64,000 nucleotides of DNA. Origin: Candidatus Stammera capleta. Lineage in GTDB: Bacteria > Pseudomonadota > Gammaproteobacteria > Enterobacterales > Enterobacteriaceae. Below, piece after piece: positions 1 through 64,000 of the stretch. Position numbers and translations under genes: made by a program. Under the pieces are notes generated by a model. The model saw only the letters and a list, made by a program, of their open reading frames with translations. It was not told the DNA's origin and did no database searches. How positions within the stretch are numbered: the stretch's first letter is position 1; every line of letters begins with the position of its first letter. Location of the stretch: assembly GCA_036689335.1 (NCBI GenBank), contig CP144796.1:10338-74337 (forward strand). Direction: 5' to 3'.

Positions 1-1
1 T

Positions 2-334
2 CATCGTATTGGTAGAACAGGCAGAGCTAATAAAATTGGTAAGACAATTTTATTTATTAATTTTAAAAATAAAAGGTTTTTATTTCATTTAGAAAGACAT
101 ATAAAAATTAAAATTAAACAAATTAGTATCCCAGATAGAAATTTTTTAATAAATCATCGTATAAATAAATTAATTTTTTTAATTAAAAAAAAATTCAATA
201 ATAAGAAGAAAGGTATTTTTTTTTATAAAAATATGTTAAGTAAAATTATAAAAATTTCAAGTATGAATAATGAAGAAATTAGTATTTCTTTATTAAGTAT
301 AATTTATAAAAAATTATATTTAGATTTTTTTTAA
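2..334 (+). CDS. deaD: DEAD-box RNA helicase DeaD, C-terminal part (5' end outside window)
   Basis: Frame is open from the window edge and begins HRIGRTGRA (helicase motif VI). The tail ...LERHIKIKIKQISIPD... resembles the E. coli DeaD region after motif VI. TAA at 332-334. Confidence 0.8.
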   Translation, partial: HRIGRTGRANKIGKTILFINFKNKRFLFHLERHIKIKIKQISIPDRNFLINHRINKLIFLIKKKFNNKKKGIFFYKNMLSKIIKISSMNNEEISISLLSIIYKKLYLDFF

Positions 335-336
335 AA

Positions 337-408
337 TAGGTGATAATGGAATTGAACCATTGACCTTCTCCTTGTAAAAGAGACACTCTACCACTGAGCT
401 AATCACCT
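337..408 (-). tRNA. tRNA-Val (anticodon UAC)
   Basis: Cloverleaf on the minus strand with acceptor AGGTGAT/ATCACCT and anticodon loop TTTACAA. Close to E. coli tRNA-Val(UAC). No encoded CCA. Confidence 0.9.
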
Positions 409-412
409 TTAA

Positions 413-762
413 TGGAACTGGCGGGATTTGAACCCGCGTCCAAAACAACTTATTCTTTTGATCTACATGTTTATTCTATTTTATTTTTATTAATTATTAA
501 AAATAAAAAAAATTAATAATTAATTAGTTTACTATATAAATTTTTTATAGATGTAAACTTCTATAAAATTTCTCTTTTTAGAAACATTTTTTATATAATA
601 AAAGAGAAAAAATTATTATAAAAAATGGCTTATACAGTTTTTTAAGCTGCTAAAGCATAGTTTTTATTTTTTGCAACTAAATTTTACGGTTTTTTACGCG
701 GCCAACCGTACCTCGACATGCACATTAGAATTTGTATATTTTGTCAAATCCAAAACAGTCCC
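413..762 (-). ncRNA. ssrA: tmRNA (SsrA)
   Basis: The minus-strand 5' GGGACTGTTTTGGATTTGAC...GTGCATGTCGAGGTACGGTTGGCCGCGTAAAAAACCG and 3' ...GGACGCGGGTTCAAATCCCGCCAGTTCCA align with the E. coli tmRNA termini. The acceptor has a G3:U70 pair. An internal tag ORF is present. Confidence 0.93.
642..674 (-). other. tmRNA tag-peptide reading frame (AKNKNYALAA, stop TAA)
   Basis: GCA AAA AAT AAA AAC TAT GCT TTA GCA GCT TAA sits in the position equivalent to the E. coli ANDENYALAA tag. The upstream TAGTT-GCA resume context is conserved. Confidence 0.85.
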
Positions 763-1224
763 TTATATATTATAAGGTTTAAATATTTTTAAATCAATAT
801 TTTTATTTAATTTTTTATTTTCTTTTTCTTTAATATATTTTTTTTTATCATATTTTTTTTTACCTTTTGATAATCCTATAATTATTTTATATCATGGTTT
901 TTTAAGAATTAGAGAAATTAGTATTAATGTGTATCCTTTAATTTTAATTTTATTATAAATTGAATTTATTTCTTTTTTTTTTAGAAGAATTTTAATTTTT
1001 CTTGTTTTTGAAGTATTTTGGTAATTTTTTTGTATTGGATTTATTTTAGTTCCTATTAGATAGGGTATTTTATTTTTTTTTATTTCAATATAACTATTAT
1101 TTATATTTATATTTTTATATTTTATTGATTGTATTTCTCATCCATATAGAATTATACCTGCTTGATATTTTTTTATTATTGTATAATATTGAAATATTTT
1201 TTTGTTTTTTAATATAGTAATCAT
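763..1224 (-). CDS. smpB: SsrA-binding protein SmpB
   Basis: 153-aa frame MITILKNKK..AGIILYGWEIQSIK..TRKIKILLKKKEINSIYNKIKIKGYTLILISL..GLSKGKKKYDKK matches SmpB. It has two in-frame TGA (1138-1140, 892-894) at conserved Trp. The standard-code ORF track misses it. Confidence 0.9.
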
Positions 1225-1357
1225 TTTAAAATTTTATTTATATAAGTTTTTATTGTTTAATTATTTTAATTTAAATATTTTTAAAAAATAAAATTATTTT
1301 GTGATATATAATAATTATTATTATACTATTGACATTAAATTTTGGAGATAAAATAAT

Positions 1358-1978
1358 ATGATTGAAGAAAATAATAATAAAAAAAATAATTCAGATAAAA
1401 TTAATAATGATCTTACTTTAGATAAGAAAATAGATAAAAATATTTTAGAAAAATTAACTAATAAAATATATAAATATAAAAAAGAAATATGTTTTAAAAA
1501 TAAATTAATTAATAAGTTAAAAAATAATTTATTAGATGTTAAAAAAAGAATAGAAGATATAAATTTACGTTCTAAAGCAGAATTAGATAATATGTACAAA
1601 CGTAATCAAGCAGATATTGAAAATGTGTATAAATATTCTTTAGAAAAATTTTTTAAAAATCTTTTACCCGTTATAGATAATTTAAAAAATGCTCTTAAAT
1701 CTAGTAAAAATAAAAATTTAGATAATGTTATTACTTATGAAGGTATTAAATTAACTTTAAAAAATTTTTTGTCTATAATAACAAAATTTGGTGTTTCTAT
1801 AATAAATAAAGTTAATGTAAATTTTGATCCTAATTTTCATCAAGCTGTATCAGTAATTGAATCTGAGAATAAAGATTATAAAGATAATTTAGTTGTTGAA
1901 ATTTTACAGGATGGATATTTACTAAATAATAGATTATTAAGACCAGCAATGGTAAAAGTTATTAAATTTAAAAAATAG
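1358..1978 (+). CDS. grpE: Nucleotide exchange factor GrpE
   Basis: 206-aa ORF with GrpE C-terminal signature ..FDPNFHQAVSVIES..VVEILQDGYLLNNRLLRPAMVKV. Confidence 0.9.
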   Translation: MIEENNNKKNNSDKINNDLTLDKKIDKNILEKLTNKIYKYKKEICFKNKLINKLKNNLLDVKKRIEDINLRSKAELDNMYKRNQADIENVYKYSLEKFFKNLLPVIDNLKNALKSSKNKNLDNVITYEGIKLTLKNFLSIITKFGVSIINKVNVNFDPNFHQAVSVIESENKDYKDNLVVEILQDGYLLNNRLLRPAMVKVIKFKK

Positions 1979-2028
1979 AGAATAATTTTGTTGTATTAAA
2001 ATTATTTTTTTGTTAAAATCTTGATATT

Positions 2029-2100
2029 GGCCCTTTAGCTCAGAGGCAGAGCAGGCGACTCATAATCGCTTGGTCATTGGTTCGAATCCAATAGGGGCCA
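2029..2100 (+). tRNA. tRNA with CAU anticodon, most like tRNA-Ile2 (lysidine-modified)
   Basis: GGCCCTTTAGCTCAG..GCAGGCGACTCATAATCGCTTGGTC.. is nearly identical in its arms to my recollection of E. coli ileX. It lacks the initiator features (no GGG/CCC anticodon stem). No encoded CCA. Confidence 0.7.
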
Positions 2101-2107
2101 TATCTTT

Positions 2108-2797
2108 TTATTTAAGATAGAATTTATTTTTTACTTTCATTTTTTTTGTAAATTCATAAATTAAAGGTATTCCTGTTGGAATATTAAGTTTAACAATATC
2201 TTTGTCAGATATTTTATCTAAATATTTAATTAATGCTCTTAAAGAATTTCCATGTGCTACTATTAGTATAGATAAATTATTTTTTATTTTTGGATAAATA
2301 TTTTTTTTTCAATATGGAATTACTCTATTATATGTATCAAGTAAACTTTCTCCTAAAGGTATTTCTTTATATTTAAGATCTTTATATTTAATTTCTTTAC
2401 CTGGAAATTTTTCGCTTTTACAATCAATTTGTGGTGGTTTAGTAGTATAACTTCTTCTTCATTCTAAAACTTTTTTTTCACCATATATTTCAGCAATTTT
2501 TTTTTTATTATATCCTTGTAAATTTCCATAATGTCTTTCGTTTAATTTTCAAGTTTTAGTAACTTTTATTCATGATAAATTTAATTTATCTAATATTTTT
2601 CATAAAGTATGTATAGATCTTTTTAAAAAAGATGTATATGCATATTCAAAATTGAAATTATTTTTTTTTAGAATAGTACCTGCATTTTTTGCTTCAGTAA
2701 TTCCTTTTTTAGATAAATCTATATCTTTTCATCCTGTAAATATATTTTTTTGATTTCATTTACTTTCTCCATGTCTTATTAAAACTATTTTTTTCAT
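2108..2797 (-). CDS. gpmA: 2,3-bisphosphoglycerate-dependent phosphoglycerate mutase
   Basis: Hand translation [40 protein letters not shown]...[13 protein letters not shown]. About 7 in-frame TGA=Trp. AGGAGA Shine-Dalgarno 8 nt upstream of the ATG. Length is divisible by 3. Confidence 0.9.
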
Positions 2798-2934
2798 TTT
2801 AAATGTCTCCTAATTTATTTTTTATTTTAAATATATTTCTATATATTATATTGTATATATATTATGAATAATATAAACAAAATATTTGTTTATTTTAAAT
2901 ATCTTATATTTGAAATTTTTTAAATATATTTATA

Positions 2935-3303
2935 TTATTTTTTACAATTTTTATTTGCTAGTGTAATTTTTTTTAATAATTTATGTTTTTTAATGTTAAA
3001 TTTATCGTGTTTAAAAAATATTTTTGATAAATATCTAATATTTGTTTTTTTTTTTAATTCTTTTTTGATATTTTTTTCTGATTTTTGTAAATATTTAATT
3101 ATATTTTTTATTATATTAATATTTTTTTGATTTATAAAATCTATATATATATAAATATGTGAAAAATTTTTTGTTAATTTTATATAATTAATACTTAAAA
3201 TATTTTTTTTACCTATTATAAAATTGTATTTTTCAAAAATTATTTGTGTAATTTTTGTTTTTATTTTTTTAATATTTTTTTTATATTTTATTTTAATTTT
3301 CAT
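2935..3303 (-). CDS. rbfA: Ribosome-binding factor A
   Basis: 122-aa ORF directly downstream of infB (E. coli order) with an RbfA-like core ..ILSINYIKLTKNFSHIYIYIDF... Overlaps the infB 3' end by 11 nt. Confidence 0.8.
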   Translation of the reverse strand: MKIKIKYKKNIKKIKTKITQIIFEKYNFIIGKKNILSINYIKLTKNFSHIYIYIDFINQKNINIIKNIIKYLQKSEKNIKKELKKKTNIRYLSKIFFKHDKFNIKKHKLLKKITLANKNCKK

Positions 3304-5092
3304 TTTTTATTATTTTAATACATTCTATAGTATCTCCTATTTTTATTTTATTAAAATTTTTTATGTGTATTCCACATTCAATATTTTTTTTAATTATCAC
3401 AACTTTTTTTTTAAATCTTTTTAATGATTTAATTTTACCTTCATAAATAATATTTTTATTTCTTATAATTTGAATTGGATAAGATATTTTAATACTACCT
3501 TTATTTACTATACATCCTATTATTATATCTAATTTGGATTTATTAAAAATATTTTTTACCTTTGCTTTTCCTACCGTTATTTTATTAGAATATTGAAATG
3601 TTTTTTTTATAATTTTTTTTATTTTGTTAATTAGTTTATATATTATATTAAAAAAATATATTTTTATTTTATATTTTTGTATTTTTTTTTTAATTAAATT
3701 ATTTATTTTAGTATTAAATGAAATTATTATAGATTGAGTTGTTTTTGATAATATTATATCGTTTTCGTTTATTTCACCTATTTTAGCAGAAATTATATTG
3801 ATTTTTTTTTTAAAATTTTTATTTATTAATTTTAATATTGTATCTAATGATCCATATACATCAGTTTTAATTAATATATTTATTTTTTTTTTTTTTTGAA
3901 ATATATTCTCTGTTTTATTTGTGTATATTTTTTTTTTTGAAATTATTTTTTTATTTTTTAAATTAACTATTTTTTTTATTATTTTTTTATTTTTAACTAC
4001 TATGAATTTTTCTCCTGGTATAGGTATTTTAGATAGTCCTAAAATTTCTACAGGCATAGATGGTAGACCATAATTTATTTTTTTATGATTATCGTTACAT
4101 ATTGATTTTATTTTTCCAAATATATTGCCAGATAAAATTATATCCCCTATATTAAGTTTTCCATCTTTTATTAATATATTTGTAATAATTCCTTTATTTT
4201 TGTTTAAGCTAGATTCTATAATAAATCCAGATGCATATTTATTTATGTTAGTATTTAAATTAATATTTTTACTTTCTTTATTTATAGCTTTAAAAATTTT
4301 TTTTATACCTTTAGATGATTTAACTGAAAATTCTACAAAAATATTTTTTCCGCCTCATTCTTTAGGAATTATGTTATATTTACTAATTTTTTTTTTTATA
4401 ACATCAATATTATTATGATAATTTATTTTATCTATTTTAGATAATCCAATTATTGTAGGTATATTATATTTTTTAATATGTTTAATTATTTCTAATGTTT
4501 GTGGCATTATACCATCATCTATAGATATTATTAATAATATTATATCTGTTATATTCATTCCTCTATTTCTCATATTAGTAAATACTGAGTGTCCAGGAGT
4601 ATCTAACAAAGTTATTTTTCCAAATTTATTATTTATATAATAAGCATTTATATATTGTGTAATATTACCTTTTTCTTGATCAACTATTTTACTTGATTTT
4701 ATATAATCTATAAGTGATGTTTTACCATGGTTTACATGACCCATAATAGTTATTATGGGAGGTCTTACATATAGTTTATTTTTTTTTTTATTTAAAATAT
4801 TTTTTTTTTTTAGTTTTATTTTTTCTAATTTTATTTTTTTATTTATATCTTGAACATTTTTTTTTATTTTTTTATTTTTATTTTTTATTTTTTTACTTTT
4901 AAATAGTTTGTTTTTTTTTCTGGTGAATTTTTTATAATTTTTATTGAAAATACTTTTTTTTTTAAAAAATCCTATTTTTTTTTTATTTTTTAATTTATTT
5001 CTTTTTTTTATATTGTTGGTTTTTTTTTTTGTATAAAATATATTTTTTTTTTTACTTTTTTTGTATTTATTTTTATTTATTTTTTTAAACAT
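3293..5092 (-). CDS. infB: Translation initiation factor IF-2 (N-terminally shortened, Lys-rich N-terminus)
   Basis: Two track ORFs (3293-4057, 4355-5092) are in one frame, joined through TGA 4355-4357 in EWGGKNIFVEFS. G-domain MGHVNHGKTSLIDYI, DTPGH and C-terminal PVEILGLS are present. Confidence 0.93.
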
Positions 5093-5125
5093 TTTTTTAT
5101 AAAATAATATTTGTTTATTTAATTA

Positions 5126-6157
5126 TTAATTTTTTATACTAATAATATTTAGTGCTCATCCTGTTAATTTTGATGCTAATTTTATGTTTTGTCCATTTTT
5201 ACCTATAGTTTTAGCTAAATTTTTTGTTTTTACATTTATATCCATTGTTTTGTTTTTTTTATTAATCAATATATTTGATATTTTTGCAGGTAATAAAGAG
5301 TTTATAACAAATTTTTTGGGATTATTATTTCATAATATTATATCTATTTTTTCACCAGATAATTCATTAGATATTAATTGTATTCTTGAACCTTTTAAAC
5401 CTATGCATGCACCTATTGGATCTATATGTTTATTATTAGTATTTACTGCTATTTTAGATCTTAATCCTGGTTTTCTTGATATAGCTTTAATTTTTATGAT
5501 TTTTTTTTTAATTTCTGGTATATTTTTTTTTAATAATTCTAGTAGAAATTTTTTTTTTGTTCTAGTAATGAAAATTTTATATTTTTTTTTTATTTTTTTT
5601 ATTTTATATATTATTCCTTTAATTTTTTTACCTATTTTAAATTTATCATTTTTTATTGAATCTTTTTTTAGAAGTATTACTTTTAAATTAAATTTAATAT
5701 TTATTGATATAGATTTTCTGTTTATTTTTTTTATGTGTCCTGTTATTATTTGACCTTTTTTTTGTTTTATTTTTTTTAAAATAATTATTTTTTTAATTTC
5801 ACGTATTTTTTGTATTATAATTTTTTTTGCTTTTTGTGTTGTTATTCTATCAAAAATTTCTAATTTAATTTTATTTTCTATAATATCTCCTATTTTAATG
5901 TTTTTATTTTTGTGAATGGCTTTTTTATATGTAATTTCTTTATATGGTTTTTTTATTTTTTTAACTACTATTCATCTTCTATATGTATTAAAAGTACCTT
6001 TTTTTCGGTCTATATTAATTTTTATATCTATTTTTTTATTATATTTTTTTTTTATTGCTATAGTTAAAGCTTTTTCTAATGTTTTGAATATTATTTCTTT
6101 TGGTAAAGATTTTTCATTTGATACAGCTTCTGCAACTGCTAAAATTTCTTTATTCAT
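5126..6157 (-). CDS. nusA: Transcription elongation factor NusA (lacks C-terminal AR1/AR2 repeats)
   Basis: N-terminus [31 protein letters not shown] is near-identical to E. coli NusA. TGA at 5972-5974 is the conserved W. The protein ends ..[24 protein letters not shown] after KH2. 343 aa. Confidence 0.92.
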
Positions 6158-6334
6158 TCTAGCTGCCTCAATTATATTTATAAAATAAAGGATATAGATA
6201 TTTGAAATATAAATATTATTTTATTTTAGAAGTTTATTAAATAATTATTATTAATAGTTAATTTAAATTTAATAAATTAATTTATTATATATTAGAAGAA
6301 TGAAATTTTAAAATTTTATTATTATATATTTATT

Positions 6335-6417
6335 TACCGGGAACGGGACTCGAACCCGTATTTTCATAAGAAACTATCTCCTCAAGATAGTGTGTTTACC
6401 AGTTTCACCATCCCGGT
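6335..6417 (-). tRNA. tRNA-Leu (anticodon GAG)
   Basis: Long-variable-arm tRNA with acceptor ACCGGGA/TCCCGGT and anticodon stem-loop CTATC-TTGAGGA-GATAG. It sits just downstream of secG, as leuU does in E. coli. Confidence 0.88.
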
Positions 6418-6472
6418 ATAAAAATTGTTTTTTGTAAAATATTAAGTATAAAAGTTTTTTAATATTTATATA

Positions 6473-6694
6473 TTATTTATTTATTATATTTAGTAATAAT
6501 GCAGTCAAATAAAATAATGTGGCAAATATTATTATAATGAAATTTAATGTATCTTTTAAAAATTTTGTTGTAATAATATTATTATTAACATTAAATGGAG
6601 ATCCTATAATGTTATTTTTACTTGGGGTAAAAATTATTAATAAAATTAAAGAAATACAGATAATAAAAAATATTATTAAAAATATTTTGTACAT
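6473..6694 (-). CDS. secG: Preprotein translocase subunit SecG
   Basis: 73-aa two-TM protein MYKIFLIIFFIICISLILLIIF.. resembling the E. coli SecG N-terminus. Synteny secG-tRNA-Leu(GAG). Confidence 0.8.
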   Translation of the reverse strand: MYKIFLIIFFIICISLILLIIFTPSKNNIIGSPFNVNNNIITTKFLKDTLNFIIIIFATLFYLTALLLNIINK

Positions 6695-6746
6695 ATTTAT
6701 CCTTTAAAAATTGATTAAATTTAAATAATTTTTTATAAAAATTTTT

Positions 6747-8540
6747 TTAAACAGTTTTAGTAAATTTTTTATAAAAAATAATTTTTTTTATATCATTTTT
6801 GTTTAAAGTTTCGTATTTTATTAATTTTTTTTTCATTTTATGTAATATATTTATATTTTTTAAAAGAATTTTTTTAGCACGTAAATAATTTTTGTCTATG
6901 ATCTTTTTAATTTCTTTATCTATTAATTTAGATATATAATTTGATAAAAATGTATTTTTAAAAGTTTTTGTATCATCTTCATCATTATTAGAATATAATA
7001 ATGGACCTAGTTTTTCTGAAAAACCTCATTTAGTTACCATATTTCTTGCTATTGAAGAGGCTATTTTAATATCATTACTTGATCCTATAGATATATTTTC
7101 TTTTCCATATATTATTTCTTCAGCTAATCTACCTCCGTATAATGTAGATATTTTACTTTCTAATTGTTTTTTATTAATATTTATATTATCGTTTTCTGGG
7201 AGAAAAAATGTTGATCCTAAAGATTTTCCTCTAGGAATTATAGTTACTTTATGTACTGGATCGTGTTCTGGAACTAATTGACTAACTATAGTATGTCCAC
7301 ATTCATGGTAAGCAGTTAATTCTTTTTGTGTATCTGACATTATTAATGATTTTCTTTCTGTACCCATTATTATTTTATCTTTAGCTTTTTCGAATTCTTT
7401 CATAGATACGTTATTTAATTTTTTTTTTGCTGCATATAATGCAGCTTCATTAATTAAATTAGATAGATCAGCTCCTGAAAATCCTGGTGTGCTTTTAGAT
7501 ATAATATTAATATCAACATCTTTATTTAAAGGTATATTTTTAGTATGTATTTTAATTATTTGTTTTCTTCCTTTTATGTTTGGTAAGTCAACTATTACTC
7601 TTCTATCAAATCTTCCAGGACGCATAAGTGCTGGATCTAGTACATCAGGTCTATTTGTTGCAGCTATTATTATTATTCCTTTGTTACTATCAAATCCATC
7701 CATTTCTACTAACATTTGATTAAGAGTCTGTTCTCTTTCATCATGACCACTATTTATATTTATTCCTCTTTTTCTTCCTACAGCATCTATTTCATCTATA
7801 AAAATTATACATGGAGAAGTTTCTTTAGCTTGTTTAAACATATCTCTTACTCTTGATGCTCCTACACCAACAAACATTTCTACAAAATCAGATCCTGAAA
7901 TACTATAAAAAGGAACTTGTGCTTCTCCAGCTATAGCTTTTGCTAAAAGTGTTTTACCTGTTCCAGGTGGTCCTATCATAAGTATTCCTTTAGGAATTTT
8001 ACCTCCTAATTTTTGAAATTTATAAGGTTTTTTTAAATATTCTACTAATTCTTTTACTTCTTCTTTAGCTTCATCACAACCGGCTACATCTTTGAATGTA
8101 GTGTTTATATTATCTTTATTTAAAATTTTAGCTTTACTTTTTCCGAAAAAAAATGTTCCTTTACCACTATTTTGTATTTGTTTTATTAAAAATATTCATA
8201 ATCCTGTTAGCAAAATAATCGGTAATCATGATATTAAAATAGATATTATAAAATTAGGTTCTTCTATTGATAAACTGCTAATCTTAATTTTTTTATTTAT
8301 TAATTTTTTTAATAAGTAAGGGTCATTTATTGGTATATAAGTTTTATATTTTTGGTAATTTTTTTTTGTTACGTTAATTTCTTTACCATTTATTTTAACT
8401 TCTCTAAGTTTGTTTTTTTTTATATCTGATAAAAAACTAGAATATTCTATTTTAGGATAATTTTTTTTTTGTCCTATATTTTGAAATGTAGACACTATTA
8501 TTATAGTAATAACTAACCAAAAAAATAAATTTTTTATCAT
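6747..8540 (-). CDS. ftsH: ATP-dependent zinc metalloprotease FtsH
   Basis: 597-aa single frame. Track fragments are joined by TGA (8226-8228, 7026-7028 and others). Walker [22 protein letters not shown], and the HECGH zinc motif are present. Very high similarity to E. coli FtsH. Confidence 0.95.
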
Positions 8541-8561
8541 ATAGTTTAATAATATTTAATT

Positions 8562-9172
8562 TTAATTATATTTAAAGTATAATGCAATTATATATATTTC
8601 TTTAGAAAAATTACGTGAAGATTTTAATTTTTTAATTTTTACGATTTTAAATAGTTTTTTAATTTTTTTTATAGTATAAGAAAATATTTCACTTAAAAAA
8701 ACTTTTATAACCAAATTTCCTTTTTTTTTAATTTTTTTTTACATAAATTTAAAATTGTTTTTATTATTTTTTTAAATTTAGGATTATCTATTTCTTTTAT
8801 TCCTGATATATTAGGAGATATATCAGATAAAATATTGTTTATTTTATATCGAGATGTTTTTTTAATTATTTTATTGAAAATTTTTTTTTTACATATATTT
8901 CCTAATATAAAAATTGTTTTTAAATTTTTATTTATAGGTTTTATATCACAACTAAAAATTTTACCTGTATTTTTTATTTTTTGAGTTAAAAATTGTGTTC
9001 AACCTCCAGGTGAGCATCCTAGATCTATTATATTATCTTGTTTCTTAATTATATTGAAATTTAAATTTATTTCCTGTAATTTAAATCATGATCTAGAAAT
9101 TATTTTGTTCTTTTTTTTTAAATTTATATATTTATCATTTATATGAATATTAATTCATTTTTTTTTTTTCAT
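8562..9172 (-). pseudogene. rlmE: 23S rRNA U2552 2'-O-methyltransferase RlmE/FtsJ, interrupted by a 1-nt frameshift in an A9 tract
   Basis: The N-terminal part (frame of 9172) gives ..RSRSWFKLQEI..DLGCSPGGWTQ..LSDISPNISG... The C-terminal part ..GNLVIKVFLSEIF..KIKKLKSSRNFSKEIYIIA is in the other frame. The switch lies in the T9-A-A-T9 block at 8721-8740, and the uninterrupted frame stops at 8705-8707. Confidence 0.75.
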
Positions 9173-9205
9173 TTTTTTATTTTAGATATTTAATATTGAA
9201 TATAT

Positions 9206-9676
9206 CTATTTAATATTTATTATTTTATATTTTATGTTTCCTTTAATAGTTTTTAAAGTAATTGTTTTATTATTTTTTTTACCTAAAAGCTTTTTAGCTA
9301 AAGGAGAATTTATAGAAATAAGTTTTTTTTTTACATTTGATTCATCATCTCCAACTATTCTATAAATTATTTTTTTATTATTATTTAAATTTATTAATGT
9401 AATTAAAGATCCAAATACAATTTTTTTATTGTTTTTTATTTTTGATATATCTATTATATTTGCATAAAAAAGTTTTTTTTCTATTTCTTTAATTTTTTTT
9501 TCACATATTATTTGTTCTTCCTTAGCAGCATGGTATTCAGAATTTTCTTTTAAATCTCCAAATTCTCTTGCTTTTGATATAGATAATATTATTGATGGTC
9601 TTATAATTTCTTTTAAATATTTTAATTTTTTACGTAATTTTTTTTCTCCTTCTATAGTCATTAGTATTCTTGTCAT
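9206..9676 (-). CDS. greA: Transcription elongation factor GreA
   Basis: 156-aa ORF MTRILMTIEGEKKLRKKLKYLKEI.RP.I...I.KAREFGDLKENSEYHAAKEEQ. Confidence 0.92.
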   Translation of the reverse strand: MTRILMTIEGEKKLRKKLKYLKEIIRPSIILSISKAREFGDLKENSEYHAAKEEQIICEKKIKEIEKKLFYANIIDISKIKNNKKIVFGSLITLINLNNNKKIIYRIVGDDESNVKKKLISINSPLAKKLLGKKNNKTITLKTIKGNIKYKIINIK

Positions 9677-9781
9677 ATATTTTCCTTAGTTTTATTTTAA
9701 AATATATTATTAATATCATAATATTAAATTATTTATTTAATATTTTAAATAATTTTATGTTTTAAAATAAGAATTTGTATT

Positions 9782-10033
9782 TTATATTACGTGGACAAAT
9801 TTTTTTTTATTTTTTCCTTGAATTTTGAATTTTACTTTTCCATTTTTTATCGCATATAGTGTGTAATCTCTTCCAAGTTTTACGTTTATTCCGGCATGAA
9901 ATTTTGTACCTCTTTGTTTGATAATTATATTACCTGAATTTACGTATTCTCCTCCAAAATGTTTTATTCCTAATCTTTTAGAATGAGAATCTCTACCATT
10001 TTTAGTTGATCCACCAGCTTTTTTATGTGCCAT
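9782..10033 (-). CDS. rpmA: 50S ribosomal protein L27
   Basis: [27 protein letters not shown]... signature. Confidence 0.97.
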
Positions 10034-10346
10034 TATTTTTTTTTATTGAATAAATTTTCACTTTTTGTAGTTTTTGTCTGTGACCTGCTATTTTTTTGTA
10101 ATGTTTTCTACGTTTAAATTTTAATATTTTAATTTTTTTATTTTTTATATTTTCAATTATTTTTCCTTTAATAATATAATTATTTATTTTTTTTTTGTTA
10201 GTAATTATTTTGTTTTTATAAAATATTAAAATAATATTTTTAAAAATAATTTTTTTATTTTCATGTTTATTTATTTTTTCTATTACAATATAACTACCAA
10301 TAGTAATTTTATATTGTTTACCACCTGTTTCTATTATAGCGTACAT
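10023..10346 (-). CDS. rplU: 50S ribosomal protein L21
   Basis: [14 protein letters not shown].. signature. Overlaps the rpmA start by 11 nt. Confidence 0.95.
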
Positions 10347-10571
10347 GTTTATTTATTTTACTATTTTAAATATAGATATTAAAATACTAATTTTTTTTTG
10401 TATTAATTTAACACTAAAGTAAAATGAATTTTATTTTTAAATATCAAATTTTTTTTTATATATATAAGTATATAATATATTTATAATAATAGTTTTTTAT
10501 AAATATATATATTTTAATATATTTATATTATTTAGTAAAATTTATTTAATCTAATAAATTGTAAGGAATAA

Positions 10572-11621
<1,050 letters not shown>

Positions 11622-11638
11622 TATAAAATATTTTTTTT

Positions 11639-12445
11639 ATGTTTTTTAAAAAAAAGAATAATGTTCCTTATTTTTTATTTTTTATAATATTTTGCTTTTT
11701 TTTGTTAATTTTTGATTTTTATTATCATATATCTAATAGAATACGTTTTTGTACAGATAAAATTATTTTTGGTTTTTATTTTATTTATGATAATTTAAAT
11801 TTATGAATAAATAATAAATTTTTTTTATTAAAAAATTTTAGAAAAATTAAATATGAGAATTTTTTTTTAAAAAAAAAAATTTTTTTCTTAAAAAAAAAAG
11901 TATTTTTTTTAAATATATTTAAAATAGAGAATAATTTTTTACGTAAGATATTACATTTTCCTTTATTAAAAAAAATAAGAGAAAAAATTAATTTTATTAA
12001 AATTTTTTTTTATCATACTAATAATATAGATGAATTAATAATTAATCATTTATTTAATAAGAATATTAAATATGGTAGTTTATTATTTAATGATATTAGT
12101 ATTGTTGGTAAAATAATTTATACTGGAAATAATTATAGTAAAATAGAATTGATTTGTAGTAAAAATAGTAGTTTACCTGTAATTATTTTAAGAAATAATA
12201 TAAATACTATTATTAATGGTTATAATTGTTTTAATGATATGAAAATAAATGATTTTTCTATTGATACAGATGTTCGTGTAGGAGATATAATTGTTTTACC
12301 TAATATAGATGGTTATATTTTTACTGGTTATCCTGTAGGAGTAGTAAAAAATATTATTTTAGATTTTAATAGAGGTAGTTTAATTGTAGATGTTAAATAT
12401 TTTTTAGAATTACAAAATTTAAATTTTGTTTTTGTATATAGTTAA
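11639..12445 (+). CDS. mreC: Rod shape-determining protein MreC
   Basis: Single 268-aa frame from ATG 11639 (one TGA=Trp) that includes track ORF 12149-12445. C-terminal ..GDIIVLPNIDGYIFTGYPVGVVKNI.. is MreC-like. Position is after mreB. Confidence 0.85.
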
Positions 12446-12486
12446 TATTTGTTATTTAAGAATATTTTAAATATTTTGGAATTATT

Positions 12487-12897
12487 ATGAATATTGAAAT
12501 TTCTGTATTAAATATAATATATATGTATATATTAATTTTAAATTTTTGAAATAAAAATTTTTTAATATTTATTTTTTTTTGAGGAATGTTATGTGATATT
12601 TTTTTAAATTTTTATTTAGGTAGAACAATATTAATATATTTTTTATCTACATATATAATATTTTATTTACACAAAAAAATAATTAATTTATTTATTTGAA
12701 GAATGTTTTTCTTTTTTACTATTTTTTCTTTTTTAGTTAGAATAATATCTTTTTTAATTGATGTTATAATTTTAAATATAAATTTTAATAATTTTATTTT
12801 AATAAATTCTTTTTTTGATGGTTTTATATGATTAGTAATTACAAATTTTTTATTTAGAAAAAAAATTTTTATAAATAATAATAAAAATGAATTTTAG
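12487..12897 (+). CDS. mreD: Rod shape-determining protein MreD
   Basis: 136-aa hydrophobic frame with 4 in-frame TGA, invisible in the standard-code track. ..WGMLCDIFLNFYLGRTILIYFLSTYII.. resembles the MreD G.L.D....LG core. Position is after mreC. TAG stop. Confidence 0.75.
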
Positions 12898-12906
12898 AGT
12901 GATGAG

Positions 12907-14355
12907 ATGAGTAATATAGTTTATGAAAGTATTTTGAGTAAAAATAATATTTCTGAATCTAATTTAATGGATTTAATTTCTAATTTGTATGTTAAAAATT
13001 TTAATTATGGAGATTTATTTTTTCAAAATTCTGTATTAGAATCTTTTTTTTTAGAGAATAAAATAATTAAAAATAGTTTTATAAATTTTAAAAATGGTGT
13101 TGGAGTTAGAATTATATCAGATAATAAAATTAGTTTTTCCTGTTCAGATAAAATAAATTTTAGATCTATATTGAATTTAATTAACAAAATTAAAAGTATA
13201 CATATTGATAAAAAAATAAATAAATGTATTAATTTATTGTTTAATTCTAAAAAAAAAAGTATATATAAAAAAAAATCTTTAATAAATTTTTCTTTAAATA
13301 AAAATAAAATTGATTTATTATTATACTTAGATAATTATATTAGAAAATCTAATCCTTATATAAATTATGTATCTATAAATTTAATTAACAGTTATGATTT
13401 AGTATTAATAGTTTCTACTGATAATGTTTTTGTTGGAGATATTAGACCTTTGACAAATTTATCTATTAAAATACAATTAGAAAAGAATAATTATCAAGAA
13501 ATTGGAATTGGTGGTGGTGGTGGAAGTTATTTTTATGATGATTTAATTAATAAATATTATGAAAATATTCCTATTGTAGAACATTGAGCTAATGAAACTA
13601 TTAGAATAGGTATAAATAATTTATATGCTGTTAATTCTCCTAGTGGAAATTTTCCTATTGTACTTGGTAGTGGTTGTCCTGGTGTTTTATTACATGAAGC
13701 AGTAGGTCATGGTTTAGAAGGAGATTTTATACGTAAAAAAATATCTATTTATACTAATTTAATAGGCAAAAAAGTTGCTTCTAATTTATGTACAGTAGTA
13801 GATGATGGTTCTATTAATGGTTTAAAAGGTTTTTTAAATGTTGATGATGAAGGTATTTCTGGTAAAAAAAATATACTTATTAAAAATGGTATTTTAAAAT
13901 CTTTTATGTTAGATAAATTTAATGCTAATTTAATGAAATTAAAATCTACTGGGAATGCAAGAAGAGAATCTTATGCATATTTACCTATTCCTAGAATGAC
14001 TAATACTTACTTAGTAAAAGGTAAAAATAATTTTTCTGATTTAATTAATAGTGTTGATTTTGGTATATATATAGTGAATTTATCTAGTGGTCAAGTAGAT
14101 ATTACTTCAGGAAAATTTGTTTTTACTGTTTTAGAAGGATATTTAATTAAAAAAGGAAAAATATCTAGTCCTATAAAAGGTTGTACTTTAATTGGTTCTG
14201 TAATAGAAATTATGAATAAAATTAGCATGATTTCTGATGATTTTAAGTTTGATAATGGTAGTGGTATTTGTGGAAAAGATAATCAAAATATTCCTGTTAG
14301 TGTAGGTCAACCTTCTTTAAAAATAGATTCTATGATTATAGGTGGAACAAATTAA
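12907..14355 (+). CDS. tldD: Metalloprotease TldD
   Basis: Two track ORFs in one frame, joined by TGA at 13585-13587. HEAVGHGLEGDF zinc motif. C-terminal ..GICGKDNQNIPVSVGQPSLKIDSMIIGG. Confidence 0.92.
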
Positions 14356-14389
14356 ATTATTAAATAATTTTTATAAATTTTAAATTAAT

Positions 14390-14779
14390 ATGTGATATAT
14401 AGTTGATGCAAAAAAAAAAATATTAGGTAGATTGGTTAGTAAAATAATACCAATATTAATTGGTAAAAATAAATCTAATTATTTACCTCATGTAGACAAT
14501 AGTGATTATATTATAATAATTAATGCTAGTAAAATATTAGTTACTGGAAATAAATTAAAAAATAAAAAATATTATTTTCATAGTGGTTATGTAGGAGGAA
14601 TTAAAGTTATTTCATTTATTGATATGTTAAAAAAATCTCCGGAATTTATTATTAGACATGCTGTTAAGGGCATGTTGCCTAAAAATGTTTTGTCTAGAAG
14701 AAAATTAAAAAAATTAAAAATATATTCTAATAGTGAATATAAAGAATATGCTCAAAAACCTGTATTAATTAATATTTAG
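14390..14779 (+). CDS. rplM: 50S ribosomal protein L13 (short N-terminus)
   Basis: ATG 14390 followed immediately by TGA (W): [19 protein letters not shown].. aligns with E. coli ..DWYVVDATGKTLGRLAT... The remainder is track ORF 14432-14779. Confidence 0.9.
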
Positions 14780-14790
14780 GAGTATGTACT

Positions 14791-15177
14791 ATGTACAGTA
14801 CTGGTAGACGTAAAACTTCTTCTGCTAGAATTTTTATGAAAAAAGGTAAAGGTAAATTTGTAATTAATGGATTTATTTTAAAAAAATATTTTAAAAATAA
14901 AATTAATCAATTAATTGTTCTTTTTCCTTTAAATATTATTCATGATTATGATTATATTAGTAAATTTAATTTTTATATAACAGTTAAAGGTGGTGGTATT
15001 TCTAGTCAATCAATGGCTATTAGACATGGGATTACAAGAGTTTTATTAAAATATAATAGTAGTTTACGTTCTATTTTTAAGAAATTGGGTTTAATAACTC
15101 GTGATTCTAGAGAAGTAGAAAGAAAAAAATATGGTTTTCGTAAATCTCGTTGTAGACCACAATTTTCTAAACGTTAA
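14791..15177 (+). CDS. rpsI: 30S ribosomal protein S9
   Basis: 128 aa, [11 protein letters not shown]...[11 protein letters not shown]-terminus. AGGAG Shine-Dalgarno upstream. Confidence 0.96.
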
Positions 15178-15193
15178 TTTATGTATATTTAAA

Positions 15194-17728
15194 ATGGTTC
15201 CTATTATTGATCAGTATTTAAAAATAAAAAAAAAATATCCTAAAATTTTATTATTTTATCAAATAGGTGATTTTTATGAACTTTTTTATGATGATGCTAA
15301 AAGAATAGCTTCTTTATTAAATATTACTTTGACTAAAAAAGTTTTTGTTAAACAAAAAGATGTTCCTATGGCTGGTATTCCTATTTGTTCTGTAGAATCA
15401 TATATTTATAAATTAATTTGTTTAGGTGAATCTATTGCTTTATGTAATCAAGTTTTAGAGTCTAAAAATACTGAAAGTAGTAAGTTAATTAAACGTAAAG
15501 TTATTCGTATAATAACTCCTGGTACTATTAGTGAGGAAAGATTTTTAAATGAATCAAAAGATAATTATATTGCTGCTATATATTCTAAAAACAATAAAGA
15601 AATTTTTGGTTATTCTTTTCTAGATATTTCGTCAGGTAGATTTTATATTTCAGAGATTTATGGTTTAGATAGGTTAAAAAACCAATTGTTATTTACTCAA
15701 CCTTCAGAAGTATTATGTTGTAAAAATTTTTTTTTTTTGAAAAGTATTAAATGATTAAAATATTTTAAATATGTTTCTAAAGATAAATTTAATTTTGAAA
15801 AAAATTATAATGTTTTATTAAATCATTTTAATATTATAGATTTTTCTTGTTTTGGTATAAAGAATAATAATTTGGGTATAAATTCTGCTGGTTGTATTTT
15901 AAGATATATAAAATCTACACAATTTGTTAATTTTTACCATATTAATAAATTGAAATTAATTAATGACTCTAAAATAATATTTATGGATTCTTTTACTATT
16001 CAAAATCTTGAATTGGTAAATTCTTTTTCTGGTAACAGAAAAAATACTCTTTTGTATGTTTTGGATAAAGTTATCACTCCTATGGGTAAAAGGATGTTGA
16101 AAAGGTGAATATTATTTCCTATTAGAGATATTAATGAAATATATTATCGACATAGTATTATGGATTTTTTTAAGATTAATTTTCAAAAAATTAGATTAGT
16201 TTTTAAAAATATAGGTGATTTAGAAAGAATTTTAGGAAGAATTTCTTTAAAAACCGTTAGTTCTAGAGATTTAATAAATTTTAAAAATTATTTAGTTTCA
16301 ATAATTGATTTTATATTTTTTTTAAAGAAAAAAAGTAATTTAAAGATAGTAAATTTTTTTATATTAAATAAAAATTTAATTAAAGATATTATTAATTTAA
16401 TTAATATTTCTATTTCTGATCCTAATGTAGATAATAAAAAAATTATAAATAAAGGATATAGTAGTAAATTAGATAATTTACGTTTTTTATTATTGAAAAA
16501 TAAAAATAAAATAAATTTTTTAGAAAATAAAGAAAGAAATAAAACAAAAATAAATAGTTTATTTTTTTCTTATAGTAAAACATATGGATATTATGTTCAA
16601 ATAAATAAACGTGATTCTTTATTAGTTCCTAATTATTACATAAAATGTAAATCTTTAAAAAATCATAATAGATATTTTATATCTAAGTTAAAATTATATG
16701 AAAATATTATATTAGTAATTAAAAAAAAAATTAATTTTTTAGAAAAAAATATTTTTAATGAAATTATTGAATTTATTTTAAATCATATTAATAAATTGTT
16801 TAAAATTTCTAATTATATAGCGAAATTAGATATACTTATGAATTTTTTAGATAGATCTTATGATTTAAATTATAAAAAACCTATTTTAACAACTGATAAT
16901 ATTTTAAAAATTATTAATGGTCGTCATCCTATAGTAGAAAATAATATTGAGGATAATTTTATATCTAATAGTTTATCTTTTGATAAAAAGAATAGATTTT
17001 TGATTATTACTGGTCCTAATATGGGTGGAAAAAGTACTTATATGAGACAAATTGCTTTAATATGTATTATTTCTTATATTGGTTGTTATGTTCCTGCTGA
17101 TAGTTCTATAATTGGACCTATAGATAAAATTTTAACTAGAATAGGTTTTTCTGATGATATATCTAATAACAAATCTACATTTATAGTTGAAATGAGTGAA
17201 GTTTCTAATATAATTAATAATTCCACTACTAATAGTTTAGTTTTAATTGATGAAATGGGTAGAGGTACTTCTTATTATGAGGGTTTATCTTTAGCTTGAT
17301 CATGTTTATTTTATATTATTAAAGTTATTAAACCAATGTTATTATTTTCTACACATTTTTATGAGTTAACTAAAATTGATAAATTTTTTGTTGGTGTTAA
17401 AAATATTTATTTTGATTATATTAGTAATAATAATAATTTAATATTATTATATAAAATTAAAAATGGAGTATCTTATAAAAGTTTAGGTTTTAATATTTTA
17501 AATAAAATAGGTATTCCTAAATCAATTTTAGATTTTTCGTTATTAGAGTTTAAAAATAAGGTTATTAGTTGTTTAAGTAAAAAATTTTTGATTAAAAATA
17601 ATTTTTGTTTTAATAAAAAACATTTTGTTATATTTGATATAATATTAAATATTAATTTTCATAATTTATCTGTAAATAAATTAATAAAAAAAATTAAAAA
17701 ATTACAATATTTATGTAATAAAATGTAG
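15194..17728 (+). CDS. mutS: DNA mismatch repair protein MutS
   Basis: 844-aa single frame. Four track ORFs are joined by TGA. IGDFYELFYDDAKRIA mismatch-binding motif, Walker A GPNMGGKSTYMRQ, DEMGRGTS and STHFYELT are present. Confidence 0.93.
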
Positions 17729-17756
17729 TTTATTCAATAATTTTGAGAAAATAATA

Positions 17757-18083
17757 ATGCGTCATTATGAAATTGTGTTAATGATTTATCCTAATAAAAG
17801 TTTATATGTATCAGATATAATTAAATATTATTCTAAAATTATAAATATTAGTAATGGTAAAATACATAGATTAGAAGATTGAGGATTACGATATTTATCT
17901 TATTCTATTAAAAAGTGTTATAAAGCACATTATATATTAATGAATATAGAGGTTAGTGTTTATTATATAAATAAATTAAAAATTGATTTTAAATTAAATA
18001 CTAATATATTAAGATATTTAATTATTAAAAAAAAAAAATCTATATCTACTGATTCTTATATGAAAATTAAAAATATGAACTAA
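17757..18083 (+). CDS. rpsF: 30S ribosomal protein S6
   Basis: MRHYEIVLMIYPN..IHRLEDWGLRYLSYSIKK..AHYILMNIE with one TGA=Trp at the conserved EDWG. Missed by the standard-code track. Confidence 0.93.
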
Positions 18084-18106
18084 TTATATAATTTAAAGGT
18101 TTTAAA

Positions 18107-18334
18107 ATGTTTAAATTTAATAAGAGAAAAAAATATTGTCCTTATAGAGGTAAAAAAAATCATGATATTGATTATAAAAATTTAGATTTATTAAAAAATT
18201 ATATTACAGAATGTAATAAAATAATTCCTAGTAGGATTACAGGTATTTCTATAAAATATCAAAGGTTAATATCTAAATCTATAAAACGTGCTAGATATTT
18301 ATCTTTATTAGCTTATACTGATTTGCATAAATAA
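18107..18334 (+). CDS. rpsR: 30S ribosomal protein S18
   Basis: 75 aa, ..[24 protein letters not shown]...KYQR.....[10 protein letters not shown]. Confidence 0.95.
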
Positions 18335-18348
18335 ATTTTGAGTTTTTT

Positions 18349-18801
18349 ATGGTTAAAATAATTTTATTAAATAAGACTATGTTAGGTAACGTAGGTAGTA
18401 TAGTAGATGTTAAATCTGGTTATGCAAGAAATTATTTAATTCCTTATAATAGAGCTATTTATGCTTCTAAAGATAATATTAATAAATTTAATGAAAAATT
18501 TTCTTTAATTTCTGAATTAAAAAAAAAAAGAAAAAATGAAATTAATAAGTTATATAAAAAAATTATTTTATTATCTCCTTTAATAATTAAATCTAAATGT
18601 AGTAAAAAAGGAAAATTATTTGGTTCTATAACTGCAGAAACTATATCAAAAATTATTTCTAAAAAAATTAATTTTAATATTTCTAGAAATTTTGTTATTT
18701 TACCTAATAGTTCTTTAAAATATTTATCTAAGTATAAAATTATTATTTCTTTATATAAAAAGAAAGAATTTGATTTTTTTATTGAGATTATTTCTGAATA
18801 A
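18349..18801 (+). CDS. rplI: 50S ribosomal protein L9
   Basis: 150 aa, M.IILL....LG..G.IV.VK.GYARNYLIP N-terminal signature. Follows rpsR. Confidence 0.93.
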   Translation: MVKIILLNKTMLGNVGSIVDVKSGYARNYLIPYNRAIYASKDNINKFNEKFSLISELKKKRKNEINKLYKKIILLSPLIIKSKCSKKGKLFGSITAETISKIISKKINFNISRNFVILPNSSLKYLSKYKIIISLYKKKEFDFFIEIISE

Positions 18802-18866
18802 TTTTTTTAAAAAACTTGTTTTATTTTTTTTTTCTTGTTATATTATATTTATGTAATTTTGAATTT

Positions 18867-18879
18867 TGTTCTTTTAAAA
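18867..18879 (+). promoter_or_regulatory. Possible boxA-like antitermination element in the rrn leader
   Basis: TGTTCTTTTAAAA resembles E. coli rrn boxA TGCTCTTTAACAA and lies between the putative promoter region and the 16S processing stem. This is a weak call in AT-rich DNA. Confidence 0.3.
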
Positions 18880-18887
18880 TTAAATAA

Positions 18888-18905
18888 TTTATATGAGCAT
18901 CTACA
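18888..18905 (+). promoter_or_regulatory. 5' arm of the 16S precursor processing stem (RNase III-type)
   Basis: TTTATATGAGCATCTACA is complementary over 18 bp (one G:U) to 20552-20569, which flanks the other side of the 16S. Confidence 0.8.
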
Positions 18906-18971
18906 TATTTTTACGTTATTAAAAGAATTTTAATTTTTAGTTTTTTAAAAATTAAAAAATAAGTTTTTTTT

Positions 18972-20534
<1,563 letters not shown>

Positions 20535-20551
20535 TTATAATAGTAGGAATT

Positions 20552-20569
20552 TGTAGGTGCTCATATAAA
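20552..20569 (+). promoter_or_regulatory. 3' arm of the 16S precursor processing stem
   Basis: TGTAGGTGCTCATATAAA pairs with 18888-18905. Confidence 0.8.
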
Positions 20570-20596
20570 TTATTTATTTAGATTTAAATAATTTTA

Positions 20597-20668
20597 GTCC
20601 TTTTCGTCTAGAGGTTAGGACATCGCTCTTTCACGGCGACAACAGGGGTTCGAATCCCCTAGAGGACG
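20597..20668 (+). tRNA. tRNA-Glu (anticodon UUC) in the 16S-23S spacer
   Basis: GTCCTTTTCGTCTAGAGG..CTTTCACGGCG..GGGGTTCGAATCCCCTAGAGGACG is near-identical to E. coli tRNA-Glu. No encoded CCA. Confidence 0.95.
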
Positions 20669-20709
20669 TTTCTTTAAAAATTGATTTTCGAAACATTTTT
20701 AAGTTGTGA

Positions 20710-23638
<2,929 letters not shown>

Positions 23639-23662
23639 CACAACTTAAAAATGTTTTAAAAT

Positions 23663-23782
23663 ATTCTGGCGGTAATAGCATGATTGTACCACCTGAATCC
23701 ATTCCGAACTCAGAAGTGAAAGGTCATAGCGCTGATGGTAGTGTAGGTTTTTCTTATGTGAGAGTAAGACACTGCCAGAATA
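23663..23782 (+). rRNA. rrf: 5S ribosomal RNA
   Basis: ..TCTGGCGGTAATAGC..CCACCTGAATCCATTCCGAACTCAGAAGTGAAA..GCGCTGATGGTAGTGT..GAGAGTAAGACACTGCCAGAAT aligns with E. coli 5S. Confidence 0.95.
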
Positions 23783-23788
23783 TTTTTT

Positions 23789-23862
23789 GGTGCGGTAGTT
23801 CAGTTGGTTAGAATACCAGCCTGTCACGCTGGGGGTCACGGGTTCGAGTCCCGTTCGTACCG
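23789..23862 (+). tRNA. tRNA-Asp (anticodon GUC)
   Basis: GGTGCGGTAGTTCAGTTGGTTAGAATACCAGCCTGTCACGCTGGGGGTCACGGGTTCGAGTCCCGT.. is near-identical to E. coli tRNA-Asp. It is distal to 5S, as in rrnC-type operons. Confidence 0.95.
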
Positions 23863-23898
23863 AATATTTTAATATTAAATCAGAAAATTTTTATATTT

Positions 23899-24477
23899 AT
23901 GTTTTTATGTAAAAGTAATTTAATTTGAATAGATTTAGAAATGACAGGTTTAAATCCTGATAAAGATAAAATATTAGAAATAGCTACTTTAGTTACAGAC
24001 AGTAATTTAAATATTCTTTCTGAGGGACCTAATATAGTTTTAGGTCAAAAAGATAAATATTTGAATAATATGGACGGTTGAAATTTAAAAGTTCATTCTT
24101 ATACTGGTTTAATTAATAAGGTTAAAAAAAGTTCTATTAATGAAATTGAAGCGGAATTTAGAATTATAAATTTTTTAAAAAATTGAGTACCTAAAGGTGT
24201 TTCTCCTATTTGCGGTAATACTGTAGGTCAAGATAGAAGATTTTTATTTAGATATATGCCTAATTTAGAATCTTATTTTCATTATAGGTATATAGATGTT
24301 AGTACTATAAAGGAATTAGTTAAAAGATGATTTATAGATGTCAAAGTATTTTTTAATAAAAAAAAATATCATAGTGCTATGTTAGATATTAAAAATTCTG
24401 TATGTGAATTATCGTATTATCGTAATAATTTTTTTAATTGTAATATTTGCGGAAATAGCTCAGTTGGTAGAGTATAA
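23899..24477 (+). CDS. orn: Oligoribonuclease Orn (3' end runs 29 nt into tRNA-Gly)
   Basis: [77 protein letters not shown] is collinear with E. coli Orn. 4 TGA=Trp. The first in-frame TAA is at 24475-24477. Confidence 0.92.
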
Positions 24478-24521
24478 CCTTGCCAAGGTTAGGGTCGCGA
24501 GTTCGAGTCTCGTTTTCCGCT
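24449..24521 (+). tRNA. tRNA-Gly (anticodon GCC)
   Basis: GCGGAAATAGCTCAGTTGGTAGAGTATAACCTTGCCAAGGTTAGGGTCGCGAGTTCGAGTCTCGTTTTCCGC is near-identical to E. coli glyV-type tRNA. orn-glyV synteny. Confidence 0.95.
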
Positions 24522-24875
24522 TATGCATAAATTTATAAATAGTATATTATTTTAAGTATTAATATTATTATTAGGTTATTAAGTTATTAGTTAATTAATT
24601 TAATTAAAAATTTTAAATTGTTTATTTTAGTATTAGTTTATTTAAATAGATAAATATTTTGTTTTTTATTATTTAAATTCTTGATTTATTTATGATATTT
24701 TATAATTAATTTATTAATATTATTTATATTAAGAGTTTTTTTTTGATAAAATAATTAAATAAATTTTATATTTTTTATTAAATTTATATTTTATCTTTAT
24801 TTATTTAGTGTACATAAATTAAGTTTAAATAAGATGTTTTTATAATTTTAGTAATATATTTTATATAGTATTTAA

Positions 24876-25745
24876 ATGTTCTATTTTTTTTTTATATTGT
24901 TTATTTTTTTGAAAAATATTTTTTTTGATTTTTTTGTAAAAAGTAAATCTAATTTTTTATTTTTACATAAAAATAATGTTTTTTTAAATAAAAAAAATGA
25001 GTTTTTAAATTTAAATGAAAAATTATTAAATTTAGAGAAAAAAAAAAGTAAATTTAAAGAAAGTAATATTAAAAATAAATGTAAATTTAATATAGTTATA
25101 GATCCTGGTCATGGTGGACATGATCCTGGAGCTATTGGACTTAATGGTTCAAGAGAGAAAGATATTACTTTATTAATATCAAAAAAATTATTTAATTTTT
25201 TAAGTTTAAATAAAAAATTTAATGTTTTTTTAATTAGATCTAAAGATAATTATGTTTCTCTTGAAAAACGTTTATATATAGCTAAAACCAAAAATGTAGA
25301 TTTATTTTTATCTATTCATGTTAATTCTATAAGAAATAATAAGTATATTAAAGGTGCTTCTATATGATTATTACCTATATTATCTAAATATAAATATATT
25401 AATAAAAGGGAGTATTTAGAATTTAATAAAAATAATAATTTTAAATTTAATTATTTATTATTTAATGATAAAAAAAAAAATGATCAATTAAATTTTAATT
25501 TAGCTTTAGAAATAATTAATAAATTTCGTAATGTTATATTTTTACATAAAAATTATTTACAATATGCTGATTTATTTGTATTATCTTTGTTTTATGTTCC
25601 TTCTATATTAATAGAAACAGGTTATATAAGTAATCCTATAGAAGAAAAAAAGTTAAATAATAAATTTTACCAATATAAATTGGCTAAATATATTTATTTA
25701 GGTGTAGAAAATTTTGTGAATAAAATTTGTTTATTAAAAAATTAA
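24876..25745 (+). CDS. amiB: N-acetylmuramoyl-L-alanine amidase (AmiB-like, catalytic domain only)
   Basis: ..IVIDPGHGGHDPGAIG.NGSREKDITL..DLFLSIHVNS...ILIETGYISNP... One TGA=Trp at 25365-25367. Position upstream of mutL as in E. coli. Confidence 0.88.
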
Positions 25746-25746
25746 A

Positions 25747-27417
25747 ATGAATATTAAATTTTTACCTGAGGAAACTATTAGAAGAATTTCTGCGGGAGAA
25801 TTTCTTAATAGTCCCTCTTGTGTTTTAAAGGAATTAATAGAAAATAGTTTAGATGCTAAACCTACTCTTATTAGGATAGAAATTTTGAATAGTGGTTTAG
25901 ATTTAATTAAGGTTATTGATAATGGTATTGGTATAAATAAAAATGATTTATTATTATCTATTAAGAGATATTCAACTAGTAAAATATATTTTTTTAGTGA
26001 TTTATTAAATTTAAATAGTTTTGGTTTTAGAGGTATGGCTCTATCTTGTATAAGTTATATATCTAATTTTAGTATTTCTTCTAAATCTATTAATAGTAAT
26101 GATAATTATGGTTGATTATTATTTAATAGTTTTATTAAAGATAAAATTTCTTTTTTAATTGAACCTGTAAAACATAATTTTGGTACTATTGTAAATGTTA
26201 AAAATATTTTTTTTAATTATCCTTTAAAAAGAAGGGAATTATTTTTTTTAATTAGAAATCAGTTTTTTTTGATTAAAAAAATAATAAGTTATTTTGTTTT
26301 ATCTAATTATAAAATTAATTTTTTATTTTATAAAGAAAACAAATTATATAAAAAATATATTAATAAATCTCATAAAGATAAAGTTAATATTTTAGAACGT
26401 ATTAATAATATATATGGAAAAAATTTTTATAGAAAAAGTATTTATTTAAATATAAAAGACAAATATATATCTTTTTGTGGATATGTTTTTTTAAATATTA
26501 AATTTAAAAATATTAAAATTATTTTTTTGAATAATAGAATTATTTCTACTGAAAATTTATTGTATTCAATAGTTAATAATTTTTTTTTAAATTTTTTTCA
26601 TAAAGATACTTTTTTTTCTTATATATTATTTTTTTATACTGAAAGTAAAAATTTTAATATAAATATATGTCCCAGTAAAACTAAAATATTATTTTTAAAT
26701 TCATGTCTTATTTTTAGTAAAATATATAATAATTTATCTTTATTTTTTAAAAAAAAAAAAAAAAATAAATTTATTAAAAATAATAGTTACTTAATTAAAA
26801 AATTAAGTTCAAATAATTTTATTTTTAATAATTATTTACATTATTTTTTAATTTATTTTGGTAATATAATTAATATATTTAATCATCGTTTTGTTTTTTC
26901 TGTAAAAAAAAATGGTTTATTAATAGTTTCAGATTTATTATATGTTTTTTATTATATGTATATGTTGATTTTAAAAGAAAAATTTTTTTTTTTAATTAAA
27001 AAAGTTAAAATTAAAAAAATTAAATTATTTTTTAATAAAAAATATTTTATAAATTTTAATAATATTATAAATATTTTAAACATTTTAGGTATAGATATAT
27101 ATTATAAAAAGAATTATTTTTTAATAACTAGTTTACCTATTGAATTTTTAAATATTAATTTTAAAAATTTTTTTTTATCTTTTATAATTTTTTTAAACAA
27201 AATAGGAAAAAAAAAAAATTCTTCTAAAATAATTATTTATTGGTTATCTAATTATATTATTACTTATAGTGAATTAAATAATTATAATGTTATGAAATTA
27301 ATATATAAATTTCATAGTTGTTATTTAAAATTTCAATTTAAATTTAAAAAAAAAATTTTTTACTTTTTAAATTTTAATAAATTATATTTGTATTATTTTA
27401 ATAATTTATGCTTATAA
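25747..27417 (+). CDS. mutL: DNA mismatch repair protein MutL (conserved N-terminal ATPase, highly eroded C-terminal half)
   Basis: MNIKFLPEETIRRISAGE...VLKELIENSLDA..IKVIDNGIGI..FGFRGMAL..FGTIVNVKNIFFNYPLKRR. One TGA at 26113-26115 joins the two track ORFs. The C-terminal ~380 aa is F/N/K/I/Y-rich. Confidence 0.85.
26749..26765 (+). repeat. A17 homopolymer inside mutL (encodes KKKKKN)
   Basis: Direct count: a26749-a26765. In frame within the mutL ORF. Confidence 0.95.
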
Positions 27418-28358
27418 AAAATGATATTTCAAAAATTTTCTGTATTTTAGGTCCAACTGGTATAGGGAAAAGTTATATAGCAATGGAATTAAGTAAAATT
27501 CTTCCTGTGGAAATTATTAGTGTAGATTCTGGTTTAATATATAGAGATTTAAATATTGGTACAGCTAAACCTAGTAAATTAGAATTAAAATATTTTCCTC
27601 ATAGATTAGTTAATATTATTAATCCTAATGATTTTTATTCAGTAAAAAATTTTATTTTAGATTTGATAAAAGAATTATATGATATTATTTACATTAAAAA
27701 AAAAGTACCTTTATTAGTTGGAGGTACTATGATGTATTTTAATGTTTTATTTAATGGATTATATTTATTACCTGAATCTAATTATAAAATACGTAATTAT
27801 ATAAATTTTTTATTTTCTAAATATGGTAGTGATTTTATTTTAAATATTTTAAGAGTAATTGATTTTATTTCATATAAAAAAATTCATTTTAATGATAAAT
27901 ATAGAATTATACGTAATTTAGAAGTTTTTTTAACTACTGGAAAAAATATTTCATATTTTAAAAGACATAGAAAATTGATTTTAAATTTTGATATATATAA
28001 AATTATTATTATACCTAATGATAAAAATAATTTAGTAACTTTAGTTAAAAATAGATTTTATAATATGTTATATCTAGGTTTAGAAGATGAGGTGTTTAAT
28101 TTATATTTACGAAATGATTTAAATTTAAATAGTTCTTTTATGAAATGTATTGGATATAAACAAATGTGATTATATATTGATAAAAAAATTTCTTATTCAG
28201 AAATGATAGAAAATACTATTCGTAGTACGTTATATTTAATAAAAAAACAATTGATTTGATTAAGAAAATGAACTAATAGTTTTATAATTAAAAATAATGA
28301 TTGTAAAAAAAAAGTTATTGATATTTTCAATTATATTAAAAAAATAATTAATTATTAA
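27408..28358 (+). CDS. miaA: tRNA dimethylallyltransferase MiaA
   Basis: ..FCILGPTGIGKSYIAMELS..VEIISVDSGLIYRDLNIGTAKPS. The frame continues through three TGA to TAA 28356-28358. Overlaps the mutL 3' end by 10 nt. Confidence 0.9.
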
Positions 28359-28368
28359 GGGTGTTTAT

Positions 28369-29658
28369 TTGTTTGATTTTAAGAAAATAGAAAAAGTTTT
28401 AGGAATATATATATATTTTAATAAAAAAAATATTATTAATAAAAATGAATTTAAAAAATTAATTTTTTCTGCTGGTTTTTATATAGATAAATTATTAGAA
28501 ATAAATATTAGATATCCTAATAAAAAATATTTTTTAGGTTTAGGTAAAATTAAAGAAATTATTTTAATTATTAAAAAATTTAATTTTTCTAAAATAATAA
28601 TCAATTTAGTTCTTAAGAGTACTCAAGAATATAATTTAAAAAAAATATTTAAATGTTACATTTTAAATAGAACTAATTTAATATTAGATATATTTAAAAA
28701 TAGAGCTGTAACTAATTATGGAAAACTTCAAGTAGAATTAGCTTATTTAAATTATTTAAGCACTCGTTTAATTAAAAGATGAGATCATTTAGAACGTCAA
28801 AAAGGAGGAACTAAAAATATTTCTGGTCCAGGAGAAACACAAATTGAAATTGATAGAAGATTAATAAAAAAGAGAATAAAATTTATAAATAAAAAAATAT
28901 TAAAAATAACTAATCAAAAAAGTAGTAATATTAAATTTAGAAATAAATATAATATTCCTATAGTTTCTTTAGTTGGTTATACTAATTCTGGAAAATCAAC
29001 ATTATTTAATTTATTAACTAATTCTAATTTAGAATTAGGTGATAGTTATTTTTCTACTTTAGATACTTATATTAGAAAAATTAATATTTTTAAATTTAAT
29101 TCTAATGTTTTAGTTTCTGATACTATAGGTTTTATAAGAAATTTACCTAAAAATATTAAAAGTGCTTTTAAAGGAACTTTAAGTGAAATTTCTTATTCTC
29201 ATCTTATATTACATATTATTGATGTATCTAATTTATATTTTAAAAATTATATTGATGTTGTTAATTCTATATTGGATGATTTAAATATAAATAATTCTAT
29301 ACCTATAGTACAGGTAATGAATAAAATAGATAAAATTAAAAAATATAATATTAAAATAGATTTTAAAGATAATCTACCTATTAGAATATGAATATCTGCT
29401 AAGAAAAGAATTGGTATAAATTTTATATATACATTAATTAATTTTTATTTATTTTCTGATAGAAGAAAATATTTATTATGTATTCCTTTAAAATTTTCTA
29501 TTTTTATAAGAAATATTTTATATAAAAATAATATTTTATTTAAAGAATGGAGCAAAGATGGTAAGTTATTTTATTTTGATATTTTAGTTTCTAAAGTAAG
29601 ATTTTTATATATTTTAAAAAAGTATTCTTATATAGAAAAATATTTAATTAATAAATAA
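28369..29658 (+). CDS. hflX: GTPase HflX
   Basis: TTG start is inferred, as there is no in-frame ATG near the 5' end. ..LQVELAYLNYL.TRL...W.HLERQKGG....GPGETQIEIDRR.., G1 GYTNSGKSTLFN, DTIGFI and NKID are present. TGA=Trp at 28780-28782 and 29390-29392. Confidence 0.88.
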
Positions 29659-29662
29659 TTTT

Positions 29663-30409
29663 ATGAAAAAAAAATATAAATATTTTTATGGTTTTAATAC
29701 TATTAAAAATTTAATTAAATTTAAATCTAATTATATTAAAAAAATTTTTTTAATAAAAAAAAACTCTCAAAGATTTTTAGAAATTAAAAAATTAGTTATT
29801 TTAAATAATATTTCTTATAAAGTAGTTTATAATTTTTCTTTTAAAAATATAAATTATGTAAAACATCAAGGGTTTATAGCTTTTATAAAAAAAAAAATGT
29901 TTTTTAATAGTATGGAAAATTTTATAGATTTAATACATAAAAAAAAAAAACATTTTTTTTTAATTTTAGATAGTATTGATAATCCAAATAATTTAGGTTC
30001 TTGTATTCGAACTGCTGTAGCAGCTAATATAGATGCTATAATTTTAAGTAAACATAATTCTGTTTCTATAGAAAATAATATTGTGCATAAAGTATCTACA
30101 GGTTCTATTTATAAGATATTTATTATTATTGTAAATAATATTGCAAATATAATAAATTTATTAAATAAATATAATTTTTTTATTTTTGGTACTGATATAA
30201 ATTCTAAAACAAGTATTTATAAAATTAATTTTAATAAATATAATTCTATAGCTATTATTTTAGGTTCAGAAAAAAGTGGAATAAGAAAAAAAATTAAGGA
30301 AAAATGTAATTTTTTGTTTAAAATACCTACTAAAAATGTTAATTCTTTAAATGTTTCTGTATCATCTGGAATTATAATTTTTGAAATTATAAGGCAAAAA
30401 AATTTATAA
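29663..30409 (+). CDS. rlmB: SpoU-family 23S rRNA 2'-O-methyltransferase (RlmB-like)
   Basis: 248 aa, YGFNTIKNLI.. N-terminus. SpoU motifs LILDSIDNPNNLGSCIRTA, ILGSEKSGI and SLNVSVSSGIIIFE. Confidence 0.8.
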   Translation: MKKKYKYFYGFNTIKNLIKFKSNYIKKIFLIKKNSQRFLEIKKLVILNNISYKVVYNFSFKNINYVKHQGFIAFIKKKMFFNSMENFIDLIHKKKKHFFLILDSIDNPNNLGSCIRTAVAANIDAIILSKHNSVSIENNIVHKVSTGSIYKIFIIIVNNIANIINLLNKYNFFIFGTDINSKTSIYKINFNKYNSIAIILGSEKSGIRKKIKEKCNFLFKIPTKNVNSLNVSVSSGIIIFEIIRQKNL

Positions 30410-31348
30410 TATTTTTCCTGGAATAAATAATGAAGGTTTAGAATTAATTAGTTGAGATATTTTTATTTTTTTGCAGTTATTTAACTGTATTTCAGTTATT
30501 ATAAGAGAAAAAGATTTTTTAGTAAATATTTTTAATCCTTTTTTATTATATTTTAATATTTCACCAGGTATAAAATTTTTATTGTTAATTTTTTTTATTT
30601 TAACTGATCATATAAATATAGTGTATTTTTTATAAAAAAAATATGTTTTAGGTCATATATGAAAAGCTCTGATTTTTCTTTCTATATCTAAAGCTGTATC
30701 TTTTTTTCAGTTTATCAATCCTTCTTTTTTATTTATTTTATTTGCATATGTAATATATTTTTTATTTTGTTTTAATGTAATATAATTATTACGTGATATT
30801 TTTTTTAATAAAATTGGTAATTTATTTGCACCTATTTTTTTAAGTATATTATGTAATTTTTTGTAAGTATATTTTTTTTTTATTAAACATTTTTTTTGAT
30901 ATATTATTTCTCCTCCATCAATAATTTTATTCATTTTTATAAATGTTATACCAGAAAATTTATCTCCAGATAATATAGATTTTTGTATTGGTGATGCTCC
31001 TCTTCATCTTGGTAAAAGAGATGCATGTAAATTTATACAACCTAATTTAGGTATATTTAGAATTTTTTTTGGTATTATAAAACCATAAGCTACTGTAATT
31101 ATTATATCTATATTTAATTTTTTAAATATGTTTTTAAATTTTTTTAATTCTTTTATAGATTTAGGTTGAAAGATATTTAATTTATTTTTTATAGATATTT
31201 TTTCAACTGGATTAATATTATTTTTTTTTTTTTTTTTAGTTACTACTCCTAATATTTTATGTTTAGTATTTTTAATAATATTTTTAAGTTGAAATGAAGC
31301 AAATTCAGGTGTACCAAAAAATAATATTTTCAAATTTTTATTATTCAT
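30404..31348 (-). CDS. fmt: Methionyl-tRNA formyltransferase
   Basis: MNNKNLKILFFGTPEFA....L....[23 protein letters not shown].GD. Single frame with about 4 TGA=Trp. Downstream of def. Its 3' end overlaps the rlmB 3' end by 6 nt. Confidence 0.9.
31221..31237 (-). repeat. A17 homopolymer (minus strand) inside fmt (encodes KKKKKN)
   Basis: Direct count of 17 T on the plus strand, in frame within fmt. Confidence 0.95.
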
Positions 31349-31355
31349 ATTTATT

Positions 31356-31799
31356 TTATATATAATCTATAAATAATTTTCCTTTAATATGATCTATTTC
31401 ATGTTGTATACATACAGATAATAATCCTTTAGTTTTTAAAGTAATTTTTTTTCCATTTATATTTCTAGCAATTAAATATAGAAAATTAAATCTTTTAATA
31501 TAATAAAAAAAATTAGGTATAGATAAACATCCTTCTTGTGTTTCAATTGTTCCTTCTTTCTGAATAATTTGTGGATTTATTAATAATAAACCTTCATTTT
31601 TTTTTTTAGTTATATTTATTACTATTATAGATTTGTTAATATTTGTTTGTATAGCTGCCAAACCTATTCCTTTATAAAAATACATAGTTTCAAACATATT
31701 AGAAACTATATTTTTTAAATTTTTATCAAATTTTATTACCTTTTTGGTTTTTTGACGTAATTTTTTATTGGGATATATTAATATTTTTAAGATTGACAT
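31356..31799 (-). CDS. def: Peptide deformylase
   Basis: 147 aa with GIGLAAIQ, EGCLSIP and HEIDHIKGKLF motifs. Confidence 0.95.
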   Translation of the reverse strand: MSILKILIYPNKKLRQKTKKVIKFDKNLKNIVSNMFETMYFYKGIGLAAIQTNINKSIIVINITKKKNEGLLLINPQIIQKEGTIETQEGCLSIPNFFYYIKRFNFLYLIARNINGKKITLKTKGLLSVCIQHEIDHIKGKLFIDYI

Positions 31800-31834
31800 G
31801 TATTTATTTATTTAAATGTAAAAAAAATAAGATA

Positions 31835-31922
31835 TACCCAAGGCGGGATTTGAACCCGCAAGATTATTATTATAATCGAGGGATTTTAAGTCCCTTGTGT
31901 CTACCTGTTTCACCACTCGGGT
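31835..31922 (-). tRNA. tRNA-Leu (anticodon UAA)
   Basis: Long-variable-arm tRNA with acceptor ACCCGAG/CTTGGGT and anticodon loop CTTAAAA. cysT-leuZ-like pairing with the neighbouring tRNA-Cys. Confidence 0.88.
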
Positions 31923-31935
31923 ATTTTTTATTTAA

Positions 31936-32006
31936 AAGCGTGTCCCGGAATTGAACCGGGATATATGGGTTTGCAATCCACTGCATTACCTTTCTGCCAA
32001 CACGCT
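31936..32006 (-). tRNA. tRNA-Cys (anticodon GCA)
   Basis: Acceptor AGCGTGT/ACACGCT with a U discriminator, anticodon loop TTGCAAA, T-arm CCGGTTCAATTCCGG. Confidence 0.88.
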
Positions 32007-32323
32007 ATATATTATTATATATTAATATGATATTAATAAAAAATATTTTTTATTATTATTTAATTTAATAAACTAATGTTAAAATTTATTTAAGTATTGA
32101 TCTTAATTAATAAAATGTAGTAATATATGGTATTTGCTGTATTTATTTATTAATTTAATTTAAAATTTATTCACTAATATTTATATCATAAATAATACAT
32201 ATTTTAAAGTATTAATTAATTTAATTTTATTTAAAATTATAAATTTAAATTTAATATTATTATATTTATTTTTTGTTTTATAATTTTGTAATTTTTATTG
32301 AAATATTATTTTAGGTAAATTAA

Positions 32324-32689
32324 ATGTCTACTATTAATCAATTAGTACGTAAATCTAGAGTACGTAAAATATTTAAAAATAATGTACCTGCTTTGGCAGG
32401 GTGTCCTCAAAAGAGAGGTGTTTGTATCAAAGTATACACTACAACTCCTAAAAAACCTAATTCTGCTTTAAGAAAAGTTTGTAGAGTACGTTTAACAAAT
32501 AATTTAGAAGTTACTGCTTATATACCTGGTGAAGGTCATAATTTACAAGAACATTCTGTTGTTCTTATTAGAGGTGGTAGAGTAAAAGATTTACCTGGAG
32601 TACGTTATCATGTAATTAGAGGTACATTAGATTGTTCTGGAGTAAAAGGAAGAAAAACATCTCGTTCTAAATATGGTGTTAAGAAATAA
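32324..32689 (+). CDS. rpsL: 30S ribosomal protein S12
   Basis: [11 protein letters not shown]......[36 protein letters not shown] is highly conserved. Confidence 0.98.
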
Positions 32690-32714
32690 TTTAATTTAAT
32701 ATATAGGAGTTTTT

Positions 32715-33185
32715 ATGTCACGTCGTAAGAGAATAAATAATCGTATTATAATTCCTGATTATATTTATAATTCAGAATTAGTTATGAAATTTATTAATCT
32801 ACTTATGTTAAATGGTAAAAAATCTATTGCAGAAAATATTTTATATACTTCTTTAAATATATTAGAAAAAAAAATTAAAAAGGATAAATTAGATTCATTA
32901 GAATTAGCTATTAATAATGTTAAACCTATTGTAGAAGTTAAATCTCGTAGGGTTGGAGGTACTACTTATCAGATACCTGTAGAAGTTAGACCTAAAAGAA
33001 GTAATACTTTAGCTATACGTTGAATTATATTATCAGCTAAAAAAAGATCTAAAAAAAAAATGTTTTTAAAATTAGCTGAAGAATTACTAGATGCTATTAA
33101 TAAAAAAGGATTTGCTATTAAAAAACGTGATGAAACACATCGTATAGCAGAATCTAATAAAGCATTTGCTCATTATAGATGATAA
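32715..33185 (+). CDS. rpsG: 30S ribosomal protein S7
   Basis: Track ORF 32715-33023 continues through TGA (33021-33023) to ..[11 protein letters not shown] with TGA 33180-33182 then TAA. AGGAG Shine-Dalgarno upstream. Confidence 0.95.
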
Positions 33186-33211
33186 TTGTAAATTTTATTT
33201 GGTAAATATAT

Positions 33212-35341
<2,130 letters not shown>

Positions 35342-35375
35342 TTTAATTTTAATATTAATAATTTAAGGTGTATTT

Positions 35376-36560
35376 ATGTCAAAAGAAAAATTTAAACGTT
35401 CTAAAGTTCATTTAAATGTTGGAACAATAGGACATGTTGATCATGGAAAAACTACTTTAACTTCTGCTATTACTACTGTTTTAGCAAAAAAATTTGGTGG
35501 TAAACCTTGTGCTTTCGAACAAATTGATAATGCTCCTGAAGAAAAAGCTAGAGGTATTACAATTAATACTTCTCATGTTGAATATGATACTTCTAAAAGG
35601 CATTATGCTCATGTTGATTGTCCTGGTCATGCTGATTATATCAAAAATATGATTACTGGTGCAGCTCAAATGGATGGAGCAATTTTAGTAGTTGCTGCTA
35701 CAGATGGTCCTATGCCTCAAACTAGAGAACATATTTTATTAGCTCGTCAAGTTGGTGTTCCTTATATAGTCGTTTTTTTAAATAAATGTGATATGGTAGA
35801 TGATGAGGAATTGTTGGAATTAGTAGAAATGGAAGTTAAAGATATATTAACTCAATATAATTTTCCTGGTGATAAAACTCCTATTATAAGAGGTTCGGCG
35901 TTAAAAGCATTAGAAGGAAATATTAAATGAGAAGATAAAATTTTTGATTTAGCAAATTGTTTAGATAATTATATACCTGATCCAAAAAGAAATATTGATC
36001 ATCCATTTTTATTACCTATAGAAGATATTTTTTCTATTTCTGGTAGAGGAACAGTAGTAACTGGTAGAATAGATCAAGGTTTAATAAAAGTAGGTGATGA
36101 AGTAGAAATAGTGGGTATAAAAAATACTCAAAAATCTGTATGTACTGGTATTGAAATGTTTCGTAAGTTGTTAGATGAAGGTAGAGCTGGTGAAAATGTA
36201 GGTATTTTATTAAGAGGTATTAAGAGAGAAGATATTGTAAGAGGTCAAGTTTTAGCTAAACCTGGTAGTATTAATCCTCATACTTATTTTGAATCTGAAG
36301 TTTATGTTTTATCTAAAGAAGAAGGTGGAAGACATACTCCTTTTTTAAATGGTTATCGTCCTCAATTTTATTTTAGAACTACAGATGTTACAGGAACAAT
36401 AAATTTACCTAAAGATGTAGAGATGGTTATACCTGGTGATAATATCAAAATTTCTGTAAAATTATTTAGTCCTATAGCTATGGATGAAGGATTAAGATTT
36501 GCTATTAGAGAAGGTGGTCGTACAGTTGGAGCTGGTATAGTTAGTAAAATTTTATCTTAA
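35376..36560 (+). CDS. tuf: Elongation factor Tu
   Basis: [29 protein letters not shown]... Two track ORFs in one frame joined by TGA 35928-35930. Near-identical to E. coli EF-Tu. Confidence 0.98.
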
Positions 36561-36583
36561 AATTTTAATTTAGTAGGTTATAA

Positions 36584-36895
36584 ATGATTAATCAAAGAAT
36601 AAGAATTAAATTAAAAGCTTTTGATCATCGTTTAATAGATATTTCTACATTAGAAATAGTAGAAACTGCTAAAAAAACTGGAGCTCAAGTTAGGGGTCCT
36701 ATACCTTTACCTACTTCTATTGAACGTTTCACTATTTTAGTTTCTCCCCATGTAGATAAAGATGCTAGAGATCAATATGAAATTAGAACACATAAACGTT
36801 TAATTGATATTGTTAAACCTACGGAGAGAACTGTTGATGCTCTTATGAAATTAAATTTGGCTTCTGGTGTTGATGTACAAATTAGTTTAGGTTAA
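36584..36895 (+). CDS. rpsJ: 30S ribosomal protein S10
   Basis: 103 aa, [14 protein letters not shown]......[20 protein letters not shown]. Confidence 0.97.
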
Positions 36896-36899
36896 ATTT

Positions 36900-37526
36900 A
36901 TGATTGTATTAATAGGTAGTAAAGTTGGAATGACAAAAATATTTGATAAAAATGGTGTATTTTTTCCTGTTACAGTAATAGAAATTAAAAGAAATATTAT
37001 TACTTTAATAAAAAAAAATAACGGTAAATATATAACTCAATTAACTACTGGTAGTTTAAATATTAAAAAAGTTAATAAACCTAAATTAGGTTTTTTTAAT
37101 AAAATAAATATTAAGCCTGGAGTTGGTTTATGAGAAGTACCGTATGTTAAAAAATTACATTTACGTGTAGGTCAATTTTTAGATGTAAATTTATTTAAAA
37201 ATATTAAAAAAGTTGATGTTATTGGTATAACTAAAGGTAAAGGTTTTACTGGTACTATTAAAAGATGAAATTTTAGTTCTCAAGATAGTACTCATGGTAA
37301 TTCTTTATCTCATAGAGTTCCTGGTTCTATAGGTCAAAATCAAACTCCAGGTAAAGTGTTTAAAGGAAAAAAAATGTGTGGTCATTTAGGTAACAGTAGA
37401 AATACAGTTCAAAATTTAGATATTATAAAAATATATAGTAAAAAAAATATTTTACTTATTCGTGGATCTGTTCCTGGTTACAATGGTAATAGATTAATTA
37501 TTAGATCGTCAATTAAACAAAATTAA
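36900..37526 (+). CDS. rplC: 50S ribosomal protein L3
   Basis: The frame continues through TGA (37131-37133 and one more): ..[48 protein letters not shown]. Confidence 0.95.
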
Positions 37527-37533
37527 TAATTTT

Positions 37534-38142
37534 ATGGCTAATATTTTATTAAAAGATACTAATAAAAATATATTATTATCTGATGATGTTTTTAAAGTTA
37601 ACTTAAATATTTCTTTGTTACATCAAGTTGTTATTGCTTATCAAAAAAATTGTCGTAAAGGTAATGTATCTCAAAAATCTAGATCTGATGTTTCAGGATC
37701 AAATAGAAAACCCTGAAGACAAAAAGGAACTGGTAGAGCCAGAGCTGGTTCTTATAAAAGTCCTATATGACGTTCTGGTGGAGTTACTTTTGCTAAAAAA
37801 CCTAAGAAATATTTTTGTAAAGTAAATAAAAAAATGTATAATAAAGCATTTAAAATTGTTTTATCTAATTTATATAAAGAATCTAAATTATATATTTTAC
37901 ATGATTTTTATATTTCTTTACCTAAAACAAAAATTTTATTAGATAAAATAAAATCATGGGGTTTTAAAAAACTTTTAATTATTATAAAAAAATGAGATAG
38001 AAATTTATTTTTAGCTTCACGTAATTTATATAATATACGTATATGTAATGTTAGTAATGTTAATATTATTGATTTTTTAAATTTTAAAAATGTAATTTTT
38101 ACTGTTTCTTCTATTAGATATTTAGAGGATAAATTAAGTTAA
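37534..38142 (+). CDS. rplD: 50S ribosomal protein L4
   Basis: ..SGSNRKPWRQKGTGRARAGS..SPIWRSGGVTFA. 3 TGA=Trp. TAA 38140-38142 overlaps the rplW ATG by 1 nt. Confidence 0.94.
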
Positions 38143-38447
38143 TGAATAATAAATTAAATTATTTTAATTTTTTAAAAAAACCTTATTTTTCAGAAAAAAC
38201 TAATTTTTTATTAAATAAGAACAGAACGTTAGTTTTTAAAGTATGTAAAGATATTAATAAAATAGATATTTCTTTAGCAATTAAAAAAATATTTAATTTT
38301 AAGATATATAAAATTAGGACTTTATGAGTTAAAAATAAGAAAAAAAAAAAGAAAAATGGAGTTTTAAGTTGCACAAAAAGATGAAAAAAAGTTTATGTAA
38401 TTTTAAAGAAAAATCAGGATATTAATTTAAATAATTTATTTAAATAA
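38142..38447 (+). CDS. rplW: 50S ribosomal protein L23
   Basis: ..[10 protein letters not shown]......N.LVFKV...[13 protein letters not shown]. Continues through 2 TGA to TAA 38445-38447. Order is L4-L23-L2. Confidence 0.9.
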
Positions 38448-38464
38448 ATTTATATAGGTCTAAT

Positions 38465-39289
<825 letters not shown>

Positions 39290-39309
39290 TTTAGGTATAA
39301 ATAAATAAT

Positions 39310-39591
39310 ATGTCTCGTTCTTTTAAAAAAGGTCCATTTATTGATATTCATTTATTTAATAAAGTGGAAAAAATGGTTAAATTAAAAGATAAAAAACCTA
39401 TTCGTACATGATCTAGAAGATCTACTATATTGCCTAATATGATTGGATTAACTATTTTAGTTCATAATGGTAGACGTCATATTCCGGTTTATATTACAGA
39501 AGATATGGTTGGTCATAAATTAGGTGAATTTTCTCCTACTAGAACTTATAGAGGGCATTTATCTTCTGATAGAAAAATTAAAAAAGATTAA
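39310..39591 (+). CDS. rpsS: 30S ribosomal protein S19
   Basis: [65 protein letters not shown]. One TGA=Trp. Missed by the standard-code track. Confidence 0.96.
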
Positions 39592-39613
39592 TATTAATTT
39601 TATTTTAAATTAT

Positions 39614-39946
39614 ATGGAAATTTTTGCTAAATATCGTTATGTTAAATCATCTTCTCAAAAATTAAGATTAGTAGCTAATTTAATTAGAGGAAAAAATGTT
39701 AATTTAGCATTAAATATATTGAATTTTACTAATAAAAAGGCAGCTGTTTTGATTAGAAAAGTGTTAAAATCTGCTTTATTTAATGCTATTAATAATAAAG
39801 GTATGCAAAGAGATATTTTAAAGATATCTAAAATTTATATTGATAAGGCTACTTTAATAAAACGTATTTTTCCTAGAGCGAAAGGAAGAGTAAATTATAT
39901 TTCAAAGCGTACTAGTCATATTACTGTTTTTGTTTCTGATATATAA
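39614..39946 (+). CDS. rplV: 50S ribosomal protein L22
   Basis: [42 protein letters not shown]. Internal ATG of track ORF 39524-39946. Confidence 0.93.
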
Positions 39947-39969
39947 TAATATTATTATAGGAGGATAAT

Positions 39970-40683
39970 ATGGGTCAAAAAGTTAATCCTAATGTAATTA
40001 GATTAGGTATTACTAAAATGTGAAATTCTTCTTGATTTGCTAATAAAAAAGATTTTTCCAGTAATTTAGAAAGTGATTATATGGTAAGAAAATTTTTATT
40101 TAGTAAATTATCTAAAGCTTTGATTTCTAAAATATTAATTGAAAGACCAGCAAAAAAAAGTATTAGAATTACTATATATACTGCTCGTCCTGGAATAGTT
40201 ATAGGTAAAAAAGGAGAAGATATTGAAAAGTTAAAAAAAAAAATTACTTTTATTACTGGTGTAACTTGTCAAATTAATATTTCTGAAATTCGTAAACCAG
40301 AATTAGATGCTAAATTAATAGCAGATAATATTTCTATACAGTTAGAACGAAGGATTATGTTTAGAAGGGTTATGAAAAGAGTTATTAATAATGCTATTCG
40401 TTTAGGTGCTAAAGGTATTAAATTAGAAGTAAGTGGTAGATTAGGAGGAACTGAAATAGCTAGAAGAGAATGATATAGAGAAGGTAGAGTTCCTTTACAT
40501 ACTTTAAGAGCTGATATAGATTATAGTTTTTCACAAGCTTTTACTAATTATGGTGTTATAGGAATTAAGGTATGAATATTTAAAGGTGAAATTTTAGATA
40601 AATTTTATCCTATTAAGTTATATAATAGTAATGTTTTAAGTATAAGAAGGTATTTTAAAAGAATTCGTAGAAAGTTTAAATAA
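39970..40683 (+). CDS. rpsC: 30S ribosomal protein S3
   Basis: [24 protein letters not shown]... ..[30 protein letters not shown]. About 4 TGA=Trp. AGGAGG Shine-Dalgarno upstream. Confidence 0.96.
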
Positions 40684-40711
40684 TTAATATTTATGAAAGG
40701 TATATAATTAT

Positions 40712-41110
40712 ATGTTACAGCCTAAAAAAACTAAATATAGAAAGGTACAAAAGGGACGTAATAAAGGTATATCTAATGATATAAATTTAAATTTTGGTAA
40801 ATTTGGTTTAAAAGCAATTACTAGAGGAAGTATTTCTTCAAAACAAATTGAAGCGGCTCGTCGTGTAATATCTCGTACTATTAAAAGACAAGGATTTTTA
40901 TGGATTAGAATATTTCCAGATAAACCTATTACTAAAAAACCATTGGAAATACGTATGGGTAAAGGTAAAGGTAATGTTGAATATTGAGTGTCAGTTATTA
41001 AACCTGGTAAAATTTTATATGAATTAGATGGTGTAGATGAAAAAATAGCTAGAAAGGCTTTTAAATTAGCTGGTGACAAATTATCTGTTAAAACTATGTT
41101 TGTAATTTAA
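40712..41110 (+). CDS. rplP: 50S ribosomal protein L16
   Basis: [17 protein letters not shown]......FG.FGLKA..RG.I...QIEAARR...R. Continues past TGA 40985-40987 (..GNVEYWV..). Confidence 0.96.
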
Positions 41111-41120
41111 AAATTTTATT

Positions 41121-41345
41121 ATGATTAATAGTAAGGAATATTTCGAAAATAAAAGTATTAAAGAATTAAATATTGAATTATTTAATTTACGTAAAGAATA
41201 TTTAAATTTACGTATTCAATTATCTTCTGGTAAATTAAAAAAAACCCATTTAATACGTTTATGTAAAAAAAATATAGCTCGTATTAAAACTTTTTTAAAT
41301 TATAAAGGTGTTGTTTGTGTTAATAAAGAAAAAGAAAAAAATTAA
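41121..41345 (+). CDS. rpmC: 50S ribosomal protein L29
   Basis: 74 aa, ..ELNIELFNLRKEYLNLRIQLSSGKL. Confidence 0.9.
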   Translation: MINSKEYFENKSIKELNIELFNLRKEYLNLRIQLSSGKLKKTHLIRLCKKNIARIKTFLNYKGVVCVNKEKEKN

Positions 41346-41574
41346 ATGTTATGTTTTAAGTAATAGAATGAATAAAACTTTGGTTGTTTATATTCCTAGA
41401 ATTATTAAACATGATATTTATAAAAAATATATAAAGAAGAATATTAAAATATATGTTCATGATGAAAATAATGTATGTAAAATAGGAGATCTTATTGAAA
41501 TAAAAGAGTGTAAACCATTTTCTAAAAAAAAATCTTGAGTTTTTTGTAAAATAATTAAATCTGTTAATAGGTAA
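41308..41574 (+). CDS. rpsQ: 30S ribosomal protein S17 (start codon uncertain: GTG 41308, TTG 41311 or GTG 41317)
   Basis: ..[63 protein letters not shown].. matches S17. One TGA=Trp. Overlaps the rpmC 3' end. Confidence 0.9.
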
Positions 41575-41581
41575 TAATATT

Positions 41582-41953
41582 ATGATACAAGAGAGGTCAT
41601 TATTATATGTAGCAGATAATTCTGGTGCTAAAATTGTAATGTGTATTAGAGTTTTAGGTGGCACTAATCGTAGATATGCTAATATTGGAGATATTATTAA
41701 AGTAGTTGTAAAAGATATTATTTCTAAAAGTAAAGTATTAAAAGGTGAGGTATTAAAAGCAGTTGTTATAAGAACTAGATATGGTATTTCTAGATCAGAT
41801 GGTTCATTTGTTAAATTTGATAGTAATTCTTGTGTTTTATTAAATAATTCCAATGAACAACCTATAGGTACTAGAATTTTTGGACCTATTACTAGGGAAT
41901 TAAAATTAGATAAATTTATTAAAATTATATCTCTTGCTCCAGAAGTAATTTAA
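41582..41953 (+). CDS. rplN: 50S ribosomal protein L14
   Basis: [38 protein letters not shown]. Confidence 0.97.
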
Positions 41954-41968
41954 TTCAAGGATAATTAT

Positions 41969-42277
41969 ATGTCTTCTAAATTTCGTTTAAATGATGAAGT
42001 TATTATTATTAGTGGTAAAGATAAAGGCAAAAAAGGTACAATAAAAAAAATATTTAAAAATAAAGTTATTATTGATGGTATAAATTTAGTAATTAAACAT
42101 CAAAAATCTATTCCATCAAAAAATATTATAGGAGGTAAAATTTATAAAGAATCTTTTATAAGTATTTCTAATATTAGTCATTTTTGTAAAAATTCTAATA
42201 AAAATTCTAAAATAGGTTTTAAATTTATTAATAATAAAAAAGTTCGTTATTTTAAATGTAGTAAAATAATTTTTTAA
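41969..42277 (+). CDS. rplX: 50S ribosomal protein L24
   Basis: 102 aa, ..RLNDEVIIISGKDKGKKGTIKK KOW motif. Order is L14-L24-L5. Confidence 0.92.
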   Translation: MSSKFRLNDEVIIISGKDKGKKGTIKKIFKNKVIIDGINLVIKHQKSIPSKNIIGGKIYKESFISISNISHFCKNSNKNSKIGFKFINNKKVRYFKCSKIIF

Positions 42278-42285
42278 AATTTTAT

Positions 42286-42828
42286 ATGAGTAATTTATTA
42301 ATTTTATATAAAAATGTTATTATTAAGAAATTAATAGATAAATTTTGTTATAAATCCATAATGCAAGTACCTAAAATAATTAAAATAATATTAAGTATTA
42401 GTTTAAATCATATTAATTTAGAAAAAAAAAGATTAAATGATGTATGTCAAAATTTAAAATTAATTTCTGGACAAAAACCTATAATAACTAAATGTAAAAA
42501 ATCTATAGCTAATTTCAAAATACGTAAAGGTTATCCTATTGGATGTAAAGTGACTTTAAGAAAAAAAAATATGTGAAATTTTTTAGATAGACTAATTTTT
42601 ATATCTATACCTGGTATTAGAGATTTTAGAGGTTTTTCTATAAAATCTTTTGATAAATATGCTAATTTAAATATAGGTATTAAAGAACAAACTATTTTTC
42701 CTGAAATTGATTACGAAAAAGTAGTTTATATTCATGGATTAAATATATCTATAATAACTAATACTAATATTATAGAAGAATCTTGTTATTTGTTAGAAAA
42801 ACTTTATTTTCCATTTTTAGATAATTAA
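42286..42828 (+). CDS. rplE: 50S ribosomal protein L5
   Basis: ..[51 protein letters not shown]. One TGA=Trp at 42574-42576. Confidence 0.94.
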
Positions 42829-42852
42829 TTTAATTAATATAAATAAATTTAT

Positions 42853-43158
42853 ATGACTAGAAAATCAATTATAGAACGTGAAAAAAAAAGGTCTTATTTA
42901 ATTAAAAAATTTTATTTTAAAAGAAAAAGATTGAAAAAAATTATATCTAGTGATAAAACTTCTAATAAAAATAGGTGAAAAGCTATTGTTAAATTACAAT
43001 CTTTACCTAGAAACTCAAGTATTGTACGTCATCATAATAGATGTAAATTAACAGGTAGACCTCATGCTTATTTACGTAAATTTGGTTTAAGTAGAATTAA
43101 GTTTCGTGAATTTGCTGTTATGGGATATATACCTGGATTAAAAAAATCTAGTTGATAA
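42853..43158 (+). CDS. rpsN: 30S ribosomal protein S14
   Basis: [59 protein letters not shown]. The terminal W is TGA 43153-43155, followed by TAA. Confidence 0.94.
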
Positions 43159-43183
43159 TTTAAAAATTTAAGGTATTTATTTT

Positions 43184-43579
43184 ATGAGTATGCAAGATCC
43201 TGTTAGTAATATGTTAACTTGTATAAGAAATTCTCAATTATCAAAAAAAGATAATGTTTTAATTTATTATTCAAAATTTAAAGAATCTATTTTAAAAATA
43301 TTTTGAAAAGAAGGTTTTATAAAAAATTATTCTTTAATAAATAATAATTTTAAAAAATATATTTTAATAAAATTAAAATATTTTACTGGTTTACCTGTTA
43401 TATCAAAATTAAAAAGAATAAGTCGACCAGGTTTAAGAGTTTATTTGCCTTTTAATAAATTACCTATTATAAAATCTGGTTTAGGTATTTTAATTATATC
43501 TACTTCTAAGGGGGTTTTATCAGATAAAGAGGCTCGTTTATATAAAATTGGTGGAGAAATAATTTGTTATATTTTCTAA
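43184..43579 (+). CDS. rpsH: 30S ribosomal protein S8
   Basis: MSMQDPVSNMLTCIRNSQ......V......K..IL.I...EGFIK.. ..ISRPGLRVY..GLGILIISTSKGVLSDKEAR...IGGEIICYIF. Confidence 0.95.
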
Positions 43580-43593
43580 ATTAAAGGTTAAAT

Positions 43594-44139
43594 ATGTCTC
43601 GTATTGCTAAAAAACCTATTATTATTCCTGAATCTATTTCAGTAAAAATTGAAGGTAAAAAAATTTTTTTAAAAAGAAAAAAATTACAAGTTTTTAAAGT
43701 TATTCATAAATCTGTAGTACCTGTTTTAGAAAATAAAAAACTTTTTTTTAAAGTTAAAAATAATTTAAAAAAAAATAAAATGTATGTTGGAACAACAAGA
43801 TCTATAATATTTAATATTATCAATGGAATGATGTATGGTTATACAAAGATATTATTAATAGTAGGTGTAGGTTATAAAGCTATTGTTGAAAATAATATTT
43901 TATCTTTAAGTTTAGGTTTTTCTCATATTATACATTATAATATTCCATTAAATATAAATATTAAATGTTCTGATGCTAATGAAATTATTATTACTGGTTG
44001 AGATAAACAATTAGTAGGTTGTGTAGCAGCCACAATACGTTCTTTTCGTCCTCCAGAACATTATAAAAAAGGAAAAGGTATACGTTATGTGAATGAAAAA
44101 GTACGTATTAAAGAACACAAAAAAAAACTAAGTAAATAG
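43594..44139 (+). CDS. rplF: 50S ribosomal protein L6
   Basis: [11 protein letters not shown]. Continues after TGA 43999-44001: ..[29 protein letters not shown] stop. Confidence 0.94.
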
Positions 44140-44154
44140 TTTAATAATAAAAAT

Positions 44155-44511
44155 ATGATAAATAAAAGAAAAAAACGTTTATATAGATGTAAAAAAATGC
44201 GTTGTATTTTAAGGAAAGAAAATAAATTACGTTTAGTGGTTTATAAAACTGCATGACATATATATACTCAAATTATATCTTATAAAGATGGTTTTTCTAA
44301 AGTTTTGGTTTCAGCCTCTACTTTAGAAAAAAAAAATAATATAAAATATGGGGGTAATAAAATAGCTGCTAAAAATATAGGTAAAATTATTGCTTTAAAA
44401 GCAATTAAAAAAGGTATATTAAATGTTGTCTGTGATCGTTCAGGTTTTAAATACCATGGTAGAATTAAAATTCTAGCAGATAATGCAAGAAAATATGGTT
44501 TAATATTTTAA
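44155..44511 (+). CDS. rplR: 50S ribosomal protein L18
   Basis: [16 protein letters not shown]......[16 protein letters not shown]... ..[21 protein letters not shown]. One TGA=Trp. Confidence 0.93.
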
Positions 44512-44524
44512 ATTAGAGTTTTTT

Positions 44525-45028
44525 ATGATTAAATCTAATAATAATAATGAGTTTTATGAAAAATTAGTTTCTGTAAATAGGGTTTCTAAAACAGTTAAAG
44601 GAGGTAGAGTTTTTTCTTTTACAGCTTTAACAGTAGTAGGAGATAAAAATGGTAAAATTGGTTATGGATATGGTAAAGCTCGTGAAGTTCCTTTAGCTAT
44701 TCAGAAAGCTATAGATAAATCTCGTAAAAATATGATATTTATTTTATTAAATAAAAGAAAAACTATAAGATATGAATTAAAAAGCACATATGTAAGTACA
44801 AAAGTTTTTATTAAACCAGCTTCAGAAGGTACGGGTATTATTGCTGGTAAAACTATGAGAGCTATTTTTGAAGCTGTTGGAATTAAAAATGTTTTAGCTA
44901 AATTATATGGTTCTAGTAATCCTTTAAATGTTATAAAAGCAACTATTAAAGCTTTACAAAGTATTAAATCTCCTCTTTATATAGCTAAAAAAAGAGGTAA
45001 ATTTTTAAAGGAAATATTTGTATTTTAA
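44525..45028 (+). CDS. rpsE: 30S ribosomal protein S5
   Basis: 167 aa, ..[48 protein letters not shown]. Confidence 0.97.
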
Positions 45029-45055
45029 TTTCAAAATTTATATTTGGTTAAATTG

Positions 45056-45487
45056 ATGGTTATTTATTTAAATAATTTGTTAAGTAATGTTAAAAAAAAA
45101 GTTAAAAAAAGAGTGGGTAGAGGTATAGGTTCTGGTTTAGGAAAAACTTGTGGTAAAGGACATAAAGGTCAGAAATGTAGATCTGGAGGTAAAATTAGAA
45201 GATGTTATGAAGGTGGTCAAACTCCATTTTATAGGAGAATACCTAAATTTGGTTTTAAAAATTTTAACTCTAAGAAAATATTTCAATTACGTATTTGTGA
45301 TTTAAATATATTTAATGATAATAGTTTAATAAATTTAAAAAAATTAAAATCTAAGAAATTAGTTCCTTTGAGAGCAAAATTAGTTAAAATAATATTAAAT
45401 GGTAAGTTTAAAAGAAAAAATATTAGATTTAGTAATAAAAATATAAAATTTTCTTCTGGTGTAAATAAAATTATTAAAAATAAATAA
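45056..45487 (+). CDS. rplO: 50S ribosomal protein L15
   Basis: ..[48 protein letters not shown] 45056 chosen within track ORF 45044-45487. Confidence 0.93.
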
Positions 45488-45500
45488 TTTTTATAAAAAT

Positions 45501-46814
45501 ATGAATATTAAGAATTTTATTTTTGACAGTATATTAAATAATTTACAGAACTTAAAAAGTAGATTATTATTTTTATTTTTTTCTATAATTGTATTACGTA
45601 CTGGTGTATTTATTCCTATACCAGGAATAAATTTATATTTATTAAATAATTTACTTAGTACGACTAATAGTAGTTTTATAGATATATTCAATATATTTTC
45701 TGGTGGTTCTTTGTTTCATGCTTCTATTTTTGCTTTAGGAATTATGCCTTATATATCTTCTTCTATTATTATGCAATTATTTACTGTTATTTTTCCTTAT
45801 TTTATAGAATTTAAAGATGAAGGTAGTAGTGGTAAATATAAACTGAGTCAATATACACGTTATTTAACATTAATTATTTCTATAGTTCAAGCTTGTGCTT
45901 TATCTACAACTATTACTCATTTACCTATTTTAAAAGATATAGTACTTGATAAGGGTATGAAATTTTATTTTATTTCTATTACTACTTTAGTTACTGGTAC
46001 TATGTTTTTAATGTGATTAGGAGAACAAATATCCGAGAGAGGTATAGGAAATGGTATATCAGTAATTATTTTTACTGGTATTATATCTAGTTTACCTAAA
46101 TCGTTATTTAATTTATTTTATCAAATAAAAAATAATAATATTACTTATTATAAAGTTTTGTTAATTTTTTTTTTAGTTATATATACTATATATTTTATAG
46201 TTTTTATGGAAATATCTCAAAGGAAAATACTTATACAATATGCTTCTTATAGATATCAATATAATAGATATTTTCCTTCTGATACTTATTTACCTTTTAA
46301 AATTAATATGTCTGGTGTTATTCCAGCTATATTTACTTCTAGTGTTATGATGTTTCCTTATGTATTATTATTTTGATTTAAAAATAATATTTATTTTAGT
46401 TGAATATTTAATTTATTAAATTTTATTTATCCAAAAAGTTTTTTATATTTAATAATTTATTTATTTTTAATAATATTTTTTTCTTTTTTTTATACATTAT
46501 TAATGTATAATTCTAATGATATCGCTAATAATTTAAAAAAATCTGGTGCTTATATTTCTGGCATTCGTCCTGGTGAAAGTACATCATTATATATTAAAGG
46601 TATAATTTTAAGATTAACTTTATTAGGTTCTTTATATATGTCTATAGTATGTTTGATACCTGATTTTATGTCTGATATTATTGGTGTTTCTTTTTATTTT
46701 GGTGGAACATCTTTATTAATTGTTATAGTTGTTATAATAGAATTTATAACTCAAATTCAGACATTAATAATGTCTAATAATTATTTATCTATGTTAAAAA
46801 AAATTAATTTTTAA
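45501..46814 (+). CDS. secY: Preprotein translocase subunit SecY
   Basis: Three track ORFs in one frame joined by TGA: ..[17 protein letters not shown].. ..[27 protein letters not shown].. ..[19 protein letters not shown]. Confidence 0.95.
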
Positions 46815-46818
46815 ATAT

Positions 46819-46935
46819 ATGAAAGTTAGAGCGTCGATAAAAAAATTTTGTTTTTTTTGTAAAATTGTAAAACGTAAAGGTATATTGAGGGTTATATGTA
46901 ATTCTAATCCTAAACATAAACAACGTCAAGGATAG
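46819..46935 (+). CDS. rpmJ: 50S ribosomal protein L36
   Basis: [41 protein letters not shown] stop. Below the ORF-track length cutoff. Confidence 0.93.
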
Positions 46936-46972
46936 AAATATTAGTAATTTAAATTATTTAAGGAATATAATA

Positions 46973-47323
46973 ATGATTAGAATATCTGGTGTTAGTATTT
47001 TTGATAATAAGAATATTATGTATGCTTTAACATCTATTTATGGTATAGGTAAATCTAGGTCTAAATATATTTGTGATACTTTAAATATAAATTATTTTTC
47101 TAAAATTAGTGATTTGAGTTCTGATAAATTAAATTTAATAAGAAATGAAGTATCTAAATTTTTAATTGAAGGAGATTTACGTAGGGAAATAATGTTAAAT
47201 ATTAAAAGATTAGTAGATTTAAATTGTTATAGAGGTTTACGTCATAGAAAACATTTGCCTGTAAGAGGTCAAAGGACAAGAACAAATGCTAAAACTTGTA
47301 GAAAATTACGTATTTTAAAATAA
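46973..47323 (+). CDS. rpsM: 30S ribosomal protein S13
   Basis: 116 aa, MIRISGV.I......[14 protein letters not shown]... ..[19 protein letters not shown]. Confidence 0.96.
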
Positions 47324-47336
47324 TAGGTAGATTAAT

Positions 47337-47726
47337 ATGTCTAAATTTTTAAAAAAAAATAGAAGAAAAATTAAAAGACAAGTTTTGAATGCTGTAGCTC
47401 ATATATATTCTTCTTTTAATAATACTATTGTTAGTGTTACAGATAATAATGGTAATGTCTTAGGTTGATCTACTTCTGGTGGATCTGGTTTTAGAGGATC
47501 TAGAAAATCTACTCCTTTTGCAGCTCAAATAGCAACTGAAAAATGTATTGAAACTATTAAAATTTATGGTATTAAAAATTTAGAAATTATGGTTAGTGGT
47601 CCTGGTCCAGGAAGAGAATCTAGTATTAGAACTTTTAATGCTGCTGGTTTTAATATTATTAGTATTAATGATGTTACTCCAATTCCACATAATGGTTGTC
47701 GTCCTCCTAAAAGAAGACGTGTATAA
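47337..47726 (+). CDS. rpsK: 30S ribosomal protein S11
   Basis: ..[44 protein letters not shown]... ..[20 protein letters not shown]. One TGA=Trp. Confidence 0.96.
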
Positions 47727-47757
47727 TATTTTATTAAAATTTTAAATTTTAAATTAT

Positions 47758-48378
47758 ATGGCTAAATATTTAGGTGCAAAATTAAAATTAAGTCGTAGAG
47801 AAGGAAGTGATTTATTTTTGAAATCTGGTTTACGTGATATAGAATCTAAATGTAAATTAGATAGATTACCAGGTCAACATGGATATAAAAAATCTAGATT
47901 ATCTGATTATGGTTTACAATTACGTGCTAAGCAAAAAATTCGTCGTATTTATGGAATATTAGAAAATCAATTTTTTAATTATTATAAAAAATCATTACGT
48001 TTAAAAGGTAATACAGGAAGTATATTATTGAAATTTTTAGAAAGAAGATTAGATAATGTTGTTTATAGAATGGGGTTTAGTGTTACTAGATGTGAAGCTC
48101 GTCAATTAATAAACCATAAATCTATAATGGTAAATAATAATATTGTTAATATTTCTTCTTTTGAAGTTTTTCCTGGAGATGTTATTAAAGTAGTTAAAAA
48201 ATCTTGTAATCAAGATCGTATTAAATATTCTTTAGAACTTTCTCAGCAACGTGAATTGTCTTCTTGATTAGAAGTAAATTACAAAAATATGGAAGGTATA
48301 TTTAAGAATGTACCTAAACGTATTTTAATTTCTGCTGATATACAAGAACATCTTGTGTTAGAATTTTATTCTAAATAA
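47758..48378 (+). CDS. rpsD: 30S ribosomal protein S4
   Basis: [24 protein letters not shown]... ..[22 protein letters not shown]. Continues after TGA 48265-48267. Confidence 0.96.
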
Positions 48379-48422
48379 TAATTATATTTTTTAGTTTTAA
48401 AATATTGAGGTATAGTTTTTTT

Positions 48423-49436
48423 ATGTTTACTACATTAGAATTTATTAAACCTAAGTTAGTTAATATAGAAAATATATCTAAAACATGTTCTAGATTAGTT
48501 TTAGAACCTTTAGAAAAAGGTTTTGGTTATACATTAGGTAATGCTCTTAGACGTGTTTTATTATCTTCTATATCTGGTTATGCAGTTACAGAAGTAGAAA
48601 TTGATGGTGTATTACATGAATATAGTGTAAAAAATGGTTTATTAGAAGATATAATAGAAGTTCTTTTAAATTTAAAAAAATTATCTATTAAATTAGATGA
48701 TGATAGAGAGGAAGCTATTCTTTATTTAAATAAAAGTGGTTTAGGTCCAGTTTTAGCATCTGATTTGACTTGTGATCATAATTTTTATTTAGTTAATCCT
48801 AATCATGTTATTTGTAATATTACTGATGCAAATATTTCTATCAATATGCGTATTTATATTAACCTGGGAGTAGGATATGAATCTGCTTCTTCTAGAATTA
48901 GAAATATTAAAGAAGTAAATAAAAATATAAAAGTAGGTAAATTATTTTTAGATGCTTATTATTCTCCTATAGAACGTATTTCTTATAAAGTTGAATCAAC
49001 TCGTTTAAAACAACGTATAGATTTAGATAAATTGATTATTGATGTTTATACTAATGGTACTATAAAACCTGAGTTTGCTATACGTAGAGCAGCTAAAATT
49101 TTAGTTGATCAGTTAAGTTCTTTTATAAATTTAGATGATAAAAGTATTAAAGAAGTAAAAAAAAGTAAATTACCTTTTGATCCTATATTATTATCTTTAG
49201 TTGATGATTTAGAACTTACTGTAAGATCAGCAAATTGTTTAAAAGCTGAATCTATTCATTATATAGGTGATTTAGTTCAAAAAACTGAAATAGAATTATT
49301 AAAAACTCCTAATTTAGGTAAAAAATCATTAACTGAGATAAAAAATGTTTTACTTTCTAAAGGATTAACTTTAGGTATGAAAATAAATAATTGAGATAAT
49401 AATATTTTATCAAAAAATAATTTTAAAAAAGGTTAA
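48423..49436 (+). CDS. rpoA: DNA-directed RNA polymerase subunit alpha
   Basis: [58 protein letters not shown]... ..[49 protein letters not shown]=Trp at 49392-49394, TAA 49434-49436. Confidence 0.97.
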
Positions 49437-49446
49437 TTATAAATAT

Positions 49447-49806
49447 ATGCGTCATAAAAAGAAAGGTCGTAAATTGAATCGTAATAGTAGTCATAGAAAT
49501 TGTATGTTTAAAAATATGGTTAATTCTTTAATAGTATATGAAAGAATAAAAACTACTATTTCAAAAGCTAAAGAATTAAGATGTTATATTGAATCAATAA
49601 TTAGTATGATTTTAAGTAAAAAAAAAAATTCTATAAATTTTTTATTTTCTTATATAAGAAATAAAAATATTATTTATAAATTAATAAATATTATTATACC
49701 AAGATTTATGGATTCTAATGGAGGTTATGTTAGGATATTAAAATGTGGTTTTAGAAATGGTGATAATGCACCTATGGTTTATATAGATATTTTGAATAAA
49801 AAATAA
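49447..49806 (+). CDS. rplQ: 50S ribosomal protein L17
   Basis: MRHKKKGRKLNRNSSHRNCMFKNM..SLI..ERI.TT..KAKELR. ..GGY.RILK.GFR.GDNAPM. Confidence 0.95.
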   Translation: MRHKKKGRKLNRNSSHRNCMFKNMVNSLIVYERIKTTISKAKELRCYIESIISMILSKKKNSINFLFSYIRNKNIIYKLINIIIPRFMDSNGGYVRILKCGFRNGDNAPMVYIDILNKK

Positions 49807-49839
49807 TTTATCTAATATTTTGTTTAATTTATTAAATTT

Positions 49840-50925
49840 ATGGTTAGACCTATATTTAGTGTATTAAATATTAATAATTTAAAAAATAATTTTTTTATTA
49901 TACGTAAATTATCTAAAAATAGAAATATATGGATAGTAATTAAAGGTGATGCTTATGGTCATGGAATTGATAATATATATAATATATTATCTGGTTATGT
50001 AGATGGTTTTGCTGTATTAAGTATTTCAGAAGCTTTACATTTGCGTTTTTTAGGTTGATTAAAACCTATTCTATTATTAGAAGGTTTTTTTGATATTGAA
50101 GAAATTTATTTATGTTTAAAATTTAGTATTGATGTAGTTATTCATAGTAAATGACAGGTAAATTTATTTAAAAAAGTTTTTTTTTTAAATAAAAAAATAA
50201 ATGTTTATTTAAAATTAAATAGTAATATAAATAGATTAGGTTTTTATGTTAATGAATTTAAATATATTTATAAAATTTTAAATTCTAATAATATTGTTAA
50301 AAATTTATCTTTAATATTTCATTATACATTTTCAAGTAAATATAAAAATATTTTTTCTTTAAAAAAAAAAATTTATAAAATTTTAAATTTAAATTTTAAA
50401 AATATATCTCTTACTAGTTCTTTGGGATTAATTAATAAAATCAATGATATTTATAGTAATTGATATAGAGTAGGAATATTATTATATGGTTTATCTCCTA
50501 CAGGAGATATGTGTGATATATTGAATTATGGTTTTAAACCTGTAATGAATTTTATTAGTAAAATAATTAGTATTAAAAAAATAAAAAAAAATCAATGTAT
50601 AGGTTATAATTGTAGTTTTTATTCTGAAATTGAAAGATTTATAGGAATAGTTGCTTGTGGATACGCAGATGGATATCCTAGACAATTATCTAATAAATAT
50701 TATGTTTTAGTAAACTATAAATTTAAAGCTAAAATATTAGGATATATATCTATGGATATGATGGTAATAGATTTATTAGATAATAAAAATATTAATATTG
50801 GAGATGAAGTTGAATTATGAGGGGAAAATTTATATGTTGATAATATATCTAAAATAGCAAATACAATTAGTTATGATTTAATTAGTGGTATAAATAAAAA
50901 TAGAGTTTTTTATAAATTAAAATAA
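49840..50925 (+). CDS. alr: Alanine racemase
   Basis: Single frame with about 4 TGA=Trp. PLP-lysine context VIKGDAYGHG, ..NSNINRLGF.., ..RVGILLYGLSP.., ..VACGYADGYPR.., ..ISMDMMVIDL... Confidence 0.9.
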
Positions 50926-50943
50926 TTTTTTGTATTTTATTGT

Positions 50944-51810
50944 ATGTTTACTATTCAAAAATTAATTTCTAAATTAATTAAATATTGATCTAGATTGGGA
51001 AGTTGTTTTATGCAGTCTTTAGATTTAGAAATTGGAGCTGGAACTTTTCATCCTATTACTTTTTTTAATGCTTTAAAAGGTAATTATTCTTTTTTTTCTT
51101 ATGTTCAATTATGTAGAAGACCATTAGATGGTAGATATGGAAAAAATTATTATAGATTACAACAATATTATCAATTTCAAGTTATTATAAAACCTACTTT
51201 AGTTGACATTCAAGATATATATATAAATTCATTAAGATATATTGGTATTGATTTATCTAAGTGTGAATTACGTTTTATAGAAGATAATTGAGAAAATCCT
51301 ACTTTAGGAGTGTATGGAGTTGGTTGAGAAGTATGATTAAATGGCATGGAAATTACTCAATTTACTTATTTTCAAAATATTTCTGGTTTTAATTGTAATC
51401 CTGTTTTAATTGAAATTACTTATGGATTAGAAAGATTATCTTTATATCTACAAAATATTACTAATATATATAATTTGGTATGGTATAATAAAGGGAATAA
51501 ATTTATAAAGTACAAAGATATTTTTTTAGAAAATGAGGTAGAGAAATCTTTGTATAATTTTCATAATTCTAATGTTAATTTTTTATTAAATTGTTTTATT
51601 AATTTTGAGTCTGAAGCTTTGAGATTAATTTCTTTTAAAAAACCTTTTATTATTTCTTCTTATGAATTTGTAATTAAAATGGTACATTATTTTAATTTAT
51701 TGGATACTAGAAATTATTTTTCTAGTATTGAGAGACAAAATTTTATTTTACGTATAAGAAATTTATTTCATGAAATAGCTAAAAGATATATTTTTTATGA
51801 AAAAAAATAA
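50944..51810 (+). CDS. glyQ: Glycine--tRNA ligase alpha subunit
   Basis: MFTIQKLISKLIKYWS..GC...Q..DLEIGAGTFHP.TF..AL......YVQ.CRRP.DGRYG.N.YRLQ.YYQFQV..KP... ..[27 protein letters not shown]. 4 TGA=Trp. Confidence 0.95.
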
Positions 51811-51824
51811 AATGGTAAATCTAA

Positions 51825-53921
51825 ATGTCTAAATATGGTTTTTTATTAATTGAGTTGAATATAGAAGAACTTCCTATAGAAGGTTTAAAAAAATTAGGAA
51901 AAGATTTTGTATTTTTTTTTTTACAGGAATTTAAGAAAAGATTTTTTATTTATTCTAGTTGAAATTATTATGTAACATCAAGGAAAATATCTTGTATATT
52001 TAAAGATTTTAGTTTTTATCAAGAAATTAATAAAAATAAAGAAATTATTTATGGTCCTGAAATAAATATAAATACAAAAATAAATCTTTTTAAAAATCCT
52101 TTATTAAGTTGAATAAATAAATTTAATATTAATTTAAAAAAAATAGATTATTTAATAGTTAATAAAAAAAGAAAGTTTTTTATAAAAAAAAAAATTAAAA
52201 AAAAAAATATTGTTTTTTTTATAAATATAATTTTTAAAAATGTATTATCTAAATTAATTAAAAAACGTAAGGTGATGAGATGAGGAAAAAATAATTTTAT
52301 TTTTATTAGACCTATAAATAATATTGTTGTAATGTTTAATAATAAAATTTTAAATGTAAATATTTTTAATATTAAGTCTAATAATTTTATTTTTGGACAT
52401 AGATTTTTAAGTAAAAAAAAAATTTTTTTAAATCATGCTAGGAAATATGAAGAAGTTTTATTTAAATATGGTAAAATTATTGTTGATTATAATAAACGTA
52501 AGAATAAAATAATAAATATTTTAAATAAAATTTGTTTAAAAAAAAATTTTTCTTTTAATTATAGTAATAATTTTTTAAATAAAATTACTTCTATAATAGA
52601 ATGACCTGGTTCTTTAATATGTAAATTTAAAAAAAAATTTTTATCTTTACCTAAAGAATTATTAATTTTTATAATTAAAAAACATTATGGTTTTCCAGTT
52701 TTTGATATAAATTATAATTTATTAAACTATTTAGTTATAATAACTAATTCAAGATTTAATCGTTTAGATTATAAAAATATTAAAAAAAATTATGAATTTG
52801 TTATTAAATCTGAGTTAAATGATGCTAAATTATTATTTCTTAATGATATAAAATTACCTTTTATAAGTTATTTATTAAAATTAAAGAATATTATTTTTTA
52901 TAATAAATTAGGTAGTTTTTTTGATAAAATTAGGAGAATGTTATATTTAACTAAAAAAATTTCTAAATATTTATCTTATAAATTTATTGATATTAATTTA
53001 CTATATCAGGCTATTTTATTAATTAAATGTGATTTAGCTACATCTTTATATAAAGAATATACGGATTTAAAAGGTATTATAGGTATGTATTATTCTTTTT
53101 TAGAATATAAAAATTTAAAATTATCTTTGATAATTAAAAATCATTATCATCCTAGATATTCTGGAGATTATATACCTAATGATAAATATAGTGCTATAAT
53201 TTCATTAGTTGATAAGTTAGATACATTAGTAGGTATTTTAGTATTAAATGATTTTATTGATTTAAATAAAAATAATGATCCATATGGGTTAAGAAAATTA
53301 TCTTTATTAATATTAAATATAATATTAATTAATAATTTTCATTTGAATTTGTATTATTTATTGAAATTTAATATTTCTTTATTTAAAAAAAAACCTAAAA
53401 AAATTAATATAATTATTATTATAAATTTTATTTTTAAACGTTCTAATAAAATATTTCTAGATTTTGGCTATAATAAAAAATTTATTAATTCTGTTAAAAA
53501 TTTAAATATATTTGATTTTTTAGATATTAAATTAAGACTAGAAACAGTATGAAAAATAAGAAATTCTAAAAAATTTTTATTGTTTTTAAATTTGATTAAA
53601 AGAATTAGAAATATTTTATTGAAAAATAAATATATAAATAATTTTTTTTCTATAAATAATGATTTTTTGATTTTAAAAGAAGAAAAAGATTTGTTTAATT
53701 ATGTAATTTTTTTAGAAAAAAAAATTTATTTTTGTTTTAAAAAATATATGTATAATGATTTAATGAATTATTTTTTTATGTCTATTATTAAAGTAGAAAA
53801 TTTTTTTTCTTATGTAATGATAAATGTTAATGATATCAATATTAAAAATAATAGATTAATTTTATTAAATAAATTAAATTTAATATTTTTTAAATTTATT
53901 GATTTTAACAGTCTTATTTAA
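51825..53921 (+). CDS. glyS: Glycine--tRNA ligase beta subunit (strongly diverged)
   Basis: 698-aa frame checked codon by codon over 51825-52332 and found uninterrupted. It contains about 6 TGA=Trp. ..LLIELNIEELP.., ..MRWGKNNF.FIRPI.., ..FGHRF.., ..KCDLATSLYKEYTDLKGIIGMYY.., ..DPYGLRK.., ..NNRLILLNKL.. Confidence 0.88.
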
Positions 53922-55017
53922 TTAATTTATGTATATTTTTGTTTATTATTCCTCCTCCTAAACATATATTTTTTCTATAAAATACTGCTGATTGTCCTGG
54001 AGTAATAGCAAATATAGAACTTTTAAATATTACTTTTATATTTTTATTGAATATAATTTTACATGGTATTTCTTTTTGTTGATATCTAGTTTTTATACTA
54101 CAAAATAAAATTTTGTATTTTTTTTTTAAATGAATAAAATATATATTTTTTATGTATATTCCTTTTGAATATAAAAATTTTTTGTTTCTTTTTTTAACTA
54201 CCAAAAGTATATTTTTTTTATTTTTTTTTTTTACTACATAATATGGTACATTACTTTTTATATTTAAATTTTTTCTTTGTCCTATAGTATAGTAGAAAAG
54301 TCCTTTGTGGTATCCTAAAAATTTTTTATTTTCTATGTCTATAATTTTACCTGGTTTATCTTTTATAAAATTTTTAATAAAATTTTTGTATTTTTTTTTA
54401 CCTATAAAACATATTCCTGTAGAACTTTTTTTTTTAGCATTTGGTAATTTTAAATTTAAGGCTATTTCCCTTATTTTTTTTTTGTAGTAAGTTCCTAATG
54501 GAAATAAAGATTTTTTTATTTGTTTTTGTTTAATTGTATATAAAAAATAACTTTGATCTTTTGAATTGTCTATTCCTTTTAATAATAAATATATATTTTT
54601 TTTTCTTATTTTATTTACATAATGTCCTGTAGCTATAAAATCTGCTTTTAATACTTTTAAAGCAAATTTTAAAAAAAGTTTAAATTTTATTTCTTTATTA
54701 CATAATATATCTGGATTAGGTGTTTTAGATTTATTTAGTTCTTTAATAAAATTTTTAAAAACTTTATTTCAATATTCATAAGAAAAATTTATTTTATGTA
54801 ATTTTATATTAAATTTTTTACATATATTTAAAGCATCTAAATAATCTTTTTGGTAATTACAGTATTCTAGGTTTTGATTATTTTCTTCTCAACACTTTAT
54901 AAATAAACATTCTACTTTAAAACCAATTTGTTTTAATAATCATGTAGTAACTGAAGAATCTATTCCTCCAGATAATCCCACTATAACTTTATAAATTTTT
55001 TTTATTTTAAATTTCAT
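53914..55017 (-). CDS. mnmA: tRNA-specific 2-thiouridylase MnmA
   Basis: MKFKIKKIYKVIVGLSGGIDSSVTTWLLK..G..V..LF.K.W.E.. ..ATGHY.. ..KDQSYFLY.. ..STGICFIG.. ..TIGQR.. ..TPGQSAVFY....CLGGGII. Frame anchors were checked at 5 points. Overlaps the glyS 3' end by 8 nt. Confidence 0.92.
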
Positions 55018-55021
55018 TTTT

Positions 55022-56176
55022 TTAAAAAAATTTTATTTTATTGTAAATTTTTTTTATCGTTAATATAAAAAAATCTATTAAATATTTAATAAAATTTGTA
55101 TTTTCATTATTTTCTAAAGAAATTAAAAGATTTTTTTTTTTTTTTGAATTAATAATTATTTTTCCTAAAATTTGTTTTTTTTTAATTGGAGATTTGATAA
55201 TTTTAAATATTTTAAAAGTAATTTTTTTTTTTAAAATATTATTTTTTTTATATAATATATATATATTTCTATTAGTACCTATATTAATATATTTTTTGTT
55301 ACCCAATCATGTTTTTATTTGTTTTATTTCATTGAAATATTTGAATATTTTTTTTATTTTAAAATTATTAAATCCTCATTGAATTAATTTTTTTGTATCA
55401 TTATTTCTTTCTTTTATAGATTTAGATCCTAGTACTACACATATTAATCTTAACTTATTTTTTTTTGCTGATGTTATAAGATTATAACCTGCATTATTTG
55501 TATGACCAGTTTTTATACCATCTATATTTAAATTTTTATTTCATAATAAAGAATTTCTATTTTTTTGTTTAATATTATTAAAAGTAAATGTTTTTCTTTT
55601 ATATATTTTATAATCCTTTGGAAAATTTTTTATTAGTAATAAACTTAATTTAACCATATCTTTAGAAGTTGTATATTGATTATTTTTATCTAATCCATGT
55701 ACTGTTTTAAAATTGGTATTATTTAAATTCATATTTTTAGCATAAAAATTCATTAATTTAATAAATTTTTTTTCATTACCTGAAATATATTCGGCTATAG
55801 CTACACTAGCATCATTACCTGATTGTATTATCATTCCTTTATTTAAATTATTTAACGTAACCTTATCTCTTTTTTTTAAAAACATTAATGATGAATTTTT
55901 AAATATAGGATTTTTTGATGAAGAGTTATTATTAATTATAATTATATCTTTTAAAGATATTTTTTTATGTTTTAATTTATCTAATAAAATATAATTTGTC
56001 ATTATTTTAGTTAAACTCGCAGGAGATAATTTTAAATTAATATTTTTTTTTGCTAATATTTTTTGAGAATTATATTCTATTAAAATAAATGATTTAGAGT
56101 GAATATTGTTTGCTATATTATTAGCAAATGAATTAGTAAATAATACTAATATTAGTAGTAATTTAAGTTTTTTCAT
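55022..56176 (-). CDS. dacA: D-alanyl-D-alanine carboxypeptidase (PBP5/6 family, DacA-like)
   Basis: Signal-like N-terminus. SPASLTK (SxxK), SGND (SxN) and KTGHT (KTG) motifs. Track ORFs 55541-56176 and 55022-55306 are in one frame joined via 3 TGA. Confidence 0.9.
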
Positions 56177-56179
56177 ATT

Positions 56180-57250
56180 TTATTTTTTTTTTATTGACAT
56201 GATAATTCCAAATATAGACATATTTGTTATTAGAGATGATCCTCCATAACTTATTAATGGTAATGGTATTCCTACGATAGGTAAAATACCACTTACCATA
56301 CTTATATTTATAAGGGTATTAATAAAAAATATTATTATAAAGCTAGAAGAAAGTAATTTTTCAAAAAAAGTATTACTATTTATAGATATATAAAAACTTC
56401 TAGTTATTAATAAACTATATATAATTAATAAAAATAATACTCCTATGAATCCATGTTCTTCGGCTATAATAGTAAATATAAAGTCTGTTTTTTTTTCTGG
56501 TATAAAGTTTAATTTTGATTGAGTTCCATAAAATATTCCTTTTCCATATTTTCCTCCAGACCCTATAGAAATTTTAGATTGATTAATTTGATATCCGTTT
56601 TTTAAGGATTTTTTATTAGTAATTAATGTAATTATTCTTTCTTTTTGGTAATTATGTAAAAAAAATTTTCATACTATTGGTAATAATATAATACTTGTTA
56701 TTGTAAATAATAAAATAATTTTTTTATTAATTCCACCTAAATATAAAGTAATTAAACCTGATATATATATTAATATAGATGTTCCTAAATCAGGTTGTAA
56801 ATATACTAGTATAGTTGGTATTAAAATTATTAGTTTAGTTTTAAATAAATCTTTAATTTTTAATGGATAATTGTTGTCTATATATTTAGCAATTATTATT
56901 GGTATAATTATTTTAGCTATTTCTGATGGTTGAAATTGAAATATTCCTATATTTATCCATCTTTGAGCTCCTTTAATAATATGTCCTTTTATATAAACTA
57001 TTAATAAAAGAATATTACATAGAATATAAAGTATATTAGAATTATTTTTATAAAACGAACTTTTTAATTTAGTTAATAGAATCATTAAAAATATACTTAT
57101 TGATAAATGAATTATTCTTTTATATATTATATATATATTTTTATTACTTGCACTATATATAATTATAGTGCTATAAATAGATATTACTATAATACAGAAA
57201 AATATTATTATATCTAAATTATTGTAAAAATTTTTAATTTTTTTTATCAT
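56180..57250 (-). CDS. rodA: Peptidoglycan glycosyltransferase RodA (SEDS family)
   Basis: 356-aa polytopic protein. ..GAQRWINIGIFQFQPSEIAKI.., ..PDLGTS.., ..EEHGFIG.., ..GILPIVGIPLPLISYGGSS. At least one TGA=Trp. Immediately follows mrdA. Confidence 0.92.
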
Positions 57251-57251
57251 A

Positions 57252-59045
57252 TTAAGTATTTTTTTTAAGAATTATTTTTTTATTTTTATATAAAAAATCT
57301 GTTATTTTTCTCATAATATATCCTATTCTTGGTCCATTACCTCCATGTTCTAATACAATTGAAATAGCGAAATTAGGTTTTTTATATGGTATATATGCAT
57401 TCATTAAAGTATGATCTTGAAATATAGTGTTTTTATTTTTTAAAAAATAATTTTTTTGTAATGATATTATTTGTGCTGTTCCTGATTTTGTAGCTATTTT
57501 GTATTTTGTATTTAAAAAATTTTTATAAGCTGTTCCATTTTTTTTGCATGCTACACCGTACATACTTGTTTTAATTATTTTTCAATATTTTTTTTTTATA
57601 TTTTTAATTTTTTTAATATATAATTTAATATTTTTATTATTTTCTATATTTTTTAATAAGTGCGGTTTTATAATAAATCCATTATTTATTAGTGTTAATA
57701 AAGCTTTATTCATTTGTATAGGAGTAATTGCTAAATTTCCTTGACCAATACCTATTAAAATTGTATTTCCTATATATCAATTATTTTTTTTTATTATTTT
57801 TTTATTAGGTAAAAAACCAATATTTTCGTTTGGTAAATCTATACCTGTTTTTTTACCATATCCAAATTTTTTGATTCATTTAATTAAATTTTTTATTCCC
57901 ATATTATATGCTATGTGGTAATAAAATGTATCTGATGATTCTTCTATTGATTTTCTAATATTTATTAGTCCATGTCCTAATGTTTTTCAATCATAAAATA
58001 TTTTTTTATATTTAGGTAATTTTCATCATCCTGGATCAAACATTATATGTTTAATATTTATTATTTTTTTATGTAATGCTGCTAAAGCAATATAAGGTTT
58101 TATAGTTGATGCTGGTGGATATATTCCTTGAATAGTTTTATTTGTTAAAGGGCTATAAGGATTGTTAATAATTTTTTTATATTTTTTATTAGATATATTT
58201 TTAGTAAAAAAATTTGGATTATATCCTGGAGTAGAAATTAAAGTAAAAATTTCTCCGTTATTTGGATTAGATACAATTATTGAAGATTGATTATTTTTTA
58301 CTAATTTATATATAAATTTTTGAATATTTATATCAATTGTTAAATAAATATTTTTACCAGCATAAGATTTTTGTATATTGGTGATATTTAATATTTCACC
58401 TTTATTATTTAAAATTATTTTTTTAATTCCATATTTTCCATGTAAAATATTTTCGTAATATTTTTCTATACCATTTTTACCTATATAATTGTTGTTATTT
58501 TTATCTTTTGATGTATATCCTATTACATGTGATAAAATATTTTTATAAGGATAAAATCTATGTTTGTTTTTTTTTAAATATATATATTTAAGTATTGATT
58601 TATTTTTATAATATTCTATTAAATCTTTAGTATTTAAATATTTTTTAATAATAATATTTTTATCTACATTATTTTTATATATTTTTATAAATTTATTGAT
58701 TTTTTTTTTTGATAAACAAAAAATTTTTTCTATTTTTTTTTTTATTTTATTAATTTTTTTTGTTTTAATAGTTAAATAATAATAATTTTTATTTATTACT
58801 ATTGGTATTTTGTTTCTATCGAATATTATTCCTCTGTATGGTATACTAGGTTCAAGTCTAGTATAATTATTTTTAGCTAAACTAGAATAGTATCTAAAAT
58901 TGATTATTTGTAATTTATATATGTTAAATATACTAATTGTTAACATAAAAAATAGAATGAAAATAGTTTTTTTAGATCTTTTTAAGAAAATGTCATTTTT
59001 TTTTTTATTAAAATAATAAAAATAATTTTTATATTTAAAGTTCAT
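57252..59045 (-). CDS. mrdA: Penicillin-binding protein 2 (elongasome transpeptidase)
   Basis: 597-aa single frame with about 7 TGA=Trp. ..RG.IFDRN.. N-terminal module, PPASTIKP (SxxK), ESSD (SxD) and KSGTAQ (KTG-type). Confidence 0.92.
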
Positions 59046-59169
59046 AATATTTATTAGTTATTAACTTTTAATATAAATTATAATATATAAATTGATAATT
59101 TAAATAAAAATGATATTATATATATAAATTTAATTTTTTATTTATTATTTAAATAATTTAATATATTTT

Positions 59170-60837
59170 ATGTTTAAGAATCCTATAAAAACCAAATATT
59201 GATGTAAATTAAATGATCATTATTTATCTATTAAAGATAAAGAAATTTTTGATTTGTTTAAAGAAGATAAAGAAAGATTTAGTAATTTTTCTATTAATTA
59301 TAGAAATAAAATTTTAGTAGATTTTTCTAAAAATCGTATTGTATTAAAAACTTTAGATTTATTTTTTGGTTTATTAGAAGAAATTAATTTTAAAAATTAT
59401 ATTTTTTCTATGTTATCTGGAGAAAAAATAAATTTTACAGAAAATAAACCTGTTTTACATTTTTTATTGAGAGATAGAAAAAATGTTTTTTTAAATAAAA
59501 ATTCAGATTTTATAGATATTAAAAAAGATATAGATACAAATTTAAATAAAATAAAGTTTTTTACAGATAAAATATTAAATGGTGAGTGATTAGGTTTTTC
59601 AGGTAAAAAAATTATTAATATAGTTAATGTTGGTATAGGTGGATCTGATATAGGTCCTCGTATGATTATAAATGCTTTATCTTTATATAAAAATAGTGAT
59701 ATAAAGATGTATTTTATATCTAACATAGATTCTACTGATATTATAAAAGTTTTAAATAAATTAAATCCTGAAAATACTCTTTTTATAGTATGTTCTAAAA
59801 CATTTACTACTTTAGAAACTTTAAATAATGCTAACATTTTACGTAAATGAATATTAAATTTTTATAATAATAAAGAAAAGTCTTTAAATTATCATTTTAT
59901 ATTAGTATCAAGTAATTTTACTGAATCAGTTAAATTTGGGGTAAATTTGAATAATATTTTTATTGTTCATAATTGAGTTGGTGGAAGATATTCGTTTTGT
60001 TCTGCTTTTGGTATATCTATTTCTTTAGCTATAGGTTTTAATAATTTTATTAAATTATTAGATGGAGCTCATGATATGGATGTTCATTTTTTTAATGAAG
60101 ATTATTTGAATAATATACCAATAGTTTTAGCTATAATAAGTATTTGATATAATAATTTTTTTAATTTTAGTACTGAAGCAGTATTAGCTTATAATGAAAA
60201 TTTATTTTATTTACCTATTTATTTACAGCAACTTGTTATGGAATCTAATGGAAAATATGTAGATTATAATGGTAATTATATAAATAAGTATAATACATCT
60301 CCTATTATATGAGGAGGAACAGGAACTGTATCTCAACATTCTTTTTATCAATTATTACATCAGGGTACATATATTGTACCTTGTGATTTTATAGCTGAAA
60401 TTAAAAATATTAATAACATTAATGATTCTCATTTTAAATTGATGTCTAATTTTATTTCTCAGACTCAATCGTTAGCTTTTGGAGATAAAATATTTAAAAA
60501 TAATAATTTTAATAATTATAATAGTTTAAATAAATTTACTCAATTTAAAGGTAATCGTCCTACTAATACTATTCTAATTAAAAAAATTAATCCTTATACT
60601 TTGGGATTATTAATATCTTTATATGAACATAAAGTTTTTACTCAAGGAATAATTTTAAATATATGTAGTTTTGATCAATGAGGTGTAGAATTAGGTAAAA
60701 AATTATCTAATGTATTATTACCTTATTTAGGTAAAAATAATATTTTAAAAAATAAAAATTTTAAAAAAAATATTTATTTAGATAATTCTACATTGAATTT
60801 AATAAATTTTTTTAATAAATATTGTGTTAAAAAATAA
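59170..60837 (+). CDS. pgi: Glucose-6-phosphate isomerase
   Basis: 555-aa single frame, with track ORFs joined by 6-7 TGA=Trp. ..NVGIGGSDIGPRM.., ..FIVCSKTFTT.ET.., ..WVGGRYS.., ..QQL.MESNGK.., ..WGG.GT..QHSFYQL.HQG.., ..FDQWGVELGK. Confidence 0.95.
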
Positions 60838-60851
60838 CTTTTATAAATAAA

Positions 60852-61127
60852 ATGGCAAATAATAAATCTTCTAAAAAAAGAATTTTAATAAATAAATTAA
60901 GAAATAGAAATAATATAAGTAAAAAATCTATGTTAAAAACCTATATAAAAAAATTTAAATTATCTATAAAAAATAAAAATAAAAAATCAGTTATAATTTA
61001 TTATACTTTAATACAATCTCTATTAGATAAATTATCTTCTAAAAAAGTTATACATTTTAATAAATCTTCTAGATATAAATCTAGTTTATCTAAATTAATG
61101 AATTTTTTTTTAAAGAATTTTATTTAA
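60852..61127 (+). CDS. rpsT: 30S ribosomal protein S20
   Basis: 91 aa, MANNKSSKKRIL.N..RN..N.S.KSMLKT.IKK. Confidence 0.9.
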   Translation: MANNKSSKKRILINKLRNRNNISKKSMLKTYIKKFKLSIKNKNKKSVIIYYTLIQSLLDKLSSKKVIHFNKSSRYKSSLSKLMNFFLKNFI

Positions 61128-61135
61128 ATTAGTTT

Positions 61136-61915
61136 TTATTTAAATTTATATTTAGAATATAAATTTGTAATTTTACAAAAATTTTTTATAGAAATTTTAT
61201 TAGGTCTTTTATTTAAATTTATATTATTTTTTTTAATTATTTTTTTATTTAAAATATTTTTTAAATTATTTATTATTTTTTTTTTTTTTCTTTTAAATGA
61301 AATATTTAATATATGATTAAGATGTTTAATATTTAAAAGTTTGTATTTTTTTTTTCTAGGTTTTAATATTATAAAAACTGAATTTACTTTAGGTTTAGGA
61401 TAAAAAAATTTATTTTTAATATTCATTAATATTTTGATATTATAAATATATTTTATTAAAATACTAATTTTGCTATATTTTTTATCTCCTTTTTTAGCAA
61501 TTAATAAATCACAAAATTCTTTTTGTATCATTATATGTATATCTTTTATAATTTTAAAATTCTTTATAAATATAAAGAATAATTTTTTAGTTAAATAATA
61601 TGGTATATTACCAAATATTCTAATTTTTTTTTTTTTTTTTAAAAAAAAATTCAAAAAATTAAATTTTAATACACTTATATTAATTAAGTTTATTTTTATT
61701 TTTTTTTTTTTATTTTTTTTTATTAAATATTTATCTATTTCTAATGAAGTTAAATTTTTATTGTATTTAATTATTTTATTTGAAATTTCTCCATGACCAT
61801 AACCTATTTCTATAAAAATGTCTTTTTTTTTTGGTTTAATAAATTTAATTATTTTTTTGATTATTGTTTTGTTTTTTAAAAAAACTTGTCCTAAACTATT
61901 TTTTATTTTCAACAT
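61136..61915 (-). CDS. rsmA: 16S rRNA (adenine1518/1519-N6)-dimethyltransferase RsmA/KsgA
   Basis: 259 aa, ..LGQVFL.N...I.KI.......D.FIEIG.G.G..S.. ..IFGNIPYY. Confidence 0.88.
   Translation of the reverse strand: MLKIKNSLGQVFLKNKTIIKKIIKFIKPKKKDIFIEIGYGHGEISNKIIKYNKNLTSLEIDKYLIKKNKKKKIKINLINISVLKFNFLNFFLKKKKKIRIFGNIPYYLTKKLFFIFIKNFKIIKDIHIMIQKEFCDLLIAKKGDKKYSKISILIKYIYNIKILMNIKNKFFYPKPKVNSVFIILKPRKKKYKLLNIKHLNHILNISFKRKKKKIINNLKNILNKKIIKKNNINLNKRPNKISIKNFCKITNLYSKYKFK
61624..61640 (-). repeat. A17 homopolymer (minus strand) inside rsmA (encodes L-KKKKK-I), preceded by T9
   Basis: Direct count of 17 T on the plus strand, followed by 9 A. In frame within rsmA. Confidence 0.95.
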
Positions 61916-62036
61916 AATATTTTTATATATGTAAATATTTTAAAATAAATTTAATATTATTGATAGTATATATGTTATACTTAAATAAGTATTTTAATAT
62001 ACATTTTTAATTTTTTTTTGAAATTATTTTACTAGT

Positions 62037-62768
62037 ATGCAATGATATTTTAGGTATTTGATAATTAAACATATATATATAGCTTATTTTTTGATTTTTT
62101 TAGTTTCTTTATTTGAATCATTAGCTTTTTTGGGTTTTTTAATACCTAGTAGCATGATTATGTTTTTGATAGGTTTTTTTATAGGTAAAGGTAATATAAA
62201 TTTTTATTACTCGTATATTTTAGTGGTTTTAGGTTGTACTTTAGGGGATATAATTTCTTATTATATTGGAAAATATTTAAAAGATTATTTATTTTATTTT
62301 CGAAAAAAAATATCTAATTATATAAATATTTTTGAAAATATATTTAAATATTTTAAAAAAAATTCTTCTTTTGTAATTGTATCTAGTAAATTTACTGGAC
62401 CAGTAAAATCATTTTTTTTTTTTATTTCTGGTATGTTAGAAATATCTCTTCAAAAAATTATTTTACCTAATTTTTTAAGTATTTTATTATGGTCTATTTC
62501 TTTTTTTATACCTGGTATGTTATCTGGTGTAGCAGTTACTTTACCTAATAGTTTTTTATTTAGAACACATTTATTTAGTTTTATATTTTTATTAGTTTTA
62601 GATATTTATATTTTTTGTAAGTGATTAAACAAAGATTTTTTAAATAAAAATTTATCTAGATTTTTTTTAATTGTTTTTTTATGTTTATGTATGAAACATT
62701 TATTAATTATAATTAATGATAATATTTTTAGTATTTTTATGAAATTAATGTTTAAGTTATTTTTTTAA
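62037..62768 (+). CDS. DedA-family inner-membrane protein
   Basis: ATG 62037 then CAA TGA(W): MQWYFRYLIIKH..LVSLFESLAFLGFLIPSS.. ..GCTLGDIISYYIGKY.. is typical DedA/SNARE-associated. A second TGA at 62622-62624 extends the frame to TAA 62766-62768. Confidence 0.65.
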
Positions 62769-62771
62769 TTT

Positions 62772-64000
62772 TTACATAAACTTTCTTTTCTCTCCTTTAC
62801 CTATAAGATTATTAATACATCTTTTACATATATTAGGATATTTTTTATTTGTATTTATATTATATACATAATGTCAACATCTTTTACATTTAATACCTTT
62901 ATGTTTTTTACATTTAATTTTGAAAAAATTATTTTTGTTTAATTCTGAATTAGATTTTATTTTTAATTCTGAAGTTATAAAAAAAAATTTTAATTCTGAT
63001 TTCATTTTTTCTATTTTTTGAAAAAAATTTTTTTCTAAATATAAAATTATTTTTGTTTCTAAAGTAGAATTAATTTTTTTTTTTAATCTAATTTTTTCTA
63101 TTTTTTTATTCAAATGATTTTTAATTTTTATTAATTTTTTTCAAATATTAATATTTATATTATTATTTTTATGTATATAAAATAATTTTTTATATCATGT
63201 TTCAGTATATATTGAAAAAGATTTTTTTCTAGTAACATAACTGTATATTTCTTCTACGGTAAAGGATAATATAGGAGTAATTCATTTTATTAATGTTTCA
63301 AGTAATATTCATAAAGTAGTTTGTACACTTAAATAAGGTAGAGTATTTTTTTTTATTGTATATTTTCTATCTTTAATAATATTTAAATAAATTGAACTTA
63401 GATAAATTACACAAAAATTAAGTATTTTTTTTGTAACTTTATAAAATTTAAATTTTTCGTATAGTTGGATTATTTTTTCTTGTGTTTTTTTAGCTTTATG
63501 TATAATTCATTTATCTATTAATAATATTTTAGAAGGTTTAATTAGTTGTTTTTCAAAGTTATATATATCTAAATTAGAAATTATAAATTTTATAGTATTT
63601 CTTATTTTTCTATACATTTCACTAGTTCTTAAAATTATATCATTAGATATATGTATTTCTTTAGTAAATTTAGTGGATGCTACTCATAGTCTTAATATAT
63701 CTGCTCCAAATTTATTTATTATTTCTTTAGGATTTATATAATTATTTAATGATTTAGACATTTTTTTTCCTTTTTCATCTACTATAAATCCATGCGTTAC
63801 TATTTTTTTATATGGAGCGCAATTATTAATTGCAGTACTAATTATTAATGATGACATAAATCATCCTCTATATTGATCTGATCCTTCTAAATATAAATCT
63901 ATTTGTTTTTTTTTATTTTTATTAAATTTAGGATTCATAATTGTAAAACATGTTGATCCTGAATCAAATCATACATCTAGTACATCCAATATTTTAATAT
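62772..64000 (-). CDS. ileS: Isoleucine--tRNA ligase, C-terminal part (5' end outside window)
   Basis: Minus-strand frame from the window edge: ..DVLDVWFDSGS.. [15 protein letters not shown].. [22 protein letters not shown].. GADILRLWVAS.. C-terminal zinc finger ..[25 protein letters not shown]. At least 8 TGA=Trp. Confidence 0.95.

Follow-up and report, generated by a model that had tools for sequence, protein, structure and literature searches.

Results

Gene content and relatives of the segment

The window, by which we mean the whole stretch of 64,000 nucleotides that was analysed, has a GC content of 20% and is read here as part of the chromosome of Candidatus Stammera capleta. Stammera belongs to the Enterobacterales and lives as an extracellular symbiont in the foregut of leaf beetles of the Cassidinae (tortoise beetles). 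Among the deposited genomes, CP144799.1 is 92.8% identical to the window at the nucleotide level and CP144833.1, deposited under the title Candidatus Stammera capleta, is 83% identical and collinear, so that identity (83-93% nt) and synteny together place the window in this taxon. The Pgi protein of the window is only 80% and 58% identical to those of the GTDB representatives of Stammera, indicating that the window derives from a different host-specific strain. Matches of the ORFs to E. coli K-12 bear out the E. coli-like gene order and the gammaproteobacterial lineage that a first-pass annotation of this DNA had put forward. The features on which the following analysis draws are:

1..64000, strand not assigned: whole window, Candidatus Stammera capleta chromosome segment in code 4, with 73 protein genes, one rRNA operon, eight tRNAs and a tmRNA
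763..1224, minus strand: smpB, in-frame TGA at 1138-1140 (YGWEIQ) and 892-894; aligns to E. coli SmpB
2108..2797, minus strand: gpmA, seven in-frame TGA with first bases at 2756, 2729, 2600, 2570, 2549, 2459 and 2309
3293..5092, minus strand: infB, TGA at 4355-4357 (KEWGG)
5126..6157, minus strand: nusA, TGA at 5972-5974 (TYRRW), further TGAs at 5330 and 5156
14390..14779, plus strand: rplM, starting ATG TGA (14390-14395), stop TAG
18972..23863, plus strand: rRNA operon, running 16S, tRNA-Glu, 23S, 5S, tRNA-Asp
32715..33185, plus strand: rpsG, last sense codon TGA at 33180-33182, then TAA (C-terminus HYRW*)
33212..35341, plus strand: fusA, five in-frame TGA including 33365-33367 (MDWMEQE); product 67% identical to E. 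coli EF-G over 707 residues
42853..43158, plus strand: rpsN, last sense codon TGA at 43153-43155, then TAA (C-terminus KSSW*)
48423..49436, plus strand: rpoA, one in-frame TGA only, at 49392-49394 within the C-terminal tail (INNwDNN)
59170..60837, plus strand: pgi, seven in-frame TGA; code-4 product 100% identical to P0282 of an NCBI genome of 310,384 bp
62772..63998, minus strand: ileS (3' part), nine in-frame TGA including 62874-62876 (CKRCWH)

The decoding-centre elements of the 16S rRNA, namely helix 34 with its C1054, the 530 loop and helix 44, are identical to those of E. coli. In E. coli rrnC the tRNA-Asp gene is followed by trpT, whereas no tRNA-Trp gene stands at that place in the window's rRNA operon, nor anywhere else in the 64 kb.

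In-frame TGA and termination codons

The 73 genes contain approximately 123 in-frame TGA codons against 9 TGG, UGA thereby making up about 93% of the window's Trp codons, and at least one in-frame TGA is found in 47 of them (64%). The first-pass annotation had proposed that UGA is decoded as Trp throughout, and all nine coordinates that it cited do hold a TGA in the frame and context given; its estimate of more than 100 sense TGAs likewise agrees with the count. TGG is occasional, as it had supposed, but occurs in nine genes rather than in ftsH and glyQ alone. Its warning that a standard-code annotation would be badly wrong is also justified, as the same 47 of 73 genes would be truncated or split under table 11. 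Termination is confined to the two other codons: of the 71 ORFs that match an E. coli gene, 65 end in TAA, 6 in TAG and none in TGA, and the C-termini coincide with those expected. Genes were thus correctly said to end only in TAA or TAG, although TAG is not restricted to mreD, rplF and rpmJ, and ends grpE, greA, rplM and mutS as well.

It could be argued that the standard code applies and that the TGAs are true stops in a decaying, pseudogene-rich genome, as genes do look shattered in table 11, where the longest ORF reaches 490 aa compared with 869 aa in table 4. However, TGA is the only interrupting codon: TAA and TAG are absent from the interior of all 73 genes, rlmE alone has a frameshift, and essential single-copy genes are all hit (fusA, tufA, rpoA, secY and ribosomal protein genes).

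Trp columns in orthologue alignments

Code-4 translations were aligned to the E. coli K-12 orthologues, and the residue opposite each TGA was tabulated. E. coli Trp was found opposite 101 of 114 aligned TGAs (89%), against a background Trp frequency of 0.9% (binomial P ~1.5e-190); seen from the other side, E. coli Trp columns are occupied in the window by TGA 101 times and by TGG 5 times. This tabulation is the one for which the first-pass annotation had called, and it upholds the reading of UGA as Trp. The remaining 13 TGAs lie opposite non-Trp residues of E. coli, all within variable regions. Among the individual sites, codon 2 of rplM (TGA) aligns with the Trp of the E. coli L13 motif DWYVVDA. 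The rpoA TGA at 49392-49394 presumably matches the Trp that is conserved near the C-terminus of E. coli RpoA, the blast alignment having ended before this site.

The same positions can be followed among relatives. Window TGAs lie opposite TGG at 36 of 42 sites in basal Stammera, 13 of 17 in Wigglesworthia and 11 of 14 in Buchnera, and TGA and TGG are exchanged at 20 sites between the window and CP144833.1 and at 4 sites between the window and CP144799.1. Judged from these sequence comparisons, TGA and TGG behave as synonymous codons between strains. Negative controls of similar base composition, processed by the identical method, gave no such signal: Buchnera (GC 21%), Wigglesworthia (27%) and the basal Stammera CP144793.1 (20%) have 0-1 in-frame TGA and write Trp as TGG. 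Under the standard code, neither the placement of 89% of the TGAs on conserved Trp positions nor their being kept between strains or exchanged with TGG would be expected, and we regard this explanation as having a vanishingly small probability. The assignment of UGA to some other residue, be it Gly (code 25), Cys or selenocysteine, has a precedent in that UGA encodes Gly in Gracilibacteria and Absconditabacteria (PMC8629427 Table 1). However, only one of the 114 aligned TGAs lies opposite Gly and none opposite Cys, compared with the 101 opposite Trp, and a UCA anticodon is carried by none of the tRNAs in the complete genome of the relative CP144833.1; this assignment, too, merits practically no credence.

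tRNA-Trp and prfB in related genomes

In the complete genome CP144833.1, ARAGORN identified 30 tRNAs, with a single tRNA-Trp of anticodon CCA. The tRNA-Trp(UCA) anticipated by the first-pass annotation is therefore missing from this relative, and Stammera have been reported always to lack it and to carry the CCA form only (10.64898/2026.05.24.727570; PMC10540940 Table 2). Read by hand, the anticodon stem of the CP144833.1 tRNA-Trp has five base pairs (A27-U43, U28-A42, G29-C41, G30-U40 and U31-A39) and not the four of the Zinderia type, in agreement with the 5-bp stem listed for Stammera (PMC13092985). Compared with E. coli trpT, this tRNA gene carries G24 to A and C25 to U changes, and A24 pairs with U11 in the D-stem. 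As A24 is common in bacteria (PMC13092985), the U11-A24 state in this relative's tRNA is suggestive rather than diagnostic.

The prfA/prfB region lies outside the 64-kb window. CP144799.1 and CP144802.1, the two sister genomes in the window's clade, lack prfB between pth and lysS, the spacer of ~160 bp being AT-rich and holding no RF2 remnant, and the RF2 matches include no protein from any 308-312 kb genome. The neighbouring code-4 clade (CP144833.1, CP145602.1 and five others), in contrast, has a conserved prfB of full length, which encodes the SPF and GGQ motifs and itself contains 2-3 UGA-Trp codons, while the basal code-11 Stammera CP144793.1 also keeps prfB (P0013). The expectation that prfB would be absent or decayed consequently holds for the sister genomes of the window's clade but not for the neighbouring one, and RF2 loss is not a prerequisite for UGA as Trp in this genus. 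It had further been supposed that an intact prfB together with a CCA-only tRNA-Trp would speak against the reassignment. This argument is invalid here, because code-4 Stammera are CCA-only and one of their clades has an intact-looking prfB as well; the alignment evidence for Trp is overwhelming all the same.

Discussion

Taken as a whole, these results make it very probable that the window is a segment of the Stammera capleta chromosome that uses code 4, in which UGA specifies Trp and termination relies on UAA and, more rarely, UAG, with UGA decoded as in the following model. Under strong A+T mutational pressure, almost every ancestral TGG codon for Trp has become TGA, as is shown by the TGG that stands opposite window TGAs in the basal code-11 Stammera, Wigglesworthia, Buchnera and E. 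coli. With RF2 gone, as it is from both sister genomes and presumably from the window's own, UGA would no longer act as a stop, and RF1 alone would then serve UAA and UAG. UGA would be read by the sole tRNA-Trp(CCA) through near-cognate pairing of C34 with the A in third position of the codon. The U11-A24 pair of the D-stem is the state that is produced by the Hirsh G24A UGA-suppressor mutation of E. coli, and may aid this reading. Since the tRNA-Trp gene and the prfA/prfB region are located outside the window, the tRNA and RF2 elements of the model draw on relatives and on publications.

An alternate scenario for decoding would involve cognate reading, either by the product of an undetected tRNA-Trp(UCA) gene or by a tRNA-Trp(CCA) whose C34 is edited to U or modified after transcription. 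The window itself carries no tRNA-Trp gene, and mitochondria of Trypanosoma are known to edit tRNA-Trp from C to U (PMC8677022). However, the ARAGORN result for CP144833.1 and the published surveys of Stammera both argue against a UCA tRNA. In addition, no cytidine deaminase for tRNA editing is known in such reduced genomes, and cognate reading appears improbable. Alternatively, UGA could be ambiguous, being mostly Trp with some termination or partial reading by a release factor, as is conceivable for the Stammera clade that retains prfB with its conserved SPF motif. The Providencia siddallii symbiont PSAC retains both prfB and some UGA stops (PMC10540940), and in rpsG and rpsN, which end TGA-TAA, stopping at TGA would cost one residue only. 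However, no gene in the window needs a TGA stop, each of the 71 E. coli-matched ORFs running on to a TAA or TAG where its C-terminus is expected, and with prfB deleted from both sister genomes we consider ambiguity very improbable for the window. Near-cognate reading of UGA as Trp by tRNA-Trp(CCA) remains our preferred model.

The reading of UGA as Trp in this window is correct but already known, having been published since 2017: PMC10540940 and PMC8629427 both credit its description in Stammera to Salem et al. (2017), Stammera is among the known UGA reassignments in the Codetta paper (PMC8629427 Table 1), and code 4 was used to annotate 50 Stammera genomes (bioRxiv 10.1101/2023.12.12.571295). 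Stammera thus belongs to the "handful of tiny endosymbionts" to which the first-pass annotation had pointed. Published Stammera use UGA for Trp in 62% of genes, compared with ~64% in the window; a low GC is likewise shared, the CCA-only tRNA-Trp is that of the genus, and prfB is lacking in both sister genomes of the window's clade, with no substantive difference. For annotation, table 4 is required for this sequence; for the biology, nothing is added to the established reassignment. Two questions that the literature has flagged are touched upon, namely how tRNA-Trp(CCA) decodes UGA efficiently and how a conserved RF2 is tolerated in some code-4 Stammera, and both reach beyond the window.

Other reassigned lineages differ in how UGA is read. 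Candidatus Hodgkinia cicadicola, Candidatus Nasuia deltocephalinicola and the Mollicutes combine UGA as Trp with RF2 loss, as do the sister genomes of the window's clade, but decode UGA by a cognate tRNA-Trp(UCA) that Stammera does not have (PMC10540940 Table 2). Candidatus Zinderia insecticola (Betaproteobacteria) resembles Stammera in reading UGA as Trp with tRNA-Trp(CCA) only, and is without prfB (PMC10540940 Table 2; PMC13092985). However, the anticodon stem of its tRNA-Trp has 4 bp, a feature that has been suggested to permit the reading of UGA, compared with 5 bp in Stammera (PMC13092985), and the two lineages, which belong to different classes, acquired the trait independently. Candidatus Providencia siddallii PSAC, a leech symbiont within the Enterobacterales, also reads UGA as Trp with tRNA-Trp(CCA) only, and its prfB contains an in-frame UGA, by which it resembles the CP144833.1 clade (PMC10540940). 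PSAC is at an early stage, with UGA in ~20% of genes and some UGA stops kept (PMC10540940), whereas UGA accounts for ~93% of the Trp codons in the window, and prfB is gone from both sister genomes of its clade. The basal code-11 Stammera CP144793.1 has the genus, GC (20%) and gene order of the window (preprint 10.64898/2026.05.24.727570) but no in-frame TGA, and Trp is TGG in 53 of 53 TGN Trp codons of a 21.7-kb locus.

It is tempting, although at present rather doubtful, to suggest that Stammera may preserve successive stages of stop-codon capture: a basal lineage that has prfB and uses code 11, a clade with UGA as Trp genome-wide alongside a conserved RF2 that carries UGA-Trp codons of its own, and the window's clade, from which prfB was cleanly deleted, all apparently with a single tRNA-Trp(CCA) and the U11-A24 pair in the D-stem. 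If the RF2 of the middle clade is functional, either its recognition of UGA would be altered without a change to SPF, or its own UGA codons would throttle RF2 synthesis. That certain code-4 Stammera carry prfB was noted earlier in a 2026 preprint (10.64898/2026.05.24.727570); what is added here is the level of prfB conservation, its internal UGA codons and the A24 state of tRNA-Trp.

UGA as tryptophan in the window

The window (G+C 20.5%) is certainly written in a code in which UGA specifies tryptophan (code 4), as the first-pass annotation had claimed; each of the nine positions that it quoted carries TGA in the given context. Treating TGA as sense lengthens the longest ORF from 490 to 869 aa and brings the total for stop-to-stop ORFs of at least 100 aa from 15,219 to 23,126 aa; doing so with TAG leaves ORF lengths next to unchanged. 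Every ORF of the window bounded by TAA or TAG was compared, TGA being masked as X, against 14 segments of the E. coli K-12 MG1655 genome that span the expected orthologues. ORFs were chosen by best hit, and 71 were matched. An E. coli Trp lies opposite 101 of the 114 in-frame TGAs that fall inside these alignments, the other 13 being spread across 11 different residues and one gap. With Trp accounting for 0.9% of the 16,473 E. coli residues in the alignments, the binomial P for this count is ~1.5e-190, and the alignment check that the first-pass annotation had called for thus bears out its reading. Counted in reverse, the Trp residues of E. coli lie opposite TGA in 101 cases and opposite TGG in 5. 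A gene-by-gene list of 73 genes holds ~123 in-frame TGA and 9 TGG codons, with at least one TGA in 47 of the genes and five in glyS. The C-termini of the 71 matched ORFs agree with those of E. coli, and their stops are TAA (65) or TAG (6), never TGA. The earlier statement that only TAA and TAG terminate genes therefore stands, but its list of TAG-ended genes (mreD, rplF and rpmJ) was too short, as grpE, greA, rplM and mutS also end in TAG. Pseudogene decay as the cause of the in-frame TGAs was rejected, as were UGA coding for Gly, Cys or Sec and an ambiguous UGA code.

The finding is correct but, in light of prior publications on Stammera, it is an already known property of a known organism. 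Passages in several papers credit UGA-to-Trp reassignment in Stammera to Salem et al. 2017 (PMC10540940; PMC8629427; 10.1101/2023.12.12.571295). Table 1 of the Codetta paper names Stammera capleta as a known UGA-to-W case that Codetta recovers (PMC8629427), Table 2 of PMC10540940 gives prfB as absent, the trnW anticodon as CCA and UGA in 62% of CDS, and 50 Stammera genomes have been annotated with code 4 (bioRxiv 10.1101/2023.12.12.571295).

Relatives, controls and codon exchange

The window belongs to the Gammaproteobacteria, Enterobacterales, and relatives were sought with its code-4 Pgi protein, one genome per GTDB species. At 80% aa identity the best match was CP144833.1 (297,036 bp, titled Candidatus Stammera capleta), followed by CP144793.1 (also titled Stammera capleta; 58%) and Wigglesworthia (52%). 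A 20-kb piece of the window is collinear with CP144833.1 at 83.3% nt identity across 95% of its length. CP144833.1 is a complete 297-kb Stammera chromosome mislabelled 'plasmid pStChz2', and it sits unannotated in the plasmid database PLSDB. The Pgi cluster at 90% identity holds three sequences, from NCBI genomes of 312,107, 310,384 and 308,745 bp; the 310,384-bp genome has the same Pgi as the window (100% identity), and along 14.8 kb the window shares 92.8% nt identity with the 312,107-bp genome (CP144799.1). Window 734-2055 is matched at 100% by a 1.3-kb Logan contig (run SRR23946973), and exact-protein look-ups with KsgA, MreB and Pgi of the window and LysS of the 310,384-bp genome returned no long contig.

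Loci of like base composition, passed through the identical pipeline, served as controls.

In-frame TGA and TGG (Trp) codons in control loci
Buchnera locus: G+C 21%; in-frame TGA 1; Trp as TGG 25
Wigglesworthia locus: G+C 27%; in-frame TGA 0; Trp as TGG 24
Stammera CP144793.1 locus: G+C 20%; in-frame TGA 0; Trp as TGG 53

In-frame TGA is close to zero in these A+T-rich controls, so the signal in the window does not stem from A+T richness. TGAs of the window lie opposite TGG at 36 of 42 sites in CP144793.1, 13 of 17 in Wigglesworthia and 11 of 14 in Buchnera. The window and code-4 CP144833.1 have 97 TGAs in common and exchange TGA for TGG at 20 further sites, as expected of synonymous codons. 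The gTranslate preprint reports the standard code (code 11) in five basal Stammera genomes (10.64898/2026.05.24.727570), and the CP144793.1 locus independently confirms this basal lineage. In the stretch examined there (CP144793.1 61483-83144) no in-frame TGA occurs, Trp is TGG, and Pgi is 58% identical to that of the window.

Tryptophan tRNA, release factors and a proposed mechanism

The RNA genes of the window comprise 8 tRNAs, none of them tRNA-Trp, and a tmRNA. The rRNA operon has the layout of E. coli rrnC (16S, tRNA-Glu, 23S, 5S, tRNA-Asp); at 23788-23899, trpT, which follows aspT in E. coli rrnC, is missing, and orn comes directly after tRNA-Asp. No ribosomal cause of UGA read-through was seen in the window, where the 16S decoding centre is unchanged and the E. 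coli sequence is kept in helix 34 (C1054 included), the 530 loop, helix 44 and the anti-SD. CP144833.1, read whole, uses code 4, with Trp opposite 109 of its 128 aligned TGAs. Its 30 tRNAs include a single tRNA-Trp, with anticodon CCA, and none with a UCA anticodon; according to the gTranslate preprint tRNA-Trp(UCA) is always missing from code-4 Stammera strains (10.64898/2026.05.24.727570). The tRNA-Trp(CCA) gene of CP144833.1 (282311-282385; 32311-32385 of stretch L034) adjoins tRNA-Ile(GAU). Compared with E. coli trpT it carries A24, hence a U11-A24 pair, with G10-U25 and U13-G22 in the D-stem; its anticodon stem has 5 bp with a G30-U40 wobble, and Stammera tRNA-Trp(CCA) has been classed as having a 5-bp anticodon stem (PMC13092985). 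The G24A change defines the classical Hirsh UGA suppressor of E. coli (PMC11805395), yet bacterial tRNA-Trp genes frequently carry A24 (PMC13092985), which is therefore only suggestive of UGA reading.

Some code-4 Stammera assemblies contain the RF2 gene prfB (10.64898/2026.05.24.727570), and full-length copies were found in the clade of CP144833.1:

CP144833.1 150934-151965 (stretch L032): prfB between pth and lysS, SPF and GGQ motifs kept, no programmed (+1) frameshift, in-frame TGA at two conserved Trp positions
L038 3001-4080: prfB, full-length, SPF/GGQ intact, no +1 frameshift site
L039 389-1384: prfB, full-length, SPF/GGQ intact, no +1 frameshift site

In this clade prfB carries in-frame TGA at 2-3 conserved Trp positions, and RF2 from six more genomes (297-307 kb) is 75-81% identical to that of CP144833.1. 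Between CP144833.1 and CP145602.1 the aa identity of RF2 (80%) falls inside the spread shown by neighbouring genes (prfA 85%, pth 82%, lysS 87%, mutH 71%), so prfB appears constrained, not decaying. What is added here is this level of conservation in a code-4 prfB, together with the UGA codons inside it. The RF2 codon-recognition loop gave no clear signal of a clade-specific change in these prfB-keeping genomes; SPF is kept, and loop variation (NPF, H to Q) is not limited to code-4 genomes. The first-pass annotation had taken an intact prfB alongside a CCA-only tRNA-Trp to refute UGA as Trp; code-4 CP144833.1 holds both, and within the genus that criterion would yield a false negative.

The window contains neither prfA nor prfB. 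In the two sister genomes of its clade, CP144799.1 and CP144802.1, a ~160 bp AT-rich spacer separates pth from lysS, no RF2 remnant is found in that spacer, and the one release-factor gene in the vicinity is prfA; the best RF2 hits included none from a genome of 308-312 kb. From these results we infer that the genome of the window lacks prfB. In the likeliest mechanism, which we regard as quite probable, tRNA-Trp(CCA) would read UGA as a near-cognate codon, RF2 would not compete at UGA, and RF1 would serve UAA and UAG. We hold it no more firmly because the prfB and tRNA-Trp loci were read in relatives only, and because it is possible that tRNA editing lies behind UGA reading.

Gene order and gene content

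The E. coli-like gene order described earlier was upheld by the 71 ORFs matched to E. coli K-12 MG1655. From start to end of the window the order is:

smpB, grpE, gpmA; rbfA-infB-nusA, secG, ftsH, rlmE, greA
rpmA-rplU, mreBCD, tldD, rplM-rpsI, mutS; rpsF-rpsR-rplI, rRNA operon, orn
amiB-mutL-miaA-hflX, rlmB, fmt-def; complete str, S10, spc and alpha operons
alr, glyQS, mnmA, dacA-mrdB-mrdA, pgi, rpsT, rsmA, ileS

Several genes that the E. coli order would predict are absent: rpmD (L30) between rpsE and rplO, where 27 bp are left (45028-45056); priB between rpsF and rpsR (18083-18107); rimP upstream of nusA (6157-6334); and truB, rpsO and pnp downstream of rbfA. IF2 (3293-5092) has 599 aa where the E. 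coli protein has 890, its N-terminal region being missing or unalignable, and NusA (5126-6157) has 343 aa against 495, the C-terminal part being missing. On the minus strand, rlmE (8562-9181) is split into two overlapping frames by a break at two A9 runs at ~8705-8740 (GTAAAAAAAAATTAAAAAAAAAGG), and may be a pseudogene with a frameshift, a site that transcriptional slippage rescues or a homopolymer assembly error. The frame of orn stays open until a TAA within the tRNA-Gly(GCC) gene, an overlap of 29 nt between CDS and tRNA (24449-24477), and the alignment with E. coli Orn leaves out its last ~14 codons. In hflX (28348-28420) the first ATG comes only at about codon 320 of the frame, so translation must begin at a non-ATG codon (ATT or TTG) near or overlapping the end of miaA. 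The tmRNA (410-762, minus strand), with tag peptide AKNKNYALAA (AKNNNYALAA in a related strain), adjoins smpB, so trans-translation is kept in this ~310-kb genome.

Follow-up and report, generated by a model that had tools for sequence, protein, structure and literature searches.

The question raised by the rlmE (ftsJ) locus in the window, meaning the whole 64,000-nucleotide stretch of the Candidatus Stammera capleta genome analysed here, is whether a gene whose reading frame is broken by a single nucleotide can still be functional and, if so, by what route its full-length product may be made. Three contigs of 310 kb, 5.9 kb and 9.1 kb make up the genome, which totals 325 kb and has a G+C content of 17.8%. 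A comparative-genomics preprint on Stammera describes the use of genetic code 4 and the presence of one or two plasmids of 2.5–9 kb; at rlmE, code 4 is evident from TGA encoding Trp within the PGGW and RSWF motifs.

Organisation of the rlmE locus and identity of its product

The gene order greA-rlmE-ftsH is the same as in E. coli. The features of the locus, in coordinates of the window, are as follows.

9206–9676, minus strand: greA, immediately upstream of rlmE on the same strand.
8562–9172, minus strand: the entire rlmE (ftsJ) locus, in which two overlapping frames jointly encode 203 amino acids.
8720–9172, minus strand: N part (frame A), 151 codons, from the ATG at 9172 to the AAG at 8722–8720.
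8732–8740, minus strand: first A9 run (Lys-Lys-Lys), in frame, interrupted in eight of the 11 members of the frameshifted clade.
8721–8729, minus strand: second A9 run, the putative slip tract; neither the run nor the GG after it varies among the 11 frameshifted species.
8720–8726, minus strand: A_AAA_AAG inside the second A9 run, which from its sequence fits the X_XXY_YYZ pattern of a −1 slippery heptamer read in the 0 frame.
8705–8707, minus strand: 0-frame stop codon (TAA), four codons past the tract, which ends the unshifted product of 155 amino acids.
8565–8720, minus strand: C part, comprising 52 codons in frame B (shifted by −1 from frame A), of which the first is GGA at 8720–8718.
6747–8540, minus strand: ftsH, immediately downstream of rlmE on the same strand and the source of an independent phylogeny.

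On the minus strand the tract reads TGT (8743–8741), A9 (8740–8732), TT (8731–8730), A9 (8729–8721) and GG (8720–8719), in agreement in every detail with the preliminary description of the window. That description's placement of RlmE motifs upstream of the tract and of GNLVIKVF in the neighbouring frame was likewise borne out, with Pfam FtsJ matching both parts, and translation with code 4 gave the expected 155-residue product ending at the TAA that it had named. Frame B proceeds from GNLVIKVF to SKEIYIIA and a stop at 8564–8562. The addition of one A to the second A9 run restores LKKKGNLVIKVF, giving ...LCKKKLKKKGNLVIKVF...; the proposal that a change from A9 to A10 in this run would rescue the frame was confirmed by the continuity of the FtsJ profile at the junction. 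The joined parts match Pfam FtsJ (PF01728) over profile positions 2–180 of 181 (E 1.6e-42). Taken separately, the upstream part matches positions 2–132 and the downstream part positions 133–180, such that nothing is lost at the junction, and the break is a clean one-base deficit. Two features go beyond the preliminary description, namely that the site doubles as a −1 slippery heptamer, and that only the second A9 run is conserved; the first lies outside the mechanism considered below.

The joined product is predicted to be RlmE (FtsJ), the 2'-O-methyltransferase active on U2552 of 23S rRNA. The top NCBIfam matches are the RlmE equivalogs TIGR00438 (179.5 bits) and NF008390 (172 bits), both over the full length, with scores that fall under the curated cut-offs of 300 and 269, as in our view would be expected of so divergent a protein. 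Alignment to E. coli FtsJ (1EIZ) covers residues 25–198. The catalytic tetrad of the E. coli protein (RrmJ) is taken to be K38-D124-K164-E199, and the alignment places the tetrad at WFK, SDISPN, IKVF and SKEIY. The N part thus carries the SAM-binding GCSPGGW motif and the catalytic residues K31 and D117, equivalent to K38 and D124 in E. coli, while the C part carries the catalytic K of IKVF and E of SKEIY (E. coli K164 and E199). The tetrad motifs and GCSPGGW are invariant across all 11 frameshifted species, and the break site corresponds to a surface loop that matches L155-A-P-G-G159 of the E. coli protein. The unshifted 155-residue product has neither K164 nor E199 and, being without half of the catalytic tetrad, is presumably inert. 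The idea that this frame might supply a second functional product was considered and rejected, given the two missing residues and a tail that differs between species (EIWL or EI).

Distribution of the break and selection on the gene

Comparison with relatives, as advised in the preliminary description, revealed the same A9 break, seen as split matches, in 11 of the 45 Stammera species-level genomes. All 11 read [T/C]TA-A8-GG[A/C/T]-AAT-[T/C]T[A/G], in which A9 and then GG are invariant, while the bases that flank the run vary at third positions of the shifted frame (GGA/GGC/GGT and TTA/TTG/CTG) and, upstream, between TTA and CTA. The remaining 34 species have the junction in one frame, with the pattern L-x-x-[NKDQ]-G-N-L. 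In a tree of FtsH, which is independent of rlmE, the 11 species form one clade (SH-aLRT 99) with one change, which shows that the deficit arose once, in the ancestor of the clade. The crown of the clade lies at 0.30 of the depth of the genus crown. Set against the origin of the symbiosis about 62 Mya given in the comparative-genomics preprint, a crude clock would place the event roughly 20 million years ago, a figure that represents inference rather than dating. A very recent inactivation, which had been one of three explanations offered for the lesion, is excluded because the break is common to the whole clade. Among 400 genomes sampled across the order, rlmE was not clearly split in any other, with two large genomes giving double matches, and an exact look-up of the C-part ORF of the window returned no match.

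A second of those explanations, a homopolymer sequencing error in which the true run is A10 and has been under-called, proved to be extremely improbable. Homopolymers are error-prone, and a SufB-like gene elsewhere in the genome has an A15 break that is private to this assembly. However, the chemistry reported for the Stammera assemblies in the preprint is Illumina 2x150, and A9 is found in twelve GenBank assemblies, comprising those of the 11 species, which stem from two projects (the CP0439xx series, with G011 and G045, and the CP1448xx series), and the additional genome CP144802.1. Logan re-assemblies of SRR10017629, SRR23946967 and SRR23946986 have A9 in all three cases, and hundreds of longer runs in the genome stay in frame, with two split genes set against roughly 690 coding A-runs of at least nine. 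The Logan contigs of the locus are 11–25 kb in length and look like DNA assemblies; no RNA-derived assemblies of the rlmE locus were found among them.

The sequence on either side of the break is well preserved. In the 11 species the N part comprises 149–151 codons and the C part 52–54 codons, with zero stops and zero internal indels. Omega for the C part within the frameshifted clade, calculated by GY94/F3x4 likelihood with the FtsH topology fixed, is 0.118 (likelihood ratio test against omega = 1, 65.9; p = 5e-16). By the NG86 method, the C part has a pN of 0.082 and a pN/pS of 0.40 in the frameshifted clade, compared with a pN of 0.098–0.132 and a pN/pS of 0.31–0.37 in two intact clades, whereas pN/pS for the N part is 0.25. 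The GY94 estimate for the N part (omega 0.005, tree length 29) looks dS-saturated and was not relied on. The C part shows no sign of relaxed constraint.

The run itself was then considered against the same positions in intact genes. The three codons ahead of the conserved Gly encode 20 different tripeptides in the 34 intact species, and six to seven of the same nine nucleotides vary within intact clades of nine and 12 species; these codons are hypervariable and so are not constrained by the protein. In the 11 frameshifted species A9GG is identical, and invariance at codons that vary so freely in intact relatives indicates that the run itself is under selection. Under the fitted model, on which the values depend, three AAA codons would remain unchanged over the clade tree with a probability of ∼8e-14 were they neutral, and of 0.015 were they subject to ordinary constraint. 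Among other A/T runs of at least eight in the same 3.5 kb, length is kept in all 10 relatives for one of 20, and the empirical run-length test alone therefore stands at about 1 in 20. The A9 run behaves as a functional element, and the comparisons as a whole show purifying selection on both halves of rlmE, and on the run, since the break.

One substitution departs from this pattern of conservation: in all 11 frameshifted species a Leu replaces the Pro of the conserved K-P-x-S-S motif (window 8610–8630, minus strand), giving KKLKSS as opposed to YKPQSS, or RKPDSS in E. coli. This clade-specific change could reflect some loss of constraint.

It is very improbable, nevertheless, that rlmE is a plain pseudogene that was inactivated in the ancestor of the clade and is now decaying. 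The gene is out of frame, a conserved motif has been altered as just described, and E. coli does not strictly require RlmE (PMC9074899), all of which would fit with decay. Conversely, decay is difficult to reconcile with the low omega past the break, with 11 lineages that have acquired neither stops nor indels in a genome of 18% G+C, with intact catalytic residues and an invariant A9 run, or with a pN that is not above that of the intact clades.

Possible routes to a full-length product

The reading that we favour is that rlmE is a functional gene, the frame of which is broken by a one-nucleotide deficit in a conserved A9 run, and that its full-length product is probably made mainly via transcriptional slippage. 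A slippage-dependent gene was the third explanation in the preliminary description, and is supported by the purifying selection downstream of the break and on the run. RNA polymerase would slip on the nine-A/T hybrid such that a fraction of the mRNAs carry A10 in place of A9, and translation of these mRNAs would give full-length RlmE (...LKKK-GNLVIKVF...); A/T runs of nine are known to slip efficiently in vivo with bacterial RNA polymerase (PMC5009743). A_AAA_AAG is also a site at which ribosomes, decoding with the only tRNA-Lys(UUU), may shift by −1; this would give an identical protein and may add to the yield. Once the frameshift had been fixed the A9 run would have become indispensable, which could account for its invariance.

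There are, though, ∼690 A-runs of at least nine inside ORFs genome-wide, ranging up to A21, and slippage at A9 cannot be very efficient without damaging many of these ordinary genes. The limited efficiency in turn implies a low yield of RlmE. Slippage per run may be modest in Stammera; otherwise, a sizeable proportion of faulty transcripts must be tolerated. Additionally, transcriptional slippage leaves unexplained the finding that A9 has reverted to an in-frame A10 in none of the 11 lineages, even though this would take a single, common mutation.

A mainly translational route, with dnaX-like −1 programmed frameshifting on A_AAA_AAG as the P- and A-site tRNA-Lys re-pair one base back, is unlikely. 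The site is a perfect 0-frame X_XXY_YYZ heptamer, invariant in the 11 species, with a 0-frame stop two to four codons further on, and the product would be the same as that from A10 transcripts. As in E. coli, there is a single tRNA-Lys(UUU), and in E. coli the weak pairing of this tRNA with AAG renders the heptamer highly shift-prone (PMC5009743). Several observations nonetheless favour transcriptional slippage. All nine A's are kept although a ribosomal shift needs seven, the conserved A1–A3 of the run being unneeded for it. No stimulatory structure was found 3' of the tract (folding of the alignment gave −3 kcal/mol and no covarying pairs, and the single-sequence z-score was +0.45), nor is a Shine-Dalgarno-like stimulator or any GGAGG-like element visible in the 20 nucleotides upstream (AAATTTATGTAAAAAAAAATT), which vary among the 11 species. 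The heptamer occurs in frame 38 times within ordinary ORFs, with no evident avoidance. Moreover, E. coli frameshifts less when RlmE is lost (PMC9074899), and a purely ribosomal circuit would therefore tend to destabilise itself.

The correct frame could feasibly be supplied at the level of DNA instead, if polyploid symbionts held a minority of A10 copies arising by replication slippage beneath a consensus of A9. Homopolymers are hot spots for replication slippage, run lengths at other tracts differ freely between species, and such changes do occur, as shown by the A15 frameshift in the sufB-like gene, which is private to this genome. This explanation is improbable, however, since A9 is the consensus in all eleven species, in CP144802.1 and in the three re-assemblies, and the persistence of A9 as the majority form for so long would need an explanation of its own; mutS and mutL also appear to be intact according to the first reading of the window.

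Parallels with known systems and other frame breaks in Stammera

Slippage on poly(A) tracts in Buchnera and Blochmannia, the precedent invoked in the preliminary description, is borne out by the literature (PMC5009743, PMC3017870). As far as the account in PMC5009743 goes, 12–50% of the transcripts of frameshifted genes in these symbionts are corrected, and frameshifts conserved between Blochmannia species are on record (PMC3017870). Within what these two sources relay of Buchnera aphidicola and Blochmannia (Tamas et al. 2008), the likeness to Stammera rlmE extends to an A+T-rich, reduced insect-symbiont genome, a single-base frameshift in an A run of at least nine in a gene that is otherwise intact, the lack of accelerated evolution, and the occurrence of some frameshifts in several species. 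Stammera differs in that the break has been kept across a clade of at least 11 species, in the explicit evidence of selection on the run, with slippage itself deduced from sequence, and in that the run is of minimal length (A9) and doubles as A_AAA_AAG.

A parallel in the same gene is provided by Candidatus Providencia siddallii, a symbiont of leeches, in which a poly(A/T) frameshift in rlmE is inferred to predate the diversification of the strains (PMC10540940). Here too the gene is the rlmE of a reduced gammaproteobacterial symbiont, and one strain also reads UGA as Trp (PMC10540940), but the lineage is independent and the comparison is between three strains and 11 Stammera species. With regard to dnaX, E. 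coli employs −1 frameshifting at A_AAA_AAG whereas Thermus thermophilus relies upon transcriptional slippage at A9/T9 (PMC5009743). The Stammera site unites both types of sequence, and shares with E. coli the sole tRNA-Lys. Recoding of dnaX gives two useful products from a gene that is in frame, whereas in Stammera rlmE recoding would be needed for the only useful product, and the upstream Shine-Dalgarno-like stimulator and downstream stem-loop of E. coli dnaX are both absent. The phenomenon, then, is already known from Buchnera, Blochmannia and P. siddallii, and Stammera rlmE is a well-documented new case.

Some consequences would follow for annotation and beyond. The annotation of rlmE as a recoded gene, in place of a pseudogene, is warranted for 11 or more Stammera species, and probably for 24 of 45 when the breaks described next are included, which alters the ribosome-maturation functions inferred to have been kept by a genome of ∼0.3 Mb. 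The locus also illustrates an evolutionary ratchet, in which a frameshift fixed at a slippery run turns the run into a selected element that is detectable by comparative genomics alone. The recurrence of rlmE in unrelated symbionts, together with a site that is ambiguous between slippage of the polymerase and of the ribosome, makes it a compact test case for the share of each process in an extremely A+T-rich bacterium.

A further kind of break was noted at the 5' end of the gene. In 13 of the 34 junction-intact species (G007, G009, G010, G013, G017, G031, G034, G037, G038, G044, G046, G049 and G052) the one ATG present where the gene should start is separated from the coding sequence by a run of A8–A19 and is out of frame with it, examples being ATG-A14-TGA in G013 and ATG-A19-TGA in G010. 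The equivalent positions in the window are 9158–9172, where this genome (G000) reads ATG-A12-TGA, and the start ATG is in frame in all 11 of the junction-frameshifted species. These 5' breaks are independent of those at the junction and make up a second class of poly(A) lesion in rlmE, and about 24 of the 45 Stammera species need correction of the frame somewhere in the gene. Such a proportion suggests that a low yield of the enzyme suffices, and that the breaks become fixed by drift and are retained thereafter. It might be speculated that rlmE is a preferred 'slippage-gated' gene in reduced symbionts, with a low output set by a selected slippery run and an arrangement that has been reached repeatedly, as with the two different A-runs in Stammera and the case of P. 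siddallii. On this reading, which we consider improbable, supply of the enzyme could also depend on how the ribosomes are modified, given that Um2552, the modification made by RlmE in the ribosomal A loop, alters the efficiency of frameshifting in E. coli and that the site is both an A9 run and an A_AAA_AAG heptamer.

Finally, other split genes were sought by comparing this genome with the ORFs of the junction-intact congener G031 (271,175 bp). The preliminary description had regarded rlmE as the only broken gene, which holds within the window, where no other split gene was found, but not genome-wide, as the SufB-like gene is also split. These two were the only split genes detected, despite the abundance of long coding A-runs. 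The SufB-like gene (EPKWMLNFRLKSY...) lies outside the window and is shifted within an A15 run at ∼190,640–190,680 of contig C1, with the break centred on ∼190,660; one extra A restores the frame, and the five closest relatives all have an unshifted copy. In contrast with the clade-wide break in rlmE, this break is private to the one assembly, and would reflect recent mutation, polymorphism or an error in the homopolymer. Two further candidates on the same contig were false, that at ∼59.7 kb being an antisense ORF across two genes and that at ∼265.3 kb an ORF extending into a tRNA gene.

Two minor observations were made in passing. The GenBank record CP144833.1 (297,036 bp) is titled 'plasmid pStChz2, complete sequence' yet carries the chromosomal genes rplU-greA-rlmE-ftsH, and looks like a mislabelled chromosome record. 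The sole tRNA-Trp gene of the present genome (C1, 295,418–295,492) has the anticodon CCA even though TGA encodes Trp throughout, a combination that has already been published for Stammera (PMC10540940, Table 2).
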